Source: Phycisphaerae bacterium
GTDB lineage: Bacteria > Planctomycetota > Phycisphaerae > UBA1845
Assembly (NCBI GenBank): GCA_022072505.1
Contig: JAJVHU010000022.1
Span: 87,603 to 151,602 of the forward strand
Reading direction: 5' to 3'
DNA: 64,000 nucleotides
Both the position numbers and the translations under genes were made by a program. The notes below the pieces were generated by a model. That model saw only the letters and a list, made by a program, of their open reading frames with translations. It was not told where the DNA came from and did no database searches. Shown here one piece after another: positions 1 through 64,000 of the stretch. Numbering within the stretch: the stretch's first letter is position 1; each line of letters begins with the position of its first letter.

Positions 1-173
1 GCCGCCGCGGCCTTCGGATCGCCCAGCATCGACACCAGCTTGTAATCCACGACGTCGATCAGCGCCCGGGCGGTCATCGTCAGCACGGTCGGGACGGCCA
101 TCGCGATGACGCCGCGCAGCTCCGACCGCGCGTCGCGGGAGGAAAGCTCAGGGGTCGCCGTCGAAGTGGACAT
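1..173 (-). CDS. MATE-family efflux transporter, N-terminal fragment (runs off window)
   Basis: Manual translation from ATG at 173: MSTSTATPELSSRDARSELRGVIAMAVPTVLTMTARALIDVVDYKLVSMLGDPKAAA; resembles the MATE N-terminal pattern (LAxP..., D..MV..LG..A.AA). Partial. Confidence 0.55.
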   Translation of the reverse strand, partial: MSTSTATPELSSRDARSELRGVIAMAVPTVLTMTARALIDVVDYKLVSMLGDPKAAA

Positions 174-202
174 CGGTTCCGTGCGCTCCCGAAGATCCGG
201 CG

Positions 203-1057
203 TCAGACCGGCGTCCCGTCCGCATGTGACGCTTCCGACGGGGGAGCGGGCGCCTCGCCCACGGTGACCAGCAGCGGCATCAGCAGGTTGATCTTGCGCT
301 GGCGGACCCCGACGAACCCCGCCTGCTCGAAAAGACGGCGCACGAGCGACCACGGCGCGTGATGCACGTTCTTCTCGATCCGCTGGATGATGACGTCGAA
401 GACGAACCAGCCGACGGCGTTGTCCCGGAATCCGTCGATGAGCACGAGCCTCCCGCCGGGGGCGAGCACGCGGCGCATCTCGCCGACGACGGCGTCCTGA
501 TGCGGGTAATGATGAAACGAGTTCGAACACGTCACCACGTCGAACGACCCGTCCGCAAAAGGCAGATGCTCGCTGTCGGCGTTGACCACGTCCGCCGGGC
601 GGTCCGGGCGCACGCGCTCCGCCTTGTCGCGGGCCTTGCGGCACATGCTGGGCACGAAATCCAGCGCCGTGATCCTCGCCGGCCAGTCCGCCGAGGCGAC
701 CAGGGCCGCGAACGAACCGGTTCCGCAACCGATGTCCAGCAGGCGGAAGGGCTTCGGCTCGCCGCCGCACCACTCCGCGATCTCCCCCAACAGCGCCAGG
801 TACGCGGGACGGAACAGGAACGTATTCAGCAGGGATCGATCGTAGGTCTCCGCCCAACCGTGAAACTGGCGATCGGCCCCGGAACGAAACGCATGCGCCC
901 GGCGCCTGGCGTCGTCGGACCCCGAACCGGCGACCGAGGCGCCGTGCGCTGGAGCGGTGGCGCTGGGCGCGGCGGGGGAGATGGGCGCGGCAGTGGCGCT
1001 GGGCGCGGCGTCTTCCTGCGGCGGCGATGAGGTGGAGTTCGGATTGACCACGATCAT
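203..1057 (-). CDS. Class I SAM-dependent methyltransferase (UbiE/Methyltransf_11-like)
   Basis: Motifs LLDIGCGTGSF, ITALDFVPSM, LPFADGSFDVVTC, RVLAPGGRLVLID. Start placed at ATG 1057 behind GAAGAGG; ORF track start 1159 is probably too far upstream. Confidence 0.85.
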   Translation of the reverse strand: MIVVNPNSTSSPPQEDAAPSATAAPISPAAPSATAPAHGASVAGSGSDDARRRAHAFRSGADRQFHGWAETYDRSLLNTFLFRPAYLALLGEIAEWCGGEPKPFRLLDIGCGTGSFAALVASADWPARITALDFVPSMCRKARDKAERVRPDRPADVVNADSEHLPFADGSFDVVTCSNSFHHYPHQDAVVGEMRRVLAPGGRLVLIDGFRDNAVGWFVFDVIIQRIEKNVHHAPWSLVRRLFEQAGFVGVRQRKINLLMPLLVTVGEAPAPPSEASHADGTPV

Positions 1058-1269
1058 GACGACCTCTTCGCGCGCCCCGACGCCCCGACCTTTGAACCCT
1101 CGTCCCGTGCCTCCGGCGCCATCAGCCGCCCGGATGAAACGCCGCGGAACACGGAGCAAACCCGCGCAAGGGGCTTCAGGAACGTGAACCGACCGATGAG
1201 TCTATCCGCACGCATGCCTCTCGCCGAGGGCCTCCAGCCCAACGCGGCGAACCTCGGGGTCAGATAGCG

Positions 1270-1590
1270 CTATTCAATCTCGATCTGATAGCTGACGACC
1301 CACGGTTCCAACTGCTCCAGGCGGACCTTCCAACGGTCCTTGTATTCTTTGACCCAGTTCCGGTTTTCATCAGAATCGGGGACGTCGACGACCACGCGGA
1401 CAAGGTCATCGCGGTAGGTGACGCTACCCTGACGCCAGTGCCCTTCGACTTTTTGTGTTTCGTAGCTTGCCGCCCCAAATCGCCCCACGATTTCGAGCAC
1501 GGCTTCGGCAAGCCACTCCGCCGGAACTTCCCTCCCGTCGTTAAACCGAAGTGGAAGCAGAACCTCGAACCGCCGCCAACTGCTGTTCTT
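1270..1590 (-). pseudogene. Small TA-like hypothetical protein lacking a start codon (AAG where ATG expected)
   Basis: Coherent frame NSSWRRFEVLLPLRFNDGREVPAEWLAEAVLEIV...VSYQIEIE*; no usable start; AAG at 1590-1588. Confidence 0.55.
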
Positions 1591-1762
1591 AGGTCGCTTT
1601 TCCCTTGACCAGGAACGTGATGTTCTCCCCCGCAAGCGCTTCCAACGCCGCTTCCGGAACCAGGTGCTCCCCGGACTGGGTGACACGTCCCGAGAATCGT
1701 CCGAGGAGGAAGCCCAGCGCTCGTTTCTCCGTGTCTCGATCAGGGAATGTTATGGTGACCAT
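1541..1762 (-). pseudogene. Small partner protein of the 1270 ORF, truncated by TAA at 1591-1589
   Basis: ATG 1762 with GGAGAGG upstream; MVTITFPDRDTEKRALGFLLGRF...VKGKAT*; frame continues EQQLAAVRGSASTSV* to 1541. Confidence 0.55.
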
Positions 1763-1842
1763 TGTTCGCCTTGCCTCTCCGGACATTCTCCACACCGCGT
1801 CTCGCAAGATCGTTTCGGACGTTTCCGGCCCGACCCGCGAAG

Positions 1843-1851
1843 ATTATACCA
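1843..1851 (-). promoter_or_regulatory. Extended -10 promoter element TGGTATAAT
   Basis: Perfect TGnTATAAT on minus strand, about 80 nt upstream of ATG 1762 and just downstream of a gcdH-end copy. Confidence 0.5.
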
Positions 1852-1870
1852 CGAGCGCCATGAGATTGCC

Positions 1871-2028
1871 TCAAAACGCCCCATGCCGCGTGATCTCCCG
1901 GCCCACGATGAGCCGGTGAATCGACTCCGTCCCTTCATACGTAATGACGCTCTCCAGGTTCAGCGCGTGGGGGATGGGGCAGCATTCGATGCTGATCCCC
2001 CCGCGTCGAGCAACTCCCGCGCGTCGCG
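1871..2028 (-). repeat. Copy of the last 53 codons of gcdH (8063-8221) with a 1-nt deletion
   Basis: Direct alignment; encodes ...[39 protein letters not shown]. Confidence 0.95.
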
Positions 2029-2039
2029 TTACAGGATCA

Positions 2040-2258
2040 TCAGGAGCTTGTCGGCGTCTTAAGCAAACTCCCGGCCACGTTCTGAACCTTTCTTATCGCC
2101 TCGCGATCGTAGACTCGTTCGCCGCACACGGGGCATTCGTAGAACTCGACGCCGGAAACCGAATAGGGTTCCCCGCATCGTTCGCCTTGTACGGTTTTCT
2201 TGACTGCGCGAATGCGCGAACTTCCGCAGGTCGGGCACTCTTTGATTTTGATCCTCAT
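2040..2258 (-). CDS. YgiT/MqsA-type zinc-finger antitoxin-like protein
   Basis: CPTCG ... [10 protein letters not shown] motif pair; lies downstream of a DUF4258-like gene. Confidence 0.75.
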
Positions 2259-2267
2259 GCTGTTTTT

Positions 2268-2579
2268 TCACTCGCTACGCTTCGAGGAAATCAGAAAGTA
2301 ATATACGTCGGCCTCCGCATGTCGGACAATCTTGCCCTTGGTGTAGATGGCCATCCCCCCAAGATTGGTGCCTTCGATGACATACAGGTATTCGCGCCGG
2401 TGAGTCCGGCGGGAACTCGTTGAGCGAAGTCGTTTATGAATCGCCACGGCGTTAACGATCGCTTCCACCACGTCCAGCTCGGTCAGGCCGTCGGCATCCA
2501 TCTCAAGCCGGGCCTTCTCGCTGAAAGCGTATCTTCCGGTCAGCACGAGTCGTTTGATTGTAACAAGTGTGTCGGCCAA
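2268..2579 (-). CDS. DUF4258-like (RelE-fold-type) putative toxin
   Basis: YAFSEKARLEMDADGLTELDVVEAI pattern and pairing with YgiT-type zinc finger; probable TTG start at 2579. Confidence 0.6.
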   Translation of the reverse strand: MADTLVTIKRLVLTGRYAFSEKARLEMDADGLTELDVVEAIVNAVAIHKRLRSTSSRRTHRREYLYVIEGTNLGGMAIYTKGKIVRHAEADVYYFLISSKRSE

Positions 2580-2614
2580 AGTCGCGTCCCCGCAAGCACA
2601 CGGTGCGCCGCGCT

Positions 2615-2750
2615 TCAAAACGCCCCATGCCCGGTAATCTCCCGGCCCACGATGAGCTGGTGGATCGACTCCGTTCCCTCATACGTGATCACGCTCTCCA
2701 GGTTCAGCGCATGCCGGACCGGGCGGCATTCGATGCTGATGCCGACGGCG
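2615..2750 (-). repeat. Copy of the last about 45 codons of gcdH
   Basis: Direct alignment; encodes [44 protein letters not shown]. Confidence 0.95.
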
Positions 2751-2940
2751 CGGATTCCGTCTGTTCCGCAGCGGATCGAGCTTCCCTAAGTTTTTCCGCG
2801 AGGATGAGCGCGAGTTCCGGGCATTTCTCGATCTCGGCCTGCACCCGTCGCTGACGGTCCTCAGGGTCGGCCTTGACCCGTTCGCTCCCGAGACGATCCC
2901 TGATGGCTCGAAGCGTGGCAACATAACTCTTCTCAGTCAT
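2704..2940 (-). CDS. Small hypothetical protein whose 3' end runs into the gcdH-end copy
   Basis: ATG behind GAGGG; helical charged sequence; last 15 or so codons read the gcdH copy out of frame. Confidence 0.4.
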
Positions 2941-3013
2941 CCCTCGATCACCCCCACCGGAGTGTCAGTAGCGATCGCAAACGCTATCCATCGGCAGGAT
3001 GCGCCCGCGCAAC

Positions 3014-3214
3014 TCACTTGGTTCGCGTATTTGGCGCGGGTTCCGGGGCTTGACCGTGATCCTCCTTGGCCCGGCGCAGGGCTTCCAGGAACCGAGCACT
3101 GCCCTCCTGGAAGAATTCGATCTCCTCCTGCGGCGTCATGCCTCGTACTCGACGGCGGATTTCCTCCTGTGCCTTTCGTTTCATGTCCACGCAATCAAAC
3201 GTCTTCGTCTTCAT
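3014..3214 (-). CDS. Small antitoxin-like hypothetical protein
   Basis: MKTKTFDCVDMKRKAQEEIRRRVRGMTPQEEIEFF; start overlaps end of PIN gene. Confidence 0.65.
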   Translation of the reverse strand: MKTKTFDCVDMKRKAQEEIRRRVRGMTPQEEIEFFQEGSARFLEALRRAKEDHGQAPEPAPNTRTK

Positions 3215-3668
3215 ATTCAATGACCTCCGCAGGGGAGCGGATCTCCACCGCCCGATATCCATGAAGCTGATTGACCGCATTATACATGCGGGCCTTGTCG
3301 ATATGAACGATGTGCCGGAAGTTCCAGCTTACGATCAGGTCGGCTCCGCCGACCACTGCGGAAGCCACATGAGCGGCGTCATCCGCGGATTTGACGCCCA
3401 GGATGCCCGCTTTGAGGTACGCATCGCGCAGGGCCATCACTTCCCGTGTAAAGGCAACAAACGTCATCAAATGCAATTGTTGATCGAAAAAACCGCGAAC
3501 GTGGTCAGGCGCCCGTTCGATCTCCCGACGAAGCACGTCGGAGACCAGCAACCGGAACCGTCCGCCACCCGCCAGATTGAAGAATGATCGACTCGCCTCC
3601 GAAAACTCCTCGTCGAAGACGCCTCCATAAACGGAAGTATCGGCATAAGTCACAAGCCCCAGCTTCAC
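3195..3668 (-). CDS. PIN-domain (VapC-like) ribonuclease
   Basis: YADTSV ... E ... DDAAHVASA ... IVSWNFRH acidic PIN motifs. Confidence 0.8.
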   Translation of the reverse strand: MKLGLVTYADTSVYGGVFDEEFSEASRSFFNLAGGGRFRLLVSDVLRREIERAPDHVRGFFDQQLHLMTFVAFTREVMALRDAYLKAGILGVKSADDAAHVASAVVGGADLIVSWNFRHIVHIDKARMYNAVNQLHGYRAVEIRSPAEVIEYEDEDV

Positions 3669-3906
3669 GTCGATAGGTCTCCGAGCGTAAACCCCGAATC
3701 AGGGCCTTCCTCAAGGGGTCTTGGCACTGAAGAACAACCTCGCCATCAAGAATCCTCGCGGCGTAGCGCATGGGAGTTGGCGCCGGTCCAGCGTACTCGC
3801 CAAGTTGCGACGCCCCGATGGGCATCCTCCCGCTCGCGGCAAACACGGCCTCGCCGAGCGAGACCGCGCCACCCGACCGCAACGAGTTTGCATGGAGGCA
3901 ACCGGG

Positions 3907-4581
3907 TCACCACTCGTAGCCTTGGTCCTCCGCGATCGCATACAAAGTTATCATGCCGATGAGCAGCATGGTGACGCGGTTGTATCCCGACGCATCACCT
4001 GATTGCCGAGCCTCGTTTTGCTGTTTCGCGAGTTCACCCAGGAAAGGCATGGCCGGCAGAGCTTCTTCATATCTCTTGTTCCACTCCGCAGTCGTACCAC
4101 CTGTTTCTGCTACCACGAGAGAGGTAAATCGTTCGATGAACGAGCGCGAGTCGATCCGGCTAAAAAACTCTCGCAATTCCATTTTCGGTTTCTCCCGCAT
4201 TTGGGTTCTTGCCCAGGACGTAAACGACTCTTTGTTAAGATTCCCCTCCGCAAGCCGCCTGATCATAGGCTCGGCTTCGTCAGGCGTGGCGTCGAACGCC
4301 CAGCCGTTGTCGGCGAGGAAGGCGATCATCGCCGCCGTCGCCGCGCGCTTGTTACCGTCCACGAAAGGATGATTCATGCAGACGTGGAACGCGTACGCCG
4401 CCGCCATGGCCTGAATGTCCGGGTGGAGGTATGCGCCGGCGAATTGCTGTCTGGGCATGGCCATCGCCGACTCCAATCCCCCACGATCGCGAATGGATGG
4501 GTTACCCCCCTGATCTTCGATGGCAATGGCGTGGAGCGCCAGAATATCCTCGATGGCCAGGAAGCGCGGGCCGGCGTTCAC
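3907..4581 (-). CDS. Fic/Doc (death-on-curing) family toxin with C-terminal extension
   Basis: Fic motif HPFVDGNKRAA; N-terminal IRDRGGLESAMAMP typical of Doc. Confidence 0.85.
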   Translation of the reverse strand: MNAGPRFLAIEDILALHAIAIEDQGGNPSIRDRGGLESAMAMPRQQFAGAYLHPDIQAMAAAYAFHVCMNHPFVDGNKRAATAAMIAFLADNGWAFDATPDEAEPMIRRLAEGNLNKESFTSWARTQMREKPKMELREFFSRIDSRSFIERFTSLVVAETGGTTAEWNKRYEEALPAMPFLGELAKQQNEARQSGDASGYNRVTMLLIGMITLYAIAEDQGYEW

Positions 4582-4790
4582 TTGGCGAGCCTTCGCATCA
4601 ATTCGCCGTGCTTTCCGAACACTTCACGCACATGCCGATCCAGACGCGCGGAATCGCAACCCGGCAGGAGCCGAGCATGGAGGTATCGGATGTAGGCTGA
4701 AAGCGACAGGTTCAGTTTGGCGGCCTCAGTTTCGAGTTGACGCCGAAGCTCCGGCGTCGCCTGGAACTGGATGGTTTCCGTGGTGGACAT
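4578..4790 (-). CDS. Ribbon-helix-helix-type antitoxin
   Basis: IQFQATPELRRQLETEAAKLNLSLSAYI; 4-nt overlap with Doc gene. Confidence 0.65.
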   Translation of the reverse strand: MSTTETIQFQATPELRRQLETEAAKLNLSLSAYIRYLHARLLPGCDSARLDRHVREVFGKHGELMRRLAK

Positions 4791-4884
4791 CTCGTTTAGT
4801 CTGCCCCTAAATTATCTGAAAATCAAGCCTCGCGCCCCTCTGGCCGGAATGATCCCGCCGCGTTCCCTTCCTCGTGGGGCTGGT

Positions 4885-4950
4885 TTATTCTAGCCTCCTG
4901 ATTCCACGCACGCCACGTTCATCCATCCCGATCCCCCCAAACGCCCCTCT
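4885..4950 (-). repeat. Degenerate copy of gcdH stop region + leader + first codons of brnT
   Basis: Shares ACGCACG...CGTTCATCCA...AAACGCCCC with 8026-8075; encodes MRGIRRLE* vs MRRIRRLEW of brnT. Confidence 0.6.
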
Positions 4951-5110
4951 ACCTCGTGATCTGGCGGTCGCGACGGGCCTCATGGCGAAGAAATTTAAAA
5001 CGTCGAGGCGACGACCCGACCTACGAAGACTGAATAAACCTCAAAGTGTCGGCTCATGACTCGACCCACGAAGACTTGATCCGGACGGTTCGCAACGTTG
5101 GCTCGATCGT

Positions 5111-5884
5111 TCAAAGCCATGGCATGCGGGTCTTGTCCAAGCTTCCATCGTCTCGGATGAAATCCGCGTGGTTTATGCAAATGCTAGCTTTATGGCCATC
5201 ACCGCCAGCTTCATACACGAAGCCACAGACATTCCAATCCTGTTGCCCGCTCTTCTGATAGAATGCCATGCAACCACTCATTCCGCTTAGAGAACCGAAG
5301 TCCGCCAAATGAGGGTTCGCTTTCCGAATGCGACGTTCGAGTTGCTCGTCGACGAGCATTACCTGACGGTCTGAAACGCTGGACACGAAATCACAGATCG
5401 CGGTCAGTCGACACTCAAGTCCCCTTTTCGAGACTTCTCGGTGCAATTCCGGAAATCCGACGAGAAACACGATGTCTCCCTTGCTTGGACGAGGTGGCGG
5501 CCAGCCGCCAGGCCGATAGAAGTGCTTTCCCCCTTTCTCGATTCTCTCGATGAAATGAGTATCCGGGAATTCGAGGACCGCCAAGTCGACGCCCAATTCC
5601 CTGACGACACAAGCCGACGAAATATCGAGCGGTCGCTGCTCCGACCCACATGTCACCGCTAGAATTGCGGCTGGGTTGTTCCGCCGCTCGTGTTCAAAGG
5701 CATCGATGACGTGGGAGTTTGTAATCAGCAGCTTTTTCACGCCCGTGTGAAGAAACGAAATCGTGCCATTCCGCAGCGCGCTTTCCGCCCCTTCCTTGTT
5801 GCGAAGGATAAGGGCCATGCCAACATACGGGCTGAATAGCGATATCCCCTTCTCCATTTTGGACATAAACTGATTGTCGTCCAC
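5111..5884 (-). CDS. Stand-alone trypsin-like serine protease
   Basis: Triad motifs in order: LITNSHV (His), VDLAVL (Asp), GMSGC (Ser). Probable GTG start at 5884 behind AAGGA. Confidence 0.6.
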   Translation of the reverse strand: MDDNQFMSKMEKGISLFSPYVGMALILRNKEGAESALRNGTISFLHTGVKKLLITNSHVIDAFEHERRNNPAAILAVTCGSEQRPLDISSACVVRELGVDLAVLEFPDTHFIERIEKGGKHFYRPGGWPPPRPSKGDIVFLVGFPELHREVSKRGLECRLTAICDFVSSVSDRQVMLVDEQLERRIRKANPHLADFGSLSGMSGCMAFYQKSGQQDWNVCGFVYEAGGDGHKASICINHADFIRDDGSLDKTRMPWL

Positions 5885-5889
5885 GATTG

Positions 5890-6102
5890 TTATTCCTTGA
5901 CCATTCGTCGGTTCTCGATCGACCGAACGATGTCGTCCAAGGTCAGAGGGTCGAGCCACTGATGCCGTTCCGCCGTGTAGTCACCGCGCCCGGGGTCGAA
6001 CATCCGCAGGAACCGGATCATGCCGGCCGGGCCCAGTCGTTCGTTCAGGGCCTCCAGTCCGGCGCGACGGACTTCGGGGTCGGATAGAACTGGATGGGTC
6101 AT
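5890..6102 (-). CDS. Small antitoxin-like protein
   Basis: EVRRAGLEALNERLGPAGMIRFLRMFDPGRGDYTAERHQWL; ATGA overlap with PIN pseudogene stop. Confidence 0.7.
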   Translation of the reverse strand: MTHPVLSDPEVRRAGLEALNERLGPAGMIRFLRMFDPGRGDYTAERHQWLDPLTLDDIVRSIENRRMVKE

Positions 6103-6523
6103 AATCCAATCACCTCTGTTATCCATTGAACTGGATTCTCAACGCGAACGGACAGTTTACCTCTCATGCGCTTGGCCAACTTCAGCAGAGAATCATCCGT
6201 GGTCAGGAAAACCTCGCAGGCCGAATTCTCGGAACACGCAACATGGAGCGCGTCCATCGGCCCGAACCCATCGGCGACGAGCTTTCCGGCGCGTTTCACG
6301 ATCGAATCCGACAATGTCGCGTTTTCATCGGCCAGCGGAGTAAAGCCAAGACCTTGCTTCGTCGCTCCTCGTCCGGGTTCGCATTGATTTCCCGCAGCAC
6401 GGCGTCACTGACAATCCAGATGAGTTTCCCTTTCTGCGCGAGACGAAAGATCGACTCAACGGCATCGCTTTCCACGCGAATTCGTTCCTACGACTGATCG
6501 TCGAAGGGTCGGCTCAGGCAGCA
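6099..6523 (-). pseudogene. PIN-domain toxin pseudogene
   Basis: CCLSRPFDDQS*ERIRVE...DALHVAC...FLTTDD; no start, in-frame TAG at 6490-6488, frameshift near 6340. Confidence 0.8.
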
Positions 6524-6571
6524 CGGATCGGGCAGCATTCGATGCTGATCCCGCCGGCGCCGAGCAGGTCG
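6524..6571 (-). repeat. 48-bp internal fragment of the gcdH 3' region
   Basis: Matches about 8163-8210 with one silent change (GGC to GGG). Confidence 0.9.
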
Positions 6572-6592
6572 GGAGCTTTGGTCTGCGCGCCA

Positions 6593-7468
6593 TCAGATGC
6601 GGTCACTCCGCGGGTACACCAGGTTCATCGATCGGTTCAGGTCCGGATGCTCATCGAGAATCCGCCCGGTTACGTATTTGATCCAAGTTCCAAGAACGAA
6701 TCGCCGTTCCTTGTTCCACGAGTGCTGAATCGCAACAAGTCGAACCTGCTTCGGCGACCAGCCGCCAAGGGCAGAGGACTTCGGGTCGGCGATTCGCCAA
6801 ATCCCACAACCGCTTACACCGTGGATTCTGGGCAAGCGCACGCCAGTACCGCTTTTGATTTCAACCCCATCCTGAGTAAAGTTCAGCGCGACGTGCACGT
6901 TGGGATCGAAGATAGAATCAACTTGAAAACTCCCTTCATAAGGGGTCGAGAAATAAGCCAAGGGCTTCTCCGCGACACCGGTCGGGCAACCGGTCGTCCA
7001 TGCCCGCGGATAGCCCACGATCATGTACCAACCTTGACCGTCGTCGTTGTGACCAACCCGGTCATGACGAAGAAATGCCTTCGTGGCCTTGAGGTGCTCG
7101 ACGGTCTCGAGGTCCAACTCGATGGCGCAGATATCGCGTGCTGATCGCTTGGAAGCCTCGGTGCCACGAAACCAGCACTCGGGCCCGCACAAGGGGACTG
7201 GCAATGAGTCGAGTTCGCCCCTCGAGACGTAGAGAGGAATCTGAGCATTGATTGCGTCTGCGAAAGTACGTCCGTCGTCTCCGACGTGGGAAGCCGTTAG
7301 GATGAAGTGGCGATCAGCAATGGCGTACAGCACGCCACTGCGATCGTGTCTGACTTGATCATCCTGAACGGTCCAGATGCCAACCGTATGTCGTTCGATG
7401 CCGGGAAGGCACTCGGTTTCAATCTTCTTGATAAAAGCGGTCATTCGTGGAAATGTTTCTTGTGACAT
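6593..7468 (-). CDS. Stand-alone trypsin-like serine protease
   Basis: ILTASHV (His), RDICAIEL (Asp), GVSGCGIW (Ser); ATG 7468. Confidence 0.6.
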   Translation of the reverse strand: MSQETFPRMTAFIKKIETECLPGIERHTVGIWTVQDDQVRHDRSGVLYAIADRHFILTASHVGDDGRTFADAINAQIPLYVSRGELDSLPVPLCGPECWFRGTEASKRSARDICAIELDLETVEHLKATKAFLRHDRVGHNDDGQGWYMIVGYPRAWTTGCPTGVAEKPLAYFSTPYEGSFQVDSIFDPNVHVALNFTQDGVEIKSGTGVRLPRIHGVSGCGIWRIADPKSSALGGWSPKQVRLVAIQHSWNKERRFVLGTWIKYVTGRILDEHPDLNRSMNLVYPRSDRI

Positions 7469-7505
7469 CCTTGACTCTTCAGAACTTCGAGAATTGGACC
7501 GCAAT

Positions 7506-7757
7506 TCATCCGATCTCCGTCAACCGCTCCTTCAACCATCGCTGCACAAGCCTCTGCGGCGTCGTGCGTCGTCGCTTGGCTTCCAACAGCACGCGACGCC
7601 ACACAGCGCTGCCGAGTTCGATCACTCCGTTCTCGGGTCGCACGAACACTGTTGAGGTGTCCTCTTCCAGTTCGTCCAGGAACTCTGTCACCTCGTGCCC
7701 GTCCCAGAAAGCGGCCTCTTCGGCTTCGGATTTGAACTTTGGGATTTTGGATTTCAT
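7506..7757 (-). CDS. brnA: BrnA/CopG-family antitoxin
   Basis: IPKFKSEAEEAAFWDGH motif; ATGA overlap with brnT. Confidence 0.7.
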   Translation of the reverse strand: MKSKIPKFKSEAEEAAFWDGHEVTEFLDELEEDTSTVFVRPENGVIELGSAVWRRVLLEAKRRRTTPQRLVQRWLKERLTEIG

Positions 7758-8032
7758 CGTTGTGTACTCCGCCTTCGGTAATATCGCTTTTCCTTGTCGG
7801 TCATATTCCGGGCCGTAATGCACCGCGCTAGTCCGTGGGCTTTGAATCGCAGAACGACGACAAGATGCCGCCCGGCGTGCGTCTGTCCAAGTGCAACGTG
7901 AGATCCCTGCCGGGATCGCACGAGCATCGGGCGCGCGAAACAAACTTCCTCCACCTCCTCGGGTGAAACGCCGTGCCGGGCGATGTGCTCCTCATTATGC
8001 TCATCCCATTCAAGGCGACGTATTCTACGCAC
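7754..8032 (-). CDS. brnT: BrnT-family ribonuclease toxin
   Basis: EWDEHNEEHIARHGVSPEEVEE ... GQTHAGRHLVVV ... ITARNM. Confidence 0.85.
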   Translation of the reverse strand: MRRIRRLEWDEHNEEHIARHGVSPEEVEEVCFARPMLVRSRQGSHVALGQTHAGRHLVVVLRFKAHGLARCITARNMTDKEKRYYRRRSTQR

Positions 8033-8062
8033 GATTGGCCTCGTTCATCCAGAAGCGGGTTC

Positions 8063-9226
8063 TCAAAACGCCCCATGCCCGGTAATTTCCCGCCCCACGA
8101 TAAGCTGGTGAATCGACTCCGTGCCCTCATACGTGATCACGCTCTCCAGGTTCAGCGCGTGGCGGATCGGGCAGCATTCGATGCTGATGCCGCCGGCGCC
8201 GAGCAGGTCGCGGGCGTCGCGGGCGACGTCGAGGCCCATGCGGACGCAGTGCCACTTCGCCAGCGACACCTGCGAATGGTGCATCGTGCCGGCGTCCTTG
8301 AGTCTGCCAAGTTGCAGGCACAGGAACTGCGACGTGGTGATCTGCCGCACCATGTCCGCCAGGCGCACCTGGATGAGCTGCTTGCGGTCCAGCGTCGTCC
8401 CGAACAGCACGCGCTGCCTGGCGAACTCGAGGCACTCGCGGTAGCAGGCCATCGCCGCGCCGATGCCGCCCCACGCGATGCCGTACCGCGCCTGCGTCAG
8501 GCACCCCAGCGGCGCGCCCAGCCCCTCCGCTTTCGGCAACCGGTTTGCATCCGGCACTTTCACATTGTCGAAGAACAGCTCGCTGGTGATCGAGGCGCGC
8601 AGCGAGAACTTGTGCGGGATGTCGCGCGTGGTGTATCCCGGCATGCCCTTTTCCACGATGAATCCACGAATGCCGTCGTCCGTCGCCGCCCAGACGATCG
8701 CCAGGTCCGCCAGCGAACCGTTGGTGATCCACATCTTCGCGCCGCTGATGACCCAGTCGCCGCCCTTTTTCACCGCCCGCGTCTTCATCGTGCCGGGGTC
8801 CGATCCGCCGTCCGGCTCCGTGAGTCCGAAGCAGCCGATCTTCCGCCCCTTGGCCATCTCGGGCAGGAAGCGCTCTTTCTGCTCCGGCGATCCGTAGGCG
8901 TGGATCGGATACATGCACAACCCGGACTGCACGGAGGCGAAGCTGCGCACGCCGCTGTCGCCGCGCTCCAGCTCCTGCATGATGAGTCCGTAGGCGACGT
9001 TGTTGAGGCCCGCGCAGCCGTAATCGGTGAACGTCGGTCCGAAGAGGCCCATCTCGGCCATCTCGGGCACGAGGTCCATCGGGAAGCGCTCCTTTTCGAA
9101 GCACTCGCCGATGATCGGCAGCACGCGCTCGTCCACCCAGCGGCCGACGGTGTCACGCACCTGGCGCTCGTCGTCGGTGAGGCAGGCGTTGAAGTCGAAC
9201 AAGTCCGGTTGTTTCGTATCAGGCAC
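8063..9226 (-). CDS. gcdH: Acyl-CoA dehydrogenase, glutaryl-CoA dehydrogenase-like
   Basis: GCFGLTEPDGGSDP, GAKMWITN, C-terminal TYEGTESIH; 387 aa. Confidence 0.85.
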   Translation of the reverse strand: MPDTKQPDLFDFNACLTDDERQVRDTVGRWVDERVLPIIGECFEKERFPMDLVPEMAEMGLFGPTFTDYGCAGLNNVAYGLIMQELERGDSGVRSFASVQSGLCMYPIHAYGSPEQKERFLPEMAKGRKIGCFGLTEPDGGSDPGTMKTRAVKKGGDWVISGAKMWITNGSLADLAIVWAATDDGIRGFIVEKGMPGYTTRDIPHKFSLRASITSELFFDNVKVPDANRLPKAEGLGAPLGCLTQARYGIAWGGIGAAMACYRECLEFARQRVLFGTTLDRKQLIQVRLADMVRQITTSQFLCLQLGRLKDAGTMHHSQVSLAKWHCVRMGLDVARDARDLLGAGGISIECCPIRHALNLESVITYEGTESIHQLIVGREITGHGAF

Positions 9227-9249
9227 TTTCGTTCTCCGTATATCCGAGC

Positions 9250-9267
9250 CGCGGGATTCATCCCGCG
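9250..9267. repeat. REP-like hairpin CGCGGGAT-TC-ATCCCGCG
   Basis: Perfect 8-bp stem in the intergenic region upstream of gcdH. Confidence 0.5.
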
Positions 9268-9275
9268 CGATCTTT

Positions 9276-9442
9276 CCGAGCCGCGCCCGTCAGGAAGCGG
9301 TTACGCGCCTAAGACGCTGTTTCAAAACCGAGCCGCGCCCGTCAGGAAGCGGTTACGCGCTAAGACGCTGTTTCAAAACCGAGCCGCGCCCGTCAGGAAG
9401 CGTTCTTTTTCCCATCGGCACCGGCGGTTTTGCAACAGCGTC
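9276..9442. repeat. REP-like unit x3 nested in a MITE-like element with 15-bp terminal inverted repeats
   Basis: CCGAGCCGCGCCCGTCAGGAAGCG at 9276, 9328, 9379; GACGCTGTTTCAAAA (9364-9378) and TTTTGCAACAGCGTC (9428-9442) are 14/15 inverted. Confidence 0.75.
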
Positions 9443-9660
9443 CAAGTCCGAGCCCCGTATCGGGTACGTCCTCTCTCCGAGAGGACGATTGCGCGCGCCG
9501 CAAACCAGCGATTCCACCCGTCCTCATCGCATTGAAGAACCGCTCCTCGTCCAGGCGAGTCACGCACTTCACGTTCGCAGCGCCGACAGGGCCTCTCGGA
9601 GAGAGGCCCTACCCCGCCCGCGCCCGTCCCTCGCGTTCTCCGGCGCCGACCCCGCATCAC

Positions 9661-11901
9661 TCATCCCAAACGGTCGAGCCATGATTGTACAAGGTCGCGC
9701 TCTCGCTTCATCCCGATCCGGGCGAAGAGATCCCGCGCCTGCGTCCAGAGCGTTCGCGCCGCGTCCAGGTTCCCGCGCGTCAGTTCGATCGCCCCCAGGT
9801 TGCCGTACTGGATGGCCATGCCCTCCAGCCGGCCGAGCTTCTCCTCGATGGCCAGCGCCTCCTTAAGGTAGGTCTCCGCCGCGTCGAGGTTCCCGCGCGT
9901 CAGTTCGATCACCCCCAGGTTCCCGTACTGGTTGGCCATACCCTCCAGCCGGCCGAGCTTCTCGTCGATGGCCAGCGCCTTCTTGACCCAGGCCTCCGCC
10001 GCGTCGAGGTTCCCGCGCGTCCGCTCGATCAGCCCCAGGTTGCCGTACTGGTTGGCCATGCCCTCCAGCCGGCCGAGCGTCTCGTTGATGGCCAGCGACT
10101 TCTTGTGGTAGGCCTCCGCCGCGTCCAGGTTCCCGCGCGTCTGTTCGATCAGCCCCAGGTTGCCGTACTGGTTGGCCATGCCCTCCAGCCGGCCGAGCTT
10201 CTCCTCGATGGCCAGCGCCTCCTTAAGGTAGGTCTCCGCCGCGTCGAGGTTCCCGCGCGTCAGTTCGATCAGCCCCAGGTTGCCGTGCTGGATGGCCATG
10301 CCCTCCAGCCGGCCGAGCTTCTCGTCGATGGCCAGCGCCTTCTTGACCCAGGCCTCCGCCGCGTCGAGGTTCCCGCGCGTCCGCTCGATCAGCCCCAGGT
10401 TGCCGTAGCTGTCGGCCATCCCCTCGAGCCGGCCGAACTTCTCTTCGATAGCCAGCGACTTCTTCTGGTAGGCCTCCGCCGCGTCCAGGTTCCCGCGCGT
10501 CTTTTCGATCACCCCCAGGTTGCCGTACGCGTTGGCCATGCCCTCCAGCCGGCCGAGCTTCTCCTCGATGGCCAGCGCCTCCTTAAGGTAGGTCTCCGCC
10601 GCGTCGAGGTTCCCGCGCGTCAGTTCGATCACCCCCAGGTTCCCGTAGCTGTCGGCCATCCCCTCCAGCCGCCCGAGCTTCTCACTGATGGCCAGCGATT
10701 TCCTGAGGTACGCCTCCGCCGCGTCCAGGTTCCCGCGCGTCCCTTCGATCAGCCCCAGGTTGCCGTAGGCAACGGCACGCGCAGCGTCATCGAGCGCCAG
10801 TTGCAGCACCCGCTGATAGCTGGCTTCTGCCCCGGACAGGTCTCCTTGGAGCCTTAAAATGTGTCCGCGGCGGTTGATGGCGTCGAGGTCGTTGGGAACC
10901 ACGGAGAGGATGATGTTGAGTGAACGCTCCGCCTGGTCGATCTCCCCGACGAGATAGGCCCACTCGGCGATCTGTCGGTGCAAATCGAGGGTCTGGGCCT
11001 GCGGCTGCGCTACGAGATCCAGGAGAGCCTCCACGATGGCCTTTCCGCCGCGCTCCTTGAGGGAGTTGACCAAACCCGCCGCATCCTTGACGGCCATCAG
11101 GCCCGCCGCCAGTCGTTCCGCCGCTTCGCGCGCCGATCGCTCCTGGGCAAGCTGCTCGGAGTATTTCCTTTCAAGCTCGTCCGTAAGTCGTCGGCGCAAC
11201 TTATCCTCGCTGAGCTTCTCGCGCCGCGCATGTTCCAGCAGTTCGGCCAAGGCCGCGCCGTGCTCCCGCTGTCCGGTCTTGATATCCGCCAGTGCCGCGC
11301 CTTGCTCCCGCTGTCCGGTCTTGATATCCGCCAGGGCGGCGTTGACCTTCGCGAGTTCAGTGCGCAGGGCAGTCATACCGTCCTTCAGCTCGGCGACGGT
11401 TTCGGGCATGGCCGAGAGGCATTTCTTGAACTCATCGAAGTTGTCGGTGAGCAACTGCTCGATGTGTACGAGCAGGTTGTAGTGCGTCTCGCCCTGGTTC
11501 TGGATTGCTTTAAGAAACTCCTCGTTCGCGGCGTCGCGATGGCGCATCGCTTCGTCGAGCAGGGCGATGCGCTTGAACAAGCCCTCGCCGGTGAATTGGA
11601 GCTGAAAGCCGAGGGCCTCAAGCTCCTTCTCGGCGTGGGCGGAACGCTTGCGGAGGATGTTCAGCGCGGCTTGTTGCTTTTGATTGTCCCGCGCGTCCTT
11701 CTTCTGCCCCTTCCAGGACAGCCCGAGGAAACCGAGGATGCAGCCCCCGGCCAGCGCGATGGGGAACCCGCCGCCTGCGGCAGCGCCGGCGATTGCTCCT
11801 GTCGTGGCGATGTCCGATGCGGTCTGCCACAACCCGTTGGCGGCGAGGTTGTTGAGCAACCCCTTGACGCAGTCCAGGGAACATGCGACGGCGTGCTTCA
11901 T
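9661..11901 (-). CDS. Tetratricopeptide-repeat protein with N-terminal hydrophobic segment and coiled coil
   Basis: Nine near-identical 40-aa units GNLG.IE.TRGNLDAAE....LAI.EKLGRLEGMA. Confidence 0.9.
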   Translation of the reverse strand: MKHAVACSLDCVKGLLNNLAANGLWQTASDIATTGAIAGAAAGGGFPIALAGGCILGFLGLSWKGQKKDARDNQKQQAALNILRKRSAHAEKELEALGFQLQFTGEGLFKRIALLDEAMRHRDAANEEFLKAIQNQGETHYNLLVHIEQLLTDNFDEFKKCLSAMPETVAELKDGMTALRTELAKVNAALADIKTGQREQGAALADIKTGQREHGAALAELLEHARREKLSEDKLRRRLTDELERKYSEQLAQERSAREAAERLAAGLMAVKDAAGLVNSLKERGGKAIVEALLDLVAQPQAQTLDLHRQIAEWAYLVGEIDQAERSLNIILSVVPNDLDAINRRGHILRLQGDLSGAEASYQRVLQLALDDAARAVAYGNLGLIEGTRGNLDAAEAYLRKSLAISEKLGRLEGMADSYGNLGVIELTRGNLDAAETYLKEALAIEEKLGRLEGMANAYGNLGVIEKTRGNLDAAEAYQKKSLAIEEKFGRLEGMADSYGNLGLIERTRGNLDAAEAWVKKALAIDEKLGRLEGMAIQHGNLGLIELTRGNLDAAETYLKEALAIEEKLGRLEGMANQYGNLGLIEQTRGNLDAAEAYHKKSLAINETLGRLEGMANQYGNLGLIERTRGNLDAAEAWVKKALAIDEKLGRLEGMANQYGNLGVIELTRGNLDAAETYLKEALAIEEKLGRLEGMAIQYGNLGAIELTRGNLDAARTLWTQARDLFARIGMKRERDLVQSWLDRLG

Positions 11902-12271
11902 CCGTTTTGGCCTCGGCGGAATGAACGGACGATCCGCGTGTCATTTCGCGCCTCCGGTCGGCGCGGGGTCGTGGGTTCTGCGGGGGTATCGCGTCTCTTC
12001 TGCATGACGGGTTGAAGTTACCGCGGCTTAAACCACGCTTCAAGCGATGTGCCGCATGCGCGCCCGGTCCAATCTTGTCTATGGTGGTGGCCGGAGGAGG
12101 TGACCCGGATGAACCGCCATGCGTCCGCACGGTGCGGCGGAGCCCCCTGGTTCGCCCCGGTAGCGCGGTCTGGCGCCTCCGGCCGCGCAGGGTTCGCGCG
12201 TGCATCGGGGCGCATTATAGTCGTCGTCCGGCGATCCGGCGCGGGTTGGGCGCGGAGGCGCGGGGGCGAGC

Positions 12272-14383
12272 ATGAAGCGAGTTCAAAAGGTCTGGCGAAC
12301 GGCGCTTGCCGACCGGGTTCCGCGCCCCGCGGCGAAGTGGAGCCGGATGTTTCTTCTGGCGACGGTGGTGGGGGTGGTGTGCGGGTCGGCGTCGGCGATG
12401 CTGGAGTGGGCGCTGCACCACGGGGTCAGCGCGGCGGTGGGGCGATATGCGCACCTGGGCAGCGCGACGGCGTGGGAATTCAAATGGGGCGTGCTGCTGC
12501 TGCCGGCGCTGGGGGGGCTGATCTCGGGGCTGGCGGTGCATGGGTTCTGTCGTGATTCGCGGGGACACGGCACGGACCAACTCGTGCGTGCGTTTCACCG
12601 CGATCTCGGGAACCTTCCGCTGCGTGGACCGGTGACGAAGGCGGCGGCGAACGTCGCGGTTCTTTCCTGCGGCGGGTCGACGGGGCCTGAAGGTCCGGTG
12701 GCGGCGCTGGGCGCGGCGATCGGTTCGGCGTTCGGGCGCGTGTTTCCAACGACGGCGCATGAGCGGCGGGTGCTGCTGGTGGCGGGGTGCGCGGCGGGCG
12801 TGGGATCGATCTTCCGCTGTCCGCTGGGCGGCGCGCTTTTTGCGACGAGCGTTCTCTACCGCGAGCCGGAGTACGAGTCGGACGCGATGGTTCCGTCGGT
12901 GGTGGCGTCGGTGATGGGGTATTCGGCGTTCATCTCGTGGATGCCGATGCTGGGGCTTCCGGCGCAGCAGTACCTGCTTCCAGGGGTGCAGCAACTCGGG
13001 TTCGACTCCGCGCGGTGGCTGCTGGTTTATGCGCTTCTGGGTCCGCTTTGCGCGGCGGCGTGCATCCTGCTGAACCTGAGCCTGCGCGTCGTGGAGCGCG
13101 GCGTTGAGGCGTTGCGGCGCGTGCCATCTTGGTTTGCGCCGGCGCTGGGTGGGCTGGCGACGGGGGCGATCGCGTGCCTGTTGCCGCAGGTGATGGACGG
13201 TCGTTACGCGTTCATCCGCAATGCGCTGTCCGGCGAGCTCTTCGCGTTCGGGGCGGGCGACACTTCGGCGCGACAGATGCTCTTCATCGGGCTGGTGCTG
13301 GTGTTCAAATGCGTCGCCACCGGTTGCACGGTCGGGTCCGGGGCGTCGGGCGGGGTGCTGGGTCCGAGCGTGTTTCTGGGCGGCGTGGCGGGGATGCTGC
13401 TGGGGACGGCCTGCGAGTGCGTCTTGCCTGGCGTGTGCCCGGAAAGCGTCCGGCAGGGGCTGATCCCGGTGGGGATGGGCGGCGTCCTGGCGGCAACGAT
13501 GCGCACGCCGCTGGCGGCCGTCGTGATGGTCACCGAGATGACGGGGAGCTACGGGTTGATCGTCCCGCTGATGCTGGTGTGCGTCAGCGCGTACATGCTG
13601 GGGCGTCGGTGGGGGTTGAACCGCGAGCAGGTCGCCACGGCGGCCGAGTCCCCCGCGCATGCGGCTGACGCGATGGTCCACGTGCTCGAGTCGTGGCCGG
13701 TGTCGCGGCTGACCGAGCGCGACTGGAAGGCGGTGGCGACGCCCGCGGCGGGGTTGGAGGAGCTGGCGGCGAAGCTGACGCCGGGGACGCGCCCGGTGTT
13801 CGCGGTGCTGGAAGGGTCGCGCCTGGCGGGCGTGATCTCGATGCCCGATCTTTCGCGGATGCTGGACGAACCGGGGCTGGGGTCGATGCTCATCGCCGCG
13901 GACGTCATGACGGAGCGCGTCGTTTCGGTGTACGAGGACGACGACCTGTATCACGCCCTCGCCGTGTTTCAACGCGAGAATCACGACGTGCTGCCCGTCG
14001 TGACGCGCGACCGGTCGCGGCGCTTCGTCGGGATGCTCACGCGGCGGCGCGTCTTCGAGGCTTTGCGCGAGCACATCCTCGACATGCAGAAGCACGTCTT
14101 CCGCGAGCATGAAGGCCTCGCCGCGATGGAGCGCGAGGGGCAGATCGACCAGCTCATCACCGCCGTCGCGCCGCAACGCACCGACCACGTCCAGCGACTC
14201 CTCGTCCCGCTCGACGCGATCGGGAAATCCCTGCGCGAAGCCGACTTCCGCCGGGCGTTCGGCGCGCAGGTCGTCGCGATCGAGCAACCCGACGGATCCC
14301 TGCAATGCCCGCCGAACATCGATGCCCCGCTCAACTCCGGCCAGCGCCTTCTGGCGATCGTGGATCACGCGGGGACGGGCTGA
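12272..14383 (+). CDS. ClC-family chloride channel/antiporter with CBS pair and TrkA-C-like tail
   Basis: GSTGPEGP, GGVLGPS, EMTGSY motifs; CBS repeats; C-terminal GKSLREADFR...VVAIE. Confidence 0.9.
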   Translation: MKRVQKVWRTALADRVPRPAAKWSRMFLLATVVGVVCGSASAMLEWALHHGVSAAVGRYAHLGSATAWEFKWGVLLLPALGGLISGLAVHGFCRDSRGHGTDQLVRAFHRDLGNLPLRGPVTKAAANVAVLSCGGSTGPEGPVAALGAAIGSAFGRVFPTTAHERRVLLVAGCAAGVGSIFRCPLGGALFATSVLYREPEYESDAMVPSVVASVMGYSAFISWMPMLGLPAQQYLLPGVQQLGFDSARWLLVYALLGPLCAAACILLNLSLRVVERGVEALRRVPSWFAPALGGLATGAIACLLPQVMDGRYAFIRNALSGELFAFGAGDTSARQMLFIGLVLVFKCVATGCTVGSGASGGVLGPSVFLGGVAGMLLGTACECVLPGVCPESVRQGLIPVGMGGVLAATMRTPLAAVVMVTEMTGSYGLIVPLMLVCVSAYMLGRRWGLNREQVATAAESPAHAADAMVHVLESWPVSRLTERDWKAVATPAAGLEELAAKLTPGTRPVFAVLEGSRLAGVISMPDLSRMLDEPGLGSMLIAADVMTERVVSVYEDDDLYHALAVFQRENHDVLPVVTRDRSRRFVGMLTRRRVFEALREHILDMQKHVFREHEGLAAMEREGQIDQLITAVAPQRTDHVQRLLVPLDAIGKSLREADFRRAFGAQVVAIEQPDGSLQCPPNIDAPLNSGQRLLAIVDHAGTG

Positions 14384-14730
14384 CCGTGAAAGACGGAATT
14401 GCCGGATGCTGTCCGCGCTTCGGCACGGTGGGGATGCGGCGCAGTGCGAACCGAAGGCGCGCAATTCGGAGCGGATACGTTCGCGGCGGTGATTCAGGCG
14501 AAGCTGAGAGAGCGGTCTTCAACCTGCCTGAGGTTCAACCCGTCCAGCCTCGCAGAAACAACAACCCGCCGAACGTCACCAACGCTGGAACCGACGCCGT
14601 GAACCATCTTTCCCAGGACATGCGAAGCCTTCCTGCAAGCAAACTTCGCGAGCCGGACGCCTCCAACGTGCGGTCTGATCATACTCGATCACTTGCGTTG
14701 GCGGTACGTCCGAATACGCTCTGATCCGTC

Positions 14731-16578
14731 GTGTCCTTCGATCCCGTCCAGCTTGTGCGAGGGCTTGTTCCGATCCTGCATCGGGAGCGGGACTTCATCG
14801 TCGTGGGGAAGCCGGCGGGCGTGGACGTCGGGCAGTTGCCGGGGTTCGACGCGCCCGGACTGGCTGAGCTCCTGCCGCGGATTTATCCGGATGAAACCTT
14901 CGGGGAGCCGGTGAACCGGCTTAGTCGTTACGAATCCGGGGTATTGATTTTCTCCTCGAACGAAGGATTCCGGGAGGGCATCCGGTCTTCCTGGAACGCG
15001 GAGAAGGTCAGGCAGGATGTCGTCGTCGTGGTGCGCGGGCGGATGAAAAAACGTTCATACACGTTGAGATCGCCGGTCAGAGAGGCGGTCTTGGACGGGG
15101 CGGCGAGCGAGAGGGCAATTCCCGGCAGGAAGGGAAAAACGGAGGTTCGGCGAGCCGTCGCGTCCGGCCGGACCCGAACCGCGGGATCGAAAGTGAAGGG
15201 TTCCGCCGAGACGGCGCCATCCGGGGCGCGGATCGATGTCGAAGCGCTTCACGTCGGGGACCGGCGCTGCGTGGTCCGGTGCCGGACGGCAATGCGGTCG
15301 ATGCATGCGCTCAAGGCCGGTCTGCGGGCGGCGGGGCTTCACCCGCTGGGCGACACACGCGGAGGAACGCGGGGCTTGCGCGACCGTCCGGAACGGGCGT
15401 GCGTTCACTTGAGGCGCGTCGTTTTTGAACACCCGGGGACGCGGCGGACGGTGACGCTGATCGCCCCGGACCCGCCGGGGTTCGCGGAAGTCGCGGACGG
15501 CGTCGAACCGCTGGAGCGGGTGTTTGACAAGGCGCTCGCGCGGCGGATCGAGTGCCTCTTGGATGACACCACCGACGCGTTCCGCGTGCTGTGCGGGGAC
15601 GCGGAGGGTCTGCCGGGCGTCAACATCGACAAGTTCGCCGACGTGATGGTGATTCATCTGCTTGACGGACGGAACACGCCGAACCGCGCCACGCGCGTGG
15701 CGCTGGCCCGACTCCTGCATCGGACGTTCGGCGCGTCCGCCGTGTATCAGAAGATTGCGCCGAAGGACCGCTCGCATCTGCTGGCGGAGGAGGCGGAAGC
15801 GCTGGTGACGGATCGGCCGCTTGCGGGACGGTCGACGGACCCGATCGTTTGCGTGCGTGAGCAGGGGTTGTGCTTCGAGGCGCATCCGCTGGATCCGCTG
15901 GCGGTCGGGATATATCTCGATCACCGTCAGAACCGGGCGCGCGTGCGCGAGCTGTCGGCGGGGAAGCGCGTCCTCAATCTTTTTGCGTACACCTGCGGAT
16001 TCTCCGTCGCGGCGGCCGCGGGGGGCGCGGCGGAAGTCGTCAGCGTGGATCAATCCCGGAAGGCGCTGGCGTGGGGGAAGATCAACTTCGCCCTGAACGG
16101 GCTGATTTCGCCGCCGGAAGCGGCGGCGTCGGAGACGAACGACGGCGACGGCCCGGTCGGCGTCTCGGCGGCGTCGAAGGAAACCCCCGGCGATGATCCC
16201 TCCGCGCCGCGCGCCCGGTACGCTTTCTATCCGGACGAAGTGTTCGAGTTTCTTCGCCGCGCCGACCGGCGTGCGCGAAAGTTCGATCTGATCATTCTGG
16301 ATCCGCCGACGTTCGCCCGGATGAAGAAGCCGAAGCGGGAGTTCCACGTCGAGAAGGATCTCCCCGAGTTGATCCGCGAGTCGCTTCCGCTTCTCGATAA
16401 GGGGGGCACGCTCTTCGTATCAACGAATTACCGGGCGATGTCGGGGGCGAAACTGGTGGAGTTGATCCGGGCCGGCGCCCGGTCGCGGAAGCTGCGGATC
16501 CTGTCCGCGCCCTCTCTGCCCGCGGATTTCGCACCGGACCCGCACCATCACAAAGCCGTGCTCCTTCGGGCGGATTAA
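14731..16578 (+). CDS. Fusion of RluA-like pseudouridine-synthase domain (degenerate) and RlmI/RlmK-like SAM rRNA methyltransferase
   Basis: N-term VVGKPAG, NRLSRYESG; C-term GIYLDHRQNR, VLNLFAYTCGFS, FDLIILDPPTF. Confidence 0.75.
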   Translation: MSFDPVQLVRGLVPILHRERDFIVVGKPAGVDVGQLPGFDAPGLAELLPRIYPDETFGEPVNRLSRYESGVLIFSSNEGFREGIRSSWNAEKVRQDVVVVVRGRMKKRSYTLRSPVREAVLDGAASERAIPGRKGKTEVRRAVASGRTRTAGSKVKGSAETAPSGARIDVEALHVGDRRCVVRCRTAMRSMHALKAGLRAAGLHPLGDTRGGTRGLRDRPERACVHLRRVVFEHPGTRRTVTLIAPDPPGFAEVADGVEPLERVFDKALARRIECLLDDTTDAFRVLCGDAEGLPGVNIDKFADVMVIHLLDGRNTPNRATRVALARLLHRTFGASAVYQKIAPKDRSHLLAEEAEALVTDRPLAGRSTDPIVCVREQGLCFEAHPLDPLAVGIYLDHRQNRARVRELSAGKRVLNLFAYTCGFSVAAAAGGAAEVVSVDQSRKALAWGKINFALNGLISPPEAAASETNDGDGPVGVSAASKETPGDDPSAPRARYAFYPDEVFEFLRRADRRARKFDLIILDPPTFARMKKPKREFHVEKDLPELIRESLPLLDKGGTLFVSTNYRAMSGAKLVELIRAGARSRKLRILSAPSLPADFAPDPHHHKAVLLRAD

Positions 16579-16660
16579 GACGCCGCTGCTTCACCGAGCC
16601 GCGCCCGTCAGGAAGCGTTCTTTTTCCCGTCTGCACCGGCGGTTTCGCAACCGCGTCTAA
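16576..16660. repeat. Second copy of the REP/MITE-like element, flanked by TAA on both sides
   Basis: TAA-GACGC...CCGAGCCGCGCCCGTCAGGAAGCG...TTTCGCAACCGCGTC-TAA; aligns with 9361-9445. Confidence 0.7.
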
Positions 16661-17020
16661 GTCAAAGGACGCCCGTGTGTCGGACGTCCACCCTCCCGGG
16701 CGACCGCCCGGTCAGCAGTTCTTTCACCCGCCGCCGCCGCGCCGCAGCACCAGCCAGAGGAACACGCCCAAGACCGCCACGAGAATGACCTGACCCGCCG
16801 TATCCATCGAAGTCCTTTATATGCCGGAATCAGCGGCAAGTCGCGTGCCGGACCGCGCTGCCCGGCGAACGACGCGATTATTTTGAATTTTTCGCGGAAA
16901 TCCGGATGCCGCAACTCTCTGAGCGGTTATGATGGGTGCAAGGGGACCGCCCGGGTCGAAACCTTCGACTTGCGGCGGGTAAGACGGGTCGTTCGATCAT
17001 GCCGTGGTGGGAGGTCAATT

Positions 17021-19690
17021 ATGAGAACAGGCGTGTTGCTGGGATTCTCGGTTCTTGTCGTGGGAGCGCTGGGGGGAGCGTGGTGGATTTCGGGCGCCGG
17101 GTCGTCCGACGCACCACCGGTCTCGTCCGAACTGACCGCGGCGCCGGCGACCGCGCCCGCGAACGCGGTCGCGCCGGCGGCGGCGGCGGCGAAGAAGAAG
17201 AAGAAGGAAGGGCGCTACGAGCATCCGTGGGACGCGGCGTACACGCGGTATTACCAGCGGGTCAGCGAAGACGGGGAGATTCCGCATGACGCGTTGATGT
17301 CGGCGCATCGCCAGCGGGAGGCGCTGCTGGCGGCGCAGGGGGAGCAGGGCGTCGCCGACGCGGGCATCTCTCGCGCGCGCTGGACGTGGCTGGGACCGGG
17401 TAACATCGGCGGGCGCATCCGTCCGATCCTGATTCATCCGACGGATCACAACCTGATCTGGGTCGGAAGCTGCAGCGGCGGGATCTGGGCGTCGACGAAC
17501 GCGGGGGGGCGGTTTGAACCGGTCGATGATTTTCTGCCGAACCTCGTGGTGACGGCGATGATCTTCGATCCGTTTGACCCCTCGGTCATGTATGCGGGCA
17601 CGGGCGAGGGCGGCTTCTTCCAGAACCCGGATGGCAGTTCGAACACCGCGGCGGTGCGCGGAGCGGGCGTGTTCAAGTCCACCGACGGCGGGCGAACCTG
17701 GGTCCGGCTGGAAAGCACCTCCGGTCCGGAGTGGTATCAGGTGTGTCGTCTTGCGGGAAGCCCGACGGAGCCGGACGTTCTCCTGGCGGCGACCGGCGCG
17801 GGGATCTACCGCAGCACCGACGGCGGACAGACCTGGTCGACGCGCTCCGCCGAGCGGACGCTGGATATTCGTTTTCATCCGACGGACGGGCAGATTGCAA
17901 TCGCGGGGCGCGCCGACGGGATCGCGCAGTATTCCAGCGACGGGGGGCAGACGTGGTCGAACGCGACGGGGATTTCGGGTACGCGCGTCGAACTGGCGTT
18001 CGCGCCGAGCAATCCGACGACGATCTACGCTTCGGTGAGCCGCAGCGGCAATCTCTTCTGTTATCGCTCGACGGACGGAGGGCGGACGTACGCGCAGCGC
18101 GGCGGCGGGTTCAGCACGCTGGCGCTGTATGACGACGCGATCTGGGTCCACCCGACGAACGCGAACTTCGTGGTCGTCGGCGGACTGGAGCTGCACCGCA
18201 GCACCAACGGCGGATCGAACTTCACGCGGATCAGCAGTTGGCCCCTGGCGCCCCGGTCGCCGCACGCCGACACGCACGCGATCGTGCAGCACCCGGCGTT
18301 CGACGGCACGACCAACAAGACGGTGTACATCGGCAACGACGGCGGGCTTTACCGCACGGACGACATCACGACGGCGACGGAGGACACCGGCTGGTTCGTG
18401 ATGAACAACAATCTCGGCGTGACGCAGTTCTACGGCGCCGCCGCCGGACCGCTTTCCGAAACGGTGGTCGGCGGAACCCAGGACAACGGCACGCTGCGCT
18501 ACCGGGGCGACCCGCAGAACTGGGACCGCATCTTCGGGGGGGACGGGACGTACGCCGCGGCGGACCCCACCGACGGCCGGGTCTTTTACGGCGGGTCGCA
18601 GCGGCTGAATCTCTTCCGCACCGACAACGGCGGGGATTCGACGCGCAGCATCGTCAACGGCGACAACTCGATCAGCGACCGAGGATCGAGCCGCTGCAAC
18701 TTCATCCCGCAGTTCGCGCTCGATCCGAACGATCCGAACCGGATGCTGGCGGCGGCGCGGTCGCTGTGGCGCACGAACAACGTCAAGGCGAGCACGGTGG
18801 ACTGGTTCTCGATCAAGCCTCCGGCGCAGGGCTGCTCGGCGGACCCGCGCGAGGAGCCGGATCACGAGCACGAGCACGGCGAGCAGGAGCCCCGCGGCGA
18901 TCATTTCACGAGCAATAACCCGTGCAACATCTCCACGTTCGCGGTGGCGCCCGGCAATTCAGACATCGTCTGGGTCGCGCACAACCGCGGCGACGTGTAC
19001 ATGACCACCAACGGAACGTCGGGCAGTCCGACGTGGATCCGGGTGGACGAGAACGGCCCGCTGCCGGTGCGCTGGATCAACAGCATCGCGATCTCTCCAC
19101 TGGATTCGAACCGTGTGTACGTCTCGTTGATGGGCTACGAGCCGGACAACGTCTGGCGCACGACGGACGCCGGGCAGACCTGGGAGCCGGTTGTCGGCAC
19201 GGGCGAGCGGGCGCTGCCGGCGGCGCCGGTGAGCTGGATTCTGCATCATCGCACCAAGGCGGGCTGGCTTTACGCGGGGACCGACGTGGGCATTTTCGCC
19301 AGCGAGGACGACGGCGCGACGTGGTCCACCACGAACGACGGACCGGCCGCCGTGACGCTGGACCAGCTTTTCTGGAAGGACGATTGCACCCTGGTCGCCG
19401 TCACGCACGGGCGAGGCATCTACCGGGCGGACGTGTGCGGATTGTGCGAGTCCGTCTCCCGCGTCAAGGCGAAGTGCAAACTCGCCCGGTCCAAATTGAA
19501 GGCCACGTCGATCACATCCTTGCCCGACGGGACGACGGTGTCTTTCATTCTGGACGCCGACCGCGAACTTGCCGCCACGGTGAATGCCCAGGGCAAGGCG
19601 AAGGCGGTGTTCAAGGAGGTGTCCGCGGGCAATCACGAAGTGTGCATGAAGGAATGCGCGACGCGCTGCGCGAGCACGGTCTGCGAGTGA
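17021..19690 (+). CDS. Secreted BNR/Asp-box-repeat beta-propeller protein (VPS10/glycosyl-hydrolase-like)
   Basis: Signal/anchor; repeated STDGG.TW Asp boxes; GPGNIGGRIR; ATG 17021 behind GGAGG. Confidence 0.8.
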   Translation: MRTGVLLGFSVLVVGALGGAWWISGAGSSDAPPVSSELTAAPATAPANAVAPAAAAAKKKKKEGRYEHPWDAAYTRYYQRVSEDGEIPHDALMSAHRQREALLAAQGEQGVADAGISRARWTWLGPGNIGGRIRPILIHPTDHNLIWVGSCSGGIWASTNAGGRFEPVDDFLPNLVVTAMIFDPFDPSVMYAGTGEGGFFQNPDGSSNTAAVRGAGVFKSTDGGRTWVRLESTSGPEWYQVCRLAGSPTEPDVLLAATGAGIYRSTDGGQTWSTRSAERTLDIRFHPTDGQIAIAGRADGIAQYSSDGGQTWSNATGISGTRVELAFAPSNPTTIYASVSRSGNLFCYRSTDGGRTYAQRGGGFSTLALYDDAIWVHPTNANFVVVGGLELHRSTNGGSNFTRISSWPLAPRSPHADTHAIVQHPAFDGTTNKTVYIGNDGGLYRTDDITTATEDTGWFVMNNNLGVTQFYGAAAGPLSETVVGGTQDNGTLRYRGDPQNWDRIFGGDGTYAAADPTDGRVFYGGSQRLNLFRTDNGGDSTRSIVNGDNSISDRGSSRCNFIPQFALDPNDPNRMLAAARSLWRTNNVKASTVDWFSIKPPAQGCSADPREEPDHEHEHGEQEPRGDHFTSNNPCNISTFAVAPGNSDIVWVAHNRGDVYMTTNGTSGSPTWIRVDENGPLPVRWINSIAISPLDSNRVYVSLMGYEPDNVWRTTDAGQTWEPVVGTGERALPAAPVSWILHHRTKAGWLYAGTDVGIFASEDDGATWSTTNDGPAAVTLDQLFWKDDCTLVAVTHGRGIYRADVCGLCESVSRVKAKCKLARSKLKATSITSLPDGTTVSFILDADRELAATVNAQGKAKAVFKEVSAGNHEVCMKECATRCASTVCE

Positions 19691-19895
19691 CGCGAGGAGC
19701 AGGTCCGCGCCCGCGTGACGCCCGGGAGGCGTCCGCGGGCGGGATCGAGCGATGACGGGAAGCCGGCGCAGAAAGGCGCGGTTTTCCCAGCAGGTTGCGG
19801 CGTCTGACCTGGGACACCCCGATCCTGTCGGGCAGACGGGACGCCCGGCGTTCGGACTGGTCGGGCTCAGCAAGGAGTTATTTATTCGTAAAGCA

Positions 19896-19923
19896 TTGAA
19901 AATTAGTATCTTAGATGTAGATT
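19896..19923 (+). promoter_or_regulatory. Sigma70-type promoter of nuo operon (TTGAAA-N16-TAGATT)
   Basis: Sits in the only markedly AT-rich patch upstream of nuoA. Confidence 0.45.
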
Positions 19924-19939
19924 GTGAAATTTTTCCCGA
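19922..19939 (+). promoter_or_regulatory. Rex-like operator TTGTGAA-ATTT-TTCCCGA
   Basis: 12/14 match to Rex consensus TTGTGAA-N4-TTCACAA; overlaps predicted -10. Confidence 0.4.
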
Positions 19940-20039
19940 TTTCACCCGATAACAGGTATACAGTGTGCGGGCCCAGTGTTAGGATCGGGCAGGTTATCTC
20001 GGGTCGGGATGTTGCGGGAACCGGCGGATAAAGCAAGTC

Positions 20040-20447
20040 ATGCTTGAATCGTATCAGATCCTCGCAATTTGCATTCTCGGTGTCGTGGCTGCGGCGGGCG
20101 GGGCGTTGATCGTCGCCCACGTGATCGGTCCCGGACGGCGGGGGAAGGTCAAGGATCAGCCCTACGAATCGGGCATGCCGGTCGTGCATGACATCGCACG
20201 GCGGTTCAACATCCGCTTCTACATCATCGCGATGCTCTTCCTGCTGTTCGATGTGGAAATCGTGTTCATCTGGCCTTGGGCGGAGGCGTTCTACCAGAGT
20301 TGCACGAACGGGACGGGGTCGATCATCGTGGACGACGGGACGGTGGCGACGAAGGGGTTTCTGCTTTTCGGGATGGGGATGTTTTTCCTGATCCTGCTGC
20401 TGGGTCTGGTGTACGAGTGGAAGAAGGGGGCGTTTGAATGGGACTAG
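20040..20447 (+). CDS. nuoA: NADH-quinone oxidoreductase subunit A
   Basis: [30 protein letters not shown]. Confidence 0.97.
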
Positions 20448-21037
20448 CGACTTCGGAATCGGCGTTCACGCGCGGAACGGAGTATTCGCTTTCGCGCCTC
20501 GACACCTTCACCGACCTCTTCAAGAAGTACGGGATCAACTGGGCGCGGAAGTATTCGCTGTGGCCGATGCCCTTCGGGACGGCCTGCTGCGGGATTGAGC
20601 TGATGGCGGTGGGGGCGTCGCGCTACGACATCGGGCGCTTCGGCGCGGAGGCGATGCGGTTCACGCCGCGGCAGTGCGACCTGCTGATCGTCGCCGGTCG
20701 CGTGGCGATCAAGATGCTGCCCGTGCTTCAGCGGATTTACAAGCAGATGTCGGAGCCGAAGTGGGTCATCAGCATGGGCGCCTGCGCGAGCACCGGGGGC
20801 GTGTTCGACACGTATGCCGTGGTGCAGGGCATTGATCAGTTTCTGCCGGTGGACGTGTACATTCCCGGCTGCCCGCCGAGGCCGGAGACGATCCTCGAAG
20901 GCTTGATGGCGATCCAGCGGATCGTGGAGAACGACGGGGTGAAGAGCAGCGCCGAGCGCGGACGCGGGCTGGGGATGGTCGTGGACGCGCCGGTGCAGGT
21001 GGCGGTTCCGCTGAACGTGGAGAAGTCGGTGAATTGA
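20438..21037 (+). CDS. nuoB: NADH-quinone oxidoreductase subunit B
   Basis: [28 protein letters not shown]. Confidence 0.97.
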
Positions 21038-21080
21038 GGGCGCTATGGTGACGATCCCGGACAAATCGAGGGAGCCGCTC

Positions 21081-21494
21081 ATGGGTGAGATCAGGGTGAA
21101 GGTGAGGCTTACGAACGCGGTGGACGAGGCGCTTGCCCGACGCGGGCGAATCCCAGCCGCCGAGGTTCGCGTCTATGAAGCGGACGCTATGGTTGACACG
21201 GGCGCGGTTCGTTCAGTGATTCCAACTCACGTTCTTCAACGACTTGGAATTGAGACACGCGGGGAGCGCGTAGCCGAATATGCCGACGGTCGGTGCGATA
21301 CGGTCGGCGTTTCCGAACCCATCATTTTTGAGCTTCAAGGGCGGGATACGCTTGAGGAGGCGCTGGTGCTCGGAGATGAGGTGCTCATCGGTCAGACGGT
21401 CCTTGAGAAGCTCGATCTTCTCGCGGATTGCTCGGGTCGGCGTCTTGTCCCCAACCCCGCGCACCCGGATCAACCCGTGACCAAGGTCAAGTGA
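21081..21494 (+). CDS. Clan AA (retropepsin-like) aspartyl protease
   Basis: AMVDTGA motif and LIGQTVLE flap motif. Confidence 0.8.
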   Translation: MGEIRVKVRLTNAVDEALARRGRIPAAEVRVYEADAMVDTGAVRSVIPTHVLQRLGIETRGERVAEYADGRCDTVGVSEPIIFELQGRDTLEEALVLGDEVLIGQTVLEKLDLLADCSGRRLVPNPAHPDQPVTKVK

Positions 21495-22051
21495 TGGTCC
21501 GAGGGGAAGGCGCGGTGAACGCGAAATCCGAACAAGTCGTGGCGACGTTGACGGAGCGGTTTCCGGACATTGCTTTCGCGCCCTTTGCGTTGGCGGCGAC
21601 CCGGCGTCCGGAAGACGAGCAGACGTGCGTGCGCGTTCCGGCGGATCGGTTGCTGGAGGTGATGAGGTTTTTGTACGACGACCCGCGCTGCCGGTTCGAG
21701 CAGTTGTGCGACCTGACGTGCGTGGATTACCTGAACTTTCCGAAGGCGCGGGATCGGTATGGCGTGACGTACTCGCTGTTGTCGCTGTCTCTGGAGCAGC
21801 GGATCTGGGCGAAGTGCTTCGTGAACGACCCGAGTCCGGAGGCGCCGAGCGTGACGGGCATCTGGCGCGGGGCGGAGTGGATGGAGCGCGAAGTGTACGA
21901 CCTTTTCGGCGTGCGGTTTGCCGGACATCCAGACTTGCGGCGGATCATGACGTGGGAAGGGTTCACGGCGCACCCGCTTCGGAAGGACTATCCCCTGCGC
22001 GGACGCGGCGAGCGGGAGCGCTTCGAGGTTGTGACGACGGAGAGCGCGTGA
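21494..22051 (+). CDS. nuoC: NADH-quinone oxidoreductase subunit C
   Basis: WMEREVYDLFGVRF.GHPDLRRI, HPLRKDYP; start ATG 21494 or GTG 21515. Confidence 0.95.
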   Translation: MVRGEGAVNAKSEQVVATLTERFPDIAFAPFALAATRRPEDEQTCVRVPADRLLEVMRFLYDDPRCRFEQLCDLTCVDYLNFPKARDRYGVTYSLLSLSLEQRIWAKCFVNDPSPEAPSVTGIWRGAEWMEREVYDLFGVRFAGHPDLRRIMTWEGFTAHPLRKDYPLRGRGERERFEVVTTESA

Positions 22052-22056
22052 GGAGA

Positions 22057-22161
22057 GGCAACAGGGAATAGGCGACAGGGAATAGGCAATAGGCAATAGG
22101 CAATAGGCAACAGGCAACAGGCAACAGGCAACAGGCAACAGGCAACAGGCAACAGGGAACA
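22057..22161 (+). repeat. Heptamer tandem repeat GG(C/G)AA(C/T)A x15
   Basis: Counted 15 consecutive 7-nt units. Confidence 0.95.
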
Positions 22162-22261
22162 GGGAAAAAACCTTGGCAGAAGTCTGCGTGCTGTTTCTTG
22201 ACGGTGTGCATTGCAGGAGTCACGGGGCGAAAGCGAACTTCGGGCCGGTGGGAGGGTAGAC

Positions 22262-22732
22262 ATGAATCTGTTCGACAATCCACAGAAGACCGGCGAGATC
22301 GTGCGTGAACTCACGGTCTCATACTGGATGGAGATGGAGACGATCCAGAATTACCTGGCGAACTCGGAGAACCTGGACGGCGTGCGGGCCGAGGAGATCA
22401 AGAAGGCGCTCGCCGCGGACATCGCCGCCGAGCTTGGCCACGCGACGCAGCTCGCCAAGCGCATCCGCGTCCTCGGCGGGCGCGTGCCGGGAAGCATGGA
22501 GTTCGTGGCGTCGCAGAAGTCGCTTCAGCCGCCGAAGGACTCGACCGACGTGGTCAGCGTCATCAAGGGCGTCATCGACGCGGAGGACGGCGCGATCCAC
22601 CAGTACCGCAAGATCATCCGCCTGTGCGACGGGTACGACTACGCGACTCAGGACTTGTGCATCACGCTGATGGAGAACGAGGAGTCGCACCGGCGGGAGT
22701 TCGTGGGGTTTTTGAGGGAGTATGAGAAGTAG
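22262..22732 (+). CDS. Ferritin-like (bacterioferritin/rubrerythrin-type) four-helix protein
   Basis: E..ELGHA ... AEDGAI..Y ... EESH di-iron pattern. Confidence 0.85.
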   Translation: MNLFDNPQKTGEIVRELTVSYWMEMETIQNYLANSENLDGVRAEEIKKALAADIAAELGHATQLAKRIRVLGGRVPGSMEFVASQKSLQPPKDSTDVVSVIKGVIDAEDGAIHQYRKIIRLCDGYDYATQDLCITLMENEESHRREFVGFLREYEK

Positions 22733-22777
22733 GGTCATCTTGCTTCAGAAGGCGCGTTTACTACGGGGTTGGAAACC

Positions 22778-23023
22778 ATGCGGAGCTTAAGGAAGGAGAA
22801 AGTAGTCGCTACCAGAAAACGACGACGCGAGGTCGCGGAGGAGATGGAGGCTTTGCGATCGGCGCAACGCAACCAGCGCTTCGCGGCAGCGTGGCGCATG
22901 TCTGAGTTGACGCACTACATTCAAACCGGGCAGTGCGCAATGCCGCGCCTGGATCGGAGCGTCGCATCTTTGTGGAAACGTACGCCACGGGGGCGGCGGC
23001 TTATCCGGCGGATCTCCTTATGA
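22778..23023 (+). CDS. Small basic hypothetical protein
   Basis: Open frame; stop overlaps (ATGA) the ATG of the nuoD 5' copy. Confidence 0.45.
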   Translation: MRSLRKEKVVATRKRRREVAEEMEALRSAQRNQRFAAAWRMSELTHYIQTGQCAMPRLDRSVASLWKRTPRGRRLIRRISL

Positions 23024-23142
23024 CCACTGCCACCACCATCCCGCCCGAACCGTCTACATTCGCCCCGGAGGAACCCGGCGGCGATTTGTGGACGCCGCAC
23101 TTGGGCCCGTGGTGCCCGGCGACGCATACCGCCCCGCCCCGG
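23020..23142 (+). repeat. Abandoned copy of the first about 40 codons of nuoD
   Basis: MTTATTIPPEPSTFAPEEPGGDLWTPHLGP vs MTTATYNPPEPSTFAPEEPGGDLWTLNFGP at 23573. Confidence 0.95.
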
Positions 23143-23229
23143 GTGCATGGTCGCGGCGTGGAGAGTGTCATTCCGCGTCGCGGGAATAGCGTAACACAGT
23201 TGGTTCAGGCGTATCGGAGTTGAGTCGCG

Positions 23230-23427
23230 ATGATCGCGTACAAGACCATTGCCACACTCTCGAAAGACCATTCCGTCACGCTCGAAGCGTTGCCGTTCTC
23301 GGCGGGTGAACAGGTGGAGGTCATTCTTCTTGCGAGAACACCCGGCAACGGCGAGCCGACCTTCCCGCTGCGTGGTCGGCCTGTGAAATATGTGAACCCG
23401 ACAGACCCTGTCGGGGAAAAGGATTGA
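23230..23427 (+). CDS. Small antitoxin-like protein, possibly C-terminally truncated
   Basis: VTLEALPFSAGEQVEVILL...PLRGRPVKY..PTDPV pattern. Confidence 0.6.
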   Translation: MIAYKTIATLSKDHSVTLEALPFSAGEQVEVILLARTPGNGEPTFPLRGRPVKYVNPTDPVGEKD

Positions 23428-23441
23428 GGACGGGTTGTCCG

Positions 23442-23552
23442 CGTGATCCGGTGGACCAGCTCATTGCGGCGACGGCGCGAATCCACGGATGTGAGCTTGC
23501 AACAGTGGATAACCGGATCATTCGCAGCGGCGTGGTACAAACGCTGAGGTGA
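23442..23552 (+). pseudogene. C-terminal remnant of VapC/PilT PIN toxin
   Basis: RDPVDQLIAATARIHGCELATVDNRI; N-terminal two-thirds absent. Confidence 0.75.
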
Positions 23553-23572
23553 AGAACGAGACGGCATAAATC

Positions 23573-24832
23573 ATGACCACCGCAACCTACAATCCACCTG
23601 AACCGTCCACGTTCGCTCCGGAAGAACCCGGCGGCGATTTGTGGACGCTGAACTTCGGGCCGCAGCATCCGGCGACGCATACCACCCTGCGCCTCGTGCT
23701 GGAGCTTGACGGCGAACGCGTGCTGCGCGCCACGCCGCACATCGGGTATCTGCACAGCGGGTTCGAGAAGCTCGGGGAGCACCTGAACTACAATCAGTAT
23801 GTGGTCGTCACGGACCGCATGAACTACGTCTCGCCGATGGCCAACAATCTCGCGTGGCATCACGCGTGCGAAAGACTTTTCGACATCGAGATCACGCCGC
23901 GGTGCAAGGTGATCCGAACGATCTGCGCGGAGCTGGCGCGGATTCAGGACCATCTGCTCTGCGTCGGCGCTGCGGCGCTCGACCTCGGCGCGCTGACGGC
24001 GTTTCTGTACGGCTTCAACGAGCGCGAGATGATCTACGACCTGTTCGAGGAGATCTGCGGGGCGCGGTTCACGGTCAGCTACACGCGCGTCGGCGGGCTT
24101 ATGCAGGACATTCCGGCGGAGTGGCCCGCGCATGTGAAGGCGTTCTGCAAACATTTGCCGACAGCGATCGCCGATCTGGAATCGCTGCTGAACCGCAATC
24201 GCATTTTCATCGAGCGCACGAAGGGCGTGGGCGTGATCGGGCGCGAGGACGCGATCAACTGGGGTCTGACGGGTCCGCTCGCGCGTTCCGCCGGCGTGCG
24301 CCGCGACCTTCGCAAGGATGAGCCGTACCTGTGCTACGCGGCCGACTGGGACGGCAAGGGTTCGTCGGGCGTGGAGTTCAAGGTGCCGATCGCGACGGGC
24401 GGCGACGTGCTCGCGCGATACCTGGTGCGCCTGGAGGAGATCAAGCAGTCGCTGTCCATCCTTGCGCAACTGGTGGACAACATTCCGCCGGGTCCGATCA
24501 ATGTGCTGCCCGACGACAAGAAGGCGCTGCCGGACAAGCGCGAAGTGTACTTCAGCATCGAGGGCCTGATCCACCACTTCGAGACGATCATGACCAACCG
24601 GGGCTTCACGCCGCCTGTGGGCGAGGCATACGGTTGCCAGGAAACCGCCAACGGCGAACTGGGTTTCTACCTGGTCAGCGACGGCGGCAACTGCGCGTAT
24701 CGCGCGAGATGCCGCCCGCCGAGCTTCATCAATTACCAGTGCTTTCCGAAGCTCGTGGAAGGGCACCAGATCAGCGACGTGGTGGCGATCCTCGGGTCGC
24801 TGAATATCATCGCGGCGGAGTTGGACCGGTGA
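23573..24832 (+). CDS. nuoD: NADH-quinone oxidoreductase subunit D
   Basis: NFGPQHPATH, GYLHSGFEK, DRMNY, C-terminal ELDR. Confidence 0.97.
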   Translation: MTTATYNPPEPSTFAPEEPGGDLWTLNFGPQHPATHTTLRLVLELDGERVLRATPHIGYLHSGFEKLGEHLNYNQYVVVTDRMNYVSPMANNLAWHHACERLFDIEITPRCKVIRTICAELARIQDHLLCVGAAALDLGALTAFLYGFNEREMIYDLFEEICGARFTVSYTRVGGLMQDIPAEWPAHVKAFCKHLPTAIADLESLLNRNRIFIERTKGVGVIGREDAINWGLTGPLARSAGVRRDLRKDEPYLCYAADWDGKGSSGVEFKVPIATGGDVLARYLVRLEEIKQSLSILAQLVDNIPPGPINVLPDDKKALPDKREVYFSIEGLIHHFETIMTNRGFTPPVGEAYGCQETANGELGFYLVSDGGNCAYRARCRPPSFINYQCFPKLVEGHQISDVVAILGSLNIIAAELDR

Positions 24833-24844
24833 GGACTATCCCGG

Positions 24845-25444
24845 ATGGTACAGCACGCACCGAATATTGAATGGCATTTTCGAGCCGTGGAACGTATCGA
24901 GCGACTACTCAAGACGGTAACTTCCGCTCTCGACGCGGCCGGGATTGAGTATGCGGTCATCGGCGGCAACGCCGTAGCGACCTGGGTCGCCTCCCGCGAC
25001 GAGGGGGCTGTCCGCGCCACCAAGGACGTGGATATTCTGCTTCGCAAGAGTGATATCCAACGCGTGGCGGATACGCTCGCTCCGCTTGGGTTCATCAGCG
25101 CGGACGTGATGGGCATCCCCGTATTCATGGAGGCGTCGCACCCGCTTCCGAGCCAGGGCGTGCACGTGATCGTCGCCGGCGAGAAAGTCCGGCAGACGTC
25201 TTGTCATGTTGCCCCGGATGTTCGCTCCGTGACCCGATCCGCCAGCGGACACCTGGTCCTGGACCTCCTGCCGCTTGTGATGATGAAACTGGATGCATTT
25301 CGATTGCGGGACCAGACGCATCTGGTGGATATGCTCTCGGTCGGCTTGCTGGACGCGAGTTGGAAGGACAAACTGCCCGAAGACCTGCGGCCACGGTTCG
25401 AGCAGGTACTGGAAGCCTATGAGCGGGAAGAGCGCCGCGGATGA
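24845..25444 (+). CDS. Nucleotidyltransferase-fold protein (AbiEii/AbiGii-like)
   Basis: YAVIGGNAV ... RATKDVDILL ... MKLDAFRLRDQTHL. Confidence 0.7.
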   Translation: MVQHAPNIEWHFRAVERIERLLKTVTSALDAAGIEYAVIGGNAVATWVASRDEGAVRATKDVDILLRKSDIQRVADTLAPLGFISADVMGIPVFMEASHPLPSQGVHVIVAGEKVRQTSCHVAPDVRSVTRSASGHLVLDLLPLVMMKLDAFRLRDQTHLVDMLSVGLLDASWKDKLPEDLRPRFEQVLEAYEREERRG

Positions 25445-25501
25445 GCGGAATCGCATCGGGTCGCCAGACCGTCAAACAAAGCGTCGCTAGAGGACGTCTC
25501 G

Positions 25502-26050
25502 ATGGACGCCTTTGAGAATCTTGTGGCAACCTTGGTCCATGCCGACGGTTACTGGGTGAGGACCTCGTTCGCGGTTGAGCTTACAAAAGATGAGAAGCGT
25601 GCGGTCGACAACCCAACCATGCCCCGACCGGAGATCGACGTGCTTGCCTACAAGCCGGCGCTAAACGAGGTTCTCGTAATAGAGTGCAAATCGTACCTGG
25701 ATTCCACGGGCGTGACGCATCGGAACTTTACAGAGACGAGTAAACATCGTTACAAGTTGTTTCACAATCCGGTCCTTTGGCGCGTTGTCGGAAGGGCGAT
25801 CATCAGACAACTGGAAAAATCAGGCGCAATCCTAAGCGGCGCACGGGCGACGCTTTGTCTGGCGACGGGAAGAATACGAAATAATTCAGACCGCGAGTTG
25901 CTTCACGCCGTGTTCAGCAAGCGCGGTTGGAGGCTGTTTGACGACAGGTGGATATCCGAGCGGACGCAGGGCATGGCGAAGTCGGCGTATGTCAACGACG
26001 CGGCGATCATCGCCCTAAAGATGGCCGATCGCTTCCGCGGCGCCTCCTAG
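25502..26050 (+). CDS. PD-(D/E)XK nuclease-like protein
   Basis: EIDVLAY ... VIECKSY motif. Confidence 0.6.
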   Translation: MDAFENLVATLVHADGYWVRTSFAVELTKDEKRAVDNPTMPRPEIDVLAYKPALNEVLVIECKSYLDSTGVTHRNFTETSKHRYKLFHNPVLWRVVGRAIIRQLEKSGAILSGARATLCLATGRIRNNSDRELLHAVFSKRGWRLFDDRWISERTQGMAKSAYVNDAAIIALKMADRFRGAS

Positions 26051-26107
26051 AGAATGGCGCGCCGTGGCGGTGTGCGGCTCCTGAAAAGACTAAGTTGATG
26101 AGGACTT

Positions 26108-26770
26108 ATGGCCTGGATACCCCTCGATCGTAACAAACCCGCGTTCCCAAAGGACGCGCCGCCGATCCTCACCGAAGCAGTGCGCGAAAAGATACGCTTC
26201 TTCTTTTCGCGTTACGCGACGAGGCGCGCGGTGCTGCTGCCCGCGCTGCATGTCGTGCAAGACGCGCTGGGGCACGTCTCGATGCAGGCGATGACGGAAA
26301 TCGCCGAGCTGCTCGAGATTCACCCGTCGGAGGTGATGGACACGGTTTCGTTCTACACGCACTTCTGGACGCATCCGAAGGGTAAGAAAGTGATCGTCGC
26401 GTGCCGGAGCATTTCGTGCGAAGCGCTCGGCGGTCAGAAGGTGATCGACGCGGTCAAGCAGCACCTGCACGTTCGCGAGCACGGCACGACGGCGGACGGG
26501 ACGTACAGCTTCATGACCGAGGAGTGCCTGGCCGGATGCGACCACGCCCCGTGCCTGCTGATCGGCGAGCGGATGCACAAGCAGGTCAAGCCGGAGGACG
26601 TGCCGAAGCTGCTGGCGGACGCGGGGAACGACCGGATCGCGGCGCCGCGCAGCGACTTGTTCGACGCGCCGGCGGCGAAGGGCGGCGCGTCGAACGGACG
26701 TCCCGGAGGGGGTTCCAGCGCGGAGACGGTCGGCGCGACCAGCGACATCCGCGAAATGCGTGAGGCGTAG
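26108..26770 (+). CDS. nuoE: NADH-quinone oxidoreductase subunit E
   Basis: VSFYTHF, CRSISC, ECLAGCDHAP 2Fe-2S ligands. Confidence 0.95.
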   Translation: MAWIPLDRNKPAFPKDAPPILTEAVREKIRFFFSRYATRRAVLLPALHVVQDALGHVSMQAMTEIAELLEIHPSEVMDTVSFYTHFWTHPKGKKVIVACRSISCEALGGQKVIDAVKQHLHVREHGTTADGTYSFMTEECLAGCDHAPCLLIGERMHKQVKPEDVPKLLADAGNDRIAAPRSDLFDAPAAKGGASNGRPGGGSSAETVGATSDIREMREA

Positions 26771-26993
26771 GAATCGCACGACGCGATGGATCCGGCGGCA
26801 GGCGAGCACGAGTCTTTCAACGCGCCGGAGCCCGGCAAGCCGTCGCGCGGGGCAAAGGTCGCGCGGACGTCTGAAGCGCACGGTTCCGGCGGTGCGGCGC
26901 CGCAGGAGCAGGGGGCATCGGGTCCGCCGATCGCGGGCGCAGGCGGATCAATCTGGGCGTGCGATTACTCCCTGTCGGACGTGAAGACGTGGC

Positions 26994-28265
26994 TTGTGCG
27001 GCGGCCGAAAGCTGCTCGGGCTGGCTGCGGTTTACGTCGTTTATTTTTTTCTTCTGGACGCTCCGCTTTGGCGCGGGCCGGGTCCGTACAACGATCACAC
27101 GTCCCCGCGTTACGGGCAGACATGCCCGGCGACCTTTTTCGGCAACCGGGTCATCGTCTACGAAGACAATCTGAACATCGGTGAGGCCGTCGGGTGGTGG
27201 CGGGGGACGTTCGAGTTGCCGTTCCGGCGGTTGGACACGGCGCTGTTCGAGGGGCGGATTCTCAACGCTTATCCGCCGATGATGACGCTGATCGCGGCGG
27301 CGGTGATCCCTTTCTGCGCGGAGGGCGTGCCGCAGGTGCTGCTGGCGGCGCTGCTGGGTCTGCCGCTGCCGGGGCTGGCGTACTGGCTGATGCTGAAGCG
27401 GACGCGGCGGGTGTGGATGGCCGTTGTACTGGCGATTGCGCTGGTGTGTGGGACGTCGGTGTTTCCGGTTCTGCGTTGGGCGTTGCGGTCGTCGCAGGTG
27501 TATCACGTGAATCATGTGTTGGCGGTCGCGGGACAGCTCGTGATGCTGGCGGAGTTTTTCGGGCGACGACGGGTGGGCGTGATGGGGCTGGGGTTGATGC
27601 TGGCGGCGTGGTCGCGTCAGTTGACGGCGTTCTACGCGATCCCGCTGATCTGGGCGGCGTGGCGCGGAAGCGAGGATTCGGTCGGGACGATGGCGCGCGG
27701 GTCGTCGCGGGGCGCGCGGATGGCGCAGGCGGCGGCGGTGTGCGCGGTGGTGGCGGGCGTGCCGGCGGTGCTGAATACGTTGAAATTTCACCGGCCTTGG
27801 GACTTCGGATATCGGCACCTCTACGAGGGGATCGAGTCGGAGCAGGCCCGGTGCGCGAAGATCGGGATCTTCTCGCCCGCGTTCATCGCGCGGAACGCGT
27901 ATGTGCTGAACCTCGGGCTTCCGAAGCTGAAGCGCGAGTACTACGGTTGGAGGCTGGTGACGAACTTTCAGGGCACGGGCATCTGGTGGACATCTCCGTT
28001 GCTGCTGTATCTGCTGCCGGCGTTCCGAAAGATCGTGATGGACGCGGCGTCGCGCGTCTGGCTTGCGGCCGCCGCGCTGGTCGTGCTCGGCATCCTCATG
28101 TATCATACGACGGGGAAGTTTCATCAGGGGCATCACCGGTTTTCGACGGATTTCATCCCGGTGTTGTTCGCGTTGCTGGCGCCGCGATGGAATGCGGCGA
28201 GGCGTCCGTGGCTGGTGTGCGTGTTCGCGCTTTGCGGGATCGGCTGGTTCGTGAGTCTCCCGTAA
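26994..28265 (+). CDS. Polytopic membrane protein, GT-C glycosyltransferase-like; true start uncertain
   Basis: About ten hydrophobic segments; SRQL, HRFSTDF motifs. Confidence 0.5.
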   Translation: MCGGRKLLGLAAVYVVYFFLLDAPLWRGPGPYNDHTSPRYGQTCPATFFGNRVIVYEDNLNIGEAVGWWRGTFELPFRRLDTALFEGRILNAYPPMMTLIAAAVIPFCAEGVPQVLLAALLGLPLPGLAYWLMLKRTRRVWMAVVLAIALVCGTSVFPVLRWALRSSQVYHVNHVLAVAGQLVMLAEFFGRRRVGVMGLGLMLAAWSRQLTAFYAIPLIWAAWRGSEDSVGTMARGSSRGARMAQAAAVCAVVAGVPAVLNTLKFHRPWDFGYRHLYEGIESEQARCAKIGIFSPAFIARNAYVLNLGLPKLKREYYGWRLVTNFQGTGIWWTSPLLLYLLPAFRKIVMDAASRVWLAAAALVVLGILMYHTTGKFHQGHHRFSTDFIPVLFALLAPRWNAARRPWLVCVFALCGIGWFVSLP

Positions 28266-28299
28266 GCGAAAAGGAAAGACGAGGATCCGGGGAGTCGGC

Positions 28300-29607
28300 A
28301 TGGCGAATTACGAACCCATCCTGCTGCGCAATCGCGGCGTCGAGGGCTCGCGCACGCTCGGCGTGTACGAGTTGCGCGGCGGGTATCAGGCGGTGCGCAA
28401 GGCGCTGAAGATGACGCCGGAGGAGGTCGTCGAGGAGGTCAAGAAGGCGAACCTTCGCGGGCGCGGCGGGGCGGGGTTCCCCGCGGGGATGAAGTGGAGC
28501 TTTCTGCCCAAGGACCGCAAGACGACGTACCTGTGCGTGAACGGCGACGAGAGCGAACCGCCGACGTTTTCCAACCGCGTGCTGATGGAGCACGATCCGC
28601 ACCAACTCATCGAGGGCGTCATCATTGCCGCCTACGCCGTGCAGGCGCAGGTGGCGTACATCTACCTCCGCGTCGAGTTTCACGAGCCGTTTCACGTTCT
28701 CCAGCGCGCCGTGGATGAGGCGTATGCGAAAGGCTATCTCGGCAGGAAAGTTTTCGGCAGCGATTTCAACGTCGAGGTGTATCTGCACCGCGGGGCGGGC
28801 GCCTACGTGTGCGGCGAGGAGACCGGGCTGATCGAGTCGCTCGAGGGCAAGCGCGGCTGGCCTCGCATCAAGCCGCCGTTTCCCGCGATCGAGGGCCTGT
28901 TCCGCAAGCCGACCATCGTCAACAACGTCGAGACGCTGTGCAACGTTCCGCACATCATCGAGCGCGGGGCGGCGTGGTTCACGTCCGTCGGTCCGTCGCA
29001 CAGCACGGGTCCGAAGCTCTTCTGCATCAGCGGACCGGTGAACAAACCCGGCTGCTACGAGTGGTCGATGGACCTTTCGGTGCAGGAGTTGATCGAGGAT
29101 CCGCGCTTTGGCGGCGGGATGCGCGACGGAAAGAAGGTCAAGTGCGTGCTGCCCGGCGGGATCTCGATGGGGGCGCTCTGTGCGTCCGAACTGCACATGA
29201 AGATGGACTTCGAGGATCCGCGGAAGTTCGGGCTGCTCGGTCTGGGCACAGCCGCGGCGGTCGTGCTGGACGAGAGCATCGACATCCGCATCGTTCTGCG
29301 GAACCTCGCGCGGTTCTACGCGATGGAGTCGTGCGGGCAGTGTACGCAGTGCCGCGAGGGGACAAGCTGGATGCACAAGATCGCCGACCGCATCGCCCGT
29401 GGCGCGGGACGGTTGGAGGATCTGGATCTGATCCTTCAGACCGCGCGCAACATGGGCATGATGCCGGGGTTGTCGATCTGCGGATTGCCCGATGGGGCGA
29501 CGTATCCGATCGAGACGGTGGTGAAGAAGTTCAGGGGGGAGTTGGAGGAGCGGATCAGGGCGCAGCCCCGCGAGGAAGTCGGGCAGACGCTCGCGGTGGT
29601 GAACTGA
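28300..29607 (+). CDS. nuoF: NADH-quinone oxidoreductase subunit F
   Basis: LRGRGGAGFP, GDESEP, GAGAYVCGEET, ESCGQCTQCREG. Confidence 0.97.
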   Translation: MANYEPILLRNRGVEGSRTLGVYELRGGYQAVRKALKMTPEEVVEEVKKANLRGRGGAGFPAGMKWSFLPKDRKTTYLCVNGDESEPPTFSNRVLMEHDPHQLIEGVIIAAYAVQAQVAYIYLRVEFHEPFHVLQRAVDEAYAKGYLGRKVFGSDFNVEVYLHRGAGAYVCGEETGLIESLEGKRGWPRIKPPFPAIEGLFRKPTIVNNVETLCNVPHIIERGAAWFTSVGPSHSTGPKLFCISGPVNKPGCYEWSMDLSVQELIEDPRFGGGMRDGKKVKCVLPGGISMGALCASELHMKMDFEDPRKFGLLGLGTAAAVVLDESIDIRIVLRNLARFYAMESCGQCTQCREGTSWMHKIADRIARGAGRLEDLDLILQTARNMGMMPGLSICGLPDGATYPIETVVKKFRGELEERIRAQPREEVGQTLAVVN

Positions 29608-29618
29608 GGACAAACTCG

Positions 29619-29843
29619 ATGACGGTGATCAACGGACATTTTGACGGAAGGAATGTCGTTTTGGATGAACCCGTGCCGCCCGGGATTCCGCCGCTGACGC
29701 CTGTAAAGGTCATGTTCGAGCCGGTTGGCGGCGCGCAGAACATCGTTGCGGAACTTGCGGAACTGGCTGTTTCCACTGATGAACTGCCCGAGGACTACTC
29801 CGAGCAACATGAACATTATGTGAAAGGGACTCCCCGTCGATGA
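29619..29843 (+). CDS. Antitoxin (paralogue of 31339)
   Basis: INGHFDG..VVLDEP ... LPEDYSEQHEHY; ATGA overlap with VapC. Confidence 0.75.
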   Translation: MTVINGHFDGRNVVLDEPVPPGIPPLTPVKVMFEPVGGAQNIVAELAELAVSTDELPEDYSEQHEHYVKGTPRR

Positions 29844-30256
29844 GGACGGCTTTTGTCGACACCTCGTTTCTTATTGCCTGTGTGCTGGTGAAGGATGTCT
29901 GGCACGCCCGCGCCATCGCCTGGCAACGGCGGACGGTGGGGCGGCTGGTGACGACAGAGTACGTATTGATGGAATTTGTGGACGCGCTATCGCAGCCGCC
30001 TGTTCGTCGCTCCGCTCTCGCTGCCGTCGGGCTTCTTCGACGCCAGCCGGCTGTGGGGGTTCTTACGGCCTCGACCGCGCTGATGGACGAAGGACTTGCT
30101 CTCTATGCGCAATCCGCGGACAAGGCGTGGAGTCTGACGGATTGCATTTCGTTTTCCGTGATGCGTCGAGAGGGTCTAAGCGACGCGCTGACGAGCGACC
30201 GGCATTTTGAGCAAGCCGGGTTTCGAGCCTTGCTGCGTATTGACGCGCCGGCATGA
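29840..30256 (+). CDS. vapC: VapC/PIN toxin
   Basis: FVDTS, E, SLTDCISF, ALTSDRHFEQAGF. Confidence 0.9.
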   Translation: MRTAFVDTSFLIACVLVKDVWHARAIAWQRRTVGRLVTTEYVLMEFVDALSQPPVRRSALAAVGLLRRQPAVGVLTASTALMDEGLALYAQSADKAWSLTDCISFSVMRREGLSDALTSDRHFEQAGFRALLRIDAPA

Positions 30257-30440
30257 TCCGGCGATTCGCACGCGCGGCAGAGGCTGGCTGGAGGATCTGG
30301 CGCTGAATCTTCAGACCGCGCGCAACATGGGCATGATGCCGGGGTTGTCGATCTGCGGGCTGCCCGATGGAGCGACGTATCCGATCGAGACGGTGGTGAA
30401 GAAGTTCAGGGGGGAGTTGGAGGAGCGGATTCGGGCGCAG
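30257..30440 (+). repeat. nuoF 3'-end copy A
   Basis: 30309-30440 aligns gap-free to 29434-29565 (44 codons). Confidence 0.97.
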
Positions 30441-30486
30441 GCGCCGGAGGGGGCAGGGATGGCGCTGGCGGGGGGGGGCTTAATGC

Positions 30487-30945
30487 ATGCACTGCTTTGA
30501 GCATTCAGGCGAGTCCGCGATCGGTGTATGCATGGTGTGCGGTCGCGGATTATGTCGGAAGTGCGCGGTTGAGACGGGCAGTCTGTTGGCGTGTCGGCAA
30601 AAATGCGAGATCATCGCCACGAGAATCAGCGACCTGCGGGAGTTCCAGAGCAACCAGCCGCTGCTCCAGGAGCGCTTGATCTCGCATGCGCGCAGGACGC
30701 GGATGGCGTCCGGCGTGTTCATGACGGCCGTCGGCGTCCTGCTCGTGATTCTGGGATTGAAGTTCGGGCAATGGGCCTTTGCGGGTCCGGGGGCCGGAAT
30801 CATGCTGGTCTACGGTGCTGTGACGTTGATCATGGAGTATCGAAGAAACAGCAAGACCTCCAACTTCCGCCTGTGCCGGCGCTGCGGTTACAACCTCACG
30901 GGGACTTCGAGCGATCGGTGTCCAGAGTGCGGAGCGAAGACGTAG
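30487..30945 (+). CDS. Two-TM membrane protein with N-terminal B-box-like and C-terminal zinc-ribbon motifs
   Basis: CFEH...CMVCGRGLCRKC; CRRCGYNL...CPECG. Confidence 0.65.
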   Translation: MHCFEHSGESAIGVCMVCGRGLCRKCAVETGSLLACRQKCEIIATRISDLREFQSNQPLLQERLISHARRTRMASGVFMTAVGVLLVILGLKFGQWAFAGPGAGIMLVYGAVTLIMEYRRNSKTSNFRLCRRCGYNLTGTSSDRCPECGAKT

Positions 30946-30980
30946 CATGATGGGGGCCATCGAGGTGTCCGTGAATGGAT

Positions 30981-31052
30981 GCGCCGACCGCGGATCGCCG
31001 TTTCGAGCAGGCATGCTTGCGAGCCTTGCTGCGTATTGACGTGCCGGCATGA
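30981..31052 (+). pseudogene. 3' remnant of a third VapC
   Basis: APTADRRFEQACLRALLRIDVPA*; last part near-identical to 30224-30256. Confidence 0.75.
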
Positions 31053-31278
31053 TCCGGCGATTCGCACGCGCGGCAGAGGCTGGCTGGAGGATCTGGCGCT
31101 GAATCTTCAGACCGCGCGGAACATGGGCATGATGCCGAGGTTGTCGATCTGCGGACTGCCCGATGGGGCGACGTATCCGATCGAGACGGTGGTGAAGAAG
31201 TTTCGCGGCGAGTTGGAGGAGCGGATCAGGGCGCAGCCCCGCGAGGAAGTCGGGCAGACGCTCGCGGTGGTGAACTGA
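31053..31278 (+). repeat. nuoF 3'-end copy B including stop codon
   Basis: 31105-31278 aligns gap-free to 29434-29607 (58 codons). Confidence 0.97.
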
Positions 31279-31338
31279 GCAGGAAATGCGGGAGAGCGGA
31301 TGGCGAAGGTCGTGTCTGAGGTCAGCCAGGAGGGCAAA

Positions 31339-31560
31339 ATGGAAGTCTTGAACGGTCATTATGACGGCAAACAAGTAGTGATTGATGAGCCGGTTCCGGG
31401 GGATATCCTGCCGGACACACCTGTCAAAATCGTTTTCGAACGTCGTACGAACGAGACCGCATTGGACCGGCTCGCACGCCTTGCAGGACCAGGCCACGGA
31501 TTGCCTCGCGACTACGCCGAGCAACATGAGCATTACATCAAAGGAACGCCGCGAAAGTGA
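31339..31560 (+). CDS. Antitoxin (paralogue of 29619)
   Basis: LNGHYDG..VVIDEP ... LPRDYAEQHEHY. Confidence 0.75.
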   Translation: MEVLNGHYDGKQVVIDEPVPGDILPDTPVKIVFERRTNETALDRLARLAGPGHGLPRDYAEQHEHYIKGTPRK

Positions 31561-31979
31561 ACGCGACCTTCCTCGACACCTCTTACCTGCTCGCGATCGT
31601 CAACCAGGAGGATGAGTTGCATGCGCGCGCGCTTGCCTGGAAGAACCGCATTCGGGGCCGATTGTTGACGACGGACTTCGTTCTCCTGGAGTTCGTGGAC
31701 GCGCTCTGTAGACCGGCGCTTCGTCATCGCGCGATGGATGTGGTCGTGGTGCTGAGGGCGGACGCTGACATCACGATTCTCCCCTTGTCGACGACTTTGA
31801 TGGACGAAGGCCTGTCCCTCTTTGGCGCCCATCACGACAAGCATTGGAGCTTAACGGATTGCATTTCATTCCACGTGATGAAGCGCGAGCAGATCACGGA
31901 GGCGCTGACCGCGGATCGTCATTTCGAGCAGGCCGGCTTTCGGGCCCTGCTCCGCAGCGATCCGCCGTCCGGTTCTTAG
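31557..31979 (+). CDS. vapC: VapC/PIN toxin
   Basis: FLDTS, SLTDCISF, ALTADRHFEQAGF. Confidence 0.9.
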   Translation: MNATFLDTSYLLAIVNQEDELHARALAWKNRIRGRLLTTDFVLLEFVDALCRPALRHRAMDVVVVLRADADITILPLSTTLMDEGLSLFGAHHDKHWSLTDCISFHVMKREQITEALTADRHFEQAGFRALLRSDPPSGS

Positions 31980-31989
31980 TTCTATTCAA

Positions 31990-32967
31990 ATGGAACAACG
32001 CCATGTCGCCGCTACCGCCGCGCTGTACACGCAACTGCCCTATCCCGGCGACGGGGTGGTGCGGACGACGTCGGCGCGGATTCTGCTGAAGGGGTTGCGT
32101 CAACATGCGCCCGCGCTCTTGGAGCGGCGACCTTTGTGGATCGCGGATGTCGGGTGCGGGACGGGCGAAGCCACCGCGGGCATTGCAAAGATGCTGCCGG
32201 GCGCGCGGGTCGTGGGCATCGACGTGAACCGCGCGAGTCTGGATCTGGCGCGGGCGCTCGCCGCTCGATCGAGGCTCAACCTCACTTATGTCGAGGCCAA
32301 CGCGGCGTCGCCGTTGCGCGAGGCGCTCCAACGATCCGGAGCTTGGCCGCCGGAGGGAAAGTTTGACCTCGTGACGTCGATGGGCGTTCTGCATCACCTG
32401 AGCGACCCCGCGACAGGGTTCGCCCATGTGCGGGATATCCTCCGCGAGGACGGCCTGTTTCAGGTCTACGTGTACTCGAAGCTCGGGCGACGCGAGGTGC
32501 TCGCGGTGCGGGATCTGCTGGATCATGCCGATCCCGGGGCGACGTTTGCGGAACGCGCGCGGATGGTCAGCGCGCTGCGCCTCTCGTCGAAGCACACGCT
32601 GCTCGATGGGCTGCGGACGTTGCGGAAGCGGCTTCGGTTCGGTCCGCCGCTGCGGATCGGGGAGATCGTGAAGGTCGCGCTGCGGCGCAACCGGGTGACC
32701 CACGCTTCGGACACGTTCTCCAACCCGTGTGAACATTCCTTCCTGTTCGAGGAATTGTTCACGATTTTCGCGCGGACCGGTTGGGCGTTCGCGGGTCTGG
32801 CGAAGAGGGGCGGGCTGCCCACCTCACCGGAGGAGCACACGCGCGATCCGCGGGCGCTGGAGATGCTGAAGGCCATGCCGCAAGCCGCGCTCTTCGATCT
32901 ACTCGCCTTCGCGCATCGCGTCGCCGGGTGGACGTTTTTCCTTCGCCCGACAAAGATCGTCGCGTAA
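31990..32967 (+). CDS. Class I SAM-dependent methyltransferase
   Basis: IADVGCGTGE, FDLVTSMGVLHH. Confidence 0.8.
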   Translation: MEQRHVAATAALYTQLPYPGDGVVRTTSARILLKGLRQHAPALLERRPLWIADVGCGTGEATAGIAKMLPGARVVGIDVNRASLDLARALAARSRLNLTYVEANAASPLREALQRSGAWPPEGKFDLVTSMGVLHHLSDPATGFAHVRDILREDGLFQVYVYSKLGRREVLAVRDLLDHADPGATFAERARMVSALRLSSKHTLLDGLRTLRKRLRFGPPLRIGEIVKVALRRNRVTHASDTFSNPCEHSFLFEELFTIFARTGWAFAGLAKRGGLPTSPEEHTRDPRALEMLKAMPQAALFDLLAFAHRVAGWTFFLRPTKIVA

Positions 32968-32971
32968 CGCC

Positions 32972-34714
32972 ATGAACGACGGAAAGGTCATCCTGGGCAT
33001 TCACGACGGGCACAACGCCTCCGTCTGCGTGCTTGTCGGCGGGAAGGTCGCGTACCTCGTGCAGGAGGAGCGCGTCCGCTACGAGAAGAATTACTGGGGA
33101 TTCCCCACCGAGGCCGTCAAACACGCGCTGGCGACGGTCGGGCTTTCCGCGAAGGACATCGACCGCGTCGCGTTCTCGACGATCTCCGGCGTCCCGCGTC
33201 GGCGCGACCTCAAGGCGACGCTGTACGCCTTCGAGCGACTGCTGAAGCCTTCCGGGTTGGCGCGGATGGCGCTGATCCGCCTCATCGGCAAGCTGCCCTA
33301 TGCGCGGCTGAAGAACAACATGCGGATGCGTCGCGCGCTGCTCGCGGAGTGCGGAATCTCCGGCGGCGACGTGAAAGCCTACGGGCACCACGCCTGCCAC
33401 GCCGCCGCGGCGTATTATGCGATGCGCACGGATGCGGAGAGCGATCACCTCGTGCTGACGCTCGACGGCGCGGGGGAGCGTCATTGTGCGACGGTCAGCG
33501 TGGCGTCGAAGGGTTCGCTCAATCGCATCGCGGCGACGACGATCCCGCACAGCCTCGGTACGATCTACGCGTTCGTCACCTTCCTGATGGGCTTCATCCC
33601 TTACGACCACGAATACAAGCTGATGGGGATGGCGCCGTATTACGACGCCCGTCGCGCGGAGGAAGCCGCCCGGATTTTCCATCGCTACGTGGGCTTGCGC
33701 CCCGACGGGCTGGGGTTCGCGAAAAAGACTTTGCTTCCGATGCACATGCAGGGGCCGAGCCTGATGCGGGCGATGCGGCTTGAGCGGTTCGACGCGATCT
33801 GCGCCGGGCTTCAGAAGTTCACCGAAGACCTGATGGCGCAGTGGACGCAGAACTGCGCCCGGCACGCGCGGCTGGGGAAGGTCGTCTGCGGCGGCGGCGT
33901 GTTCATGAACGTGAAGGCCAACAAGCGGCTGATGGAGCTGCCGGAAGTTTCGCATCTCGGGGTGCTTCCTTCGTGCGGGGATGAATCGCTCTCCTACGGC
34001 GCAGCCGCCCTGGCGCACGCGGAAATGGCGGACGCGGATGAGATCGAACCGTGGGGAGCGATCTATTTCGGGCCGGAGGTCGATGACGCCGCGGCGCGGA
34101 AATTGCTGGAGGAGAAGGGTTGCGCGTTCAGCCGTCCCGAGGACATCGAGTTGGAGATCGCCCGGCTGGTTCATGCGGGTCATCCCGTGGCGAGGTGCCG
34201 GGGGCGGATGGAGTTCGGGGCGCGGGCGCTGGGGAACCGGTCGATCCTGGCCGACCCGAGCAAGCTGGACAGCGTTCGCGTCATCAACCAGATGGTGAAG
34301 AAGCGCGACTTCTGGATGCCGTTTGCGCCGATCATGCTGCGTGAGCGGTCGGAGGAGTACATCCGGAATCCGAAGGCGCTGCCCAGCCCGCACATGATGC
34401 TGACGTTCGACAGCCGGGAGACGTTCCCGGAGTTCCTGGCGGCGGTGCATAACGCGGACCTGACGGCGCGGGCCCAGCTTCTGGAGGAACGACACAACCC
34501 GGACCTGCACCGCTGTCTGAAGCACTTCGAGCGGCTCAGCGGGCGGGGGGTGATGCTGAACACGTCGTTCAACCTGCACGGATATCCGATTTGCCTGGGT
34601 CCGAACGAGGCGCTGCACGTTTTCGAGAACTCGGGGCTGGAGCATCTGGCGCTGGGGCCGTTCATGGTGAGGAAGGTGAGCTCGAATGCGCACGAACGAC
34701 GGCTTGGCCTGTGA
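32972..34714 (+). CDS. Carbamoyltransferase, NodU/CmcH family
   Basis: ILGIHDGHNAS, HHACHA, MEFGARALGNRSIL, LNTSFNLHG.PI. Confidence 0.9.
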   Translation: MNDGKVILGIHDGHNASVCVLVGGKVAYLVQEERVRYEKNYWGFPTEAVKHALATVGLSAKDIDRVAFSTISGVPRRRDLKATLYAFERLLKPSGLARMALIRLIGKLPYARLKNNMRMRRALLAECGISGGDVKAYGHHACHAAAAYYAMRTDAESDHLVLTLDGAGERHCATVSVASKGSLNRIAATTIPHSLGTIYAFVTFLMGFIPYDHEYKLMGMAPYYDARRAEEAARIFHRYVGLRPDGLGFAKKTLLPMHMQGPSLMRAMRLERFDAICAGLQKFTEDLMAQWTQNCARHARLGKVVCGGGVFMNVKANKRLMELPEVSHLGVLPSCGDESLSYGAAALAHAEMADADEIEPWGAIYFGPEVDDAAARKLLEEKGCAFSRPEDIELEIARLVHAGHPVARCRGRMEFGARALGNRSILADPSKLDSVRVINQMVKKRDFWMPFAPIMLRERSEEYIRNPKALPSPHMMLTFDSRETFPEFLAAVHNADLTARAQLLEERHNPDLHRCLKHFERLSGRGVMLNTSFNLHGYPICLGPNEALHVFENSGLEHLALGPFMVRKVSSNAHERRLGL

Positions 34715-34959
34715 ATCAGAGCGATCCCCATCGGGGTCCATGGCCCGCCCTGAACCTGGCCAAGACAGGGGCGCAGGGGCACGCGCTCGAGACGAGGGGG
34801 GTTCCCGGACCCCGCTTTATCGACTAGGATGCAGGGCGAGTAAGGAGGTTGCGTGGGGCCCGAGGTGGCGTGCGATTGGAGGCTGCGATGAGGTAGGTTC
34901 TGAGTCGAGGAACGAGCACACGACCAGGGAATCGACATGTTCTACGCAGGAATCTTGTT

Positions 34960-35379
34960 ATGGGGCTTACTCGACTCAAACTGAAGATCAAGAAGGACGC
35001 GCAAGCGCGGGCAGAGAGGGAATTGCAGTTCCTGATTGACTCCGGCGCGATCCACACCGTTGTTCCTCGTGATGTTCTTCGTTCTCTCGGGATCAAGCCC
35101 TTTAAGAAAGCGTCCTTCACGCTGGCGAACGGCGGTGAAATCGAGCGCGAGATAGGGACGGCGCATTTCATCTACCAGGATCATGAAGGCGGCGCACCTG
35201 TGGTTTTTGGTGAGAAATCGGATACAGCGTTGTTAGGAGCGACGACCCTCGAAGCGATGGGCTTAGCCCTTAATCCCTTGAAGCGAGAGTTGTACCCGCT
35301 TCAGATGACTTTGATGGCTGACGCGTCGCTGTGGCTTCCCGGTCCGGCGGGGTCGCCGACGATCCGTCGGCGGCATTGA
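34960..35379 (+). CDS. Clan AA (retropepsin-like) aspartyl protease
   Basis: FLIDSGA and LLGATTLE motifs. Confidence 0.8.
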   Translation: MGLTRLKLKIKKDAQARAERELQFLIDSGAIHTVVPRDVLRSLGIKPFKKASFTLANGGEIEREIGTAHFIYQDHEGGAPVVFGEKSDTALLGATTLEAMGLALNPLKRELYPLQMTLMADASLWLPGPAGSPTIRRRH

Positions 35380-35431
35380 TCGCTGAGATTCGGCGGGTCC
35401 AGCACGGTCGGGGAGCTTGGGAGTGCGGCTC

Positions 35432-35668
35432 ATGCAGGCGATTCTGTCTGTTTCGGAATCGGATGTCATTGTGTATTGCCGGGGGTGTGGCGCGCTTGCC
35501 GGGAAACCCAGCCAGTGCCCCGTGTACAGCAGATACGAGTATTCATTTGTCGGATCGAGGGTGCCGGTGGTGTGCAGGGGCTGCGGCGCCGTGCCGGGCG
35601 TTCCCAGCCAATGTCCGGTCTACAGCAAATACCAACATTCGTTTTCTCCAGTTCCCGTAACAGATTGA
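35432..35668 (+). CDS. Small Cys-rich protein with an internal tandem duplication
   Basis: Two copies of CRGCGA..G.PSQCPVYS.Y..SF; start uncertain (35417 or 35432). Confidence 0.5.
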   Translation: MQAILSVSESDVIVYCRGCGALAGKPSQCPVYSRYEYSFVGSRVPVVCRGCGAVPGVPSQCPVYSKYQHSFSPVPVTD

Positions 35669-35673
35669 TCGAC

Positions 35674-37308
35674 ATGCCGAAAATCATCATCGACACTAAG
35701 GAAATCCAGTCCCGCGACGGCATCCCCGTGCTTCAGGCGGCGCTCGAAGCCGGGTGGGATGTGCCGCACTATTGTTATCATCCGGGCCTTTCCATCGTGG
35801 CGTCGTGTCGTCTGTGCCTGATGGAGATGAAGATGCCCAACCCCAAGACCGGCGAGCTTTCCTGGGCGCCGAAGCTGGTGCCGAGTTGTCAGACGCCGGT
35901 GAAGGAGGGGATGGAGGTTCGCTTCGACTCGCCGGCGGTGAAGGACAACCAGAAGGACTGCATGGAGTATTTCCTGCTGAATCACCCGCTGGACTGTCCC
36001 GTCTGCGACCAGGCCGGCGAGTGTTATTTGCAGGATTACTCGTACAAGTTCGGGCACGCCGAGTCGCGGATGATCGATCCGAAGCTGAAAAACCCGAAGA
36101 AGGACATCGGCCCGAAGACGCTGCTTTACCAGGACCGTTGCGTCATGTGTACGCGCTGCGTGCGCTTCACGCACGAGGTGTCCGGGACGCACGAGCTTTG
36201 CGTCATCAATCGCGGGTCGCGCGCGGAGATCGACGTCTTCCCCGGTTTTCCGCTGGACAATCCGCTGCAGGGCAACGTCGTCGATGTCTGCCCCGTCGGA
36301 TCGCTGCTCGACAAGGATTTCCTCTTCAAGCGCCGCGTCTGGGAGCTGAGAAGCGCGGACTCGATCTGTCCGGGATGCGCGGCGGGGTGCGCGATCCGCA
36401 TCGACCACGCGGACGAGACGGTGTACCGCCTCAAGCCGCGCTTCAACCCGGAGGTCAACGACTGGTGGATGTGCGACGAGGGGCGGTTCGGGTGGAAGTA
36501 CGTCCACGATCCGAAGCGGATCACGTCGCCGATCGTGCGCCGCGGGATGGACACCCTGACGCCGGAGTGGAGCGAACTTCCGCGGATGGTGCGTTTCCGC
36601 TTCGAGGAGCACATGCAGGAGGAGGGCGGCAGGGGTCGGCGCATCGGGGCGGTGCTGTCGCCGTTCATGTCCTGCGAGGAGGCGTGGCTGCTGGCGAAGT
36701 TCATCCGCGAGGCGGACCCGCAGGCGGTGCTGGCGGTGGGGCCGACGCCTTATGAGGGGGAGGATCAGAAGTTCCCGGCGGGCGTGAACGGCGATGCGTC
36801 GAAGGTGAAGTTCACGATTCTGAAGGAGAAGGCGCCGAACCGGCGGGGCGTGGAGATGGTTCTGGCTGCGTCGGGAGGCGAGGCGGTCGATTTCGCGGCG
36901 TTTACGGCACGGGCCTTGAAGGGAGAGTTCAGCGCGGCGTGGATCGTGGGGGGCTATCCGAAGCCCTGGATCGAGGGCGACGCGGCGAAACTGGCGGCGC
37001 ATTTCCGGCTGCTCGTGGTCGCGGATATATTCCCGAATCCGCTGATGGACGGCGCGGCGATCGTGCTGCCCGCGTGTAGCTGGACGGAGCGGGAAGGGTC
37101 GTTCGTGAACGCGGACGGTCTGGTGCAGCCGTTTTCGCGGGCGATCCAGCCGCCGGAAGGCGCGCGGCGGGACGAACAGTTCTTGTTCGAGCTTGCGGGG
37201 TACGTGGGGCTGGCGAGCGGCGAGCGGATTCGGGAGTTGATGGCGGAGAAGATTCCGGCATTTGCGAGCGTGTACGTGCCGCCGGCGGTTCCGGAGCATG
37301 CGCATTAG
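35674..37308 (+). CDS. nuoG: NADH-quinone oxidoreductase subunit G (compact)
   Basis: CYHPGL...CRLC, HPLDCPVCDQAGEC, RCVMCTRCVRF, CPGCAAGC...C. Confidence 0.95.
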   Translation: MPKIIIDTKEIQSRDGIPVLQAALEAGWDVPHYCYHPGLSIVASCRLCLMEMKMPNPKTGELSWAPKLVPSCQTPVKEGMEVRFDSPAVKDNQKDCMEYFLLNHPLDCPVCDQAGECYLQDYSYKFGHAESRMIDPKLKNPKKDIGPKTLLYQDRCVMCTRCVRFTHEVSGTHELCVINRGSRAEIDVFPGFPLDNPLQGNVVDVCPVGSLLDKDFLFKRRVWELRSADSICPGCAAGCAIRIDHADETVYRLKPRFNPEVNDWWMCDEGRFGWKYVHDPKRITSPIVRRGMDTLTPEWSELPRMVRFRFEEHMQEEGGRGRRIGAVLSPFMSCEEAWLLAKFIREADPQAVLAVGPTPYEGEDQKFPAGVNGDASKVKFTILKEKAPNRRGVEMVLAASGGEAVDFAAFTARALKGEFSAAWIVGGYPKPWIEGDAAKLAAHFRLLVVADIFPNPLMDGAAIVLPACSWTEREGSFVNADGLVQPFSRAIQPPEGARRDEQFLFELAGYVGLASGERIRELMAEKIPAFASVYVPPAVPEHAH

Positions 37309-37316
37309 GGGATGTC

Positions 37317-37964
37317 ATGATGCAGCGAGACCCAGATTGGAAGTCTTCCCGCAGCGCTGGCGTCCGCACGCCGCCCGCGCCGCCGTCGACCTTCGAGGAG
37401 TTTTTCGAGTGGCTTGATGAGGAAACGCGCGCCGAGTGGGTCGAAGGAGAAGTCGTCCTTATGAGCCCCAGCAACTGGCCGCACCAGGATCTGACCTTGT
37501 GGCTGGCGGCGCTTATGCGCTTTTTCGTGGATCGTCACCGCCTTGGAAAAGTGGTTTCCGCGCCTTTTCAGATCAAGCTTCCCGGGCCACAAGGGTCGTC
37601 GCGCGAGCCGGACATCCTGTTTATCGCTCAGGAGAATCCGGGAGAGCTTCGTCGCACGTTGTTCCTCGGCGCGCCCGATCTGGCGGTTGAAGTCGTCAGT
37701 CCGGACAGCGTTGAGCGGGATCACGTTGAGAAATTCAACGAATACGAACGAGCGGGTGTGCGTGAATACTGGGTGATCGACCCGGACGAGCGACGGGCGG
37801 ACTTCTTCGTGTTGAACGACGAGGGGCACTACCTGGCGGTTTCGACTGTCAGCGGGTGGTTTACAAGCGTCGTTTTCCCCGGCTTCAGTCTGAACGTAGA
37901 GTGGTTTTTTTGCGATCCTTTGCCGGCCGTGCCCGAGGTTCTCAAAGCGATGGGTTTGATCTGA
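37317..37964 (+). CDS. Uma2-family endonuclease
   Basis: EWVEGEVVLMSP, EPDILF, APDLAVEVVSP, GVREYWVIDP. Confidence 0.9.
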   Translation: MMQRDPDWKSSRSAGVRTPPAPPSTFEEFFEWLDEETRAEWVEGEVVLMSPSNWPHQDLTLWLAALMRFFVDRHRLGKVVSAPFQIKLPGPQGSSREPDILFIAQENPGELRRTLFLGAPDLAVEVVSPDSVERDHVEKFNEYERAGVREYWVIDPDERRADFFVLNDEGHYLAVSTVSGWFTSVVFPGFSLNVEWFFCDPLPAVPEVLKAMGLI

Positions 37965-37981
37965 AGCGGTAATGACGACCC

Positions 37982-39232
37982 GTGGCGGATTTTCTCACCA
38001 GTCAATTCGGGTTCAGTCTCGTCCTGGCGGTGGTCGTCTTCGCGGCGATCCAGGGCGCGGTGGCGTATTGCATTTACTACGAGCGGAAGATCGCGGCGTG
38101 GACGCAGGACCGGTACGGTCCGAACCGCGCGGGTCCGCTGGGGCTGCTGCAGCCGATCGCGGACGGGCTGAAGTTCGTTTTCAAAGAGGACTACATTCCG
38201 GGGCACGTGGACAAGGTTTTGTTCGTGCTGGCGCCCGGGATCATGTTCGTGGTGTGCGGGATCGGGTTTCTGATCCTGCCGTGGGGCGGGCGGCTGGATG
38301 CCTCGACGATCCCCTGGCTGGGGTCGCACCTTCAGCCGGGCGAGCGGATGCTGGACGTGCAGGTCGTCAGCCTGAACGTGGGGCTGCTGTACCTTCTGGC
38401 GGTGATGTCGATGTCGGTCTACGGGGTGGTGCTGGGGGGCTGGTCGAGCAACAACAAGTACTCGTTCTACGGGGCGATGCGGGCGTGCGCGCAGATGCTG
38501 GCGTACGAGATTCCGATGGGTCTGACGATCCTGGTCGTGGTGCTGACGATGGGGACGCTGCGGCTGGAGGAGATCGTCGCGGATCAGGCGGCGAGCGGGG
38601 TGTGGAACGTAGCGCGGCATCCGCTGGCGGCGCTGATTCTTTTCATCACGGCGCTGGCGGAGGCGAACCGGGCGCCGTTCGACCTGGCGGAAGCGGAGCA
38701 GGAGCTGGTGGGGGGGTATCACACGGAGTACGGGGCGCTGAAGTTCGGGCTGTTTTTCCTGGGCGAATACGCGTCGATGATCACGACGAGCGCGCTGGTG
38801 GTGGTGCTGTTCCTCGGGGGGTGGCACGTCTGGTTCGTTCCGGCGCTGACGATGGAGGCGACGTCGTGGTGGGCGGTGCTGGCGAAGATGGCGGTGATCG
38901 CGGTGAAGGTCGCCGTGCTGATCTTCGTGTACATGTGGATCCGGTGGTCGCTGCCGCGGTTCCGGTTTGACCAACTGATGCGGCTGGCGTGGAAGAGCCT
39001 GGTTCCGATGTCACTGGGGTTGTTCGCGGCGTCGGCGGGGCTGCTGTATTTCGGGTTGCACCGATCGATTCCGGCGTGCCTTGCGGTGAACGGCGTCGTG
39101 TTGGCGGGGGCGGTGGCGGTGGCGTCGCGGGGACGAACGCCGATCACGGGGCGGCAGGCGAACCTGCGGCGTAGAGAGGCTGCGACGGATTCCGTCGGCA
39201 TCGGCGATGGCGCGAGGTTCGCGGAATCCTAA
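37982..39232 (+). CDS. nuoH: NADH-quinone oxidoreductase subunit H
   Basis: ERKIAAWTQDRYGPNR, QPIADGLK, RAPFDLAEAEQEL. Confidence 0.97.
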   Translation: MADFLTSQFGFSLVLAVVVFAAIQGAVAYCIYYERKIAAWTQDRYGPNRAGPLGLLQPIADGLKFVFKEDYIPGHVDKVLFVLAPGIMFVVCGIGFLILPWGGRLDASTIPWLGSHLQPGERMLDVQVVSLNVGLLYLLAVMSMSVYGVVLGGWSSNNKYSFYGAMRACAQMLAYEIPMGLTILVVVLTMGTLRLEEIVADQAASGVWNVARHPLAALILFITALAEANRAPFDLAEAEQELVGGYHTEYGALKFGLFFLGEYASMITTSALVVVLFLGGWHVWFVPALTMEATSWWAVLAKMAVIAVKVAVLIFVYMWIRWSLPRFRFDQLMRLAWKSLVPMSLGLFAASAGLLYFGLHRSIPACLAVNGVVLAGAVAVASRGRTPITGRQANLRRREAATDSVGIGDGARFAES

Positions 39233-39256
39233 GCGCCGGGATGATCGAGTGAGACG

Positions 39257-39847
39257 ATGTCATTCACCGCGTACGTGGAAGCCATGAATCGCGTCCAGGA
39301 ACGGTTGATGTCCGTCACGGCGGCGTTGAACCGCGCCGGAGTTCGGTATGCGGTGGTGGGGGGCAACGCCGTGGCGAGCTGGATCGCCCGTTACAACCCG
39401 TCGGCGACGCGCACGACGAAGGACGTGGACATCCTCGTCCGCAAGGATGACGAGCCCGCGGTATCCGCCGTGATGGAGCGCATCGGTTATCTTCGTGAAG
39501 ACTTGCGCGGTTGGGTCATCTTTCTTGACCCGGCTGAACCGGATCGTCGTGCGGGCGTTCGCTTGATCTGGGCGGATCAGAAGGTTCGGCCGTCGAGCGT
39601 CGCGGCGGCGCCGTCGGTTGACGAGGCCGTTCCGGGTCCGGAGGGTTTCTGGGTGCTGGATCTGCCCGCGCTGGTGAGGATGAAGCTGACGGCGTTTCGA
39701 GACCTGGACCGGGTTCACCTGACGGACATGCTCCGCGAAGGTTTGATCGCTGAGTCGGTTCGGGATTCGCTTGAGCCCGAATTGCGGAATCGCCTTGACG
39801 ACGTGGAGCGCAGGGCACGGGAGACTGAACTTCCGGGATGGGATTGA
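39257..39847 (+). CDS. Nucleotidyltransferase-fold protein (paralogue of 24845)
   Basis: YAVVGGNAV ... RTTKDVDILV ... MKLTAFRDLDRVHL. Confidence 0.7.
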   Translation: MSFTAYVEAMNRVQERLMSVTAALNRAGVRYAVVGGNAVASWIARYNPSATRTTKDVDILVRKDDEPAVSAVMERIGYLREDLRGWVIFLDPAEPDRRAGVRLIWADQKVRPSSVAAAPSVDEAVPGPEGFWVLDLPALVRMKLTAFRDLDRVHLTDMLREGLIAESVRDSLEPELRNRLDDVERRARETELPGWD

Positions 39848-39861
39848 GGGGCGGTTGAACG

Positions 39862-40545
39862 ATGTTGCGTGACGAGGACATCATCAAGATCGAAGCGCCG
39901 GTTCTGTCGGCGGGGGAGCGGTTGTTTCTTCCGGCGATTCTCGGGGGCATGAAGACGACGCTGCGGCACATGTTCGCGCTGAAGCAGCGGCGGACGGTGC
40001 AGTATCCCGAGGAAAAGCGCAAGCTGCGCGTCGAGAATTACCGGGGGGTCCATCGGCTGAACCGGGATCACGACGGGCGGGTGGCGTGCGTGGCGTGCTA
40101 CATGTGCTCGACGGCGTGTCCGGCGCACTGCATTCACATCGAGGCGGGGGAGTCGCCGTGGTCTGACCGGGAGAAGTACCCGGTCAAGTTCGACATCGAC
40201 GAGTTGCGGTGCATCTACTGCGGCATGTGCGAGGAGGCATGTCCGGTGGACGCGATCGAGCTGACGCCGGATTACTCGCTGGTGGGGCGGACGCGCGACG
40301 AGATGATCCTCGGCAAGGAGGAGCTGCTGGCGGTGTTCGACGCGACCCGGCAGATCAAGCCACGGAAGGATCCGCCCATCACGGGGTATCCGAATTCAGG
40401 GCGCGCGAGCGTGGGTCGCGTCGAAACGGTCATGTCCGGAACCGCGGAAGCGGCGCAGGACCACGCGGTGCGGGACGGGAACACGGCGGCGGGCGGGGCG
40501 GGTGATGCGCACAGCGGCGGCGCGGGCGGTGACGGACACGCATGA
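39862..40545 (+). CDS. nuoI: NADH-quinone oxidoreductase subunit I
   Basis: [12 protein letters not shown] and [12 protein letters not shown]. Confidence 0.97.
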
Positions 40546-41378
40546 CTCCCGCGGCGCTTTACACGTTGTATGCGGCGTTCGTGCTGGGGGGCGCGGGCTT
40601 GTATTTTCTTCTGCCGAACCCGGACCGGGGCAAGCCGCTCGCCGGGGCGGCGCTGGGCGCGCTCGGGCTGGCGGCGCTGATCGTCGCGTGGGCGCTGGTC
40701 GGCGACGCGGGAACCGGCGCGGCGTTCTACGCGCTGGGGGGGGTGGCGGTGCTTTGCACGGTCCGGGTGATCACGCACCCGAAGCCGGTGTACTCGGCCT
40801 TGTATTTCGTAGTGACGGTGCTGGCGGTGGCGGCGTTGTGCGTGCTTCAGGGTGCGGAGTTTCTGGCGGCGGCGCTGGTCATCATCTACGCGGGGGCGAT
40901 CCTGGTGACGTACGTTTTCGTCATCATGCTGGCGCAGCAGTCGGGACCGTCGTCGGCGGACCGGCGATCGCGCGAGCCGTTCCTGTCGGTTTGCGCGGGG
41001 TTCGTGACGATGGCGGTGATCACGGTGCATGCGTCGAAGGCGCTGGAGTCGAACGCCGCCGCCGCGGGGCGGGGTCGCGCGGAGGCGAGGTTGGCGTCCG
41101 CGGTTACGGAGGCCGGCGCGCCGGCGGGGATCGCGGAGGATGGAGCAACGCTGTCGGACGACGGGGCGAAGCGGTCCGCGGCGACGCCGGGGAACGCGAT
41201 GGCGCTGGGCGGCGCGGTGATGACGCGGTACATGGCGGCGTTGCAACTGTCGGGGCTGCTGCTGCTGATCGCGATGGTCGGGGCGGTGGCGATGTCGCGG
41301 AAGCGCGTGCCGCAGGAAGGCGCGGTCGCGCCGAGGGCGCCGCTGGGGCAGGCGGGGCGCGAAGTGCCTCCGTATTGA
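40542..41378 (+). CDS. nuoJ: NADH-quinone oxidoreductase subunit J
   Basis: [30 protein letters not shown]. Confidence 0.93.
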
Positions 41379-41420
41379 CGGGCGGGTGGGGGCGGGCGCG
41401 GTTTTGTCGAAAGAGCCACG

Positions 41421-41723
41421 ATGCCGGGAACGACGGAGTACGTGATCCTAGGGGCCTGCCTCTTCGCGCTGGGGATGGCGGGGTTTTTCGCGCGGCGGAA
41501 CCTCATCGTGATGTTCCTCTGCACGGAGATCATGTTTCAGGGCGTGGTGCTGACGGTGGTGGGGTTCTCGAAGTTGTGGGCGAATCTCGACGGGCAGGCG
41601 TACGCGCTGTTCCTGCTGGTGATCGCGGCGGTGGAGGCGGGACTGGCGCTGGGGCTTGTCGTGTTGCTTTACCGTCGCCGGGGGACACTGGACGCGGAAG
41701 CGTGGTCGGTGATGAGAGGATAA
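41421..41723 (+). CDS. nuoK: NADH-quinone oxidoreductase subunit K
   Basis: RRNLIVMFLCTE, IAAVEAGLAL. Confidence 0.95.
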   Translation: MPGTTEYVILGACLFALGMAGFFARRNLIVMFLCTEIMFQGVVLTVVGFSKLWANLDGQAYALFLLVIAAVEAGLALGLVVLLYRRRGTLDAEAWSVMRG

Positions 41724-41830
41724 TTGCGAGGGGCGAACAACGAATGCGCGTGCTTCGGCTGCGGAGAGGCTGTTTCGGGGGTGGGGAGCGCTTCCTTGCT
41801 GCTTCAAACTGTCGGAGGAGAGCGAGAGAA

Positions 41831-42170
41831 GAGCGCTTCCTGACGGGCGCGGCTCGGTTGTGCGGAAGCGCGTGAAGGAAGAGCGCTTCCTGACGGGCGC
41901 GGCTCGGTTGTGCGGAAGCGCGTGAAGGAAGAGCGCTTCCTGACGGGCGCGGCTCGGTTGTGCGGAAGCGCGTGAAGGAAGAACGCTTCCTGACGGGCGC
42001 GGCTCGGTTGTGCGGAAGCGCGTGAAGGAAGAACGCTTCCTGACGGGCGCGGCTCGGTTGTGCGGAAGCGCGTGAAGGAAGAGCGCTTCCTGACGGGCGC
42101 GGCTCGGTTGTGCGGAAGCGCGTGAAGGAAGAGCGCTTCCTGACGGGCGCGGCTCGGTTGTGCGGCAGCG
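41831..42170. repeat. Tandem array of a 50-bp REP-containing unit (6 full + 1 partial)
   Basis: GA(G/A)CGCTTCCTGACGGGCGCGGCTCGGTTGTGCGGAAGCGCGTGAAGGAA; reverse complement of the 9276/16594 core. Confidence 0.97.
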
Positions 42171-42191
42171 TCTTATCAACGACCGTCATAT

Positions 42192-44387
42192 ATGGACCTG
42201 GGTTTACTGAAGATTCTGGGGATCGTCATTCTGCTGGCGCCGCTGGGCGCGGCTGCGGTTTGCGGCGCGCTGGGACCGCGGCGGCTGCGGGATCGAACGC
42301 ACTGGGTGAGCATCCTGGGGGTGGGGTCGGCGGCGGTTGCGGCGCTGGTTCTGCTTCTGCACGTGGCAAGCCACGGGAGCGGAGAGGCTTCGACACACGG
42401 GGGGACGCATGCCGCGGTCGGGGCGACGATTCCGGTGTACGACTGGATTCCGACCGGCGTTGCAGGGGGACGTGCGGCAGGGGCGGTGGATGAGGACGGG
42501 CAGGTCGGAGACCTGTCCTACCAGGACAAGCAGGTCGGAGACCTGCTCCACCAGGACGGGCAGGTCGGAGACCGGTCCTACCAGGACAAGCAGGTCGGAG
42601 ACCTGCTCCACCAGGACAGGCAGGTCGGAGACCTGCCCTACCGATGGTTTCGCGTCGAGTTTCTGGTGGATCCGCTGACGGCGATCATGCTGGCGACGGT
42701 GACGTGCATTGCGCTGCTGATCGTCATCTACTCCCGGGATTACATGCGACATCACGATCACGCGGAGCGCGGGTACGAGCGGTTTTTCGCGTATCTGGCG
42801 CTTTTTGTGTTTTCGATGTGCGCGCTGGTGCTGGGGGGGAACTTCCTGCTGCTGTATCTGGGGTGGGAGGCGGTGGGCCTGTGCAGCTACCTGCTGATCG
42901 GATTCTACTACGGCAAGCCCTCGGCGGCGGCGGCGGCGAAGAAGGCGTTCCTGGTCAACCGGGTGGGGGACTTCGGGTTCGGGCTGGGGATCCTGCTGAT
43001 CTACCTGACGTTCGGCACGCTCAGCTACGCCGACGTGTTCGACATGATCGCGCGGAACGTGGACGCGACGGGGGCGGCGCTGGAGACGTCGAAGCTGACG
43101 ACGATCGCGCTGCTGCTGTTCTGCGGGGCGGCGGGGAAGAGCGCGCAGATTCCGCTGTATGTCTGGCTGCCGGACGCGATGGAGGGTCCGTCGCCGGTGT
43201 CGGCGCTGATTCACGCGGCGACGATGGTGACGGCCGGCGTGTACATGATCGCGCGGTGCGGGGCGATCTTCGTGCATTCTGAAACGGCGATGCTGGCGGT
43301 GGCGGTGGTCGGGGCCTGCACCGCGCTGTTTGCGGCGACGATCGCGCTGGTTCAGACGGACATGAAGCGGATTCTGGCGTACTCGACGATCAGCCAGCTC
43401 GGCTACATGTTCCTTGCGCTGGGGGTGTACGCGGCGGATTCGGCGGTGTTTCACTTGTTTACGCACGCGTTCTTCAAGGCGCTGCTGTTTCTGGGCGCGG
43501 GCAGCGTGATGCACGCGATGGGGGGCGTGATCGACGTGCGGCAGTTCGGCGGTCTGCGCCGGGTGCTGCCGAAGACGTGCGTGCTGGTGGTGATCGGGTC
43601 GCTGGCGCTGGCGGGGTTCCCGATGTTGTCGGGGTTTTTCAGCAAGGACGAGATTCTGCATCACGCGCTGCACGTGCATCCGGTCCTGGGGGCGATGGGG
43701 CTGGCGACGGCGGTGCTGACGGCGTTTTACACGTTCCGGATGGTGTTTCTGGCGTTCGCCGGTCCGCCGCGCGTGCCGGAAGGCGTGCATCCGCATGAGT
43801 CCGGGGGGTGGATGATCGGGCCGATGAGCGTGCTGGCGGTCGGGGCGGTGCTGGTCGGATACCTCGGCGTCGGGTTCACGGGGAAGCCGTTTCACACGTT
43901 TCTTGAGCCGGTCATCGCCAACACGTTCCTCGCGGCCGGACCGAACGCCGCGGGAGCGCATGCGGCGGGCGGCGAGGCGGTCGGTCATGCGGCATCCGGG
44001 GGGTTTCTGGCGGAATACGGGCTGATGATTCTGTCGGGGGGGCTTTCGGTGCTGGCGATCCTGGCGGCGTACGTGGTGTACGCGAAAGCGCCGTGGATGG
44101 CGGCGACGGCGCGGGCGACGTTTCCGCGGGCGCATGACGTGTTGTGGAACAAGTATCGCGTGGATGAAGCGTATGACCGGATGATCGTGCAGCCGCTGCG
44201 GTCGCTGGGGCGGGTTTGCTTTTACCTGGATGAGTACCTGGTTGACGGGATCATCTGGGTCATCTCGTTCGTTCCGCAGGCGCTGGGGTACGGGGCGCGG
44301 GGGGTGCAGCGCGGGGCGCTTCAGGGATACGGGCTGGCGATGGGGGTAGGGCTGGCGATCGTGGTGACGGTGGTGTTGACGTGGTAG
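42192..44387 (+). CDS. nuoL: NADH-quinone oxidoreductase subunit L with in-frame repeat insertion
   Basis: WEAVGLCSYLLIGF, GKSAQIPL..WLPDAMEGP, RILAYSTISQLG. Confidence 0.97.
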   Translation: MDLGLLKILGIVILLAPLGAAAVCGALGPRRLRDRTHWVSILGVGSAAVAALVLLLHVASHGSGEASTHGGTHAAVGATIPVYDWIPTGVAGGRAAGAVDEDGQVGDLSYQDKQVGDLLHQDGQVGDRSYQDKQVGDLLHQDRQVGDLPYRWFRVEFLVDPLTAIMLATVTCIALLIVIYSRDYMRHHDHAERGYERFFAYLALFVFSMCALVLGGNFLLLYLGWEAVGLCSYLLIGFYYGKPSAAAAAKKAFLVNRVGDFGFGLGILLIYLTFGTLSYADVFDMIARNVDATGAALETSKLTTIALLLFCGAAGKSAQIPLYVWLPDAMEGPSPVSALIHAATMVTAGVYMIARCGAIFVHSETAMLAVAVVGACTALFAATIALVQTDMKRILAYSTISQLGYMFLALGVYAADSAVFHLFTHAFFKALLFLGAGSVMHAMGGVIDVRQFGGLRRVLPKTCVLVVIGSLALAGFPMLSGFFSKDEILHHALHVHPVLGAMGLATAVLTAFYTFRMVFLAFAGPPRVPEGVHPHESGGWMIGPMSVLAVGAVLVGYLGVGFTGKPFHTFLEPVIANTFLAAGPNAAGAHAAGGEAVGHAASGGFLAEYGLMILSGGLSVLAILAAYVVYAKAPWMAATARATFPRAHDVLWNKYRVDEAYDRMIVQPLRSLGRVCFYLDEYLVDGIIWVISFVPQALGYGARGVQRGALQGYGLAMGVGLAIVVTVVLTW
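42495..42644 (+). repeat. Five 30-bp palindromic units inside nuoL
   Basis: Each has CAGGTC-GGA-GACCTG (one GACCGG); encodes (D.QVGD...Q) x5. Confidence 0.97.
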
Positions 44388-44389
44388 GG

Positions 44390-44424
44390 GAATGACGAAT
44401 TGCGAATGTTGAATAACGAATTGT
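44390..44424 (+). repeat. GAAT-nnn heptamer repeat x5 between nuoL and nuoM
   Basis: GAATGAC GAATTGC GAATGTT GAATAAC GAATTGT. Confidence 0.75.
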
Positions 44425-44516
44425 GAGGGTGACGCGAGACCAACGTCGAGTGAAGGGGGTGACGTTTTGCGGCGGATGCCGGTTGTCCGTGGGTCGCGGC
44501 TAACTCAGAGCGCTGA

Positions 44517-46400
44517 ATGATGTCGAGTTGGATTCTTACGTTGGTGATTTTTGCGCCGCTGGCGGGAGTGGGGGCGCTGGCGCTGATGCGCGGGGAGAAC
44601 AAGCGGGCGATCGAGCGCGTGGCGCTCGGGGCGTCGCTTGCGGCGCTGGTGCTGGCGGCGGTGGCAGCGGCGCTTTTCTTTCAGGACGCGCCGAAGGGCG
44701 GATTCGGTCTGAAGGCGACGTACGCTTGGTTGGAGGGCGGAGCAGGGGGGGGAGCGCTGCCTGACGGTGGCGGGTCGGTCGGCGGCGTCGATGTGGCGTA
44801 CCGGGTCGGGGTGGACGGGATCAGCATCTGGCTGCTGCTGCTGACGGCGTTTCTGACGCCGCTGGCGATTGCGTCGAGTTTTTCGGCGATTCAGGAGCGG
44901 GTTCGGGAGTACTACATCCTGATGCTGCTGCTGGAGACGGCGATGCTCGGGGTGTTCTGCGCGCTGGATCTGCTGCTGTTCTACATCTTCTTCGAGTTCA
45001 CGCTGGTTCCTCTTTTCTTCCTGATCGGGATCTGGGGCGGGAGCGAGCGGCGACGGGCGTCGGTGAAGTTCTTCTTGTACACGCTGGCGGGGAGCATGAT
45101 CACGTTCGCCGGCGTGTTGTACACGGCGTACTACGCCTACCGGAGCGGGGCCGGGGCGTTCACGCTGAACCTTGAGGAGCTGATGCGGTTGTCGCGCGAG
45201 GGGGCGTTCCCGGCCGGGGTGCAGGGGTGGATTTTTCTGTCGTTTGCGGCGGGGTTTGCGATCAAGGTTCCGCTGTTTCCGCTGCACACGTGGCTGCCGC
45301 TGGCGCACACGGAGGCGCCGACGGCGGGCAGCGTCATTCTGGCGGGCGTGCTGCTGAAGCTGGGGACTTACGGATTCTGCCGGCTGAGCCTGCCGCTGCT
45401 GCCGGAGGCGTCGCGTGCGTTCGCCCCGGCGCTGGCGGTTCTGGCGATCGTCGGGATCATTTACACGGCGCTGGCGGCGTGGGTTCAGACGGACGTGAAG
45501 AAGCTGGTGGCGTACTCGTCGGTGTCGCACCTGGGCTTCTGCATGCTGGGGCTGTTCAGCATGAAGCTGGCGGGGATGAACGGCGCGGTGATGTACATGA
45601 TCAATCACGGGCTGTCGACGGGGGCGTTGTTCCTCGTGATCGGCTGTCTTTATGAGCGATATCACACGCGCGAGTTCGCGAAGCTGGGGGGACTGGCGCG
45701 GCGGATGCCGGTGATGGCGTTCTTCCTGATGGTGTTCACGTTGAGCAGCATCGGGCTGCCGGGGCTGAACGGCTTCATCGGGGAATTCCTGGTGCTGCTG
45801 GGGACGGCGACGTCCGGATCCACGCTGGACGGGCTGGCGCCGGGTCCGCTGGGGTTCTCGTATGCGGCGGTGGCGGCGACGGGGATCATCCTCGGGGCGG
45901 TGTACATGTTGTACATGTGCGGGCGGGTGTTGTTTGGTCCGCTGGTGGAGCCGGTTGGGGGGGGGCACGGCGGGGATGTCGAGCACGGCGGAAGCGTGGA
46001 TCACGGCGGACATGACGGCGAGGATCATCGCGGGGGGGATCTGACGCGACGGGAGGTGGCGATTCTGGCGCCGATCGCGGCGCTGTGTCTGTTGCTGGGC
46101 GTGTATCCGAAACCGATGCTGGCGTCGATCCAGGCTGCGGCGGAGGCGAACATTTTTTCGGTTGACGATCAGAAACATGCGGAAGGGGAAGCGGCGCCGA
46201 GGGGACGGCGAGCCGCGCAAGCGAATGCTGAATTCGGAATGCCGAATGCTGAATTGACTTACCGCCGTGTTGAAGATTCGCGAGAGCCTGTTGTGTTCCT
46301 GACGCCGCATTTCGCGCGTCTGCTGTCGTTGTCTGACTGCGGCGGAGACCCGCGGGTCGGAAAAGCCGCGTCGCCCGCCTCGACGGGAGGCGCTCAATGA
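44517..46400 (+). CDS. nuoM: NADH-quinone oxidoreductase subunit M with long C-terminal tail
   Basis: FFEFTLVP, IKVPLFPLHTWLP.AH.EAP, KKLVAYSSVSH. Confidence 0.97.
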   Translation: MMSSWILTLVIFAPLAGVGALALMRGENKRAIERVALGASLAALVLAAVAAALFFQDAPKGGFGLKATYAWLEGGAGGGALPDGGGSVGGVDVAYRVGVDGISIWLLLLTAFLTPLAIASSFSAIQERVREYYILMLLLETAMLGVFCALDLLLFYIFFEFTLVPLFFLIGIWGGSERRRASVKFFLYTLAGSMITFAGVLYTAYYAYRSGAGAFTLNLEELMRLSREGAFPAGVQGWIFLSFAAGFAIKVPLFPLHTWLPLAHTEAPTAGSVILAGVLLKLGTYGFCRLSLPLLPEASRAFAPALAVLAIVGIIYTALAAWVQTDVKKLVAYSSVSHLGFCMLGLFSMKLAGMNGAVMYMINHGLSTGALFLVIGCLYERYHTREFAKLGGLARRMPVMAFFLMVFTLSSIGLPGLNGFIGEFLVLLGTATSGSTLDGLAPGPLGFSYAAVAATGIILGAVYMLYMCGRVLFGPLVEPVGGGHGGDVEHGGSVDHGGHDGEDHRGGDLTRREVAILAPIAALCLLLGVYPKPMLASIQAAAEANIFSVDDQKHAEGEAAPRGRRAAQANAEFGMPNAELTYRRVEDSREPVVFLTPHFARLLSLSDCGGDPRVGKAASPASTGGAQ

Positions 46401-47947
46401 CGTTCGCGGCGCTGGGGCACATCCTGCCGGAACTGATTCTCCTGGTCGGGGCATGCGTGCTGCTGATGCTGGGCGTGACGCGCGTGGGGCGGATCCCGGG
46501 AGCGTCGGCCGGGGCGACTTGCGGCGTGTGTGCGGCGGCGCTGGCGGCGACGCTGTGGGCGGGCATCCCGGACGGGATGGCGGAACTTCCCGGGTTGTCG
46601 CTGTCGCCGATGACGTTTTACGTGCGCTGGCTGACGCTGCTGGTGGGGCTTTTGCTGATCCTGCTGAACTGGCGTCAGGCGGATCCCGCGGAGCAGGGGG
46701 AGTACCTGTCGCTGCTGTTGTTCACGATGCTGGGGGTGCTGCTGACGGCGTCGGCGTCGGACATGGTGGTGTTGTTTTTTGCGATCGAGCTGGTGAGCGT
46801 TCCGACGTACGTGCTGGTGGCGCTGAGCCGTCGGGACGCGCGAGCGTCCGAGGCGGCGGTGAAGTACTTTTTCCTTGGGGCGCTGTCGGCGGCGCTGCTC
46901 GCTTACGGACTGGGCTTCCTTTACGGGGCGGTCGGGACGACGTCGCTGGGGGCGATGGCGCGGGCGATCGGGTCGGGCGCGGAGATCGGCGGGCTGGCGT
47001 TGATCGGGCTGCTGCTGGTGTTCGGGGGGTTGTCGTTCAAGATCGCCGCGGTTCCGTTTCATGCGTATGCGGCGGACGTTTATGAGGGGGCGGCGGCGCC
47101 GGTGACGGCGCTGCTGGGATTCATACCGAAGTTCGCGGGGTTCGTGGCGTTGATCCGCGTGCTGGACGTGTTCGGGTGGGCGATGTCGCCGGGCGTGTTC
47201 TGGCTGATCTGGGGGACGGCGGCGCTGACGATGACGGCGGGGAACGTTCTGGGGCTGCTGCAGCGGAACGTGAAGCGGATGCTGGCGTACTCGAGCATTG
47301 CGCACAGCGGATACATGCTGGTGGCGCTGCTGGTGGGTCCGCGGCTGGGCGACGGACCGATGAGCAACGGCGTGACGGCGCTGCTCTTTTACATGGCGGT
47401 ATACGGCGTGATGAACCTCGGGGCGTTCGCGGCGCTGTCTTCGTTCCGTCGGGGCGAAGACGAGGTTGAGCTGGTGGAGGACTTGTCGGGTCTGGGGCGG
47501 TCGCAGCCGGGCGCGGCGCTGGCGCTGAGCGTGTGTCTTTTCAGCCTGATGGGTTTTCCGCCGACGGCGGGTTTTCTCGGGAAGGTGTACCTCTTCAGCG
47601 GGGCGTTCTCGGTGGGGGAGGATCACGCTTATGCAGGGGCGCTGACGGTTCTGGCGGTGATCGGGGTGCTGAATTCCGCGGTGGCGGCGGCGTATTACCT
47701 GCGGGTGGCGGCGGTGTGCTGGGTCAGCTCGGAGCGCGAGCGGCTGACGCCGGCGTCGGGCATGTCGGGTCGGCTGGGGCTGACGATTGCGGCGGTGGCG
47801 ATGATCGCGTTGTTTGTTTCGCCGGGCGCGCTGCTGAGCAAAGCGCACGTCGCCTCCGAGTCGCCGGGAGCGTCCCTGGAACGAAGCGCGACGGGCCGTG
47901 CGGCAGTGGACGGAGGCGACCTTCTTCGCGTGGCGGATGAACGCTGA
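46397..47947 (+). CDS. nuoN: NADH-quinone oxidoreductase subunit N
   Basis: EAAVKYF, FKIAAVPFH.Y.AD.YEG, KRMLAYSSIAH. Confidence 0.97.
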   Translation: MTFAALGHILPELILLVGACVLLMLGVTRVGRIPGASAGATCGVCAAALAATLWAGIPDGMAELPGLSLSPMTFYVRWLTLLVGLLLILLNWRQADPAEQGEYLSLLLFTMLGVLLTASASDMVVLFFAIELVSVPTYVLVALSRRDARASEAAVKYFFLGALSAALLAYGLGFLYGAVGTTSLGAMARAIGSGAEIGGLALIGLLLVFGGLSFKIAAVPFHAYAADVYEGAAAPVTALLGFIPKFAGFVALIRVLDVFGWAMSPGVFWLIWGTAALTMTAGNVLGLLQRNVKRMLAYSSIAHSGYMLVALLVGPRLGDGPMSNGVTALLFYMAVYGVMNLGAFAALSSFRRGEDEVELVEDLSGLGRSQPGAALALSVCLFSLMGFPPTAGFLGKVYLFSGAFSVGEDHAYAGALTVLAVIGVLNSAVAAAYYLRVAAVCWVSSERERLTPASGMSGRLGLTIAAVAMIALFVSPGALLSKAHVASESPGASLERSATGRAAVDGGDLLRVADER

Positions 47948-48635
47948 TTCCGCAACGGTGATGCGCCTGACGCGCGAGCAGGTCCGGCGGGTGGACCGGC
48001 TGGCGATCGTGAAGTACCAGATGAGCGGGCTGGTGCTGATGGAGAACGCCGGTCGCGGGGCGGCGGAGGTGATCCGTCGGGAATGCGCGGAGGCGCGGTC
48101 GGCGACGATCCTCTGCGGGGTGGGCAACAACGGCGGCGACGGGCTGGTGATCGCGCGGCACCTGCACAACGCGGGGTGGGCGGTTCGCCTGCTGGTGGCG
48201 GGTGAACCGTCCGGCATGACGCCGGATACGGCCTCGAATTTCCGCATCACGACGGAGATGGGCCTGCCTTGCCTGGCGTCAACGGACTGGCAGGAGTGTT
48301 TCACGTATCTTCAGGCCGGGCGCGGGGGCGAGGTGCTCGTTGATGCGATTCTGGGCACGGGATTCACGGGGCACGTGCGGTCGCCGCTGGATCGGTTGAT
48401 TCAGACGCTGGTGATGGTGCGTCCTCGGACGGTGGCGGCGATCGACGTGCCGTCGGGCCTGGACGTGGATACGGGTTTCCGGTCGAACGCGACGGTGAAG
48501 GCGGACCTCACGGTGACGTTCGTGTCGGAGAAGGTCGGGTTCGTCACCGGTGAAGCGCCGCTTTTTCTCGGGCGCGTATTCGTCGTGGATATCGGCGCGC
48601 CGAAAGAGCTGGTTGCGGAGGTGCTGGCGGGATGA
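47937..48635 (+). CDS. nnrE: NAD(P)H-hydrate epimerase (YjeF N-terminal)
   Basis: LMENAG, GVGNNGGDG, VDAILGTG, IDVPSG. Confidence 0.9.
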   Translation: MNADSATVMRLTREQVRRVDRLAIVKYQMSGLVLMENAGRGAAEVIRRECAEARSATILCGVGNNGGDGLVIARHLHNAGWAVRLLVAGEPSGMTPDTASNFRITTEMGLPCLASTDWQECFTYLQAGRGGEVLVDAILGTGFTGHVRSPLDRLIQTLVMVRPRTVAAIDVPSGLDVDTGFRSNATVKADLTVTFVSEKVGFVTGEAPLFLGRVFVVDIGAPKELVAEVLAG

Positions 48636-48665
48636 GCCCCGGGCGCGCGGTCCTCCGGGGCAGGG

Positions 48666-49406
48666 TCAGGCGAGGACGGGTTCCGCGGTCAGATACGGTT
48701 CGAGGTCGCGGGCGGGCGCGGATTTGAAGACCGGTCGGGCCGGAACGCCGACGACGGTGGTCATCGGGTCGACGTCGCGGATGACGACGGCTCCGGCGCC
48801 GATGACGGCTTCACAGCCGACGCGGAGGTTCTGAATGACGGTGGCGCCGATGCCGACGAAGGCGCCGGACTCGATGATGACGCGGCCGGCGATGCGGGCG
48901 CCGGGGCAGACGTGGGTTGCGGTTCCGATCATCGACTCGTGATCGACGATGCACCCGGTGTTGAGGATCGTCGAGTCTCCGATCTGGACGTGGCAGCACA
49001 CGTGAACCCCGGCGGCGATGACGACGTTGCGTCCGAGAGAGGCGTTGCGGGCGACGTTGGCGGAGGGGTGGACGGCGTTGAGGAGCGTGAACCCCGTCGC
49101 TTCGAGGCGTGAGGCGAAGTCGCGGCGGACGCCGTTGTTTCCGATGGCGACGACGGCGTGGCGGATCCCGCTTCGGTCGCGGATCGCCGGCAGGTCGTCG
49201 GGACCGCCGAGCACGGGCTTGCCGTCGATGCGGGTTCCTCGGAGCTGGGGGTTGGAGTCGACGAAGCCGATGACGTTGCAGGTCCGGGTGTTCTCAAGGA
49301 TGTCAAGGACGACGCGGCCGTGTCCGCCCGCGCCGACGATGACGCAGGAGGGGCGTCGGGAGTTTGCGGCGGCGGACTGAAGCGCGTTGTCCATCATCCG
49401 AGTCAT
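48666..49406 (-). CDS. NeuD/PglD-family sugar acetyltransferase
   Basis: GAGGHGRVV, VAIGNN, hexapeptide repeats, VVGVPAR. Confidence 0.88.
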   Translation of the reverse strand: MTRMMDNALQSAAANSRRPSCVIVGAGGHGRVVLDILENTRTCNVIGFVDSNPQLRGTRIDGKPVLGGPDDLPAIRDRSGIRHAVVAIGNNGVRRDFASRLEATGFTLLNAVHPSANVARNASLGRNVVIAAGVHVCCHVQIGDSTILNTGCIVDHESMIGTATHVCPGARIAGRVIIESGAFVGIGATVIQNLRVGCEAVIGAGAVVIRDVDPMTTVVGVPARPVFKSAPARDLEPYLTAEPVLA

Positions 49407-49538
49407 CCGAGTCGAGGTCGGCGTTCGCGGAGGCGTCGCGGCGAGCCGGCAACCCGATCAGGGGCATATCGGATACAATCCCGGACAGGCTGAACGTTCC
49501 GGCGGAAACGACATGATTTCGAGTCGAACGAGCGGATC

Positions 49539-50399
49539 ATGAGCGGCGTGAAGCAGGATCAGCAGGGGGGGGCCGCGCCGAATCTGCCGGAGAGTTCCGC
49601 TGCGGCGGGGAAGAGCACGGACGGTCGGTCGAGGGCGTTCTTTTCCGCGCCGCTGGTGATCACCCTGGTGCTGCTGGGGGGCGGCGCGCTGGTGCAGGGG
49701 CCTCTCGAACGTTGGCTGAAGGTCGTGACGCACAAGGAGGCGGTTCCGCTGCGTGCGGCGCTGGGTTCATTGAACCGCGACGCGCTGGGCCCGTACCGTT
49801 TCGTCCGGGCGGAGTTCCTGACGCCGGAGTACGTTGAGGCGCTGGGGACGGATCAGTACCTGATCTGGACGCTGGAGGACGCGCGGGAGGCGCCCGACAG
49901 TCCGCGGCGTCAGGCCCACCTTTTCGTCACGTATTACACGGGCGGGCCGGAGTTGGTCGTGCATCGGCCTGACGAGTGCTTCCGGGCAAGCGGTTACACG
50001 CTGACGGAGTTCCGTCGGGATGAACGCATTCGGATCGACCCCTTCGGCGGCGGGGGCGGCGTCGACGAGGTTCCGTTCCGGGTCGTGACGTTTCGGAAGA
50101 CGGGGCTGTTTCAGCAGGCGGAGTTGTCGGTCGCATATACGCTGTATTGCAACGGGCGTTTCACGGTGAGTCCGACGGAGGTCCGGATGTGGACGACGTC
50201 TCCGGCGACGCGATCCGCGTATTTCAGCAAGGTGGAAGTGTGTTTCCTTCCGCCGCCGGGGGGGTCGGGCCCGGGGCGTCCGGCGACGGCCGACGAGACG
50301 CTGCGCGGAACGGGGGAATTGATGCGTTACGTTCTTCCGCTTTTAATGAACGACATCTGGCCGAACGTTGCGGCGTCCGGCGCGGTTCCGTCTCCGTAA
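49539..50399 (+). CDS. EpsI-like exosortase-associated protein
   Basis: N-terminal TM; VHRPDECFRASGY motif. Confidence 0.65.
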   Translation: MSGVKQDQQGGAAPNLPESSAAAGKSTDGRSRAFFSAPLVITLVLLGGGALVQGPLERWLKVVTHKEAVPLRAALGSLNRDALGPYRFVRAEFLTPEYVEALGTDQYLIWTLEDAREAPDSPRRQAHLFVTYYTGGPELVVHRPDECFRASGYTLTEFRRDERIRIDPFGGGGGVDEVPFRVVTFRKTGLFQQAELSVAYTLYCNGRFTVSPTEVRMWTTSPATRSAYFSKVEVCFLPPPGGSGPGRPATADETLRGTGELMRYVLPLLMNDIWPNVAASGAVPSP

Positions 50400-50480
50400 G
50401 GGCGCGGCGCCCGAGCGCGCCCCGTCGGCGTGAAGCCGCCGATCCAGGGCGCGATGCCGAAGGCCGGCGGCAGTGAATAC

Positions 50481-53400
50481 ATGGCGCGCAGAATCAATAA
50501 ACCGCTGATCGGGGGTTTGACGGTGCTTTCGGCGCTGGCGGCGATCGCCGCGGCGACGGCGATGATCGTTCGTCTGAGACCCGAGGATCCCCGGCCTTTC
50601 ATTGAGTTGGCGGAACGTCACGCGGAACGGGGGGACTACCGCCGCGCGGCCGGCATGTACGGGCGCGCGGCGTTGATCAACCGGGACGCGAAGAACCTGG
50701 CGCTGGCGGGTCAGATGTGGGTGCTGGACGGGAACCTCGAGATGGCCCGCGCCACGTGGGAGGCGGGCAAGACGCTGGATCCGGCGTCGCCCGGGCCGCG
50801 CGAAGCAAGCCTGCGGTTCCTGCTGGATTTCTGCGACGTGACGAGGGCGCTGTCGGGGTGGCAGGCGGTGGATCGGGAGGCGAGAGAGCTGCTGGCGCTG
50901 TCGCCGGCGCACGCGGGAGCGCTTCATGCCTCGGCGCTGGCGGCGCGGGAGCTGCCGACGCGAGCCGGGTCGGCGGAAGAGATCCTCGAGGGACTGCGTC
51001 GAGCGGCCGAACTGGACCCGACGAACGTGCGCTTCACGCTGGACTACGCGGGAGAGCTTGAACGTCGCGGGCACGGGGTTCAGGCGGAAACCGTGCTTCG
51101 GGAGGCATGCGCGCGGATCGGCGAGCCTGCGTTCGATGTTGTGAAACTGTGGTGCGGGCTGGGGATGCTGCTGGGGCGTGCGGATCGGCTGGAGGAGGCG
51201 AAGGAAGCGTTTGAGCAGGCGCTATCGCACAGCGGCGCCGAGTCGAAGGCTCGATCGTGGGCGCTTCTTCATCAGGCGCGATATGAGTTAAGCGCCGCCG
51301 CGCGGGGGCGCCTCGACGAGGGCGCGGAATCCTCGAAGGCCAGAGACGCGGAGTCGGCGGCGCTGAGCGCGCTTGAGGAAGCGGTCCGCCTCGACCCGGA
51401 GGATTATGACGCGTTCATTGAGTTGGGGAGGTTGTACCTGAGGCTGGGGCGGTTTGAGGATGCGCTGCGCCTCGCGGAGCCTCGGCTGGCGCCGGGCGGA
51501 ACCCCGACGGGACTGGCGCGATATCGAGCGCGGGCCCGGGTTTACGAGTCCGCGCTTCTTGCGGCGGAGGCGTGCATCCGCGGGGGGACGCAGCCGGACC
51601 TTTCCGCGGCGGTCCGCGACGGCTGGATCACACGGGCGCTGGGATTCGTGGACCGTGCGCAGGTGGAGTGGGAGGACGGTCCGCGGGGACACCTGCTGGA
51701 AGGGGAGATCCGTCTGCTTCAGGGCCGGGTGCGCGACGCGCTGTCGAGCCTTGCAAAGGCGGACGTCCGTTTTGCGCAGACGGGACGGGTGGACTGGAAG
51801 GTGAAGACGCTGCTCGCGCGGCTGCACCTGGAAGTGAACGAGCCCGGAACGGCGCTTCAGGTGCTCAGCGCGGTGCGGGATCAGGCGCGGAAGGAGAATC
51901 CGTCGGATCCGGTGTTCTGGACGTTGTATGCGGAAGCGCTGGTCCGGAATCAACGTGCGGAGGAAGGCCTGGAGGTTGCGGAATCGGTGCTCAAGGGGAC
52001 ACCGGATCATGAACCGGCGATGCGCGTGAAGCTGGCCGCGCTGACGATGTTGAACCGGGCGCCGGAGGCGGAGCCTCTTGCGCGGGAGCTGGATGAGTCG
52101 GGTGCGACGGCGGCGCTGCTGCGGGCTCGATCGTTGATAGGCGAGGAGCAACATGCGGCGGCGTACGATGTGTTGGCGGCGTATCTTGACGGCGATCCCG
52201 GTCGGATCGTGATCTTGCGGGAAGCGGTGTTTCTGGCGGCGCGGGCAGGGCGCGAAGACGACGTCCGCCGGCGGGTGGCGTCCGCGGCTGCGGCGAAGGC
52301 GGAGGAGACGGAGCTTCGCCGGCTGTCGATCATCCTCGATCCGTTGCTGACGGATGCACAGCGGTCGGAGGCGATGCTGAAGCTGATTGAGGAGGATCCG
52401 GACCCGCTGTCTCGTGCGCTGCGGAAAGTGAGCTTTCATGCGGCGCGTCAGGAGGATGAGCGGGTGCTGGCTTCGGTGAAGGACGCCTCCGAGGCGCTTC
52501 TGGCGCGAGGGCCGGATCTGGCGGAGGCGGATCGGCGGACGATCCTTGAGGTTCTGAAGCGGCGCGAGATGTACGCCGCCGCGCGGCTGAAGGACTGGGC
52601 GAGGGCTGAGGGCGCCGTGGAGGCGGCGGCGCGGGAGAGTCTTGATGACGCGGGAGGCGCGATCTTCAAGGGGGAGTTGCGGATCCTGAAGGAGGACTTC
52701 GCCGCAGCGGCGAGCGTGCTTCAGGAGGCGATCGCCCGTCACCCGAACCACGCCTACGCGCTGACGCTGCTGGGAGCAAGTTGCTTTGAGTCAGGTCGTC
52801 TGGCGGAGGCGAAGGCTTTTTTCCAGCGAGCGGTGGAAGCGAGCCCCAGGTATGCGCCGGCGCAGCGCGGTCTGGCGCTGGCGGCGGACCGGCTTGACGA
52901 CCGGGGGGTCTACGAAAAAGCGTTGGATGCGTGCGCTCAACTGATTCCGGGCGATCCGTGGGTGGCGGAACAACTGTTGCTGCGGGCGGAATCGCGCGAG
53001 CCTCAGCAGGCGCTGGAGCGGCGGCTGAAGATCCGCGAAGCGGATCCCGGGAACGTGCGCAACCTGCTTCAGCTTGCCCGCCTTTGTCAGCGTTTGCAGC
53101 GCATTGACGAGGCGGACCGGTACTTCGAGGAAGCGCTGGGCATCGCCCCGGGCGATCAGGAGGTGGTCTTCAAGACCGCGGATCATCGCCTTCAGACGGG
53201 TCGTGCCGACGAGGGAGAGCGCGTCATCCGTGCGTTCGTTGATGCTCAGGAATCCGCCGCCGACCGGGCGAATGCGAGGCTGACGCTCTCGGCGTTTTAT
53301 CTGCGCGCGGGGCGCCTGGCGGACGTGGAGCGGGTGATGCTCGAGGCGTCGAGGCTGGCGGAGACCTTCGAGGTCTGCCTGAGTCTCGGTGATTTTTACT

Positions 53401-55031
53401 ACCAGCAGCGGACGTCGCCGGACGAGGCGGCGGCGTGGTTTGAGAAGGCGCAACGGATCGCGAAGGAGGGGAACAACGCGCGGTGGATCGAGGCGCTGGT
53501 GCGGCGGCTGACGTGCGCGCTGGACACTTCCGTGCATGACCTCAGCGGGGCGGAGTCGCTGCTGGAAGAGGCTCGGGCGGCGTACCCGGACCTTCCGGAG
53601 TGGTTGTACTGGTCGGCGACGATCGCGGGTCTTAAGGGTCGGCCGGACGAGGCGGTGTCGCTTCTGAACCAGTACCTTCAGGCTCGTCCGGATGACGCGG
53701 CGGGTCTTTATGCGCGGGCTCAGCACCAGATGATGCAGGGGCAGTGGTCGGCGGCGATCGCCGACCTGGAGCAGATCAAGGTCCGGAACCCGTCTGCGCT
53801 GGATCTGCGTCCGCGGATCCAACTGGCGTTCGCGCATGAGAGCGCGGGGCGTTCGGAGTCGGCGGTTCGGGAGCTGGAGGCGCTGGTGTCCGAGTTTCCG
53901 AACTCGTCCGAGGCGGCGCGGGAGCTGATGTTCGCGTATCTTCGGGGGAACCGGGTCGCCGACGCCCTGAGGATCGCGACGCAACAGGTGAACCGCGCTC
54001 AGGATGCGCGGGCGGTCCCGTGGCTGCGCTATCGCGCGGAGCTGCACCGGCGGTCGCGGGACGAGTCGGCGGCGCTGGCGGACGAACTGCGGGTGTCGCA
54101 ATTGCAGGGGCACCGGCCGGAGGACGTTTCGCGCGTGCTCGCCACGTATCTGCGGCTGCGGCGCGCGGCGGACGCGGTGAGCTTCTTCGAGACGGCGGCG
54201 TCCGACCGTCCGATGACGAGTCCGGTTCTGGTGCTTTATGCGCAAGCGCTGGATGCGGCGGGGCGGCGCGATGACGGACATCGCATTTTCGCGCAGGCGC
54301 TGACGCAGGCGCTGGAGGAGTCGTTTGCTTCGGCGATGCGCGTCATGCGCGCAGCCGCGCAAGCCTACGCTTCGGACGATCGCCGCAGCGCGTTCTTTGC
54401 GGCGCTGGCGGAGTCGAGCGCGTCGGCGACGGTTCGCGCGTTGTTTGAGTGCGCCTTGACGGAGGGGTCGGGAGACTGGCAGGGGGCGGTCAGGAGGCTG
54501 GCGGAGCTGATTTCGACGACGGAGGGCGCGGCGCAGCGGGCGACTCTGCGGCGGATTCTCGCAATGACGCATCATGCGCATGACGATGCGGCGGGGGCGA
54601 TTCCGGTTTACGAGACGATCGTGGCCGAGGATCCGCGCGACGTGGTGTCGCTCAACAATCTGGCGAACCTGCTGGCGGCGGACGACGCGAGGCTGGCTCG
54701 TGCAGAAGAGGTTGCGAGACAGGCGGTTTCGGCGGCGTCGGGCGGGGAATTTCGCGCGGATGCGCAGGACACGCTGGGGTGGATTCTCTCCCGCCGGGGG
54801 CGTTACCCCGAGGCGATCGCCGCGCTGAATCTGGCGCTGCGGTTGAAGCCCGACGACGCGACGTTCCGGTTTCACCTCGGGGAGACTTACCGCCGCGCGG
54901 GTCAGTTCGAGCTTGCCGTGGCGATGCTGAATGCGTCGGCGAAGGATGCGGAACGCTCCGGGGACGCGGACGTCGCGGGTCACGCGAGAGCGTCCGCCGC
55001 CCGGGCTGCGGAACGAGACGCCGCTCCCTGA
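50481..55031 (+). CDS. Large membrane-anchored TPR protein (PrsT-like)
   Basis: About 1500 aa of TPR-like helices; SLNNLA..L, DTLGWIL...G, FHLGE at C-terminus. Confidence 0.8.
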   Translation: MARRINKPLIGGLTVLSALAAIAAATAMIVRLRPEDPRPFIELAERHAERGDYRRAAGMYGRAALINRDAKNLALAGQMWVLDGNLEMARATWEAGKTLDPASPGPREASLRFLLDFCDVTRALSGWQAVDREARELLALSPAHAGALHASALAARELPTRAGSAEEILEGLRRAAELDPTNVRFTLDYAGELERRGHGVQAETVLREACARIGEPAFDVVKLWCGLGMLLGRADRLEEAKEAFEQALSHSGAESKARSWALLHQARYELSAAARGRLDEGAESSKARDAESAALSALEEAVRLDPEDYDAFIELGRLYLRLGRFEDALRLAEPRLAPGGTPTGLARYRARARVYESALLAAEACIRGGTQPDLSAAVRDGWITRALGFVDRAQVEWEDGPRGHLLEGEIRLLQGRVRDALSSLAKADVRFAQTGRVDWKVKTLLARLHLEVNEPGTALQVLSAVRDQARKENPSDPVFWTLYAEALVRNQRAEEGLEVAESVLKGTPDHEPAMRVKLAALTMLNRAPEAEPLARELDESGATAALLRARSLIGEEQHAAAYDVLAAYLDGDPGRIVILREAVFLAARAGREDDVRRRVASAAAAKAEETELRRLSIILDPLLTDAQRSEAMLKLIEEDPDPLSRALRKVSFHAARQEDERVLASVKDASEALLARGPDLAEADRRTILEVLKRREMYAAARLKDWARAEGAVEAAARESLDDAGGAIFKGELRILKEDFAAAASVLQEAIARHPNHAYALTLLGASCFESGRLAEAKAFFQRAVEASPRYAPAQRGLALAADRLDDRGVYEKALDACAQLIPGDPWVAEQLLLRAESREPQQALERRLKIREADPGNVRNLLQLARLCQRLQRIDEADRYFEEALGIAPGDQEVVFKTADHRLQTGRADEGERVIRAFVDAQESAADRANARLTLSAFYLRAGRLADVERVMLEASRLAETFEVCLSLGDFYYQQRTSPDEAAAWFEKAQRIAKEGNNARWIEALVRRLTCALDTSVHDLSGAESLLEEARAAYPDLPEWLYWSATIAGLKGRPDEAVSLLNQYLQARPDDAAGLYARAQHQMMQGQWSAAIADLEQIKVRNPSALDLRPRIQLAFAHESAGRSESAVRELEALVSEFPNSSEAARELMFAYLRGNRVADALRIATQQVNRAQDARAVPWLRYRAELHRRSRDESAALADELRVSQLQGHRPEDVSRVLATYLRLRRAADAVSFFETAASDRPMTSPVLVLYAQALDAAGRRDDGHRIFAQALTQALEESFASAMRVMRAAAQAYASDDRRSAFFAALAESSASATVRALFECALTEGSGDWQGAVRRLAELISTTEGAAQRATLRRILAMTHHAHDDAAGAIPVYETIVAEDPRDVVSLNNLANLLAADDARLARAEEVARQAVSAASGGEFRADAQDTLGWILSRRGRYPEAIAALNLALRLKPDDATFRFHLGETYRRAGQFELAVAMLNASAKDAERSGDADVAGHARASAARAAERDAAP

Positions 55032-55037
55032 CGGACC

Positions 55038-56231
55038 TCAGCGCGGTTCGTAACGTCGGCCGAGCGTCACGGTCAGCGTCAGCGGGGCGCCGCTGCGGAT
55101 CACGTCCAGCGTCATGTTCTCGCCCGGCGTCCTCGCGGCGATCAACGCGATCAGGTGGCGGGCGTCACGAACGACGGTTCCGTCAACCCGCTCGACGAGA
55201 TCCAGTTTCTGCAATCCGCCGGAGTGCGCCGCGCTGCCTTCGACGACGCCGGCGATCAACACGCCGACGGAAGCCCCGGTGCGGCCGGACTGCGAGGCTT
55301 CGCGGGAGCGAAGGCGGTCGACCGGCTGAACCCCCAGGAACGCCGGACCTCCCGTGACCAGATCGTCGAGCATCGCGCGGACGCGGTTCGACGGGATTGC
55401 GAAGCCCACCCCCTGGTATACGCCGTCGGTCGTTGCGATCGCGGTGTTCACGCCGACGACCTCGCCGCGCATGTTGACCAGCGGTCCGCCGCTGTTGCCG
55501 GGATTGACGACGGCGTCCGTTTGAATGAGCCCCTCGTAGACCCCGGGTCCGATCGTCACGCTGCGCTCGCGGGCGGAACTGATGATGCCCTTGCTGAAGG
55601 TTCCGACCAGTCCGAAGGGGCTGCCCACCGAGAAGACCTCCTCGCCGACGCCCAGCCGGGAGCTGTCAGCCAGCGTGAGGGCGTGAAGCGGGCGATCCTC
55701 CACCTCGAGGACGGCGAGGTCGCTGGATTCGTCCATCCCCAGGACCGCGGCGCTCGCCTGTCGCCCGTCGGCGAAATGCACGGAAAGACCCGATGCGCCC
55801 GCGACGACGTGCGCGTTCGTCAGGATCAACCCCCGCTCCCCGTCGAACACGAAACCGCTTCCGAGTCCGTGTGCCGGACGGCTGGGTGCTCCTCCGCGCA
55901 GCGTCGGCGCTGAAGAAGGGAGGGAGTCCTCGGCGGGATTCCCGGGACGGCGCCCGGACCCGCGATCCGATCGCTCTGCTCCCGCGGCGGGACGGTCCGA
56001 GACGATGCTGACCACCGCCGGAGCGACAAGTTCCGCCACCCGCCGACCGTCCAGGTAGCGGCGTTCAAGCTCGTCGGCCGAAGGCAGCTCCTCGCGCACC
56101 GCCTGAAGCCGTCCGCGTTCGATCTGGTGCGCGAGGCGGTTCGGCAGATTGCTCTTCACCAGCGCAATCAGGCAGGTCAAGGTGACGACAAAGGCGAGGA
56201 TCAACTGTTTGAGGTTCGAGATCACGCGCAT
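55038..56231 (-). CDS. HtrA/DegS-family serine protease with one PDZ domain
   Basis: ILTNAHVV, SDLAVL, QTDAVVNPGNSGGPL: full triad. Confidence 0.9.
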   Translation of the reverse strand: MRVISNLKQLILAFVVTLTCLIALVKSNLPNRLAHQIERGRLQAVREELPSADELERRYLDGRRVAELVAPAVVSIVSDRPAAGAERSDRGSGRRPGNPAEDSLPSSAPTLRGGAPSRPAHGLGSGFVFDGERGLILTNAHVVAGASGLSVHFADGRQASAAVLGMDESSDLAVLEVEDRPLHALTLADSSRLGVGEEVFSVGSPFGLVGTFSKGIISSARERSVTIGPGVYEGLIQTDAVVNPGNSGGPLVNMRGEVVGVNTAIATTDGVYQGVGFAIPSNRVRAMLDDLVTGGPAFLGVQPVDRLRSREASQSGRTGASVGVLIAGVVEGSAAHSGGLQKLDLVERVDGTVVRDARHLIALIAARTPGENMTLDVIRSGAPLTLTVTLGRRYEPR

Positions 56232-56427
56232 GCCTCCGGCTGGGCACGACCCGTCAACGCCGGTATTATACGATCGGCGGGCGACGGAGTTCAATCATCC
56301 GGCGCCGCTGACGGAATCCGACGATCCGGTCCGGCGCCGGGCTGCGTCCCGACGGGCGTTGGCGGTCCGGACGGCGGCCCTCCGCCTGCGGACGTCCTCG
56401 ACCCACGGAACACCCGGAACATGCGAC

Positions 56428-56721
56428 ATGACGTTTGACGACTTTCAGGCCCTGATCGAGACGATGTATAGTCACAAGGATCGGGCCCGCGGCACGCCGA
56501 TCACGTTCATGTGGCTTTGCGAGGAGTTCGGAGAGTTGGCGACGGCGTTGCGCGAGGGATCGCACGAGGAAAAGTGCGGCGAATTCGCGGACGTGCTCGC
56601 GTGGCTGGCGACGGTGGCGAACATCAACAACGTCAACCTCGACGAAGCGCTGCGGAAGAAATACGGGAGCGGGTGCCCAGGTTGCGGGAAGTGGGTTTGC
56701 ACGTGTCAAAGCAAGCAGTGA
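56428..56721 (+). CDS. MazG-like nucleotide pyrophosphohydrolase
   Basis: EEFGEL ... EFADV; C-terminal CPGC..C.C. Confidence 0.85.
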   Translation: MTFDDFQALIETMYSHKDRARGTPITFMWLCEEFGELATALREGSHEEKCGEFADVLAWLATVANINNVNLDEALRKKYGSGCPGCGKWVCTCQSKQ

Positions 56722-57974
56722 ACATCCGGTGTCAGCCGGTTGCCGCGTTCCGACAAGGCGGGTCGGCGGTCGGTTTCATTCTTCTGAGGCGGTCCGGAAA
56801 CCTGAAGGCGCTGGCGCTCGGGTTGGGCGTCATCGTTGCTGCACCGGCGTTTTCCGCGGCGACGGCCTGGGCTGAGGACGCGACGAAGACCTCTGCGTCG
56901 ACGGAGGACATCAACAAAGCGAGCGGCGTCGTCATTCAGGCGGCGGTGCAGGCGCTGGCGCCCGGGCTGGTGCGGATCGAGACGGTGGGCGGAGCCCAGC
57001 CGCGGGAGGGGGTTGACGAGCAAGACCCGGAGACGGAGGCGCCGCGTCCGCGAGCCGTCCCCTTCCGCGACACCCCGGGTTCGTCGTTCAGGTTGGCTGA
57101 CGGTCCGACGACGGGGGTGATCTGGTCCGCGGACGGGTTGATCGTGACCAGCAGCTTCAATTTCGTGCGCGATCCGCTGGTCATTTCGGTCGTGCTGCCC
57201 GACGGTCGGCGCGTCGCGGCGGATCTGGTGGCGCGGGACCAGGTTCACAAGGTCGCCCTGCTTAAGGTGGACGCTTCGGGGCTTCACGTTCCGCGCTGGG
57301 CGCCGACGGCGGAGGTTCGCGTCGGGCAGACAGCTTTAGCGCTGGGGCTGGGGTTCGGATCGCGCGACCCGGCGGTCAGCGCCGGCGTCGTCAGCGCGCT
57401 GGGGCGCATGAGCGGGACGTGTGTTCAGACCGACGCCTTGCTCAGCCCGGTCAATTACGGAGGACCGCTGGCGGATCTTCAAGGGCGCATCATCGGCTTG
57501 TGCGTTCCGATGGCGCAGCGGCCGGGCGAACTTGCCGGAATTGAAATGTATGATTCCGGCGTCGGTTTCGCCCTGACGGCGGAGCGCGTTCGGGCGATCG
57601 TTGCGGGACTGGAGACCGGGCGGAACGTCTACCGGGGCTGGCTCGGGATTCAGGTGGATGCGAGACGGCCTGATGCGGTCATTCTCGATCGCATTGCCGA
57701 TCCGTCGCCGATGCGCGACGCCGGCGCGCAGCGCGGCGACCGGATCATCGAAGTCGGCGGTCGAAAGATAAGACATTACGGGCACTTTGTTCAGGCGTTG
57801 GCGCTCGCGCCCGCCGGGATGAGCGTTCCGTTGCGGATCGTTCGCGGCGAGGAGACGCTCGAACTGACCGTCACGCTCGTCCGTGCGGAGGAACTCGGTC
57901 CGCTTCCGGAGGATCCGCAGGAGCCTTTTGATCCGGCCGATCCGCACGGTCAACCGTCGCCGGAACAACCTTGA
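56718..57974 (+). CDS. HtrA-family pseudoprotease with PDZ domain
   Basis: HtrA framework (QTDA..SPVNYGGPL, GWLGIQ) with triad substitutions. Confidence 0.75.
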   Translation: MNIRCQPVAAFRQGGSAVGFILLRRSGNLKALALGLGVIVAAPAFSAATAWAEDATKTSASTEDINKASGVVIQAAVQALAPGLVRIETVGGAQPREGVDEQDPETEAPRPRAVPFRDTPGSSFRLADGPTTGVIWSADGLIVTSSFNFVRDPLVISVVLPDGRRVAADLVARDQVHKVALLKVDASGLHVPRWAPTAEVRVGQTALALGLGFGSRDPAVSAGVVSALGRMSGTCVQTDALLSPVNYGGPLADLQGRIIGLCVPMAQRPGELAGIEMYDSGVGFALTAERVRAIVAGLETGRNVYRGWLGIQVDARRPDAVILDRIADPSPMRDAGAQRGDRIIEVGGRKIRHYGHFVQALALAPAGMSVPLRIVRGEETLELTVTLVRAEELGPLPEDPQEPFDPADPHGQPSPEQP

Positions 57975-58028
57975 CGGATCGCCGCGGGTGTCGCCGGCGG
58001 CGGGCTTCGGGCTTGCGTGCGTTGACGT

Positions 58029-59336
58029 CTACCTTCCTCCGAGCGCGTCGGCGGACCTCGGTTGATCCAGTTCGACGCGGATCATCCAGTCTCCCGCGTC
58101 GAGCGGCGATCCCGGTTTTCCGGGGACGGCGGTCTGCGAGTTGCCCCGGGTCGAGGCGTCGAACGAGACGTAGACCCCCCTCGTTCCGGTCGGGCGGAAG
58201 TTGAAACAGACGTGGAACGCGGGAGGAACAGCGGTCGGCGTCACCTCGATCTTCACCCACCGGGCGTCGCCGCGATCAAACGTCGAATACGGTTTCTCCC
58301 ACGTCGCGATCGGCCGCATCTGCTCGTCGCAGAGCGAGACCTCGAACGTCTCGTCCGGCGCCTGCGGGCTGCCGTAGCGGGAGCCGAAAAGCAGCACGTT
58401 TCGCAGATACCACGACCCGCCGCCGGGCGCGGTGAAGCGGCGGGCGTGCCCTCCGCCGGCGATGGATTTCTTGCCGTCAGCCTTGCCGTCATCGCCGGCG
58501 ACGGTCAGAGGCCGCCCGGTCAGCGAAGCGGGATCGGCGGTTCGCGCGGCGACATCGCTTGCAGGGCGGCGCTCGACGAAGAGGCGCGCGGCGTTCGTCC
58601 ACCACGCTTCAAATCCGGCGGCATTGCCCGGAAACGCCCGAGCGCCCGACGCAGACAGATCCGGCGCGGGGTCGGCCAGGTCCACGCGCGCGGTGTTCCA
58701 CGCCGCGAACAACGCGGGAAACCCCTTCATGCCGACGACGGACTCCGCGTCGCGCCAAAGTTCTGCGCCGCGCGTCACGTCATCCGCATCGCCGGACGCA
58801 AGTTGCGCGTCGAGGCGAGCGGTCCCGTCCTTGCGATAATCATAAGGGTCGCACCACAGCTTCTCTCCCTTCAGCGCGTACACCCGGTCCACGACGGCGG
58901 ATCCGGCGAAATGCGCCCAGCCCTCCGCCGCCGCGGTCGTCATCCAGTCTCGTTTCTTCAGCACCCGGTACATAGCGACGTGACCGAGTTCGTGACACAA
59001 GCCGTAAACGTGGTACACGCCCGAAACTTCAGGGCGATTCAATTTCGAGGCGTCCGGGAGCGTCAGGTACACGCGATCATTCCCGTCGGTGTAAAGCCGC
59101 GAGGATGCCTGACGGTCGATCGCCGCGTCCACGTGAACCGTGCCGGGCATGTCGAAGCCGAACTCGTCACGGTAAACCGTCCACGCGGCCGACAGCGTGT
59201 CGGCGATCGCCTGAGCTTGCGACGAACTGAGTCCGCGGTATTCGACGCGGACGTGGGGCGCGACGGCGGTTGATGATGACTGCGCGGGTGCGAAGACCAG
59301 CAACCCGACGATGACCCCGACCCCGCTGATGATCAT
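58029..59336 (-). CDS. Secreted gluzincin-like metallopeptidase with C-terminal beta domain
   Basis: Signal peptide; HELGH and downstream AEGWAHF. Confidence 0.55.
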   Translation of the reverse strand: MIISGVGVIVGLLVFAPAQSSSTAVAPHVRVEYRGLSSSQAQAIADTLSAAWTVYRDEFGFDMPGTVHVDAAIDRQASSRLYTDGNDRVYLTLPDASKLNRPEVSGVYHVYGLCHELGHVAMYRVLKKRDWMTTAAAEGWAHFAGSAVVDRVYALKGEKLWCDPYDYRKDGTARLDAQLASGDADDVTRGAELWRDAESVVGMKGFPALFAAWNTARVDLADPAPDLSASGARAFPGNAAGFEAWWTNAARLFVERRPASDVAARTADPASLTGRPLTVAGDDGKADGKKSIAGGGHARRFTAPGGGSWYLRNVLLFGSRYGSPQAPDETFEVSLCDEQMRPIATWEKPYSTFDRGDARWVKIEVTPTAVPPAFHVCFNFRPTGTRGVYVSFDASTRGNSQTAVPGKPGSPLDAGDWMIRVELDQPRSADALGGR

Positions 59337-59456
59337 TGACGACTCCTCCTGAACCGAACAACGGACCGCGCGCCGGCGCGGTTTGCGCCTCCGTCCGAAT
59401 TCGACGCACGGAAGGGCGGACGGTTCCCGCCCGACAGGGATCCTGCCGTCCTTTGT

Positions 59457-60470
59457 TCATCCCTTCCGCCGCGCGTCGCCCGCCGCGTCACCCGACGGCA
59501 CAAATTCCGCCGGACCGAACGATCGCAGGATCGTGCGCTCGCCGTGACGCGCCGCGAGGATCGCGGACAAACCCGCCACGCGCCGGCAACAGGCCTCTAC
59601 CTCGGGGGGGGGAAGAATCATGAACGCCGTCGAGAAGGCGTCGGACATCGCGGCGGAAGGCGCCACCGCCCAGGCGCCCGCCGTTTCCGCCGGCGCGGGC
59701 AAGCCGGTGCGCGGATCGAGAATGTGCTCCCCGTGCAGCGCCCGTCCCGATCCGCTCAGCGACTCCTGCCGCAAACGCACCCGCCCGAGCGTGCGACTGT
59801 GATCGAGGGGATCGCGGATCGGCGCGGGCCAGCCGGCGCCGGGAGGCGCGTCCGGATCGGGAGCTTCACCGAAGGCGAAAACCGAGCTTTGTCCCGCGTG
59901 AACCAGGCCTCGGGGAAGGCGCCACTGCCCGAGGATTTCAACCGCCTGATCGACGGCGTAACCCTTCCCCACCGCGCCGAGATCCACGACGACGCCCGCG
60001 GAGCGGACGTGGACCTGCCGACGCGCGGGATCCAGCTCAATCAGCGGCATGCCCACCGCAGCCGGGAGGTTCGGTCCGTGATCTCCGGCGTCCGGTGCAT
60101 CACCTTGCCTGCCGGCGGCGGGAGGCGAAGCAGCGGGAGGTGACGCGCCGGAGCGCGGCAGAAATCCGCCGACCGTCACGTCGAACGCGCCGCCCGTCTC
60201 GCGCCAGACCGCCTCAGCCAGTTGGAGACACTCGAAGGCGTCGATGCCCACCTGAAGCGTGTCGCCGGGGCGCAGAGCGTTGACGCGGGCGATGTCGCTG
60301 TCCGGGATGAACCGGCTTAACTCGTGTTCGAGACGGTCGATCTCCGCGAAAGCGGCGTCCGCGGCGGCCTCCGCGTACGTCCGCGATCCGGCCGCGAGGA
60401 CGACTTCAAACGTGGTCGCCATCGCGTCGTGCGCAAAGCGGTGCAATGTCGGCGTCATGTCCGTCGGCAT
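59457..60470 (-). CDS. apbE: FAD:protein FMN transferase
   Basis: AMATTF, SDIARVN, FDVTVG, DLGAVGKGYAVD, HILDPRTG, DAFSTAF. Confidence 0.88.
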   Translation of the reverse strand: MPTDMTPTLHRFAHDAMATTFEVVLAAGSRTYAEAAADAAFAEIDRLEHELSRFIPDSDIARVNALRPGDTLQVGIDAFECLQLAEAVWRETGGAFDVTVGGFLPRSGASPPAASPPAAGRQGDAPDAGDHGPNLPAAVGMPLIELDPARRQVHVRSAGVVVDLGAVGKGYAVDQAVEILGQWRLPRGLVHAGQSSVFAFGEAPDPDAPPGAGWPAPIRDPLDHSRTLGRVRLRQESLSGSGRALHGEHILDPRTGLPAPAETAGAWAVAPSAAMSDAFSTAFMILPPPEVEACCRRVAGLSAILAARHGERTILRSFGPAEFVPSGDAAGDARRKG

Positions 60471-60752
60471 ACAGGTCGCCCTCACCGGTCCGGGCGCCCG
60501 CATTGTAAGTGACGGGGCGCGATCCGTCGCCGCTCTGCAAGGGCGAGCGCCCTGGGCAAGCGCCGGGCGCCGATCGCGGACGGCGGATCGTTGCGCGGCA
60601 AAACAGCGTTTACGTCCGGCGCGATCCCGGGTCCGGGTGGGTCGGCGCCTTCGCTCGCCGGGAACAGGAGGTTGCCGCGAAAACGTCCGCCGCCGCCGGA
60701 ATCCTCCAGCGCCGACGGACGCCCTTGCAGCCTCTCGCGCGGACCCGCCGAA

Positions 60753-61361
60753 TCAGTCGCTCGCCCGGACGTTGTCGATGTAGAGCACGTCGCCGCCCAG
60801 CGAAAACTGCGTGATCGCGCTGCCCGGCGCCGCCTTGATCGTCACCGCGCATCCGTTGTCGTTGACGCTGAAGCCGAAGGGGCTGCCGTTGATCGCGCCG
60901 AACGTCGGTTGCACGAAACAGTTGCCGTTAATGACGAGTTGCACGTTCCCGGCCACCGGTTTGTACCGGAACTTGATGCGGCGCACCGGTCCGCCGATCT
61001 GCGCAACGTAGTCGCTGATGTCGAAGTCCAGCAGCACCTGGTCGATGATCATCCGCTTGTTGTTCGGCTGAGGGCCGTTCGTGCAGGGCTGAAACGACTG
61101 CGAGACCACCGTGGTCGCGCCGGCGGCGTTCGGATTGCAACTGTTCCCCACCGTCAGATTCACCGGATACACGTCCACGTCGACCGTGATGCTGTTGAAG
61201 GACTGGCTGGGCAGATAACCGCTGAAGAAGGCGAGATCGTTGAACGTAACCGTGTGCGACGCCGCCATCGCCGCCCCCGTCGCCACCACCGTCGTCGCCG
61301 CCGCGATCACTCCGGTCCGCCGCACGCGACCCTGAAACCCCGAACGAATTCCCTGATGCAC
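60753..61361 (-). CDS. Secreted hypothetical beta-rich protein
   Basis: GTG behind AGGAAGGAG; signal-like N-terminus; ends LYIDNV. Confidence 0.6.
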   Translation of the reverse strand: MHQGIRSGFQGRVRRTGVIAAATTVVATGAAMAASHTVTFNDLAFFSGYLPSQSFNSITVDVDVYPVNLTVGNSCNPNAAGATTVVSQSFQPCTNGPQPNNKRMIIDQVLLDFDISDYVAQIGGPVRRIKFRYKPVAGNVQLVINGNCFVQPTFGAINGSPFGFSVNDNGCAVTIKAAPGSAITQFSLGGDVLYIDNVRASD

Positions 61362-61720
61362 GATCGTTGCTCCTTCCTGACCTGCTCCCGGCCCCGCGGG
61401 CACGCGCCGCCGGACCTCCCGGTCTTTCCGGGCGTCGGGCAAACGCCGACCCCCGGCATCATGAATCCGTGACGAAACTCCGAGTTCTTACACCAAGGCC
61501 GCTTTTTCGCGAGCGGCCCCGAATTCGGATGGAGGCAGGGGGCAGGGCAACCGCATTCCAGGATTTCGGGCTTCCGAGCGAACGTCGGTTGTCCAAGGGA
61601 TCGGCCTCCGCATGCCGGAATCGCGGATCGCCTGATCCGCGGTATCCGTCAGGACCGGCTCAAGCTCAAAAGTTAGAATGCGGTTGCCCTGCGACCCGTG
61701 GCCCCCGACTCGACCGTTCC

Positions 61721-61749
61721 TTGACACCCCGTCCGCCCCCGCTTATCGT
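61721..61749 (+). promoter_or_regulatory. tRNA promoter TTGACA-N17-TATCGT
   Basis: Consensus -35, exact 17-nt spacer, 12 nt upstream of tRNA. Confidence 0.7.
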
Positions 61750-61761
61750 GCCTTCAAGTGC

Positions 61762-61834
61762 TGCGGGGTGGAGCAGTTGGCAGCTCGCGAGGCTCATAAC
61801 CTCGAGGTCGGTGGTTCGAGTCCACCCCCCGCTA
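61762..61834 (+). tRNA. tRNA-Met(CAT), initiator type; CCA not encoded
   Basis: Cloverleaf folds by hand; 1:72 mismatch (T:T); anticodon loop CTCATAA; TTCGAGT T-loop. Confidence 0.95.
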
Positions 61835-62336
61835 GTGAACGAAACCGCTCGAAATCCCGTGACCCGCGGGTTAACGAATGACGCCGTCCGAGAGACCCGG
61901 CGGCGTTTCGCGTTCTATCGCAAGTTGCCGCAAGGGTTTAGCGACAGGCCGGCGCCACGCGGCGTCTCTCCCGCGGTCGCCGCGCGCTCACGGGTGGGCG
62001 CTCGCTACCAGCCTCCGGGGTTCCCGCGGGCGAAAGTCTCTGAGTCTCTCGACGTTGCCGACCCGCGGGTTAACGCGGTCCATAACCGGGCGGGCGAGAG
62101 ACTGTCGCGCGCCACATAACCCGGCCCGACTCATCGAACAGAATCGCCTCGGGTTATGTCGCGCGCGAATAACCCGGCGCGCAGCATCGAAAAATCGACC
62201 GGCGGGTTAACTCGCCTGAGCCGTTCGTCGATTACTGCCGACCACCGAGCGACGGCCATCACCGGTCAGGGAAACGCCGAACGGTGCATCGCCGACATAC
62301 TTGCAACAGGAGGGGCTGCCGTAACAATGGAGGCGA

Positions 62337-63620
62337 ATGTCCATGCTTCCCGCCAAAGGCTACCGGACCGTTGCGATCGATACTCAGATACCGTGGCCCT
62401 CCACTGAGCGTGTGATCAACTTTCGTGGGCGTGAAGTCCACCTGCTCCCCGGGTCGGACACCCTCTCGCGCATGATTCGGGTCGAGACTTCCACCGATTT
62501 CACCCAACCGGACGCCGACAGATTGATCTTCGAGTTCCTCAGCGCGCTCGCGTGGGCGGAGCAAGCCGAAGCGGTGACGACCTTCGGGAATTGGTGTACG
62601 GCTCCGCTCAACCTAGGCAAGGGGCCAATGGGCATGATCGGCGATGGGCACTTTGACTATCTACCCGATCCACCCGACCCAAAGGCGAAGTTGGCGCTGG
62701 CGCTCTACCGCGAGGGGTTATCCGTAAACCTGACACCTTACCAGTTTCTTGGGTTCTTCAAGATCATCAACATCATCTGCGACAAGGGGAAGGACCAGAA
62801 GCAGTGGATCAGGAACAACCTCCAGTACGTCACGGACAAAGACGCTCTCGCTCGGATCGCCGCCATTCAACGCAACGAGCCGGATGTGGCGGACTATCTC
62901 TACATCTCGGGTCGATGCGCGGTGGCCCATGCGTTCGATCAAGCCAACGTCGTCAACCCCGATGATCCCGCGGACCTTATCCGGTTGTCCGAAGACTTGC
63001 CGGTGATCCGTGAGCTCGCACGAGTGGCAATCGAGCGAAAGTTCGGTATCAAGTCCGAGCGAGACTTTCATCGTGAACACCTCTATGAACTGGAGGGGTT
63101 TCGCGCGCTGTTTGGCGTTGCGCTTATAGGGCGCATCAAGGCGGGCGAAGAGGTGCCGCCCGGCGACGTGCCGATTCCGAGCGTGCTTTCGCTTCGCTTG
63201 CGCGACCGAAGCCGCATCGAACTGTTCGAGTCGATGAGCGCCGCCACTGCGTGGGTACGCAAGGGGTGCGTTTGCGTTCGCCTGGAATCGAAGTGTCGGC
63301 GCATCGAGGTGCTCGTGGGGCTCAACTTCGCGGGTGAGAGTCTCGTCTGCGAGCCGCTCACGGACGTTCAATATCACGACGACGGTACGCCAGAGGCGGC
63401 GAAGATGATGCTCCAGTGGGCGCAGATTCATCGGTGGTGGTTCGGGAGCAACGGAACCATCGAACTGTGGGACACTGCAACAGGCACACTTCTCGCGAGG
63501 GCGCAGCCCTACATGCCGCCGGTCAACTCTCGCTTTCCGCACGATGAGTTCGACAAGATGGAGTCCGAACTCCGGGCGCGGGCCGGCAGTCCCGATCCGC
63601 CGAAAGACGCTCACGGCTAA
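62337..63620 (+). CDS. MauJ/ApeA-like HEPN-domain protein
   Basis: LALALYREG...FLGFFKII helix and R-X4-H motif RCAVAH. Confidence 0.6.
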   Translation: MSMLPAKGYRTVAIDTQIPWPSTERVINFRGREVHLLPGSDTLSRMIRVETSTDFTQPDADRLIFEFLSALAWAEQAEAVTTFGNWCTAPLNLGKGPMGMIGDGHFDYLPDPPDPKAKLALALYREGLSVNLTPYQFLGFFKIINIICDKGKDQKQWIRNNLQYVTDKDALARIAAIQRNEPDVADYLYISGRCAVAHAFDQANVVNPDDPADLIRLSEDLPVIRELARVAIERKFGIKSERDFHREHLYELEGFRALFGVALIGRIKAGEEVPPGDVPIPSVLSLRLRDRSRIELFESMSAATAWVRKGCVCVRLESKCRRIEVLVGLNFAGESLVCEPLTDVQYHDDGTPEAAKMMLQWAQIHRWWFGSNGTIELWDTATGTLLARAQPYMPPVNSRFPHDEFDKMESELRARAGSPDPPKDAHG

Positions 63621-63722
63621 ACGCGTTGGCGGACAGTCTCCGGACGAACGGCGTACATAACGGGCAGACGGCCGCGACCCGCGCGTTATGCGTGACGCAC
63701 GGGCCGGCTCAGGAGTCTGCTC

Positions 63723-63956
63723 ATGTCCGCACGCTCGGATGCGCCGGTCGATCCCGCCGAACGGCGACGACAGGTCGCATCGATCCTCGCACGGGGCGTC
63801 GTTCGCTGGCGCCGGCGCGTGAAAGCGACCGGAATCAGCGATGCTCAAGAATCTCCACCCGCCGCCGAAAATCGCCTTGAGCTTCCCCGCGAAACGAGGC
63901 TCAGTGTGTCCCGTACCCGCAGGTTACGGCCGCGGGATGATGGAGACAACGCATGA
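63723..63956 (+). CDS. Small hypothetical protein
   Basis: ERRRQVASILARGVVRW; ATGA overlap with next gene. Confidence 0.55.
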   Translation: MSARSDAPVDPAERRRQVASILARGVVRWRRRVKATGISDAQESPPAAENRLELPRETRLSVSRTRRLRPRDDGDNA

Positions 63957-64000
63957 GCCTCAACATAGCAAAAGAGGTGGCCAAGCTCGAGCGCATGACG
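63953..64000 (+). CDS. DUF2924-like protein, N-terminal 16 codons only
   Basis: MSLNIAKEVAKLERMT resembles DUF2924 N-termini; truncated by window edge. Confidence 0.45.
   Translation, partial: MSLNIAKEVAKLERMT

Follow-up and report, generated by a model that had tools for sequence, protein, structure and literature searches.

Accessory genes and displaced gene ends in the complex I operon of an uncultured member of Phycisphaerae

Organization of the complex I operon

The 64,000-nt stretch analysed here (the window) belongs to a metagenome-assembled genome (MAG) of an uncultured member of Phycisphaerae (Planctomycetota) and holds the only complete 14-subunit complex I operon of that genome. 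A Pfam profile search of its open reading frames (ORFs) recovered all 14 nuo genes in canonical order on the plus strand, as originally predicted, together with extra plus-strand ORFs at each of the seven junctions from nuoB/nuoC to nuoH/nuoI (Table 1). The inserts comprise 18 intact ORFs, of which p84 is doubtful, and four gene fragments, close to the predicted number of about 19 passengers. The other junctions are either tight (A/B, -10 nt; I/J, -4 nt; J/K, 42 nt; M/N, -4 nt) or free of genes, with a tandem array at K/L and 129 nt without an ORF at L/M.

Most passengers lie within 0–60 nt of their neighbors or overlap them, including the anticipated start/stop overlaps of the ATGA and TGATG type. 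The aspartic protease gene asp1 starts 7 nt past the nuoB stop codon and overlaps the start codon of nuoC (TGATG), and the Uma2 nuclease gene is placed 8 nt past the nuoG stop and 17 nt ahead of the nuoH start. The expected contrast in codon usage is present: the GC content at third codon positions (GC3) is lower in the passengers than in the nuo genes (0.73 vs. 0.86, p = 2e-4); that of the ferritin-like and carbamoyltransferase genes resembles the host. At nuoE/nuoF, the ORFs as first read were out of frame, and GC3 revealed the true frame of 423 codons; its product, a membrane protein with a predicted GT-C glycosyltransferase fold (AF2 model, pLDDT 88), has Foldseek matches to AglB, ArnT, PglB, and PMT.

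Table 1. Features of the complex I operon and its junctions (positions in the window)
Junction	Feature	Position	Strand	Remarks
	sigma-70-like promoter match	19896-19923	+	117 nt upstream of nuoA; consensus match only
	nuoA	20040-20447	+	PF00507, E 1.6e-29
	nuoB	20438-21037	+	PF01058, E 2.6e-29
B/C	asp1, clan-AA (retropepsin-like) aspartic protease	21045-21494	+	PF13650/PF13975; TIGR03698; GC3 0.66
	nuoC	21494-22051	+	PF00329, E 6.7e-44
C/D	7-nt (AGGCAAC) tandem array, 15 copies	22056-22163	+	3' of nuoC
C/D	ferritin/Dps-like protein	22211-22732	+	PF00210; weak NCBIfam DPS matches; GC3 0.92
C/D	p84, 84-aa ORF	22769-23023	+	doubtful reality; stop overlaps abandoned nuoD ATG (ATGA)
C/D	displaced nuoD 5' end	23020-23146	+	80% identical to 23573-23699
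C/D	65-aa antitoxin-like ORF	23230-23427	+	broken TA cassette
C/D	PIN (VapC) toxin remnant	23433-23549	+	C-terminal third only; PF01850 profile positions 88-116, E 3.6e-5
	nuoD (live copy)	23573-24832	+	PF00346, E 6.6e-102
D/E	NTase1, nucleotidyltransferase (NTP_transf_5/AbiEii-like)	24845-25444	+	profile match
D/E	NERD/Mrr-like PD-(D/E)XK nuclease	25502-26050	+	weak matches
	nuoE	26108-26770	+	PF01257, E 6.3e-39
E/F	multi-pass membrane protein, predicted GT-C fold	26994-28265	+	423 aa
	nuoF (live copy)	28300-29607	+	Pfam; last ~65 codons part of duplicated segment
F/G	vapB1-like antitoxin	29622-29840	+	no family match; 55% identical to vapB2
F/G	vapC1, PIN toxin	29840-30256	+	PF01850, E 2.1e-9
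F/G	displaced nuoF 3' end, copy 1	30288-30474	+	preceded by ~32-nt spacer; frameshifted tail
F/G	Zn-ribbon protein	30487-30945	+	immediately 3' of nuoF in L001 and L166
F/G	vapC 3' remnant, spacer, displaced nuoF 3' end copy 2	30993-31278	+
F/G	vapB2-like antitoxin	31300-31560	+
F/G	vapC2, PIN toxin	31557-31979	+	PF01850, E 1.4e-13
F/G	class I SAM methyltransferase	31990-32967	+	common to L001, L002, L166, L168
F/G	NodU/CmcH-type carbamoyltransferase	32972-34714	+	GC3 0.87
F/G	asp2, retropepsin-like aspartic protease	34960-35379	+	D-S-G-A motif
F/G	Cys-rich ORF, 78 aa	35432-35668	+	internal duplication; ends 5 nt before nuoG
	nuoG	35674-37308	+	Pfam
G/H	Uma2-family nuclease	37317-37964	+	PF05685, E 5.9e-39; PADLOC PDC-S03, E 2e-31
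	nuoH	37982-39232	+	PF00146, E 4.5e-112
H/I	NTase2, nucleotidyltransferase	39257-39847	+	43% identical to NTase1; weak AbiEii match
	nuoI	39862-40545	+	Pfam
	nuoJ	40542-41378	+	Pfam
	nuoK	41421-41723	+	Pfam
K/L	50-nt hairpin-forming tandem array, 7-9 copies	41763-42220	+	fills gap; shorter in L001
	nuoL	42192-44387	+	Pfam; in-frame 30-nt x5 repeat array at 42493-42642
	nuoM	44517-46400	+	Pfam
	nuoN	46397-47947	+	Pfam

Signals for transcription

The promoter match upstream of nuoA is the only sigma-70-like match on the plus strand, although the E. coli-type consensus may not suit Planctomycetota. The same reservation applies to the terminator-like sites, which numbered 10 in one half of the region (15.0 ± 4.5 expected) and 20 in the other (13.1 ± 3.8 expected); none of them was located in an intergenic junction, and no signal exceeded chance, which agrees with the original prediction that clear terminators are absent. 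An Rfam search of the region returned no element.

The region might still consist of several independent transcription units, in which the passengers use promoters of their own and share an orientation only because head-on or antisense transcription is selected against. Toxin–antitoxin (TA) modules normally control their own promoter by autoregulation, a promoter scan is of limited value beyond E. coli-like sigma-70 sites, and the region includes six gaps of 129–468 nt. Internal promoters could be housed in the gaps of more than 100 nt (nuoC/ferritin, nuoE/GT-C, carbamoyltransferase/asp2, K/L, and L/M) and also between the PIN remnant and nuoD, with a spacer of about 24 nt past the remnant. 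However, most passengers begin 4–24 nt past the preceding stop codon or overlap it, and their close spacing leaves too little room for a promoter or terminator of their own; at 14 nt (vapB1) and 21 nt (vapB2) from the preceding stop, there is no space for a promoter plus operator. Independent units therefore appear improbable, and the cargo is presumably co-transcribed with the nuo genes.

Duplicated ends of nuoF and nuoD

Comparison of the sequence with itself revealed three copies of the nuoF 3' end and two copies of the nuoD 5' end within the operon. The nuoF ends flank two VapBC-type cassettes and the Zn-ribbon gene, whereas the nuoD ends flank a broken TA cassette whose PIN remnant lies between both nuoD starts; its 65-aa ORF, which gave no match in the family search, is presumably the antitoxin, judging from its position and from what is known of such antitoxins. 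Differences between the copies are mostly silent (silent:replacement ratios of 7:2, 6:3, and 9:1 over 51 codons of nuoF and 8:2 over the first 25 codons of nuoD), which suggests that the incoming ends originated from another lineage. The tail of nuoF copy 2 has the same translation as the live one, whereas that of copy 1 is frameshifted. Copy 1 and the Zn-ribbon gene are orthologous to, and collinear with, the live nuoF end and Zn-ribbon gene of the relative L001 (88%), which thus represents the empty site. This pattern matches the “insertion with long target duplication” known from restriction–modification (RM) systems (Furuta, Abe and Kobayashi 2010, PMC2853133), and the displaced copies show that some passengers entered by recombination anchored in nuo genes. 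No flanking duplication was found at Uma2, NTase2, asp1, and NERD, so that their presumed route of entry is judged from presence and absence.

Duplicated ends and serial cassettes would also be expected if variants of different strains in the metagenome had been strung together during assembly. The genome is indeed a MAG; at the repeats, Logan contigs are interrupted, and one of them (L160) joins copy 2 to vapB1, a join absent from the window. However, the junctions are bridged by L161 (window 29434-30338, 99.8%), which spans nuoF, vapBC1, and copy 1; by L162 (window 30168-31140, 100%; assembly GCA_009612775.1), which spans the vapC1 end, copy 1, the Zn-ribbon gene, and copy 2; and by L163 (window 31250-37979, 100%), which runs on to Uma2. 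Moreover, a junction of vapC end, spacer, and mid-nuoF cannot arise from a linearised strain bubble. Although the order of the three nuoF ends rests on short bridging contigs of the same study, the arrangement of the operon and its junctions recur in independent assemblies or contigs, and we consider an artefact extremely improbable.

The same signature elsewhere in the genome

Displaced gene ends are present in about 30 events at approximately 27 genes of the genome, with repeats of 46 to 278 nt that involve both 5' and 3' ends. Inserted ORFs occur also in the ATP synthase, rpoBC, and str operons, so that the complex I operon, seen originally as a safe harbor, is not unique in this respect.

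In the arrays, repeat and cassette alternate, serial arrays are carried by several genes of the genome (e.g., C5, C70, C44, and gcdH), and both displaced nuoF ends begin at the identical nuoF position and share the preceding spacer. Such features would suit a dedicated site-specific cassette system with att-like sites in gene ends, either integron-like or served by an integrase in trans, comparable to phage 21 and e14 at icd. The events, however, share no border motif (no 8–9-mer occurs in more than three of them), their repeats vary in length and in the gene end used, and Pfam revealed no recombinase among those ORFs of the operon that were scanned. The common start of the displaced nuoF ends is explained by common descent of a single junction (293 nt including the vapC tail, 87% identical). 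A dedicated system is considered highly unlikely.

Accessory and resident genes among relatives

The nuo operons of relatives range from compact (L028, L014, L011, L013, and L009) to loaded, each differently (L001, L002, L003, L166, and L168), indicating that most of the inserts are accessory. The proposed comparison of junction contents across the clade bears this out: L001 and L166 have no asp1, NERD, vapBC1, vapBC2, Uma2, or NTase2, and in L096 and L098 the junction contents differ at 99% identity of NuoD. All recognisable passengers of the relatives are co-oriented. The ferritin-like gene is present also in L001 and L002, whereas NERD follows the nucleotidyltransferase gene in L003 and L081 but is missing from L001, which is also an empty site for Uma2. 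Where a gene such as asp1 is present in the window and in L002 but not in L001, loss in L001 fits as well as gain.

Three passengers are old residents, each tied to one junction. The GT-C protein is kept at nuoE/nuoF in most relatives, as seen in the alignment, and the AbiEii-like nucleotidyltransferase occupies the nuoD/nuoE position in 16–17 of its approximately 20 nearest homologs. Of the 80 nearest homologs of the retropepsin-like protease at nuoF/nuoG, 34 are encoded within nuo operons, where this subfamily resides at nuoF/nuoG in Phycisphaerae and at nuoE/nuoF in Chitinophagales, i.e., in two phyla; the nuo-resident copies form one supported clade (7 state changes vs. 28 in shuffles). 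The original interpretation of the operon as a harbor for inserts is supported by the sets that differ among close relatives, but these three agree in part with its converse, ancient fixed components.

The nucleotidyltransferase genes at nuoD/nuoE do not track the phylogeny of NuoD, which points to recombinational exchange. No correlation exists between the pairwise identities of the two proteins (Spearman 0.02, p = 0.79, 120 pairs); in one pair, NuoD is 99% identical but the nucleotidyltransferase only 57%, and NTase1 is a mosaic of an L001-like 5' part and an L002/L003-like 3' part.

The long residence of these genes raises the question of whether all inserts, or the old ones at any rate, serve complex I as lineage-specific accessory or assembly factors and were kept in the operon for co-regulation. 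Candidates are the retropepsin-like protease, the methyltransferase, the ferritin-like protein, the GT-C protein, and the nucleotidyltransferase, and the old residents in particular may be functional partners rather than passengers, above all the protease, whose subfamily adjoins nuoF in two phyla. [quoted passage not shown] Their presence is patchy, however, with several relatives having a compact operon and none of these genes there; GC3 is low in the small passengers, and nucleotidyltransferase alleles that vary independently of NuoD are a pattern of conflict or defense genes rather than of subunits. To our knowledge, VapBC, Uma2 (PADLOC PDC-S03), and PD-(D/E)XK nucleases have no role in complex I. 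We therefore regard such a function as rather unlikely for the inserts in general.

Probable recombination at operon junctions

Instead, the internal nuo junctions are probably recombination hot spots that gather small, mostly promoter-less accessory genes via nuo homology arms, a role for which the nuo genes are suited by their strong conservation. Entry may follow two routes. In the first, alleles would be exchanged through crossovers in the flanking genes, as in the nucleotidyltransferases shuffled independently of NuoD and in the mosaic NTase1, which may have brought the NERD nuclease along. In the second, an incoming nuo gene end with its cassette would recombine within the resident gene end, so that the donor end turns live and the old end is displaced; the putative sites are the nuoF 3' end, for vapBC1 and for the Zn-ribbon gene, and the nuoD 5' end, for the now-broken TA cassette. 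If only co-oriented, non-terminating inserts survive, transcription from the nuo promoter would extend through the cargo, which would often be translationally coupled. The cargo appears to fall into three ages: the old junction-specific residents; genes common to the nearest relatives only (ferritin-like, methyltransferase, carbamoyltransferase, and Zn-ribbon); and lineage-specific genes (vapBC1, vapBC2, the antitoxin with the PIN remnant, NERD, Uma2, NTase2, and asp1).

Comparison with known systems

In Rhodobacter capsulatus and Paracoccus denitrificans, the nuo/nqo clusters reportedly contain intermixed unidentified reading frames (URFs; Dupuis et al. 1998, Xu et al. 1993), and they resemble the present operon in their 14 complex I genes in canonical order and the co-oriented non-subunit ORFs between them, including a SAM methyltransferase. 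They differ in that their 6–7 URFs are conserved among alphaproteobacteria, whereas the approximately 18 ORFs found here include TA pairs and nucleases, vary among close relatives, and are accompanied by displaced gene ends as physical traces of insertion.

Insertion with long target duplication has been described for RM systems (PMC2853133; reportedly also Nobusato et al. 2000), which share with the present cases an addiction-type unit without a mobility gene and flanking direct repeats, from tens to hundreds of bp and variable in length, that occur as a single copy in the empty-site genome. By contrast, the present units carry TA cassettes or a Zn-ribbon gene, and silent sites distinguish the copies. 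Insertion here affects a presumably essential gene within an operon, at its coding end, so that one copy must remain functional.

Integron arrays are likewise composed of short, mostly promoter-less, co-oriented, TA-rich cassettes behind an upstream promoter, from which expression would occur also here, but the present operon has no intI, attC-like border, or common site, and involves seven junctions instead of one attI. The elements e14 and phage 21 reportedly integrate into the E. coli gene icd and supply a substitute 3' end (Hill et al. 1989); here, too, the insert brings a replacement end, the host gene stays intact, and the displaced end is left downstream with mostly silent differences. 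Unlike the prophage e14, which encodes its own integrase and has a defined att core, the present units measure 0.5–0.9 kb and have no recombinase or common core. In the C-terminal displacement arrays reported from rhs and cdiA loci (Jackson et al. 2009), each new acquisition moves the previous gene end, along with its partner gene, downstream, as in the nuoF array; the swapped end is a toxin and the cassette an immunity gene in rhs/cdi, whereas the end of nuoF or nuoD would serve only as a conserved housekeeping homology handle.

Organization of the nuo operon and its passengers

The host genome (4.67 Mb in 70 contigs) contains a complete operon for the bacterial 14-subunit complex I (NDH-1). 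Pfam scans of plus-strand ORFs identified all genes from nuoA to nuoN in canonical order, with matches that span nearly the entire profiles in 14 of 14 cases. Interspersed among the subunit genes are 18 intact passenger ORFs (one of them doubtful) and four fragments, all on the plus strand. Genes are closely packed at the junctions A/B, I/J, J/K, and M/N, and the 129-nt spacer between L and M contains no ORF. This inventory agrees with the original prediction of a complete canonical operon with co-oriented passengers at the junctions B/C to H/I. The true frame of the E/F gene, as indicated by GC3 frame plots, differs from that of the longest ORFs.

Features of the nuo region and of the loci compared with it (window coordinates unless a contig, C, or a related locus, L, is named)
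Feature	Position	Strand	Remarks
Window	C7:87603-151602		
nuoA-N	20040-47947	+	
B/C insert		+	clan-AA aspartic protease (asp1), 7 nt after nuoB; TGATG overlap with nuoC
C/D inserts		+	ferritin/Dps-like gene; doubtful 84-aa ORF; copy of nuoD 5' end; 65-aa antitoxin-like ORF; PIN toxin, C-terminal third only
D/E inserts		+	nucleotidyltransferase (NTase1), 12 nt after nuoD; NERD/Mrr-like nuclease (NERD)
E/F insert		+	423-aa membrane protein
F/G inserts		+	two antitoxin-PIN pairs (vapBC1, vapBC2), vapB1 14 nt after nuoF; Zn-ribbon gene; two copies of nuoF 3' end; methyltransferase; carbamoyltransferase; second aspartic protease (asp2, 34960-35379)
Cys-rich 78-aa ORF (F/G)	35432-35668	+	stops 5 nt before nuoG
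G/H insert		+	Uma2 nuclease, 8 nt after nuoG, 17 nt before nuoH
H/I insert		+	second nucleotidyltransferase (NTase2), 24 nt after nuoH, 14 nt before nuoI
nuoD, first 127 nt	23020-23146; 23573-23699		two copies
nuoF, last ~190 nt	29413-29607; 30288-30474; 31084-31278		three copies
K/L repeat array	41763-42220		50-nt unit, 7-9 copies, 98% identity
nuoL repeats	42493-42642		five in-frame 30-nt palindrome-containing units
Rejected ORFs	27194-28408; 26786-27184; 34686-35039 (p117)		non-coding frames by GC3
Rejected ORF	26817-28301	-	non-coding frame by GC3
L161 (Logan, SRR10609164)	29434-30338		99.8% identity
L162 (GCA_009612775.1)	30168-31140		100% identity
L163 (SRR10609167, 10.6 kb)	31250-37979		100% identity
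L160 (Logan, SRR10609166, 905 nt)	31043-31279		100% identity over spacer and second displaced nuoF end, then vapB1-vapC1
Tandem E/F membrane-protein ORFs	L019:1335-5432; L017:7382-10001; L006:7016-9902; L023:4579-7586		
Serial array of displaced ends	behind C5:2980-4518		five copies separating TA pairs
Displaced gene ends, examples	C5:536-4518; C70:1586-8875; C44:17295-22093; C11:2287-5096; C30:17544-24397		TA-sized ORFs between copies in several
Duplicated glyS 5' end	C51:8117-10768		127 nt, 89% identity
Tandem paralogues, excluded	C6:4.7-16.2 kb; C40		conserved C-terminal domains
ORF between atpG and atpD	C9:85128-85520		130 aa, low GC3
ORF between rpoB and rpoC	C25:53630-54127		165 aa
ORF between rpsG and fusA (str operon)	C25:46486-46743	opposite	85 aa
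Partial nuo-like cluster	C51:13108-18857		I-A-B-C-D homologues only

The two antitoxin-PIN pairs have a VapBC-type arrangement, with PIN matches (E = 2e-9 and 1e-13) each behind a small ORF of 73 or 86 aa that overlaps the PIN start by 1-4 nt. These ORFs had no match in family searches; their position and a mutual similarity of 55% mark them as putative antitoxins (vapB1 and vapB2). Uma2 matches the PADLOC candidate system PDC-S03 (E = 2e-31), and there are weak PADLOC matches of NTase2 to AbiEii (E = 6e-4) and of NERD to Upx; the other seven passenger proteins tested had none. NCBIfam provided only weak, below-cutoff names for the passengers. The Cys-rich ORF in F/G is built from a duplicated CxxC...C motif unit (V-x-CRGCGA...SQCPVYS-Y-x-SF), which is single in the counterparts of this ORF in two close relatives (L001 and L166).

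Composition and transcriptional context

A contrast in codon usage with the nuo genes is seen in the small passengers but not in four others. The GC3 of the nuo genes ranges from 0.82 to 0.90 (mean 0.86), whereas that of the passengers averages 0.73 (Mann-Whitney p = 2e-4). The proteases, nucleotidyltransferases, NERD, both toxin-antitoxin (TA) pairs, Uma2, and the small ORFs have values of 0.60-0.78. The four host-like exceptions are the genes for the ferritin-like protein, the E/F membrane protein, the methyltransferase, and the carbamoyltransferase.

Most passengers start 4-24 nt past the preceding stop codon or overlap it, and start/stop overlaps are indeed present at passenger borders, for example between asp1 and nuoC. 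The lack of clear terminators noted originally was borne out by an operon scan: the frequency of terminator-like hairpins did not exceed that in shuffled sequence, and no intergenic site was among them. The sole promoter-like match on the plus strand is located 117 nt upstream of nuoA; both scans employed E. coli-type consensus sequences, which may not be those of the host. Rfam had no match between positions 19000 and 49000. Spacing and consensus scans provide weak arguments for co-transcription of nuoA-N and the passengers; with six gaps of 129-468 nt left in the operon, co-transcription is an inference.

Displaced gene ends as a probable record of cassette entry

The passengers probably entered by recombination that used the conserved nuo genes as anchors, with TA cassettes arriving through long-target-duplication insertion; this mechanism has the best support. 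The 3' end of nuoF is present in three copies. The first displaced copy and the adjacent Zn-ribbon gene are collinear (88%) with the live nuoF end and Zn-ribbon gene of L001, suggesting that, in the lineage of the window, insertion of an 875-nt unit into the end of nuoF displaced the previous end to a downstream position. The unit would have brought vapB1 and vapC1 together with a new tail for nuoF and a spacer of 32 nt. Both displaced copies begin at the identical codon of nuoF, and a common vapC tail and spacer lie in front of each (293 nt, 87% identical), which indicates a single origin of this junction followed by its propagation. At nuoD, the two copies of the 5' end enclose the antitoxin-like ORF and the PIN remnant, and an ATGA overlap continues to link the abandoned start with the ORF in front of it. 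Silent changes outnumber replacements both among the nuoF ends (7:2, 6:3, and 9:1 over 51 shared codons) and between the nuoD starts (8:2 over the first 25 codons), suggesting that the copies diverged as working gene ends, i.e., in different lineages.

The mechanism resembles the long-target-duplication insertion of restriction-modification systems, which lack mobility genes and are flanked by repeats of considerable and varying length, present only once in a genome without the insert (PMC2853133). The ~190-nt repeat around vapBC1 exceeds the 30-bp limit of Furuta et al. (2010) and is single-copy in the empty relatives; both L001 and L166 have one nuoF end, with the Zn-ribbon gene directly after it. 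The inserted units (875, 796, and 553 nt, far below 20 kb) carry only TA or Zn-ribbon ORFs and no mobility genes. The class of cargo differs, because the units contain VapBC-type cassettes and a Zn-ribbon gene instead of restriction-modification systems. No duplication marks the clean borders of Uma2, NTase2, and asp1, and NTase2 is accompanied by a different nuoH tail, which fits double-crossover exchange or later loss. Expression of the cargo would then depend on read-through from nuo transcription.

Repeats of this kind might also arise by mis-assembly, which is unlikely because the key junctions are reproduced by independent contigs (L161, L162, and L163). One further contig (L160) opens and closes with the same 30-mer; this self-overlap with an 875-nt period may reflect excision as a circle, a tandem arrangement, or a chimeric join in the assembly graph.

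Turnover and long-term residents

NuoF relatives place the host in the Phycisphaerae (Planctomycetota), and its close relatives are all MAGs. Comparison with 24 related loci revealed both compact operons (L028, L014, L011, L013, and L009, some with the E/F gene) and loaded ones. The nearest relatives are L001 (94% NuoF identity) and L166 (92%). The ferritin-like gene, NTase1, the E/F gene, the Zn-ribbon gene, the methyltransferase, the carbamoyltransferase, and asp2 are common to the window, L001, and L166. L001 lacks asp1, NERD, both VapBC pairs, Uma2, and NTase2; the locus of L166, which spans only nuoF to nuoJ, lacks the VapBC pairs, Uma2, and NTase2. Both asp1 and NTase2 are present in L002 (89% NuoF identity). 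Even between two planctomycetotal MAGs with 99% identical NuoD (L096 and L098), the inserts differ at B/C, E/F, and F/G, and the nucleotidyltransferases share only 57% identity. All passengers recognizable in the relatives by tblastn and Pfam are co-oriented with nuo. The differing passenger sets suggest that most inserts are accessory and turning over. The alternative that the inserts are ancient, fixed components, which would contradict the original prediction, holds in part, through three old, junction-specific residents.

The first resident, the E/F membrane protein, is retained in most relatives and has two or three tandem paralogues in some. It has no sequence match in Pfam or NCBIfam; its AF2 model (pLDDT 88, pTM 0.90) predicts a multi-pass protein with a GT-C glycosyltransferase fold as in AglB, ArnT, PglB, and PMT (top Foldseek matches 3wak, 5f15, 7e9s, and 6p25; probability 1.0, TM ~0.45). 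The tandem ORFs of L019 and L017 are 27-33% identical to the protein in the window and represent paralogues of the resident; in L006 and L023, the first E/F ORF is the larger one.

The second resident is the nucleotidyltransferase, which is located between nuoD and nuoE in 16-17 of the ~20 closest homologues and elsewhere in more distant ones. Its pairwise identity is uncorrelated with that of NuoD (Spearman 0.02, p = 0.79, 120 pairs; a further extreme pair has identities of 96% for NuoD and 62% for NTase). NTase1 itself is a mosaic, with a 5' part resembling L001 and a 3' part resembling L002 and L003, followed by NERD as in L003. Together with the independence of its alleles from NuoD, the mosaic is what would be expected of an allelic hot spot with exchange via conserved flanks.

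The third resident is the retropepsin-like protease asp2. Of its 80 nearest homologues, 34 are encoded within nuo operons; the junction is F/G in Phycisphaerae but E/F in Chitinophagales (Bacteroidota). In both phyla, nuo genes flank the protease gene closely, often at a distance of only 0-72 nt. All nuo-resident copies fall within one clade of 51 sequences (SH-aLRT 95), and a second clade of 27 sequences contains none; residence changes seven times along the tree, compared with 28 times in shuffles. A protease of the asp2 subfamily occurs at nuoE/nuoF in numerous MAGs of Chitinophagales (L186, L188, L189, L193, L194, L201, L208, L213, L219, L226, L228-L230, L233, L234, L237, L240, and L241), some of which have further inserts of 0.4-1.6 kb beside it.

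The old and junction-specific placement of the E/F, D/E, and F/G residents is compatible with the less likely view that some of them have a function connected to complex I; the subfamilies of the protease and the nucleotidyltransferase, which are found mainly inside nuo operons, are the candidates for such a link. A more far-reaching and rather unlikely scenario is that nuo operons are a preferred cross-phylum habitat for a guild of promoter-less genes (retropepsin-like proteases, AbiEii-like nucleotidyltransferases, Uma2, and VapBC) that reside between nuo genes, exploit the transcription and translational coupling of the operon, and move by exchange via nuo flanks. Such a guild might form a conflict or defence layer wired to the expression of the respiratory chain; alternatively, the protease might be a maturation factor of the NADH-oxidizing module (NuoE/F/G), an idea supported by the fact that Phycisphaerae and Chitinophagales alike have it adjacent to nuoF.

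Displaced gene ends elsewhere in the genome

Self-comparison of the host genome identified ~27 genes with a second copy of their 3' or 5' end at a distance of 0.3-6 kb, in each case not within a long ORF. Serial arrays occur on C5, C70, and C44 and at gcdH in the window. Some local-repeat arrays were excluded because they are tandem paralogues. At glyS (glycyl-tRNA synthetase-like), the duplicated 5' end surrounds a two-gene TA-like cassette, as at nuoD.

An integron-like origin of the cassettes is unlikely, because no ORF of the operon region encodes an integrase domain and the borders of ~30 events share no common motif. The lack of a border motif and the variable length of the repeats (46-278 nt) also argue against one site-specific recombinase. 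Displaced ends and inserts at other core operons suggest that the nuo operon is the most extreme case of a genome habit rather than a unique target. The original view of the operon as a safe harbour and promoter source is plausible and in part supported by spacing, orientation, composition, and turnover, but part of the cargo is ancient and junction-specific, and the operon is one of many colonized loci.

Small ORFs are located between atpG and atpD, rpoB and rpoC, and rpsG and fusA. A second, partial nuo-like cluster on C51 has a B-C gap of ~0.8 kb and, immediately upstream of D, a 153-aa ORF that resembles Uma2 over a short stretch (40 aa).

Implications

Intermixed ORFs in the nuo clusters of Rhodobacter and Paracoccus (PMC4758237, PMC9036352) and long-target-duplication insertion are known precedents; what is new, within the literature considered here, is the scale, the type of cargo, and the recruitment of coding ends that lie inside an operon. 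The interior of a conserved and presumably indispensable operon can thus be a dynamic locus for accessory genes rather than a frozen unit. With the conserved subunit genes acting as homology arms, cassettes can move between lineages without a recombinase of their own, and the displaced gene ends are a readable record of the order of events. Three topics with separate literatures are thereby connected: the URFs in nuo clusters of alphaproteobacteria, which lack an explanation, the insertion of addiction modules with long target duplication, and the hotspots of defence genes located between core genes. It also calls for caution in annotation, because operon-based prediction of function would mislabel the passengers as components of complex I.

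Repeats around nuoL

The repeat array in the K/L gap has fewer copies in L001. Two of its units are predicted to form a strong hairpin (-50.7 kcal/mol, z -2.4), and the array may be an element that processes, stabilizes, or attenuates the mRNA between nuoK and nuoL. The repeats within nuoL add ~50-60 residues to the protein; the corresponding region (residues ~90-152) is absent from the NuoL of almost every relative, and the array in L001 is ~120 nt shorter.

Follow-up and report, generated by a model that had tools for sequence, protein, structure and literature searches.

A mosaic relic of the nuoD 5' end beside a broken toxin-antitoxin cassette in a Phycisphaerae bacterium: a possible scar of integrase-free cassette exchange

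Background

Some integrative elements, such as phage 21 and e14 at icd, supply their target gene with a surrogate end; they encode an integrase and their att core is defined. Restriction-modification (R-M) units have been described that insert with long target duplication, the repeats matching the insert-free target, for example at 45/46 and 47/47 bp, and at 86% or more in the long-repeat cases (PMC2853133). For the displaced ends in T6SS and Rhs arrays, homology-facilitated illegitimate recombination (HFIR) has been proposed (Kirchberger et al. 2017, PMC5361080), in a paper that cites Jackson et al. 2009 for C-terminal displacement in Rhs/CDI. In an E. coli plasmid system, single crossovers of circularised DNA yield duplications of the homologous locus of 109-950 bp (Amarir-Bouhram et al. 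2011, PMC3240628).

In this study, we report the analysis of the nuoD 5' region in a Phycisphaerae bacterium (genome G000), within a window of 64,000 nt, i.e. the whole stretch of contig JAJVHU010000022.1 that was analysed. At this locus a relic of the nuoD start, a cassette and the live nuoD gene follow one another in direct orientation, the old gene end persisting as an orphan beside the cassette. The initial annotation had taken the relic for the abandoned native start of the gene, and had named a possible assembly artefact and the lack of relatives with an empty site as grounds for rejecting this view. The locus was compared with congeners, 101 family genomes, and protein and metagenome collections, and is set here against the systems above.

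Results

Organisation of the locus

The features of the region are listed in Table 1. In the alignment of relatives, synteny with the sister species G002, G004 and G003 stops exactly at the TAG of the ferritin-like gene. The gene that follows, orf81, is present in single copy in the genome and gave no credible Pfam or NCBIfam match. Its sole close homologue among the 101 family genomes was orf88 of G001 (C139:9079-9312; 68% amino-acid identity), only weak matches being found elsewhere, and a JGI metagenome scan returned the same NCBI contig alone. In G001 this homologue is also located upstream of nuoD, from which it is parted by a 132-aa ORF; this is the nearest thing to an empty site.

Table 1. 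Features of the nuoD 5' region, in window coordinates
Feature	Position	Strand	Description
Ferritin/Dps-like gene	22262..22732	+	between nuoC and nuoD; Pfam PF00210, E=2e-17; NCBIfam Dps-like
orf81	22778..23023	+	small basic cassette gene, 81 aa; TGA stop formed by the relic-start ATGA
nuoD 5' relic	23020..23146	+	codons 1-43; apparent three-segment mosaic: A 23020-23048, B 23049-23095, C 23096-23146
Open frame, 67 codons	23020..23223	+	begins at the relic ATG and enters spacer DNA; no family match
25-nt identical block	23071..23095	+	GAACCCGGCGGCGATTTGTGGACGC; identical to live nuoD 23624-23648; boundary of the 'fresh' and 'decayed' relic parts
AT65	23230..23427	+	antitoxin-like, 65 aa; ~71-aa family pairing with PIN toxins; ~6 C-terminal residues missing
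PIN (VapC-type) toxin stump	23424..23552	+	PF01850, profile positions 89-116 of 120 only; C-terminal ~42 of ~130 residues
Live nuoD	23573..24832	+	intact, 419 aa; Pfam PF00346, E=7e-102; second repeat copy in its first 127 nt (23573-23699)

The relic and the first 127 nt of live nuoD form an ungapped direct repeat with an identity of 101/127 (80%), and translation of the upstream copy matched NuoD residues 1-39 (E=2.3e-12), which confirmed that a 5' fragment of nuoD is copied upstream of the gene. The ATG of the relic, at 23020, overlaps the TGA of orf81 (...TTATGACC), as the initial annotation had pointed out. The open frame that begins at this ATG is probably translated via coupling to orf81; nuoD is its sole paralogue in the genome. 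The cassette and the spacers have no paralogous copies in the genome.

Live NuoD shows 96% amino-acid identity to its counterparts in G002 and G004. Five independent contigs, one from an NCBI metagenome assembly and four from Logan run assemblies, agree at every base of the segment from the ferritin-like gene to nuoD; they come from different samples and assemblers. The source metagenomes are SRR10609163/4/8 and SRR9827773. On one independent contig the sole difference from the window is a 469-nt patch in nuoD with 13% divergence, mainly at third positions. Unless this contig is a chimera, lineages about 13% apart do recombine here.

The broken toxin-antitoxin cassette

The insert holds an antitoxin-like gene and a PIN stump only. 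AT65 belongs to a family of ~71-aa proteins (212 representatives at E<=1e-3) but lacks the terminal ~6 residues, the ...DWEAxx motif of the family. One 71-aa homologue is followed by an intact 130-aa PIN gene with a 4-nt overlap, and at the nuoD locus the start of the PIN stump likewise overlaps the AT65 stop codon (23425-23427), giving the VapBC-type gene order. The PIN domain is incomplete, without the full set of acidic catalytic residues, and the toxin is broken. A single deletion of ~280 nt accounts for the shortened antitoxin and for the toxin stump alike. The initial annotation had likewise recognised an antitoxin and a PIN toxin deprived of its N-terminal two-thirds, to which the shortness of AT65 itself is now added. 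These data support the view that the cassette between the copies is a broken VapBC-like pair, old and dead. The dead cassette is only ~430 nt in size.

AT65 matched no Pfam or NCBIfam family, had no homologue in the 101 family genomes, and retrieved itself alone from a word-indexed search of 5.8 billion proteins. A donor or intact copy of this cassette beside nuoD was not found in the congeners, the family genomes, or the protein and metagenome searches.

Substitution pattern and ancestry of the relic

Over codons 1-25 the relic differs from live nuoD by 8 silent and 2 missense changes, reproducing the counts of the initial annotation, compared with 1 silent and 10 missense changes over codons 26-43 (Fisher P=0.002). 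In the first 51 nt, 9/12 differences are at third codon positions (P=0.004), and throughout nt 1-76, which end in the 25-nt block identical to live nuoD, the differences are near-exclusively synonymous. The probability that these 25 nt would stay unchanged, given the divergence of the remainder, is 6e-4, and we infer that the block is the crossover zone. Because its changes are almost all synonymous, the first 76 nt of the relic can be said to have behaved as a functional gene start with translational coupling.

The allele states are divided along the relic, the ancestry assignments resting on 127 nt and few informative sites and on tests picked after viewing the data. Segment A (nt 1-29) has the states 9T, 20T and 21C, common to G001 and G003 (chance P~4e-4), while G000-specific states (34T, 108T, 114C) are carried by segments B and C (nt 30-127). 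Segment B shows 4/47 differences, every one at a third codon position; segment C (nt 77-127) has decayed, with 14/51 differences, 13 of them unique, spread at random over the codon positions. Judged from its sequence, the nuoD relic is a mosaic and not one uniformly decaying former start. Uneven decay together with split allele states calls for two or more recombination events, or for a single one combined with conversion, and gene conversion from the live copy could be behind part of the unevenness.

The start of live nuoD diverges from G002 and G004 by 9% over 127 nt, versus 11-12% for the gene body. The live start is congruent with the gene-body phylogeny and bears no sign of foreign origin. 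Sliding windows over nuoD and glyQS for a right-hand crossover gave no clear breakpoint. The proposal that the relic is simply the former native start did not hold up in that form against these results: its first 29 nt are of the G001/G003 type, its decay is uneven, and in the comparison of nuoD start and body that had been proposed as a check the live start agrees with the body. The other proposed check was for relatives in which orf81 is directly coupled to an intact nuoD, and no such site turned up in four congeners, among the 101 family genomes or in the scan of metagenomes.

Recurrence of the architecture at further gene ends

Three further 5'-end relics were identified in G000, at glyQS, carB and ispG. 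The genome-wide classifier of 5' cases was crude, also collecting tandem repeats, pilin-like N-termini and intergenic repeats, and four loci, nuoD included, survived inspection. Together with ispG relics in two congeners, these cases bear out the suggestion that the process is not limited to 3' ends. At each 5' locus the identical block is the locally best-conserved piece of its own gene, and inspection by eye of the nuoD, glyQS, carB and ispG loci gave no shared border motif. The inner ends of the relics stop abruptly; under HFIR, one junction would be illegitimate, at a short microhomology.

At glyQS, the relic and the live gene are separated by a DUF4258+MqsA-like pair. In its own 7-codon leader the relic matches G004 and G002 at 21/21 positions, and past the leader it differs from the live gene by 9 synonymous and 1 nonsynonymous changes. 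This relic was considered as proof of a native end; it has almost no unique states and holds G004-only states, and the claim was dropped because an imported G004-like allele fits equally. Beyond the end of the relic, live glyQS has 4/40 differences from G003 versus 6/40 from G004 and G002, and may there be of a type other than that of G004/G002; if this is real, a linear fragment fits better than a simple single crossover.

The ispG gene has three relic tiers stacked in G000, the most distant from the gene being the most decayed, and relics are also present in G001 and G003. In G008, a relic of the nuoD 3' end shows 9 synonymous and 0 nonsynonymous differences and is still joined to the usual downstream neighbour of nuoD. 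The longer 3' relics of the genome measure 190-290 nt, for example those of nuoF and gcdH in the window. Moreover, 25 pairs of relic and live 3' ends in the genome gave 198:131 synonymous versus nonsynonymous codon changes; in the inner third the ratio was 55:56 versus 72:25 in the middle third (P=3e-4, the pairs being non-independent, with several relics of one gene). This inner-third enrichment of nonsynonymous changes has the same polarity as that of the nuoD relic.

Discussion

Proposed origin of the nuoD relic

On balance, and with moderate confidence, we favour the view that the 127-nt copy is the scar of an integrase-free, homology-anchored cassette exchange at the nuoD 5' terminus, and that it was later re-used as a recombination arm. 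The outer 76 nt and the ATGA-coupled orf81 would derive from an allele with a functional nuoD start; the initial ~29 nt of this allele would belong to the type that accompanies orf81/orf88 cassettes, as seen in the congener G001. The inner 51 nt would be an older, freely decayed nuoD copy of the G000 type, attached to the degraded VapBC-like cassette. Outer and inner parts would have been joined inside the 25-nt block identical to live nuoD, and such a join is the trace that would be expected if a functional nuoD head had undergone a RecA-type crossover with a relic already in place. The first relic may go back to a single illegitimate event anchored by homology, or to the integration, through a single crossover, of DNA that carried a cassette and a nuoD head; later exchanges of neighbouring cassettes could then have used homologous recombination alone, with the relic and a conserved gene as arms. 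The resident DNA may be either orf81 with the relic head, or the relic tail with the cassette and the live head. Read-through of the operon remains possible, since the live gene has been left intact and every insert is co-oriented. A Campbell integration of the simple kind, crossing over within the core, was rejected, as it predicts a foreign live head, and the live head fits the gene body.

The search for tyrosine recombinases (PF00589) found none on the 151-kb contig. Elsewhere in the genome seven regions on six other contigs scored above the Pfam cut-off, the two best-scoring of which are presumably XerC/D.

Alternative explanations

The first alternative is that a single event took place: orf81 was natively coupled to nuoD, a VapBC cassette arrived with a fresh head, recombining homologously within nuoD on one side and joining illegitimately on the other, 127 nt inside the old gene, and the whole relic is the abandoned start, decayed since then. 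The ATGA coupling to orf81 does resemble an original gene junction, nt 30-127 carry G000-specific states, the G008 relic with its usual neighbour fits a relic in native context, and at ispG decay is greatest in the relic that lies farthest from the gene. We nevertheless consider this alternative unlikely. It predicts uniform decay, against the synonymous differences of nt 1-76 and the perfect 25-nt block versus the random changes of nt 77-127; the first 29 nt have G001/G003 states and not those of the G000/G002/G004 clade; the live start has no foreign sign; and the empty site that it predicts is absent from all the collections searched.

Lower still we rate in-situ insertion with a ~127-nt target duplication of nuoD's own head, followed by divergence and conversion patches. 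The phenomenon is of a documented kind (PMC2853133), and here too a repeat of more than 30 bp flanks a small selfish cassette without a mobility gene; the G000-specific states at 34, 108 and 114 are present in both copies. The documented repeats, however, match the insert-free target closely, and in the present case the copies are only 80% identical and none of the genomes compared has the empty site. Synonymous-biased differences in the head argue against neutral decay of a duplicate, as do the 9:1 and 9:0 ratios of glyQS and of the G008 relic, and the G001-type states of nt 1-29 cannot stem from the gene of G000 itself.

Site-specific integration by a trans-acting recombinase, in which the 25-nt core would be the att site and the cassette would carry a surrogate nuoD head, is very improbable. 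The perfect core does lie exactly where the character of the relic shifts, and the inner arm of the relic seems free of coding constraint, like an element-borne arm. The 151-kb contig, however, has no tyrosine recombinase and the four 5' loci have no common border motif visible by eye; moreover, the cassette is single-copy in the genome, its antitoxin is without homologues in the 101 family genomes, and the live head is not foreign. Finally, an assembly or binning artefact merging reads of two strains, for which the 469-nt patch could be quoted if it is a chimeric assembly of co-occurring strains, has a negligible probability, since repeat, cassette and repeat are identical on the five contigs and copies only 80% identical would not be collapsed or mis-joined.

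Implications

If cassette exchange anchored in gene-end homology is indeed behind the nuoD relic, small addiction and defence cassettes would spread among related genomes without a mobility enzyme of their own, riding on the ends of essential genes, and would enter at gene starts as well as ends, even within a 14-gene respiratory operon. In such lineages, the terminal ~30-150 nt at either end of a housekeeping gene may then hold the phylogenetic signal of the neighbouring cassette and not that of the organism, which would affect marker-gene trees and recombination scans. Additionally, 'pseudogene' fragments of essential genes beside toxin-antitoxin pairs would be dated scars, from which the order of cassette arrival could be reconstructed.

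More tentatively, relics of gene ends might act as portable homology arms in this planctomycete lineage. Any unit of relic, cassette and live end has a copy of one gene end on either side, so that ordinary RecA double crossover could remove it, stack it or carry it into a naive relative; each move would refresh the outer part of the relic from the recipient, the inner part being inherited and decaying. The genome-wide data lean towards agreement with this prediction from the nuoD relic of a refreshed outer and a decaying inner part. Were this the case, a recombinase-free, integron-like system would be loading housekeeping genes at both termini, 5' and 3', with toxin-antitoxin and defence cassettes, and the first or last tens of codons would travel with the neighbouring cassette and not with the species tree.

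Comparison with known systems

Like integron cassettes, the inserts are small, promoterless, often toxin-antitoxin, in one orientation and at a fixed entry point; unlike integrons, there is no intI on the contig, and the borders are copies of host gene ends and presumably not attC sites. As with phage 21 and e14, a duplicated gene end with mainly silent differences flanks the insert and the target remains functional, but at nuoD there is no integrase nearby and the insert is only the ~430-nt dead cassette; a cognate integrase was not found on the contig, nor a common att core at the four loci.

The likeness to R-M units with long target duplication (Nobusato et al. 2000; Furuta, Abe & Kobayashi 2010, PMC2853133) lies in a selfish unit with long direct repeats, in which repeats of tens to hundreds of bp overlap the end of a neighbouring gene that stays intact, without a transposase or integrase. 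Here, too, the repeat exceeds 30 bp and the insert holds no mobility gene, with no PF00589 match on the contig, but no congener or family genome offers a single insert-free target. Unlike in R-M units, the nuoD copies are 80% identical with largely synonymous differences, the relic is a mosaic of two ancestries, and a toxin-antitoxin pair is carried as cargo next to a 5' end.

The Campbell-type crossover (PMC3240628) offers a matching size range, and hybrid copies split at the crossover as in the nuoD relic. That case is a laboratory plasmid in E. coli; at nuoD a circular intermediate is putative.

The displacement seen in Rhs and T6SS arrays (PMC5361080) shares with nuoD the homology-anchored entry of a module, the orphaning of the old end and the growth of arrays, without an integrase. 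There, the toxic 3' tips of polymorphic toxin genes diversify and the orphans are functional (immunity); at nuoD a housekeeping gene provides the anchor, what was displaced is a 5' head of no use, and the cargo has no relation to the anchor gene. In keeping with HFIR, the old end is orphaned, in the ispG tiers as well, and the ends are alleles of different lineages that diverged under purifying selection, nt 77-127 of the nuoD relic instead showing decay. Subsequent spread through plain homologous recombination would be a further likeness between the nuoD locus and these arrays.

Organisation of the nuoC-nuoD region

The nuo operon was found complete in the window, with co-oriented small genes at nearly all of its gene junctions. 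A copy of the nuoD start, referred to here as the relic, precedes intact nuoD, and the two heads align without gaps (101 of 127 bases identical). When the genome was searched in six frames, the upstream copy matched NuoD residues 1-39 (E=2.3e-12), which bears out the initial annotation of a nuoD start fragment; its ATG overlaps the stop of the ORF upstream (orf81). Five contigs from different samples and assemblers carry the region from the ferritin-like gene into nuoD without a single base difference, so the arrangement of relic, cassette and nuoD is not the assembly artefact that the initial annotation had allowed for. No plus-strand terminator-like site was found from nuoA to nuoE, which is consistent with operon read-through across the inserts.

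Further genes lie at neighbouring junctions. The clan-AA aspartic protease insert between nuoB and nuoC is also found in the congener G003 (L024 6048-6503), and not in G004 or G001. For the 182-aa product encoded between nuoD and nuoE, matches were weak: to NERD/Mrr-like nucleases and, locally, to the C-terminal portion of Upx, an anti-phage protein.

Features of the nuoC-nuoD region and of related relics (window positions unless a contig is named; C4, C9 and C51, other contigs of the source genome G000; G001 and G003, congeners; G008, family-level relative)
Feature	Contig	Position	Length	Remarks
Aspartic protease gene		21045-21494
nuoC		ends 22051
Heptamer tandem repeat		22056-22175		~16 copies of GGCAA[CT]A and variants, between nuoC and ferritin-like gene
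Ferritin/Dps-like gene		22262-22732
orf81		22778-23023	81 aa
nuoD start copy (relic)		23020-23146	127 nt	ATG overlaps orf81 stop as ATGA
Spacer after relic			83 nt
AT65, antitoxin-like ORF		23230-23427	65 aa
PIN stump		23424-23552	42 codons
Intact nuoD		23573-24832		begins 20 nt after PIN stump
nuoD patch		24235-24703	469 nt	differs on contig L032
182-aa gene		25502-26050	182 aa
glyQS relic	C51	live start ~9907, relic ATG ~10768		minus strand, plus-strand coordinates
carB head relic	C4	105190-107230	66-90 nt	position is that of the locus, length that of the relic, with a 1-nt indel; ~2 kb upstream of live carB
ispG relics	C9	108197-111245		three tiers: 108197, 109486, 110304
ispG head relic	G001 C104	11081-11233
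ispG head relic	G003 C26	62654-62830
nuoD 3' relic	L025 (G008:C26)	3083-3322 vs 4820-5059	190 nt

Relatives

nuoD was present in all four congeners (G001-G004) and in 36 further relatives, and a nuoD head fragment in none of them. The order upstream of nuoD is ferritin, orf89, nucleotidyltransferase and a 155-aa gene in G002 and G004, where nuoD has 96% amino-acid identity; ferritin, orf104 and nucleotidyltransferase in G003; and nuoC, orf88 and a 132-aa ORF in G001. Homology between the source genome and its sisters ends exactly at the stop codon of the ferritin-like gene, and the sole close homologue of orf81 in 101 family genomes is orf88 of G001 (68% amino-acid identity). The predicted empty site, with orf81 coupled directly to intact nuoD, did not turn up in the sampled relatives or the metagenome scan, and no donor was found there either.

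Mosaic structure of the relic

Across its first 127 nt the live copy has 12 differences from G002 and 11 from G004 (9%), against 20 from G001 and 17 from G003; the nuoD body shows 11-12% (G002/G004) and 14% divergence, matching the live head in ranking and level. Since the live head has diverged as the gene body has, there is no sign of a foreign origin for the live start. In the comparison of the first nucleotides of nuoD with its body, as suggested in the initial annotation, the live head is congruent with the body, and the relic head mixes states of G001/G003 and G000.

The first 51 nt of the relic differ from every congener at 11-15 of 51 bases. In a site-by-site table, positions 9, 20 and 21 (counted from the relic ATG) carry G001/G003 states; random decay would reach exactly these positions with those bases with a chance of ~4e-4, in an ancestry argument built on few sites and on tests framed after data inspection. 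The bases 34T, 108T and 114C are elsewhere present only in live G000 nuoD, and the states at 66-67 and 102 are limited to the G000/G002/G004 group. Change along the relic is uneven in amount and kind. Positions 30-76 differ from the live copy at 4 of 47 nt, all third codon positions, and the 25 bases at 52-76 are identical to live nuoD (P=6e-4 given the divergence elsewhere). Positions 77-127 differ at 14 of 51 nt, 13 of them relic-only and random across codon positions. The counts of 8 silent and 2 missense changes first given for codons 1-25 were exact, against 1 synonymous and 10 nonsynonymous codons further in (P=0.002). With change so uneven and states so mixed, a single abandoned and simply decaying native start, as first proposed, does not fit, and the relic is by its sequence a mosaic.

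A broken toxin-antitoxin cassette

Of the 120 positions in the Pfam model, the PIN stump covers just 89-116, in agreement with the earlier reading of a toxin without its N-terminal two-thirds beside an antitoxin. AT65 had no match in Pfam or NCBIfam and no relative among the 101 family genomes. An exhaustive HMMER search recovered a family of ~71-aa proteins (212 representatives at E<=1e-3, best identity 54%), annotated merely as 'hypothetical protein' in their sources; one member is followed by an intact 130-aa PIN gene with a 4-nt overlap. The family ends in ...PV..DWEAxx, or in longer form ...YPLRG.P..Y..PTEPV..DWE... (proteins P0002-P0151), and AT65 itself in ...PVGEKD. Its members are probably VapB-type antitoxins missing from both curated libraries. 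Together, the shortened AT65, the PIN remnant and the family member overlapping a 130-aa PIN gene mark the pair as a broken VapBC-like module; one deletion of ~280 nt accounts for the loss of both the ~6 last antitoxin codons and the first two-thirds of the toxin.

Other 5'-end and 3'-end cases

Whole-genome self-BLAST of G000 and inspection found three 5'-end cases besides nuoD, so the earlier view that the process extends beyond 3' ends holds. At glyQS the relic starts from an ATG of its own; its 7-codon leader matches that of G004/G002 at 21/21 bases, and across the 42 codons that follow it departs from the live gene by 9 synonymous changes and 1 nonsynonymous change. A DUF4258 and MqsA-like pair separates the two copies, and directly upstream of the relic are a DNA-methyltransferase-like gene and a 318-aa gene. 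The carB relic starts with ATG, as in G001/G003, and live carB with GTG, the live gene having 25 nt or more of its upstream flank in common with G002/G004; a complete PIN and antitoxin pair lies between the copies on the opposite strand. The first 4-5 codons of ispG differ among all five congeners, and relics 1 and 2 of G000 have a few derived bases in common with the G001 relic at sites where all live genes are invariant, a hint that relics descend from one another. The most decayed ispG relic is the tier farthest from the gene, and a block of 88.7% identity common to the sister G002 starts precisely at the nearest relic's inner end.

The 3' relic of nuoD in G008 is the mirror image of the G000 5' case. 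Set 1.5 kb downstream from live nuoD, behind two inserted genes, it differs by 9 synonymous and 0 nonsynonymous changes and has kept its link to the nucleotidyltransferase gene that comes after nuoD in G000 and G004. At G000 3' ends, 25 relic/live pairs gave 198:131 synonymous versus nonsynonymous codon differences, with 55:56 in the inner third versus 72:25 in the middle third (P=3e-4, pairs not independent). This inner-third nonsynonymous excess has the same direction as at nuoD, and it is expected if relics serve again and again as crossover arms, the outer part being refreshed and the inner not.

Recombination and proposed history

No tyrosine recombinase was found on the 151-kb contig, no second copy of the cassette and its spacers in the G000 genome, and no border motif common to the nuoD, glyQS, carB and ispG loci, all of which argues against a dedicated enzyme. 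The independent contig L032 (WBZY01010692.1) matches the window at every base over ~2.4 kb but for the nuoD patch, with 61 differences (46 third-position, 11 amino-acid changes) there and 55-76 differences from every sampled congener. Judged by its sequence, the patch would come from an unsampled congener-level lineage if it is a recombination tract, and otherwise from chimeric assembly. If real, it means recombination at nuoD between lineages ~13% apart.

Until recently, the outer 76 nt of the relic with orf81 would have served as a functioning nuoD start with translational coupling, and the inner 51 nt would be an older relic of a G000-type nuoD. Their join would fall within the 25 nt that are best conserved, and the process that explains this most simply is homologous crossover of a functional nuoD head with a relic already present. 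Either DNA with orf81 and a nuoD head replaced whatever stood upstream of the old relic, or a genome with an orf81-coupled nuoD took in DNA made up of the old relic, the cassette and a nuoD head, with the old relic serving as left arm. Both histories fit: they would give the same product, and the flanks on either side look vertical. The ACT...ATC leader occurs with orf81/88 cassettes in the G000 relic and G001; the ACC...AAT leader occurs in live G000, G002 and G004, where the upstream cassettes differ. Under both histories the initial ~30 nt of nuoD go with the upstream cassette type, and the leader does not follow the species tree.

Comparison with known systems

The locus resembles insertion with long target duplication in its repeat-flanked, enzyme-less architecture; there, however, the repeats closely match a single target in the insert-free genome (PMC2853133), and in this the nuoD locus differs. 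Rhs tips and T6SS effector-immunity modules have been proposed to be displaced by homology-facilitated illegitimate recombination (PMC5361080), a new end likewise pushing the old one aside, but there the 3' tips of polymorphic toxins are concerned. Single crossovers of circularised DNA have given duplications of 109-950 bp experimentally (PMC3240628). The nuoD locus follows the recombinational logic of these systems, with the differences that it affects a housekeeping gene's 5' end within an operon, that its cargo is a toxin-antitoxin pair, and that the relic, as read here, has undergone recombination too.

What the first reader, a model, noticed from the sequence alone, without database searches (positions are those of the whole stretch)
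29434..31979. nuoF 3' end present three times, heading paralogous antitoxin-VapC cassettes, with a recombinant junction
Copy A (44 codons) has 5 substitutions, all silent, then a different tail; copy B (58 codons) has 5 silent codon changes, 1 missense and the identical native tail and stop. The about 95-nt VapC-end/nuoF-fragment junction (from 30224 and 31020) is shared almost exactly by A and B, while the VapC remnant before B is a mosaic of the two intact toxins, evidence of repeated integration and recombination among cassettes.
Basis: partly seen in the sequence, partly recalled or inferred. Interest (0 to 1): 0.82.

Follow-up and report, generated by a model that had tools for sequence, protein, structure and literature searches.

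The report
Toxin-antitoxin cassettes displacing the nuoF end
Two small toxin-antitoxin gene pairs sit behind the respiratory gene nuoF of an uncultured planctomycete, each next to a leftover copy of the gene's last ~60 codons. The pattern shows that these cassettes spread between related genomes by ordinary recombination, with no mobility enzyme of their own.

Summary
The nuoF 3' end occurs three times and nowhere else in the genome: the live end (N), copy A and copy B. N-A differ by 5 codons, all silent. N-B differ by 5 silent codons and 1 missense codon, and share an identical tail. A 99-nt VapC-end/junction block is shared by A and B with one mismatch, and the VapC remnant before B is a VapC2-like/VapC1-like mosaic.

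Two sister species have nuoF directly followed by the zinc-ribbon gene. So AT1-VapC1 is an 875-bp insertion, and copy A is the displaced ancestral end. Two other species of the genus carry different toxin-antitoxin (TA) pairs at the same spot, again followed by a nuoF-tail remnant.

The pattern is general:
- At least 15 other gene ends in this genome are duplicated; across those pairs, 132 codon differences are silent and 58 are not.
- 14 of 70 homologous VapBC loci from other phyla have such flanking repeats, against 5 of 362 shifted control windows.

Best reading: the cassettes enter by host homologous recombination, with the gene-end copy acting as a portable homology arm, and toxin addiction keeps them in place. 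The closest published kind is "insertion with long target duplication" of restriction-modification units.

The parts
28300..29607 (+). nuoF (NADH dehydrogenase subunit F, 435 aa). Its last 228 nt (29380-29607) are the live copy N of the repeated end: core 29434-29565, tail 29566-29607 (AQPREEVGQTLAVVN*).
   Evidence: Pfam Complex1_51K and NADH_4Fe-4S. It is 94% identical in protein to G002/G004. Alignment.
29619..29843 (+). AT1, a 74-aa putative antitoxin. It starts 11 nt after the nuoF stop, and its stop overlaps the VapC1 ATG (ATGA).
   Evidence: ORF and overlap read from the sequence. It is 55% identical to AT2 and to a third copy on C12. No Pfam or NCBIfam match. GC3 is 0.59 against 0.88 for nuoF.
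29840..30256 (+). VapC1, a 138-aa PIN-domain toxin, apparently intact (D7, E45, D101, D120).
   Evidence: Pfam PIN, 38.5 bits against a cut-off of 23.6. It is 58% identical to VapC2. The acidic residues were read from the translation.
30257..30308 (+). J(A): a decayed nuoF-like stretch directly after the VapC1 stop. It is the cassette-borne upstream part of the displaced end.
   Evidence: Identical to J(B). About 53% identical to the matching nuoF segment; that figure is my own count by eye on the alignment. Sister-species nuoF aligns from 30266.
30309..30500 (+). Copy A: the displaced ancestral nuoF end. The core (30309-30440) has 5 silent differences from N. The tail is decayed (AQAPEGAGMALAGGG..., stop lost) and runs into the ZnR start codon.
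   Evidence: 30266-30956 is colinear with nuoF end + ZnR of G002/G004 at 86-88% nt. Codon counts. Tails compared.
30487..30945 (+). ZnR: a 152-aa zinc-ribbon membrane protein, the ancestral downstream neighbour of nuoF.
   Evidence: 86-91% identical protein lies directly after nuoF in G002/G004. Only weak zinc-ribbon/rubredoxin-like Pfam hits.
30985..31052 (+). VapC remnant (last ~22 codons). It is a mosaic: VapC2-like in its 5' half and VapC1-like in its 3' half, and it ends with the VapC1-type stop.
   Evidence: 29/34 vs 21/34, then 20/34 vs 32/34.
31053..31104 (+). J(B): the second copy of the junction stretch.
   Evidence: One mismatch in 99 nt over 31020-31118 against 30224-30322.
31105..31278 (+). 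Copy B: a displaced nuoF end with 5 silent codon changes and 1 missense change. Its tail and stop are identical to N.
   Evidence: 70-nt run identical to N.
31300..31560 (+). AT2, a putative antitoxin (86 aa from 31300; the Met at 31336 aligns with the AT1 start). Its stop overlaps the VapC2 GTG.
   Evidence: An 81% identical homologue lies next to nuoF in another genus.
31557..31979 (+). VapC2, a 140-aa PIN-domain toxin and an old resident of the nuoF-nuoG gap.
   Evidence: Pfam PIN, 51.9 bits. Its C-terminal remnant is kept before the methyltransferase gene in G002/G004. L041 has a homologue.
31990..32967 (+). SAM-dependent methyltransferase gene: the conserved right flank of the variable slot.
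   Evidence: Pfam Methyltransf_12/25/11. Present after the slot in G001-G004.

Best explanation
The region is a small array of self-stabilising toxin-antitoxin (VapBC-type) cassettes stacked at the 3' end of nuoF. No mobility gene is involved.

Proposed mechanism. DNA comes in from a closely related strain that already carries nuoF - cassette - displaced nuoF end (T-X-T'). It recombines by the host's homologous recombination. The left crossover lies in the nuoF body. The right crossover lies between the donor's displaced end T' and the recipient's own live nuoF end. This has three results:
- The donor's nuoF end becomes the working end.
- The cassette is inserted.
- The recipient's old end is pushed downstream as a hybrid: donor junction J, then the recipient's core and tail.
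Everything downstream is kept.

What happened here:
- AT1-VapC1 (an 875-bp unit) entered in this way in front of the ancestral nuoF-ZnR junction. That produced copy A, with the crossover directly after J.
- An earlier exchange with the same type of donor had its left crossover inside VapC. It placed VapC1-type end - J - copy B in front of the old resident AT2-VapC2 and left the mosaic VapC remnant.

Why the structure persists. Loss of the cassette by recombination between the repeats would free the stable toxin. Cells that pop it out are therefore removed, and the duplication persists.

Shown:
- the anatomy;
- the empty site in sister species;
- copy A as the ancestral end;
- two different tail alleles in one genome;
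- the excess of silent differences;
- recurrence at nuoF within the genus, at other genes in this genome, and in other phyla.

Inferred: the double-crossover route, the order of events, and stabilisation by addiction.
For: 1. Empty site. G002 and G004 have nuoF followed 8-10 nt later by the ZnR gene. Window 30266-30956 (copy A + ZnR) is colinear with that at 86-88% nt.

2. Two tail alleles. The A tail (AQAPE...) resembles the tails of the genus. The N/B tail (AQPREEVGQTLAVVN) differs from it over its whole length. An in-place duplication cannot give two tails, so at least one end was imported.

3. Silent differences. For nuoF there are 10 silent and 1 missense codon differences. Across 15 live/displaced pairs in this genome the count is 132 silent to 58 non-silent (69%). 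I expect about 26% for random change and 41-55% for in-place duplication followed by decay (and my calculation). The copies therefore diverged while both were working genes.

4. Sharp boundary. J is decayed (about 53% identical to nuoF) and identical in A and B. The core right after it is 94-96% identical to N. This is what a right crossover just downstream of J would leave.

5. Mosaic VapC remnant, which shows recombination inside the paralogous toxin genes.

6. Recurrence with different cargo. G001 has a DUF3368/PIN-like pair followed by a nuoF-tail remnant. G003 has a ParE-family pair followed by a 78-nt copy at 94%. Sixteen genomes outside the genus have no copy within 1.5 kb.

7. No recombinase. 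The 875-bp insert holds only AT1 and VapC1, and no recombinase family was hit among the ORFs scanned between 25.5 and 36 kb. There are no plasmid or phage matches.

8. Variable geometry. Duplication length (28-228 nt) and the linker after the toxin stop (0-350 nt) vary. This argues against a fixed att site or transposon ends.

9. Generality. At least 15 other gene ends in this genome are affected, including argC, sucC, aldH, mdh, gcdH and glyS. Their cargo is PIN, HicA, ParE, DUF4258 and MqsA-like. Fourteen of 70 homologous VapBC loci from other phyla have close flanking direct repeats, against 5 of 362 shifted control windows.

10. Foreign composition. The GC3 of the cassettes is 0.59-0.78, against 0.84-0.88 for the neighbouring nuoE, nuoF and membrane-protein genes.
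Against: - No donor genome with nuoF(N)-AT1-VapC1-J was found. The J pattern is absent from the genome and metagenome collections.
- N, A and B are all closer to each other than to sister species. Gene conversion among the copies could therefore have shaped part of the pattern, and it makes the order of events uncertain.
- No recombination breakpoint is visible along nuoF.
- The model explains how a T-X-T' unit spreads. It does not explain how the first one arises.
- Natural transformation, or any other DNA uptake route, is unknown for this organism.
- AT-biased mutation at GC-rich third codon positions could inflate the share of silent differences.
Confidence: 0.55

Rival explanations
1. This is the first reader's idea of a circular intermediate with Campbell-type integration. 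The unit [nuoF end + antitoxin + vapC + J] excises as an 875-bp circle by recombination between flanking copies. It then re-enters a nuoF end, in the same or another cell, by a single homologous crossover. This also duplicates the gene end.
For: The final structure would be the same as in the best explanation. Two Logan assemblies from different runs give 905-nt contigs whose first and last 30 nt are identical, which makes them closed 875-nt cycles at k=31. One carries an N-type end and one a B-type end joined to AT1. The predicted circle-borne end (J + core + N-type tail) looks exactly like copy B.
Against: The cycles exist in the de Bruijn graph of the linear sequence as well. Shared runs of 59-76 nt exceed k, and bubble popping and tip clipping at low coverage can close them. 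No depth data could be obtained. A circle that pops out removes the antitoxin gene and should kill the cell. An 875-bp circle has no known means of transfer.
Confidence: 0.2
2. This would be a non-homologous 'insertion with long target duplication' made in place, for example by widely staggered breaks or replication template switching. Both nuoF ends would start identical. Today's differences would come from later divergence and gene conversion among the copies.
For: This is the published description for restriction-modification units, with repeats of 46-420 bp, variable length and no mobility genes (PMC2853133). Some such event is needed to create the first T-X-T' unit at any gene. The variable geometry fits. 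N, A and B share derived bases compared with sister species.
Against: The N and A tails are different alleles although the cores are 96% identical. Differences are 69% silent genome-wide and 10 of 11 at nuoF. J is strongly decayed while the adjoining core is not, which uniform neutral decay of a dead copy cannot give.
Confidence: 0.12
3. This would be site-specific recombination by an integrase acting in trans. The nuoF-end copies would be att sites, and the cassettes would be integrase-less remnants stacked by accretion, like CIME elements at the fda end or the e14/phage 21 surrogate icd end.
For: A surrogate gene end with silent differences and tandem stacking at one gene end are classic for such elements; this is established knowledge, not tested here. 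The boundary between J and the core is at the same position in A and B.
Against: There is no integrase in the insert or among the ORFs scanned between 25.5 and 36 kb. At least 15 unrelated target genes in one genome would each need their own specificity. The duplicated length differs between G000 (228 nt), G003 (78 nt) and G001 (about 77 nt, degraded) at the same gene. A and B share their boundary simply because they share one J by descent.
Confidence: 0.05
4. This would be an assembly artefact. Three strains, each with a different gene behind nuoF, would have been chained into one contig through the shared nuoF end.
For: The genome is a metagenome bin of 70 contigs. A 98.9% strain variant exists in the same data (L122). 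Short-k assemblies break at, or cycle through, the repeats.
Against: J and the VapC remnant are novel junction sequences that mis-joining within identical repeats cannot create. L124 spans VapC1 end, J, A, ZnR, remnant, J and B in one contig from another assembly at 100% identity. L126 and L120 join the N-type core to AT1. The same architecture is contiguous at argC in another assembly (L125) and occurs in G001 and G003.
Confidence: 0.03

Closest known systems
Insertion with long target duplication of restriction-modification gene units (Nobusato et al. 2000, Gene 259:99; Furuta, Abe & Kobayashi 2010, PMC2853133)
   Same: A small addiction-type gene unit without mobility genes is flanked by a long direct duplication of the target, tens to hundreds of bp and variable in length. 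An empty site with one copy exists in a related genome. Some repeats overlap gene 3' ends. The cargo kills cells that lose it.
   Different: The cargo here is type II toxin-antitoxin pairs, not restriction-modification units. The duplications always include the end of a conserved gene. They are stacked in arrays. They carry allelic, mostly silent, differences that point to homologous exchange between genomes. The published cases had near-identical repeats, and their mechanism was left open.
C-terminal displacement ('orphan') arrays of rhs, cdiA and mafB toxin genes
   Same: A new 3' end plus a small partner gene arrives by recombination in the conserved upstream part of the gene. The previous 3' end and its partner are pushed downstream, so arrays of displaced ends build up. 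This is from my own knowledge. The only related paper I saw was a title in a search hit list (PMC3848433), and I did not read it.
   Different: In those arrays the displaced end is itself the variable toxin domain, and the partner is its immunity gene. Here the displaced end is an invariant housekeeping sequence that serves only as homology, and the cargo is an independent TA operon.
Surrogate gene ends of integrase-borne elements (e14 and phage 21 in icd; ICE/CIME accretion at the fda 3' end)
   Same: The element brings a replacement 3' end that differs mainly at silent sites. The old end remains as a pseudo-fragment on the far side. Tandem accretion occurs.
   Different: Those elements use a tyrosine integrase and a fixed core site. 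Here no integrase is present, and the duplication length varies at the same gene.
TA islets spread by recombination at flanking core genes (PMC13617665, Mol Biol Evol 2026); Neisseria minimal mobile elements
   Same: Compact TA loci without mobile-element genes are proposed to move by homologous recombination in conserved neighbouring genes.
   Different: That model uses two different flanking core genes as arms and leaves no scar. Here both arms come from the same gene end, so the cassette can enter in front of any downstream content, and it leaves a displaced copy.
TA cassettes of chromosomal integrons and pdif modules of Acinetobacter plasmids
   Same: Arrays of small modules, many of them TA pairs, are separated by repeated sites. 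The TA pairs stabilise the array.
   Different: Those repeats are dedicated recombination sites (attC, pdif) used by IntI or XerCD. Here the repeats are pieces of whichever host gene was targeted.

Membership tests
Type II VapBC toxin-antitoxin system | PIN-domain toxin with the four conserved acidic residues | tested here: met
   Pfam PIN scores 38.5 and 51.9 bits against a cut-off of 23.6. D7, E45, D101 and D120 were read from the VapC1 translation. NCBIfam VapC scores below its cut-off.
Type II VapBC toxin-antitoxin system | Small antitoxin gene directly upstream, translationally coupled to the toxin gene | tested here: met
   The AT1 stop overlaps the VapC1 ATG (ATGA at 29840-29843). The AT2 stop overlaps the VapC2 GTG.
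Type II VapBC toxin-antitoxin system | Antitoxin with a recognised DNA-binding or antitoxin domain | tested here: inconclusive
   There is no Pfam or NCBIfam hit for AT1 or AT2. The C-terminal motif (L/D)P.DY.EQHEHY.KGTP(R/K) is conserved in the partner proteins of many homologous VapC loci.
Type II VapBC toxin-antitoxin system | Toxin arrests growth and the antitoxin neutralises it | not testable with these tools
   This needs expression tests in a laboratory strain.
Insertion with long target duplication (Nobusato/Furuta/Kobayashi) | Insert flanked by a direct duplication of the target sequence longer than 30 bp | tested here: met
   T is about 228 nt and the spacing is 875 nt.
Insertion with long target duplication (Nobusato/Furuta/Kobayashi) | A related genome shows the empty site with one copy of the target | tested here: met
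   G002 and G004 have nuoF directly followed by the ZnR gene.
Insertion with long target duplication (Nobusato/Furuta/Kobayashi) | No transposase, integrase or other mobility gene in the insert | tested here: met
   The insert holds only AT1 and VapC1.
Insertion with long target duplication (Nobusato/Furuta/Kobayashi) | Cargo is a restriction-modification unit | tested here: not met
   The cargo is a PIN-type TA pair. I therefore file this as a variant of the kind, not as a member.
Integrase-mediated element with a surrogate gene end (e14/phage 21 type, ICE/CIME accretion) | Tyrosine or serine recombinase encoded in the element or next to it | tested here: not met
   There is none in the insert. 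No recombinase family was hit among the ORFs scanned between 25.5 and 36 kb.
Integrase-mediated element with a surrogate gene end (e14/phage 21 type, ICE/CIME accretion) | Fixed core site shared by all junctions at a given target gene | tested here: not met
   The duplicated length at nuoF differs between species: 228 nt in G000, 78 nt in G003 and about 77 nt (degraded) in G001.
Integron gene cassette | attC site at the cassette end and an intI/attI platform | not tested
   No attC model was run. The repeats between cassettes are nuoF coding sequence, not imperfect palindromes.
Rhs/CDI-type C-terminal displacement array | The displaced 3' ends encode variable toxin domains followed by cognate immunity genes | tested here: not met
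   The displaced ends encode the conserved NuoF C-terminus. Only the array logic is shared.

The most novel reading that the evidence does not exclude
Toxin-antitoxin pairs that carry a copy of a conserved gene's end may form a widespread class of mobile cassette without a recombinase. The borrowed gene end would be a portable homology arm that lets the unit home into the same gene of any related genome. The units could leave as small circles or be taken up as linear DNA. Toxin addiction would prevent their loss. Arrays of displaced ends would record the history of invasions. This genome would be an unusually active example, with at least 15 target genes and about 30 cassettes.
Probability: 0.3. 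Interest if true: 0.85.

Novelty: new variant of a known kind. Interest (0 to 1): 0.6.

Why it matters
How chromosomal toxin-antitoxin genes move without any mobile-element machinery is an old open question. Here the scars are legible:
- an empty site in sister species;
- a displaced ancestral gene end;
- a foreign allele of the same end;
- a decayed junction that marks the crossover;
- a mosaic toxin remnant.

Together they suggest that host recombination plus a borrowed piece of a conserved gene is enough for a cassette to home into a gene end. They also explain why addictive cargo is what persists between such repeats.

The pattern extends the 'long target duplication' seen for restriction-modification units to TA systems. 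It gives that pattern a testable mechanism. It also gives annotators a reason not to discard short gene-end pseudo-fragments, because they date and order the insertions.

Tried and rejected
- Donor search. The exact J pattern was not found in genome contigs or metagenome contigs. The T+cassette+J stretch has no DNA match in plasmids or phages.
- Exact-protein look-ups of nuoF and of the copy-B ORF found nothing.
- A sliding identity plot of nuoF against four congeners showed no recombination breakpoint.
- The promoter/terminator scan gave no more than chance.
- Literature searches for TA combined with HFIR, Campbell or insertion-duplication, flanking direct repeats, or partial duplication found no description of this pattern for TA systems. 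Two attempts to open Pandey & Gerdes 2005 failed because it is not held.
- A conserved cassette end was considered and rejected, because the linkers after the toxin stop range from 0 to 350 nt and are unrelated.
- Simple tandem duplication of one cassette was considered and rejected, because AT1/VapC1 and AT2/VapC2 are only 55-58% identical in protein while the nuoF ends are about 95% identical in DNA.
No read-level test of linkage, copy number or circular forms was therefore possible, and no genome-wide search for PIN or recombinase families.

Full report
**Anatomy**

The window is part of contig C7 of a 4.67-Mb, 70-contig metagenome bin. The nearest VapC homologues come from Phycisphaerae-type planctomycete MAGs. 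On the + strand the order is as follows:
- nuoE, 26108-26770
- a membrane protein gene, 26994-28265
- nuoF, 28300-29607
- a 74-aa ORF (AT1), 29619-29843
- a PIN-domain gene (VapC1), 29840-30256
- a nuoF-end fragment (copy A), up to 30500
- a zinc-ribbon membrane gene (ZnR), 30487-30945
- a 68-nt VapC remnant, 30985-31052
- a second nuoF-end fragment (copy B), up to 31278
- AT2, 31300-31560
- VapC2, 31557-31979
- a methyltransferase gene, 31990-32967, and a carbamoyltransferase gene

Both PIN proteins pass Pfam's threshold. In each pair the antitoxin stop overlaps the toxin start. The antitoxins match no curated family.

**Check of the observation**

- The nuoF end occurs three times, and only here in the genome.
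- N vs A: 44 codons, 5 silent changes and no missense change, then a different tail.
- N vs B: 57 codons, 5 silent changes and 1 missense change, with an identical tail and stop. The identical run is 70 nt.
- The VapC-end/junction block 30224-30322 differs from 31020-31118 at one base.
- The remnant before B matches VapC2 at 29/34 and then VapC1 at 32/34.

One correction: copy A heads ZnR, not an antitoxin-VapC pair.

**What the relatives show**

Four other species of the genus were compared.

G002 and G004 have nuoF followed 8-10 nt later by ZnR. After that comes about 250 nt of repeat-rich spacer that ends in a VapC2-like C-terminal remnant (RFFEKAGYRKVLFGDPISGSGA*), then the methyltransferase gene. 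Window 30266-30956 (copy A + ZnR) is colinear with their nuoF end + ZnR at 86-88% identity. Three conclusions follow:
- Copy A is the original nuoF end, still attached to its original neighbour.
- AT1-VapC1 is an 875-bp insertion.
- A VapC2-type gene stood before the methyltransferase gene in the common ancestor.

A different genus has nuoF, a retropepsin-like gene, an AT2-like gene (81%), a VapC2-like gene (66%) and nuoG, with no nuoF-end copy. VapBC2 is therefore an old resident of this gap.

G001 carries a different pair (a DUF3368/PIN-like toxin) behind nuoF, followed by a degraded nuoF-tail remnant. G003 carries a ParE-family pair followed by a 78-nt copy of its own nuoF end at 94%. Sixteen genomes outside the genus have no copy within 1.5 kb. 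So three of five species have been hit independently at the same gene end by three TA families.

**Two alleles of the nuoF tail in one genome**

The A tail (AQAPEGAGMALAGGG..., stop lost) resembles the tails of the genus (AQAPEAVKRALAVVG in G001). The N and B tails (AQPREEVGQTLAVVN*) are a different allele. The cores next to them are 94-96% identical. An in-place duplication cannot give two tails, so at least one nuoF end arrived from another genome together with a cassette.

The three cores share derived bases compared with G002/G004. The donors were therefore close relatives, or the copies have partly converted one another.

**Silent differences**

At nuoF, 10 of 11 differing codons are silent. 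I repeated the count on 15 live/displaced pairs found by a self-comparison of the whole genome: argC, sucC, mdh, aldH, gcdH, glyS, nrnA-like and others. The result is 132 silent to 58 non-silent (69%). For comparison:
- Random single-base change in this coding sequence gives about 26% silent.
- An in-place duplication, in which only the live copy is under selection, would give about 41%.
- With strong GC-to-AT bias at third codon positions, that figure could rise to at most about 55%.
The last two figures are my own calculation. The displaced ends therefore diverged from the live ends mostly while both were working genes, that is, in different genomes.

**The junction J**

Directly after the VapC1 stop come 52 nt that are only about 53% identical to the corresponding part of nuoF. 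They are identical in A and B. Then, at CTTCAG (29434/30309/31105), identity to nuoF jumps to about 95%.

A dead copy that decays uniformly cannot show such a step. The step is expected if J belongs to the cassette (the upstream part of the donor's displaced end) and is never renewed. Everything downstream of the right-hand crossover, in contrast, is the recipient's own, recently functional, gene end.

**Proposed history (inferred)**

A donor of the type nuoF(N)-AT1-VapC1-J-B(N-type tail)-AT2-VapC2 exchanged DNA twice with a recipient of the G002/G004 type, nuoF(A)-ZnR-[AT-VapC2]-methyltransferase.
- In one exchange the left crossover was inside VapC. This gave the mosaic toxin, later truncated to the remnant, followed by J-B-AT2-VapC2.
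- In the other exchange the left crossover was in nuoF and the right crossover was between the donor's J-B and the recipient's live end. This gave N-AT1-VapC1-J-A-ZnR.
One J in the donor explains why A and B share it. Other orders of events are possible.

**Generality**

The same layout (gene end - small cargo - displaced gene end) occurs at 15 or more genes of this genome. It affects both 3' and 5' ends and often forms arrays. The aldH end occurs about five times, and the gcdH end four times within this same window. The cargo is mostly TA genes: PIN, HicA, ParE, DUF4258 and MqsA-like.

Among 80 loci from other phyla that encode homologues of VapC1, 14 of 70 testable ones have direct repeats of 28-202 nt closely flanking the cassette. 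Only 5 of 362 shifted control windows do. Examples:
- the 3' end of a response-regulator gene (L085)
- the 3' end of a sugar-kinase-type gene (L094)
- the 5' end of an ABC-F gene (L086, L098)

Repeat length and the spacer after the toxin stop vary freely, so there are no fixed element ends.

Gene ends are what one expects to survive. A duplication inside a gene destroys it, whereas one that includes the end leaves an intact copy.

**Comparison with what is known**

The closest published kind is 'insertion with long target duplication' of restriction-modification units (Nobusato et al. 2000; Furuta et al. 2010, PMC2853133). Those are also addiction units without mobility genes, flanked by duplications of 46-420 bp, mostly in transformable species, and their mechanism was left open. 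Reviews of TA systems cite that work only as an analogy.

A 2026 study proposes that TA islets spread by recombination at flanking core genes, but it mentions no flanking duplication.

Orphan arrays of rhs/cdiA/mafB genes and the surrogate icd end of e14/phage 21 share the displacement logic. They differ in cargo or in needing an integrase.

I therefore rate this as a new variant of a known kind. Notes from this scan report the same pattern in many other genomes. They agree with this reading but are not independent evidence.

**Assembly and what could not be done**

Pieces from other assemblies support every junction except the link from the B core to AT2.

Two Logan contigs are closed 875-nt cycles, with the first 30 nt equal to the last 30 nt. 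One has an N-type end and one a B-type end joined to AT1. This could reflect circles or tandem copies. However, the cycle also exists in the k=31 graph of the linear sequence, so it proves nothing.

Depth, linkage and population variation therefore remain untested.

**Verdict**

Noticed in passing
window 1868-1999 / 2612-2754 / 6524-6571 / 8063-8210: The 3' end of gcdH (minus strand) is repeated at least four times, and small cassettes lie between the copies. It is the same architecture as at nuoF. The repeats were confirmed by the genome self-comparison, but the cargo was not examined here.
   Followed up: partly
window 23020-23146 / 23573-23699: There is a 127-nt direct repeat (80% identical, spacing 553 nt) at the start of nuoD. 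It appears to be a 5'-end version of the same displacement.
   Followed up: partly
G000 C5:536-4518; C11:2280-5096 and 63635-65605; C13:97244-99708; C44:17295-22093; C30:17544-24397; C48:23386-26624; C51:8117-10747; C60:8027-10957; C25:435-3492; C4:105191-107230: At least 15 housekeeping gene ends are duplicated around small cargo: aldH (about 5 copies), argC, sucC, mdh, a glycyl-tRNA synthetase 5' end, the carB 5' end and others. Cargo includes PIN, HicA/HicB, ParE, DUF4258/MqsA-like, an NYN-like gene and a 279-aa gene of unknown function.
   Followed up: partly
L119 and L120 (Logan contigs of SRR10609166 and SRR10609164): Both contigs are 905 nt with identical first and last 30 nt, so they are closed 875-nt cycles of [nuoF end-AT1-VapC1-J]. 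L119 joins a B-type end (100% identical to 31043-31279) to AT1, a junction not present in the window.
   Followed up: partly
L032 (G003), about 280-590 nt downstream of nuoF: The ParE-family toxin behind nuoF in G003 seems to carry a 1-nt frameshift near its 3' end. The usual C-terminus (...GVGHRRDVYR*) is in the +1 frame. I read this from the DNA.
   Followed up: no
L029:3340-3400 and L030 (G002, G004), between ZnR and the methyltransferase gene: Most of the ancestral AT-VapC2 has been replaced by hairpin-like sequence and a tandem repeat, (GGGGGAAGGTGCGAA) x4. Only the last ~22 codons of VapC remain.
   Followed up: no
window 22042-22187: There is a tandem array of 7-nt units (AGGCAAC/AGGCAAT/AGGGAAT, about 20 units) upstream of the nuoD region.
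   Followed up: no
window 25502-37308: The nuo operon is repeatedly interrupted by unrelated genes: a NERD/Mrr-like nuclease gene before nuoE, a membrane protein gene between nuoE and nuoF, and a methyltransferase, a carbamoyltransferase and a retropepsin-like gene between nuoF and nuoG.
   Followed up: no
G000, many contigs (for example C2:240875-240934, C1:210177-210242): The C-terminal zinc-ribbon motif of ZnR (CRRCGYNLTG...CPECG) recurs in about 20 other ORFs of the genome.
   Followed up: no
G000 C9:2823-3563 and C40:3275-5145: The 3' end of a large gene (...ERRIDELVFQLYGVDGLPGG*) is duplicated around an IS200/RAYT-like Y1 transposase gene (MPGTYTQILLH...). This may be a different, transposase-linked route to a similar scar.
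   Followed up: no
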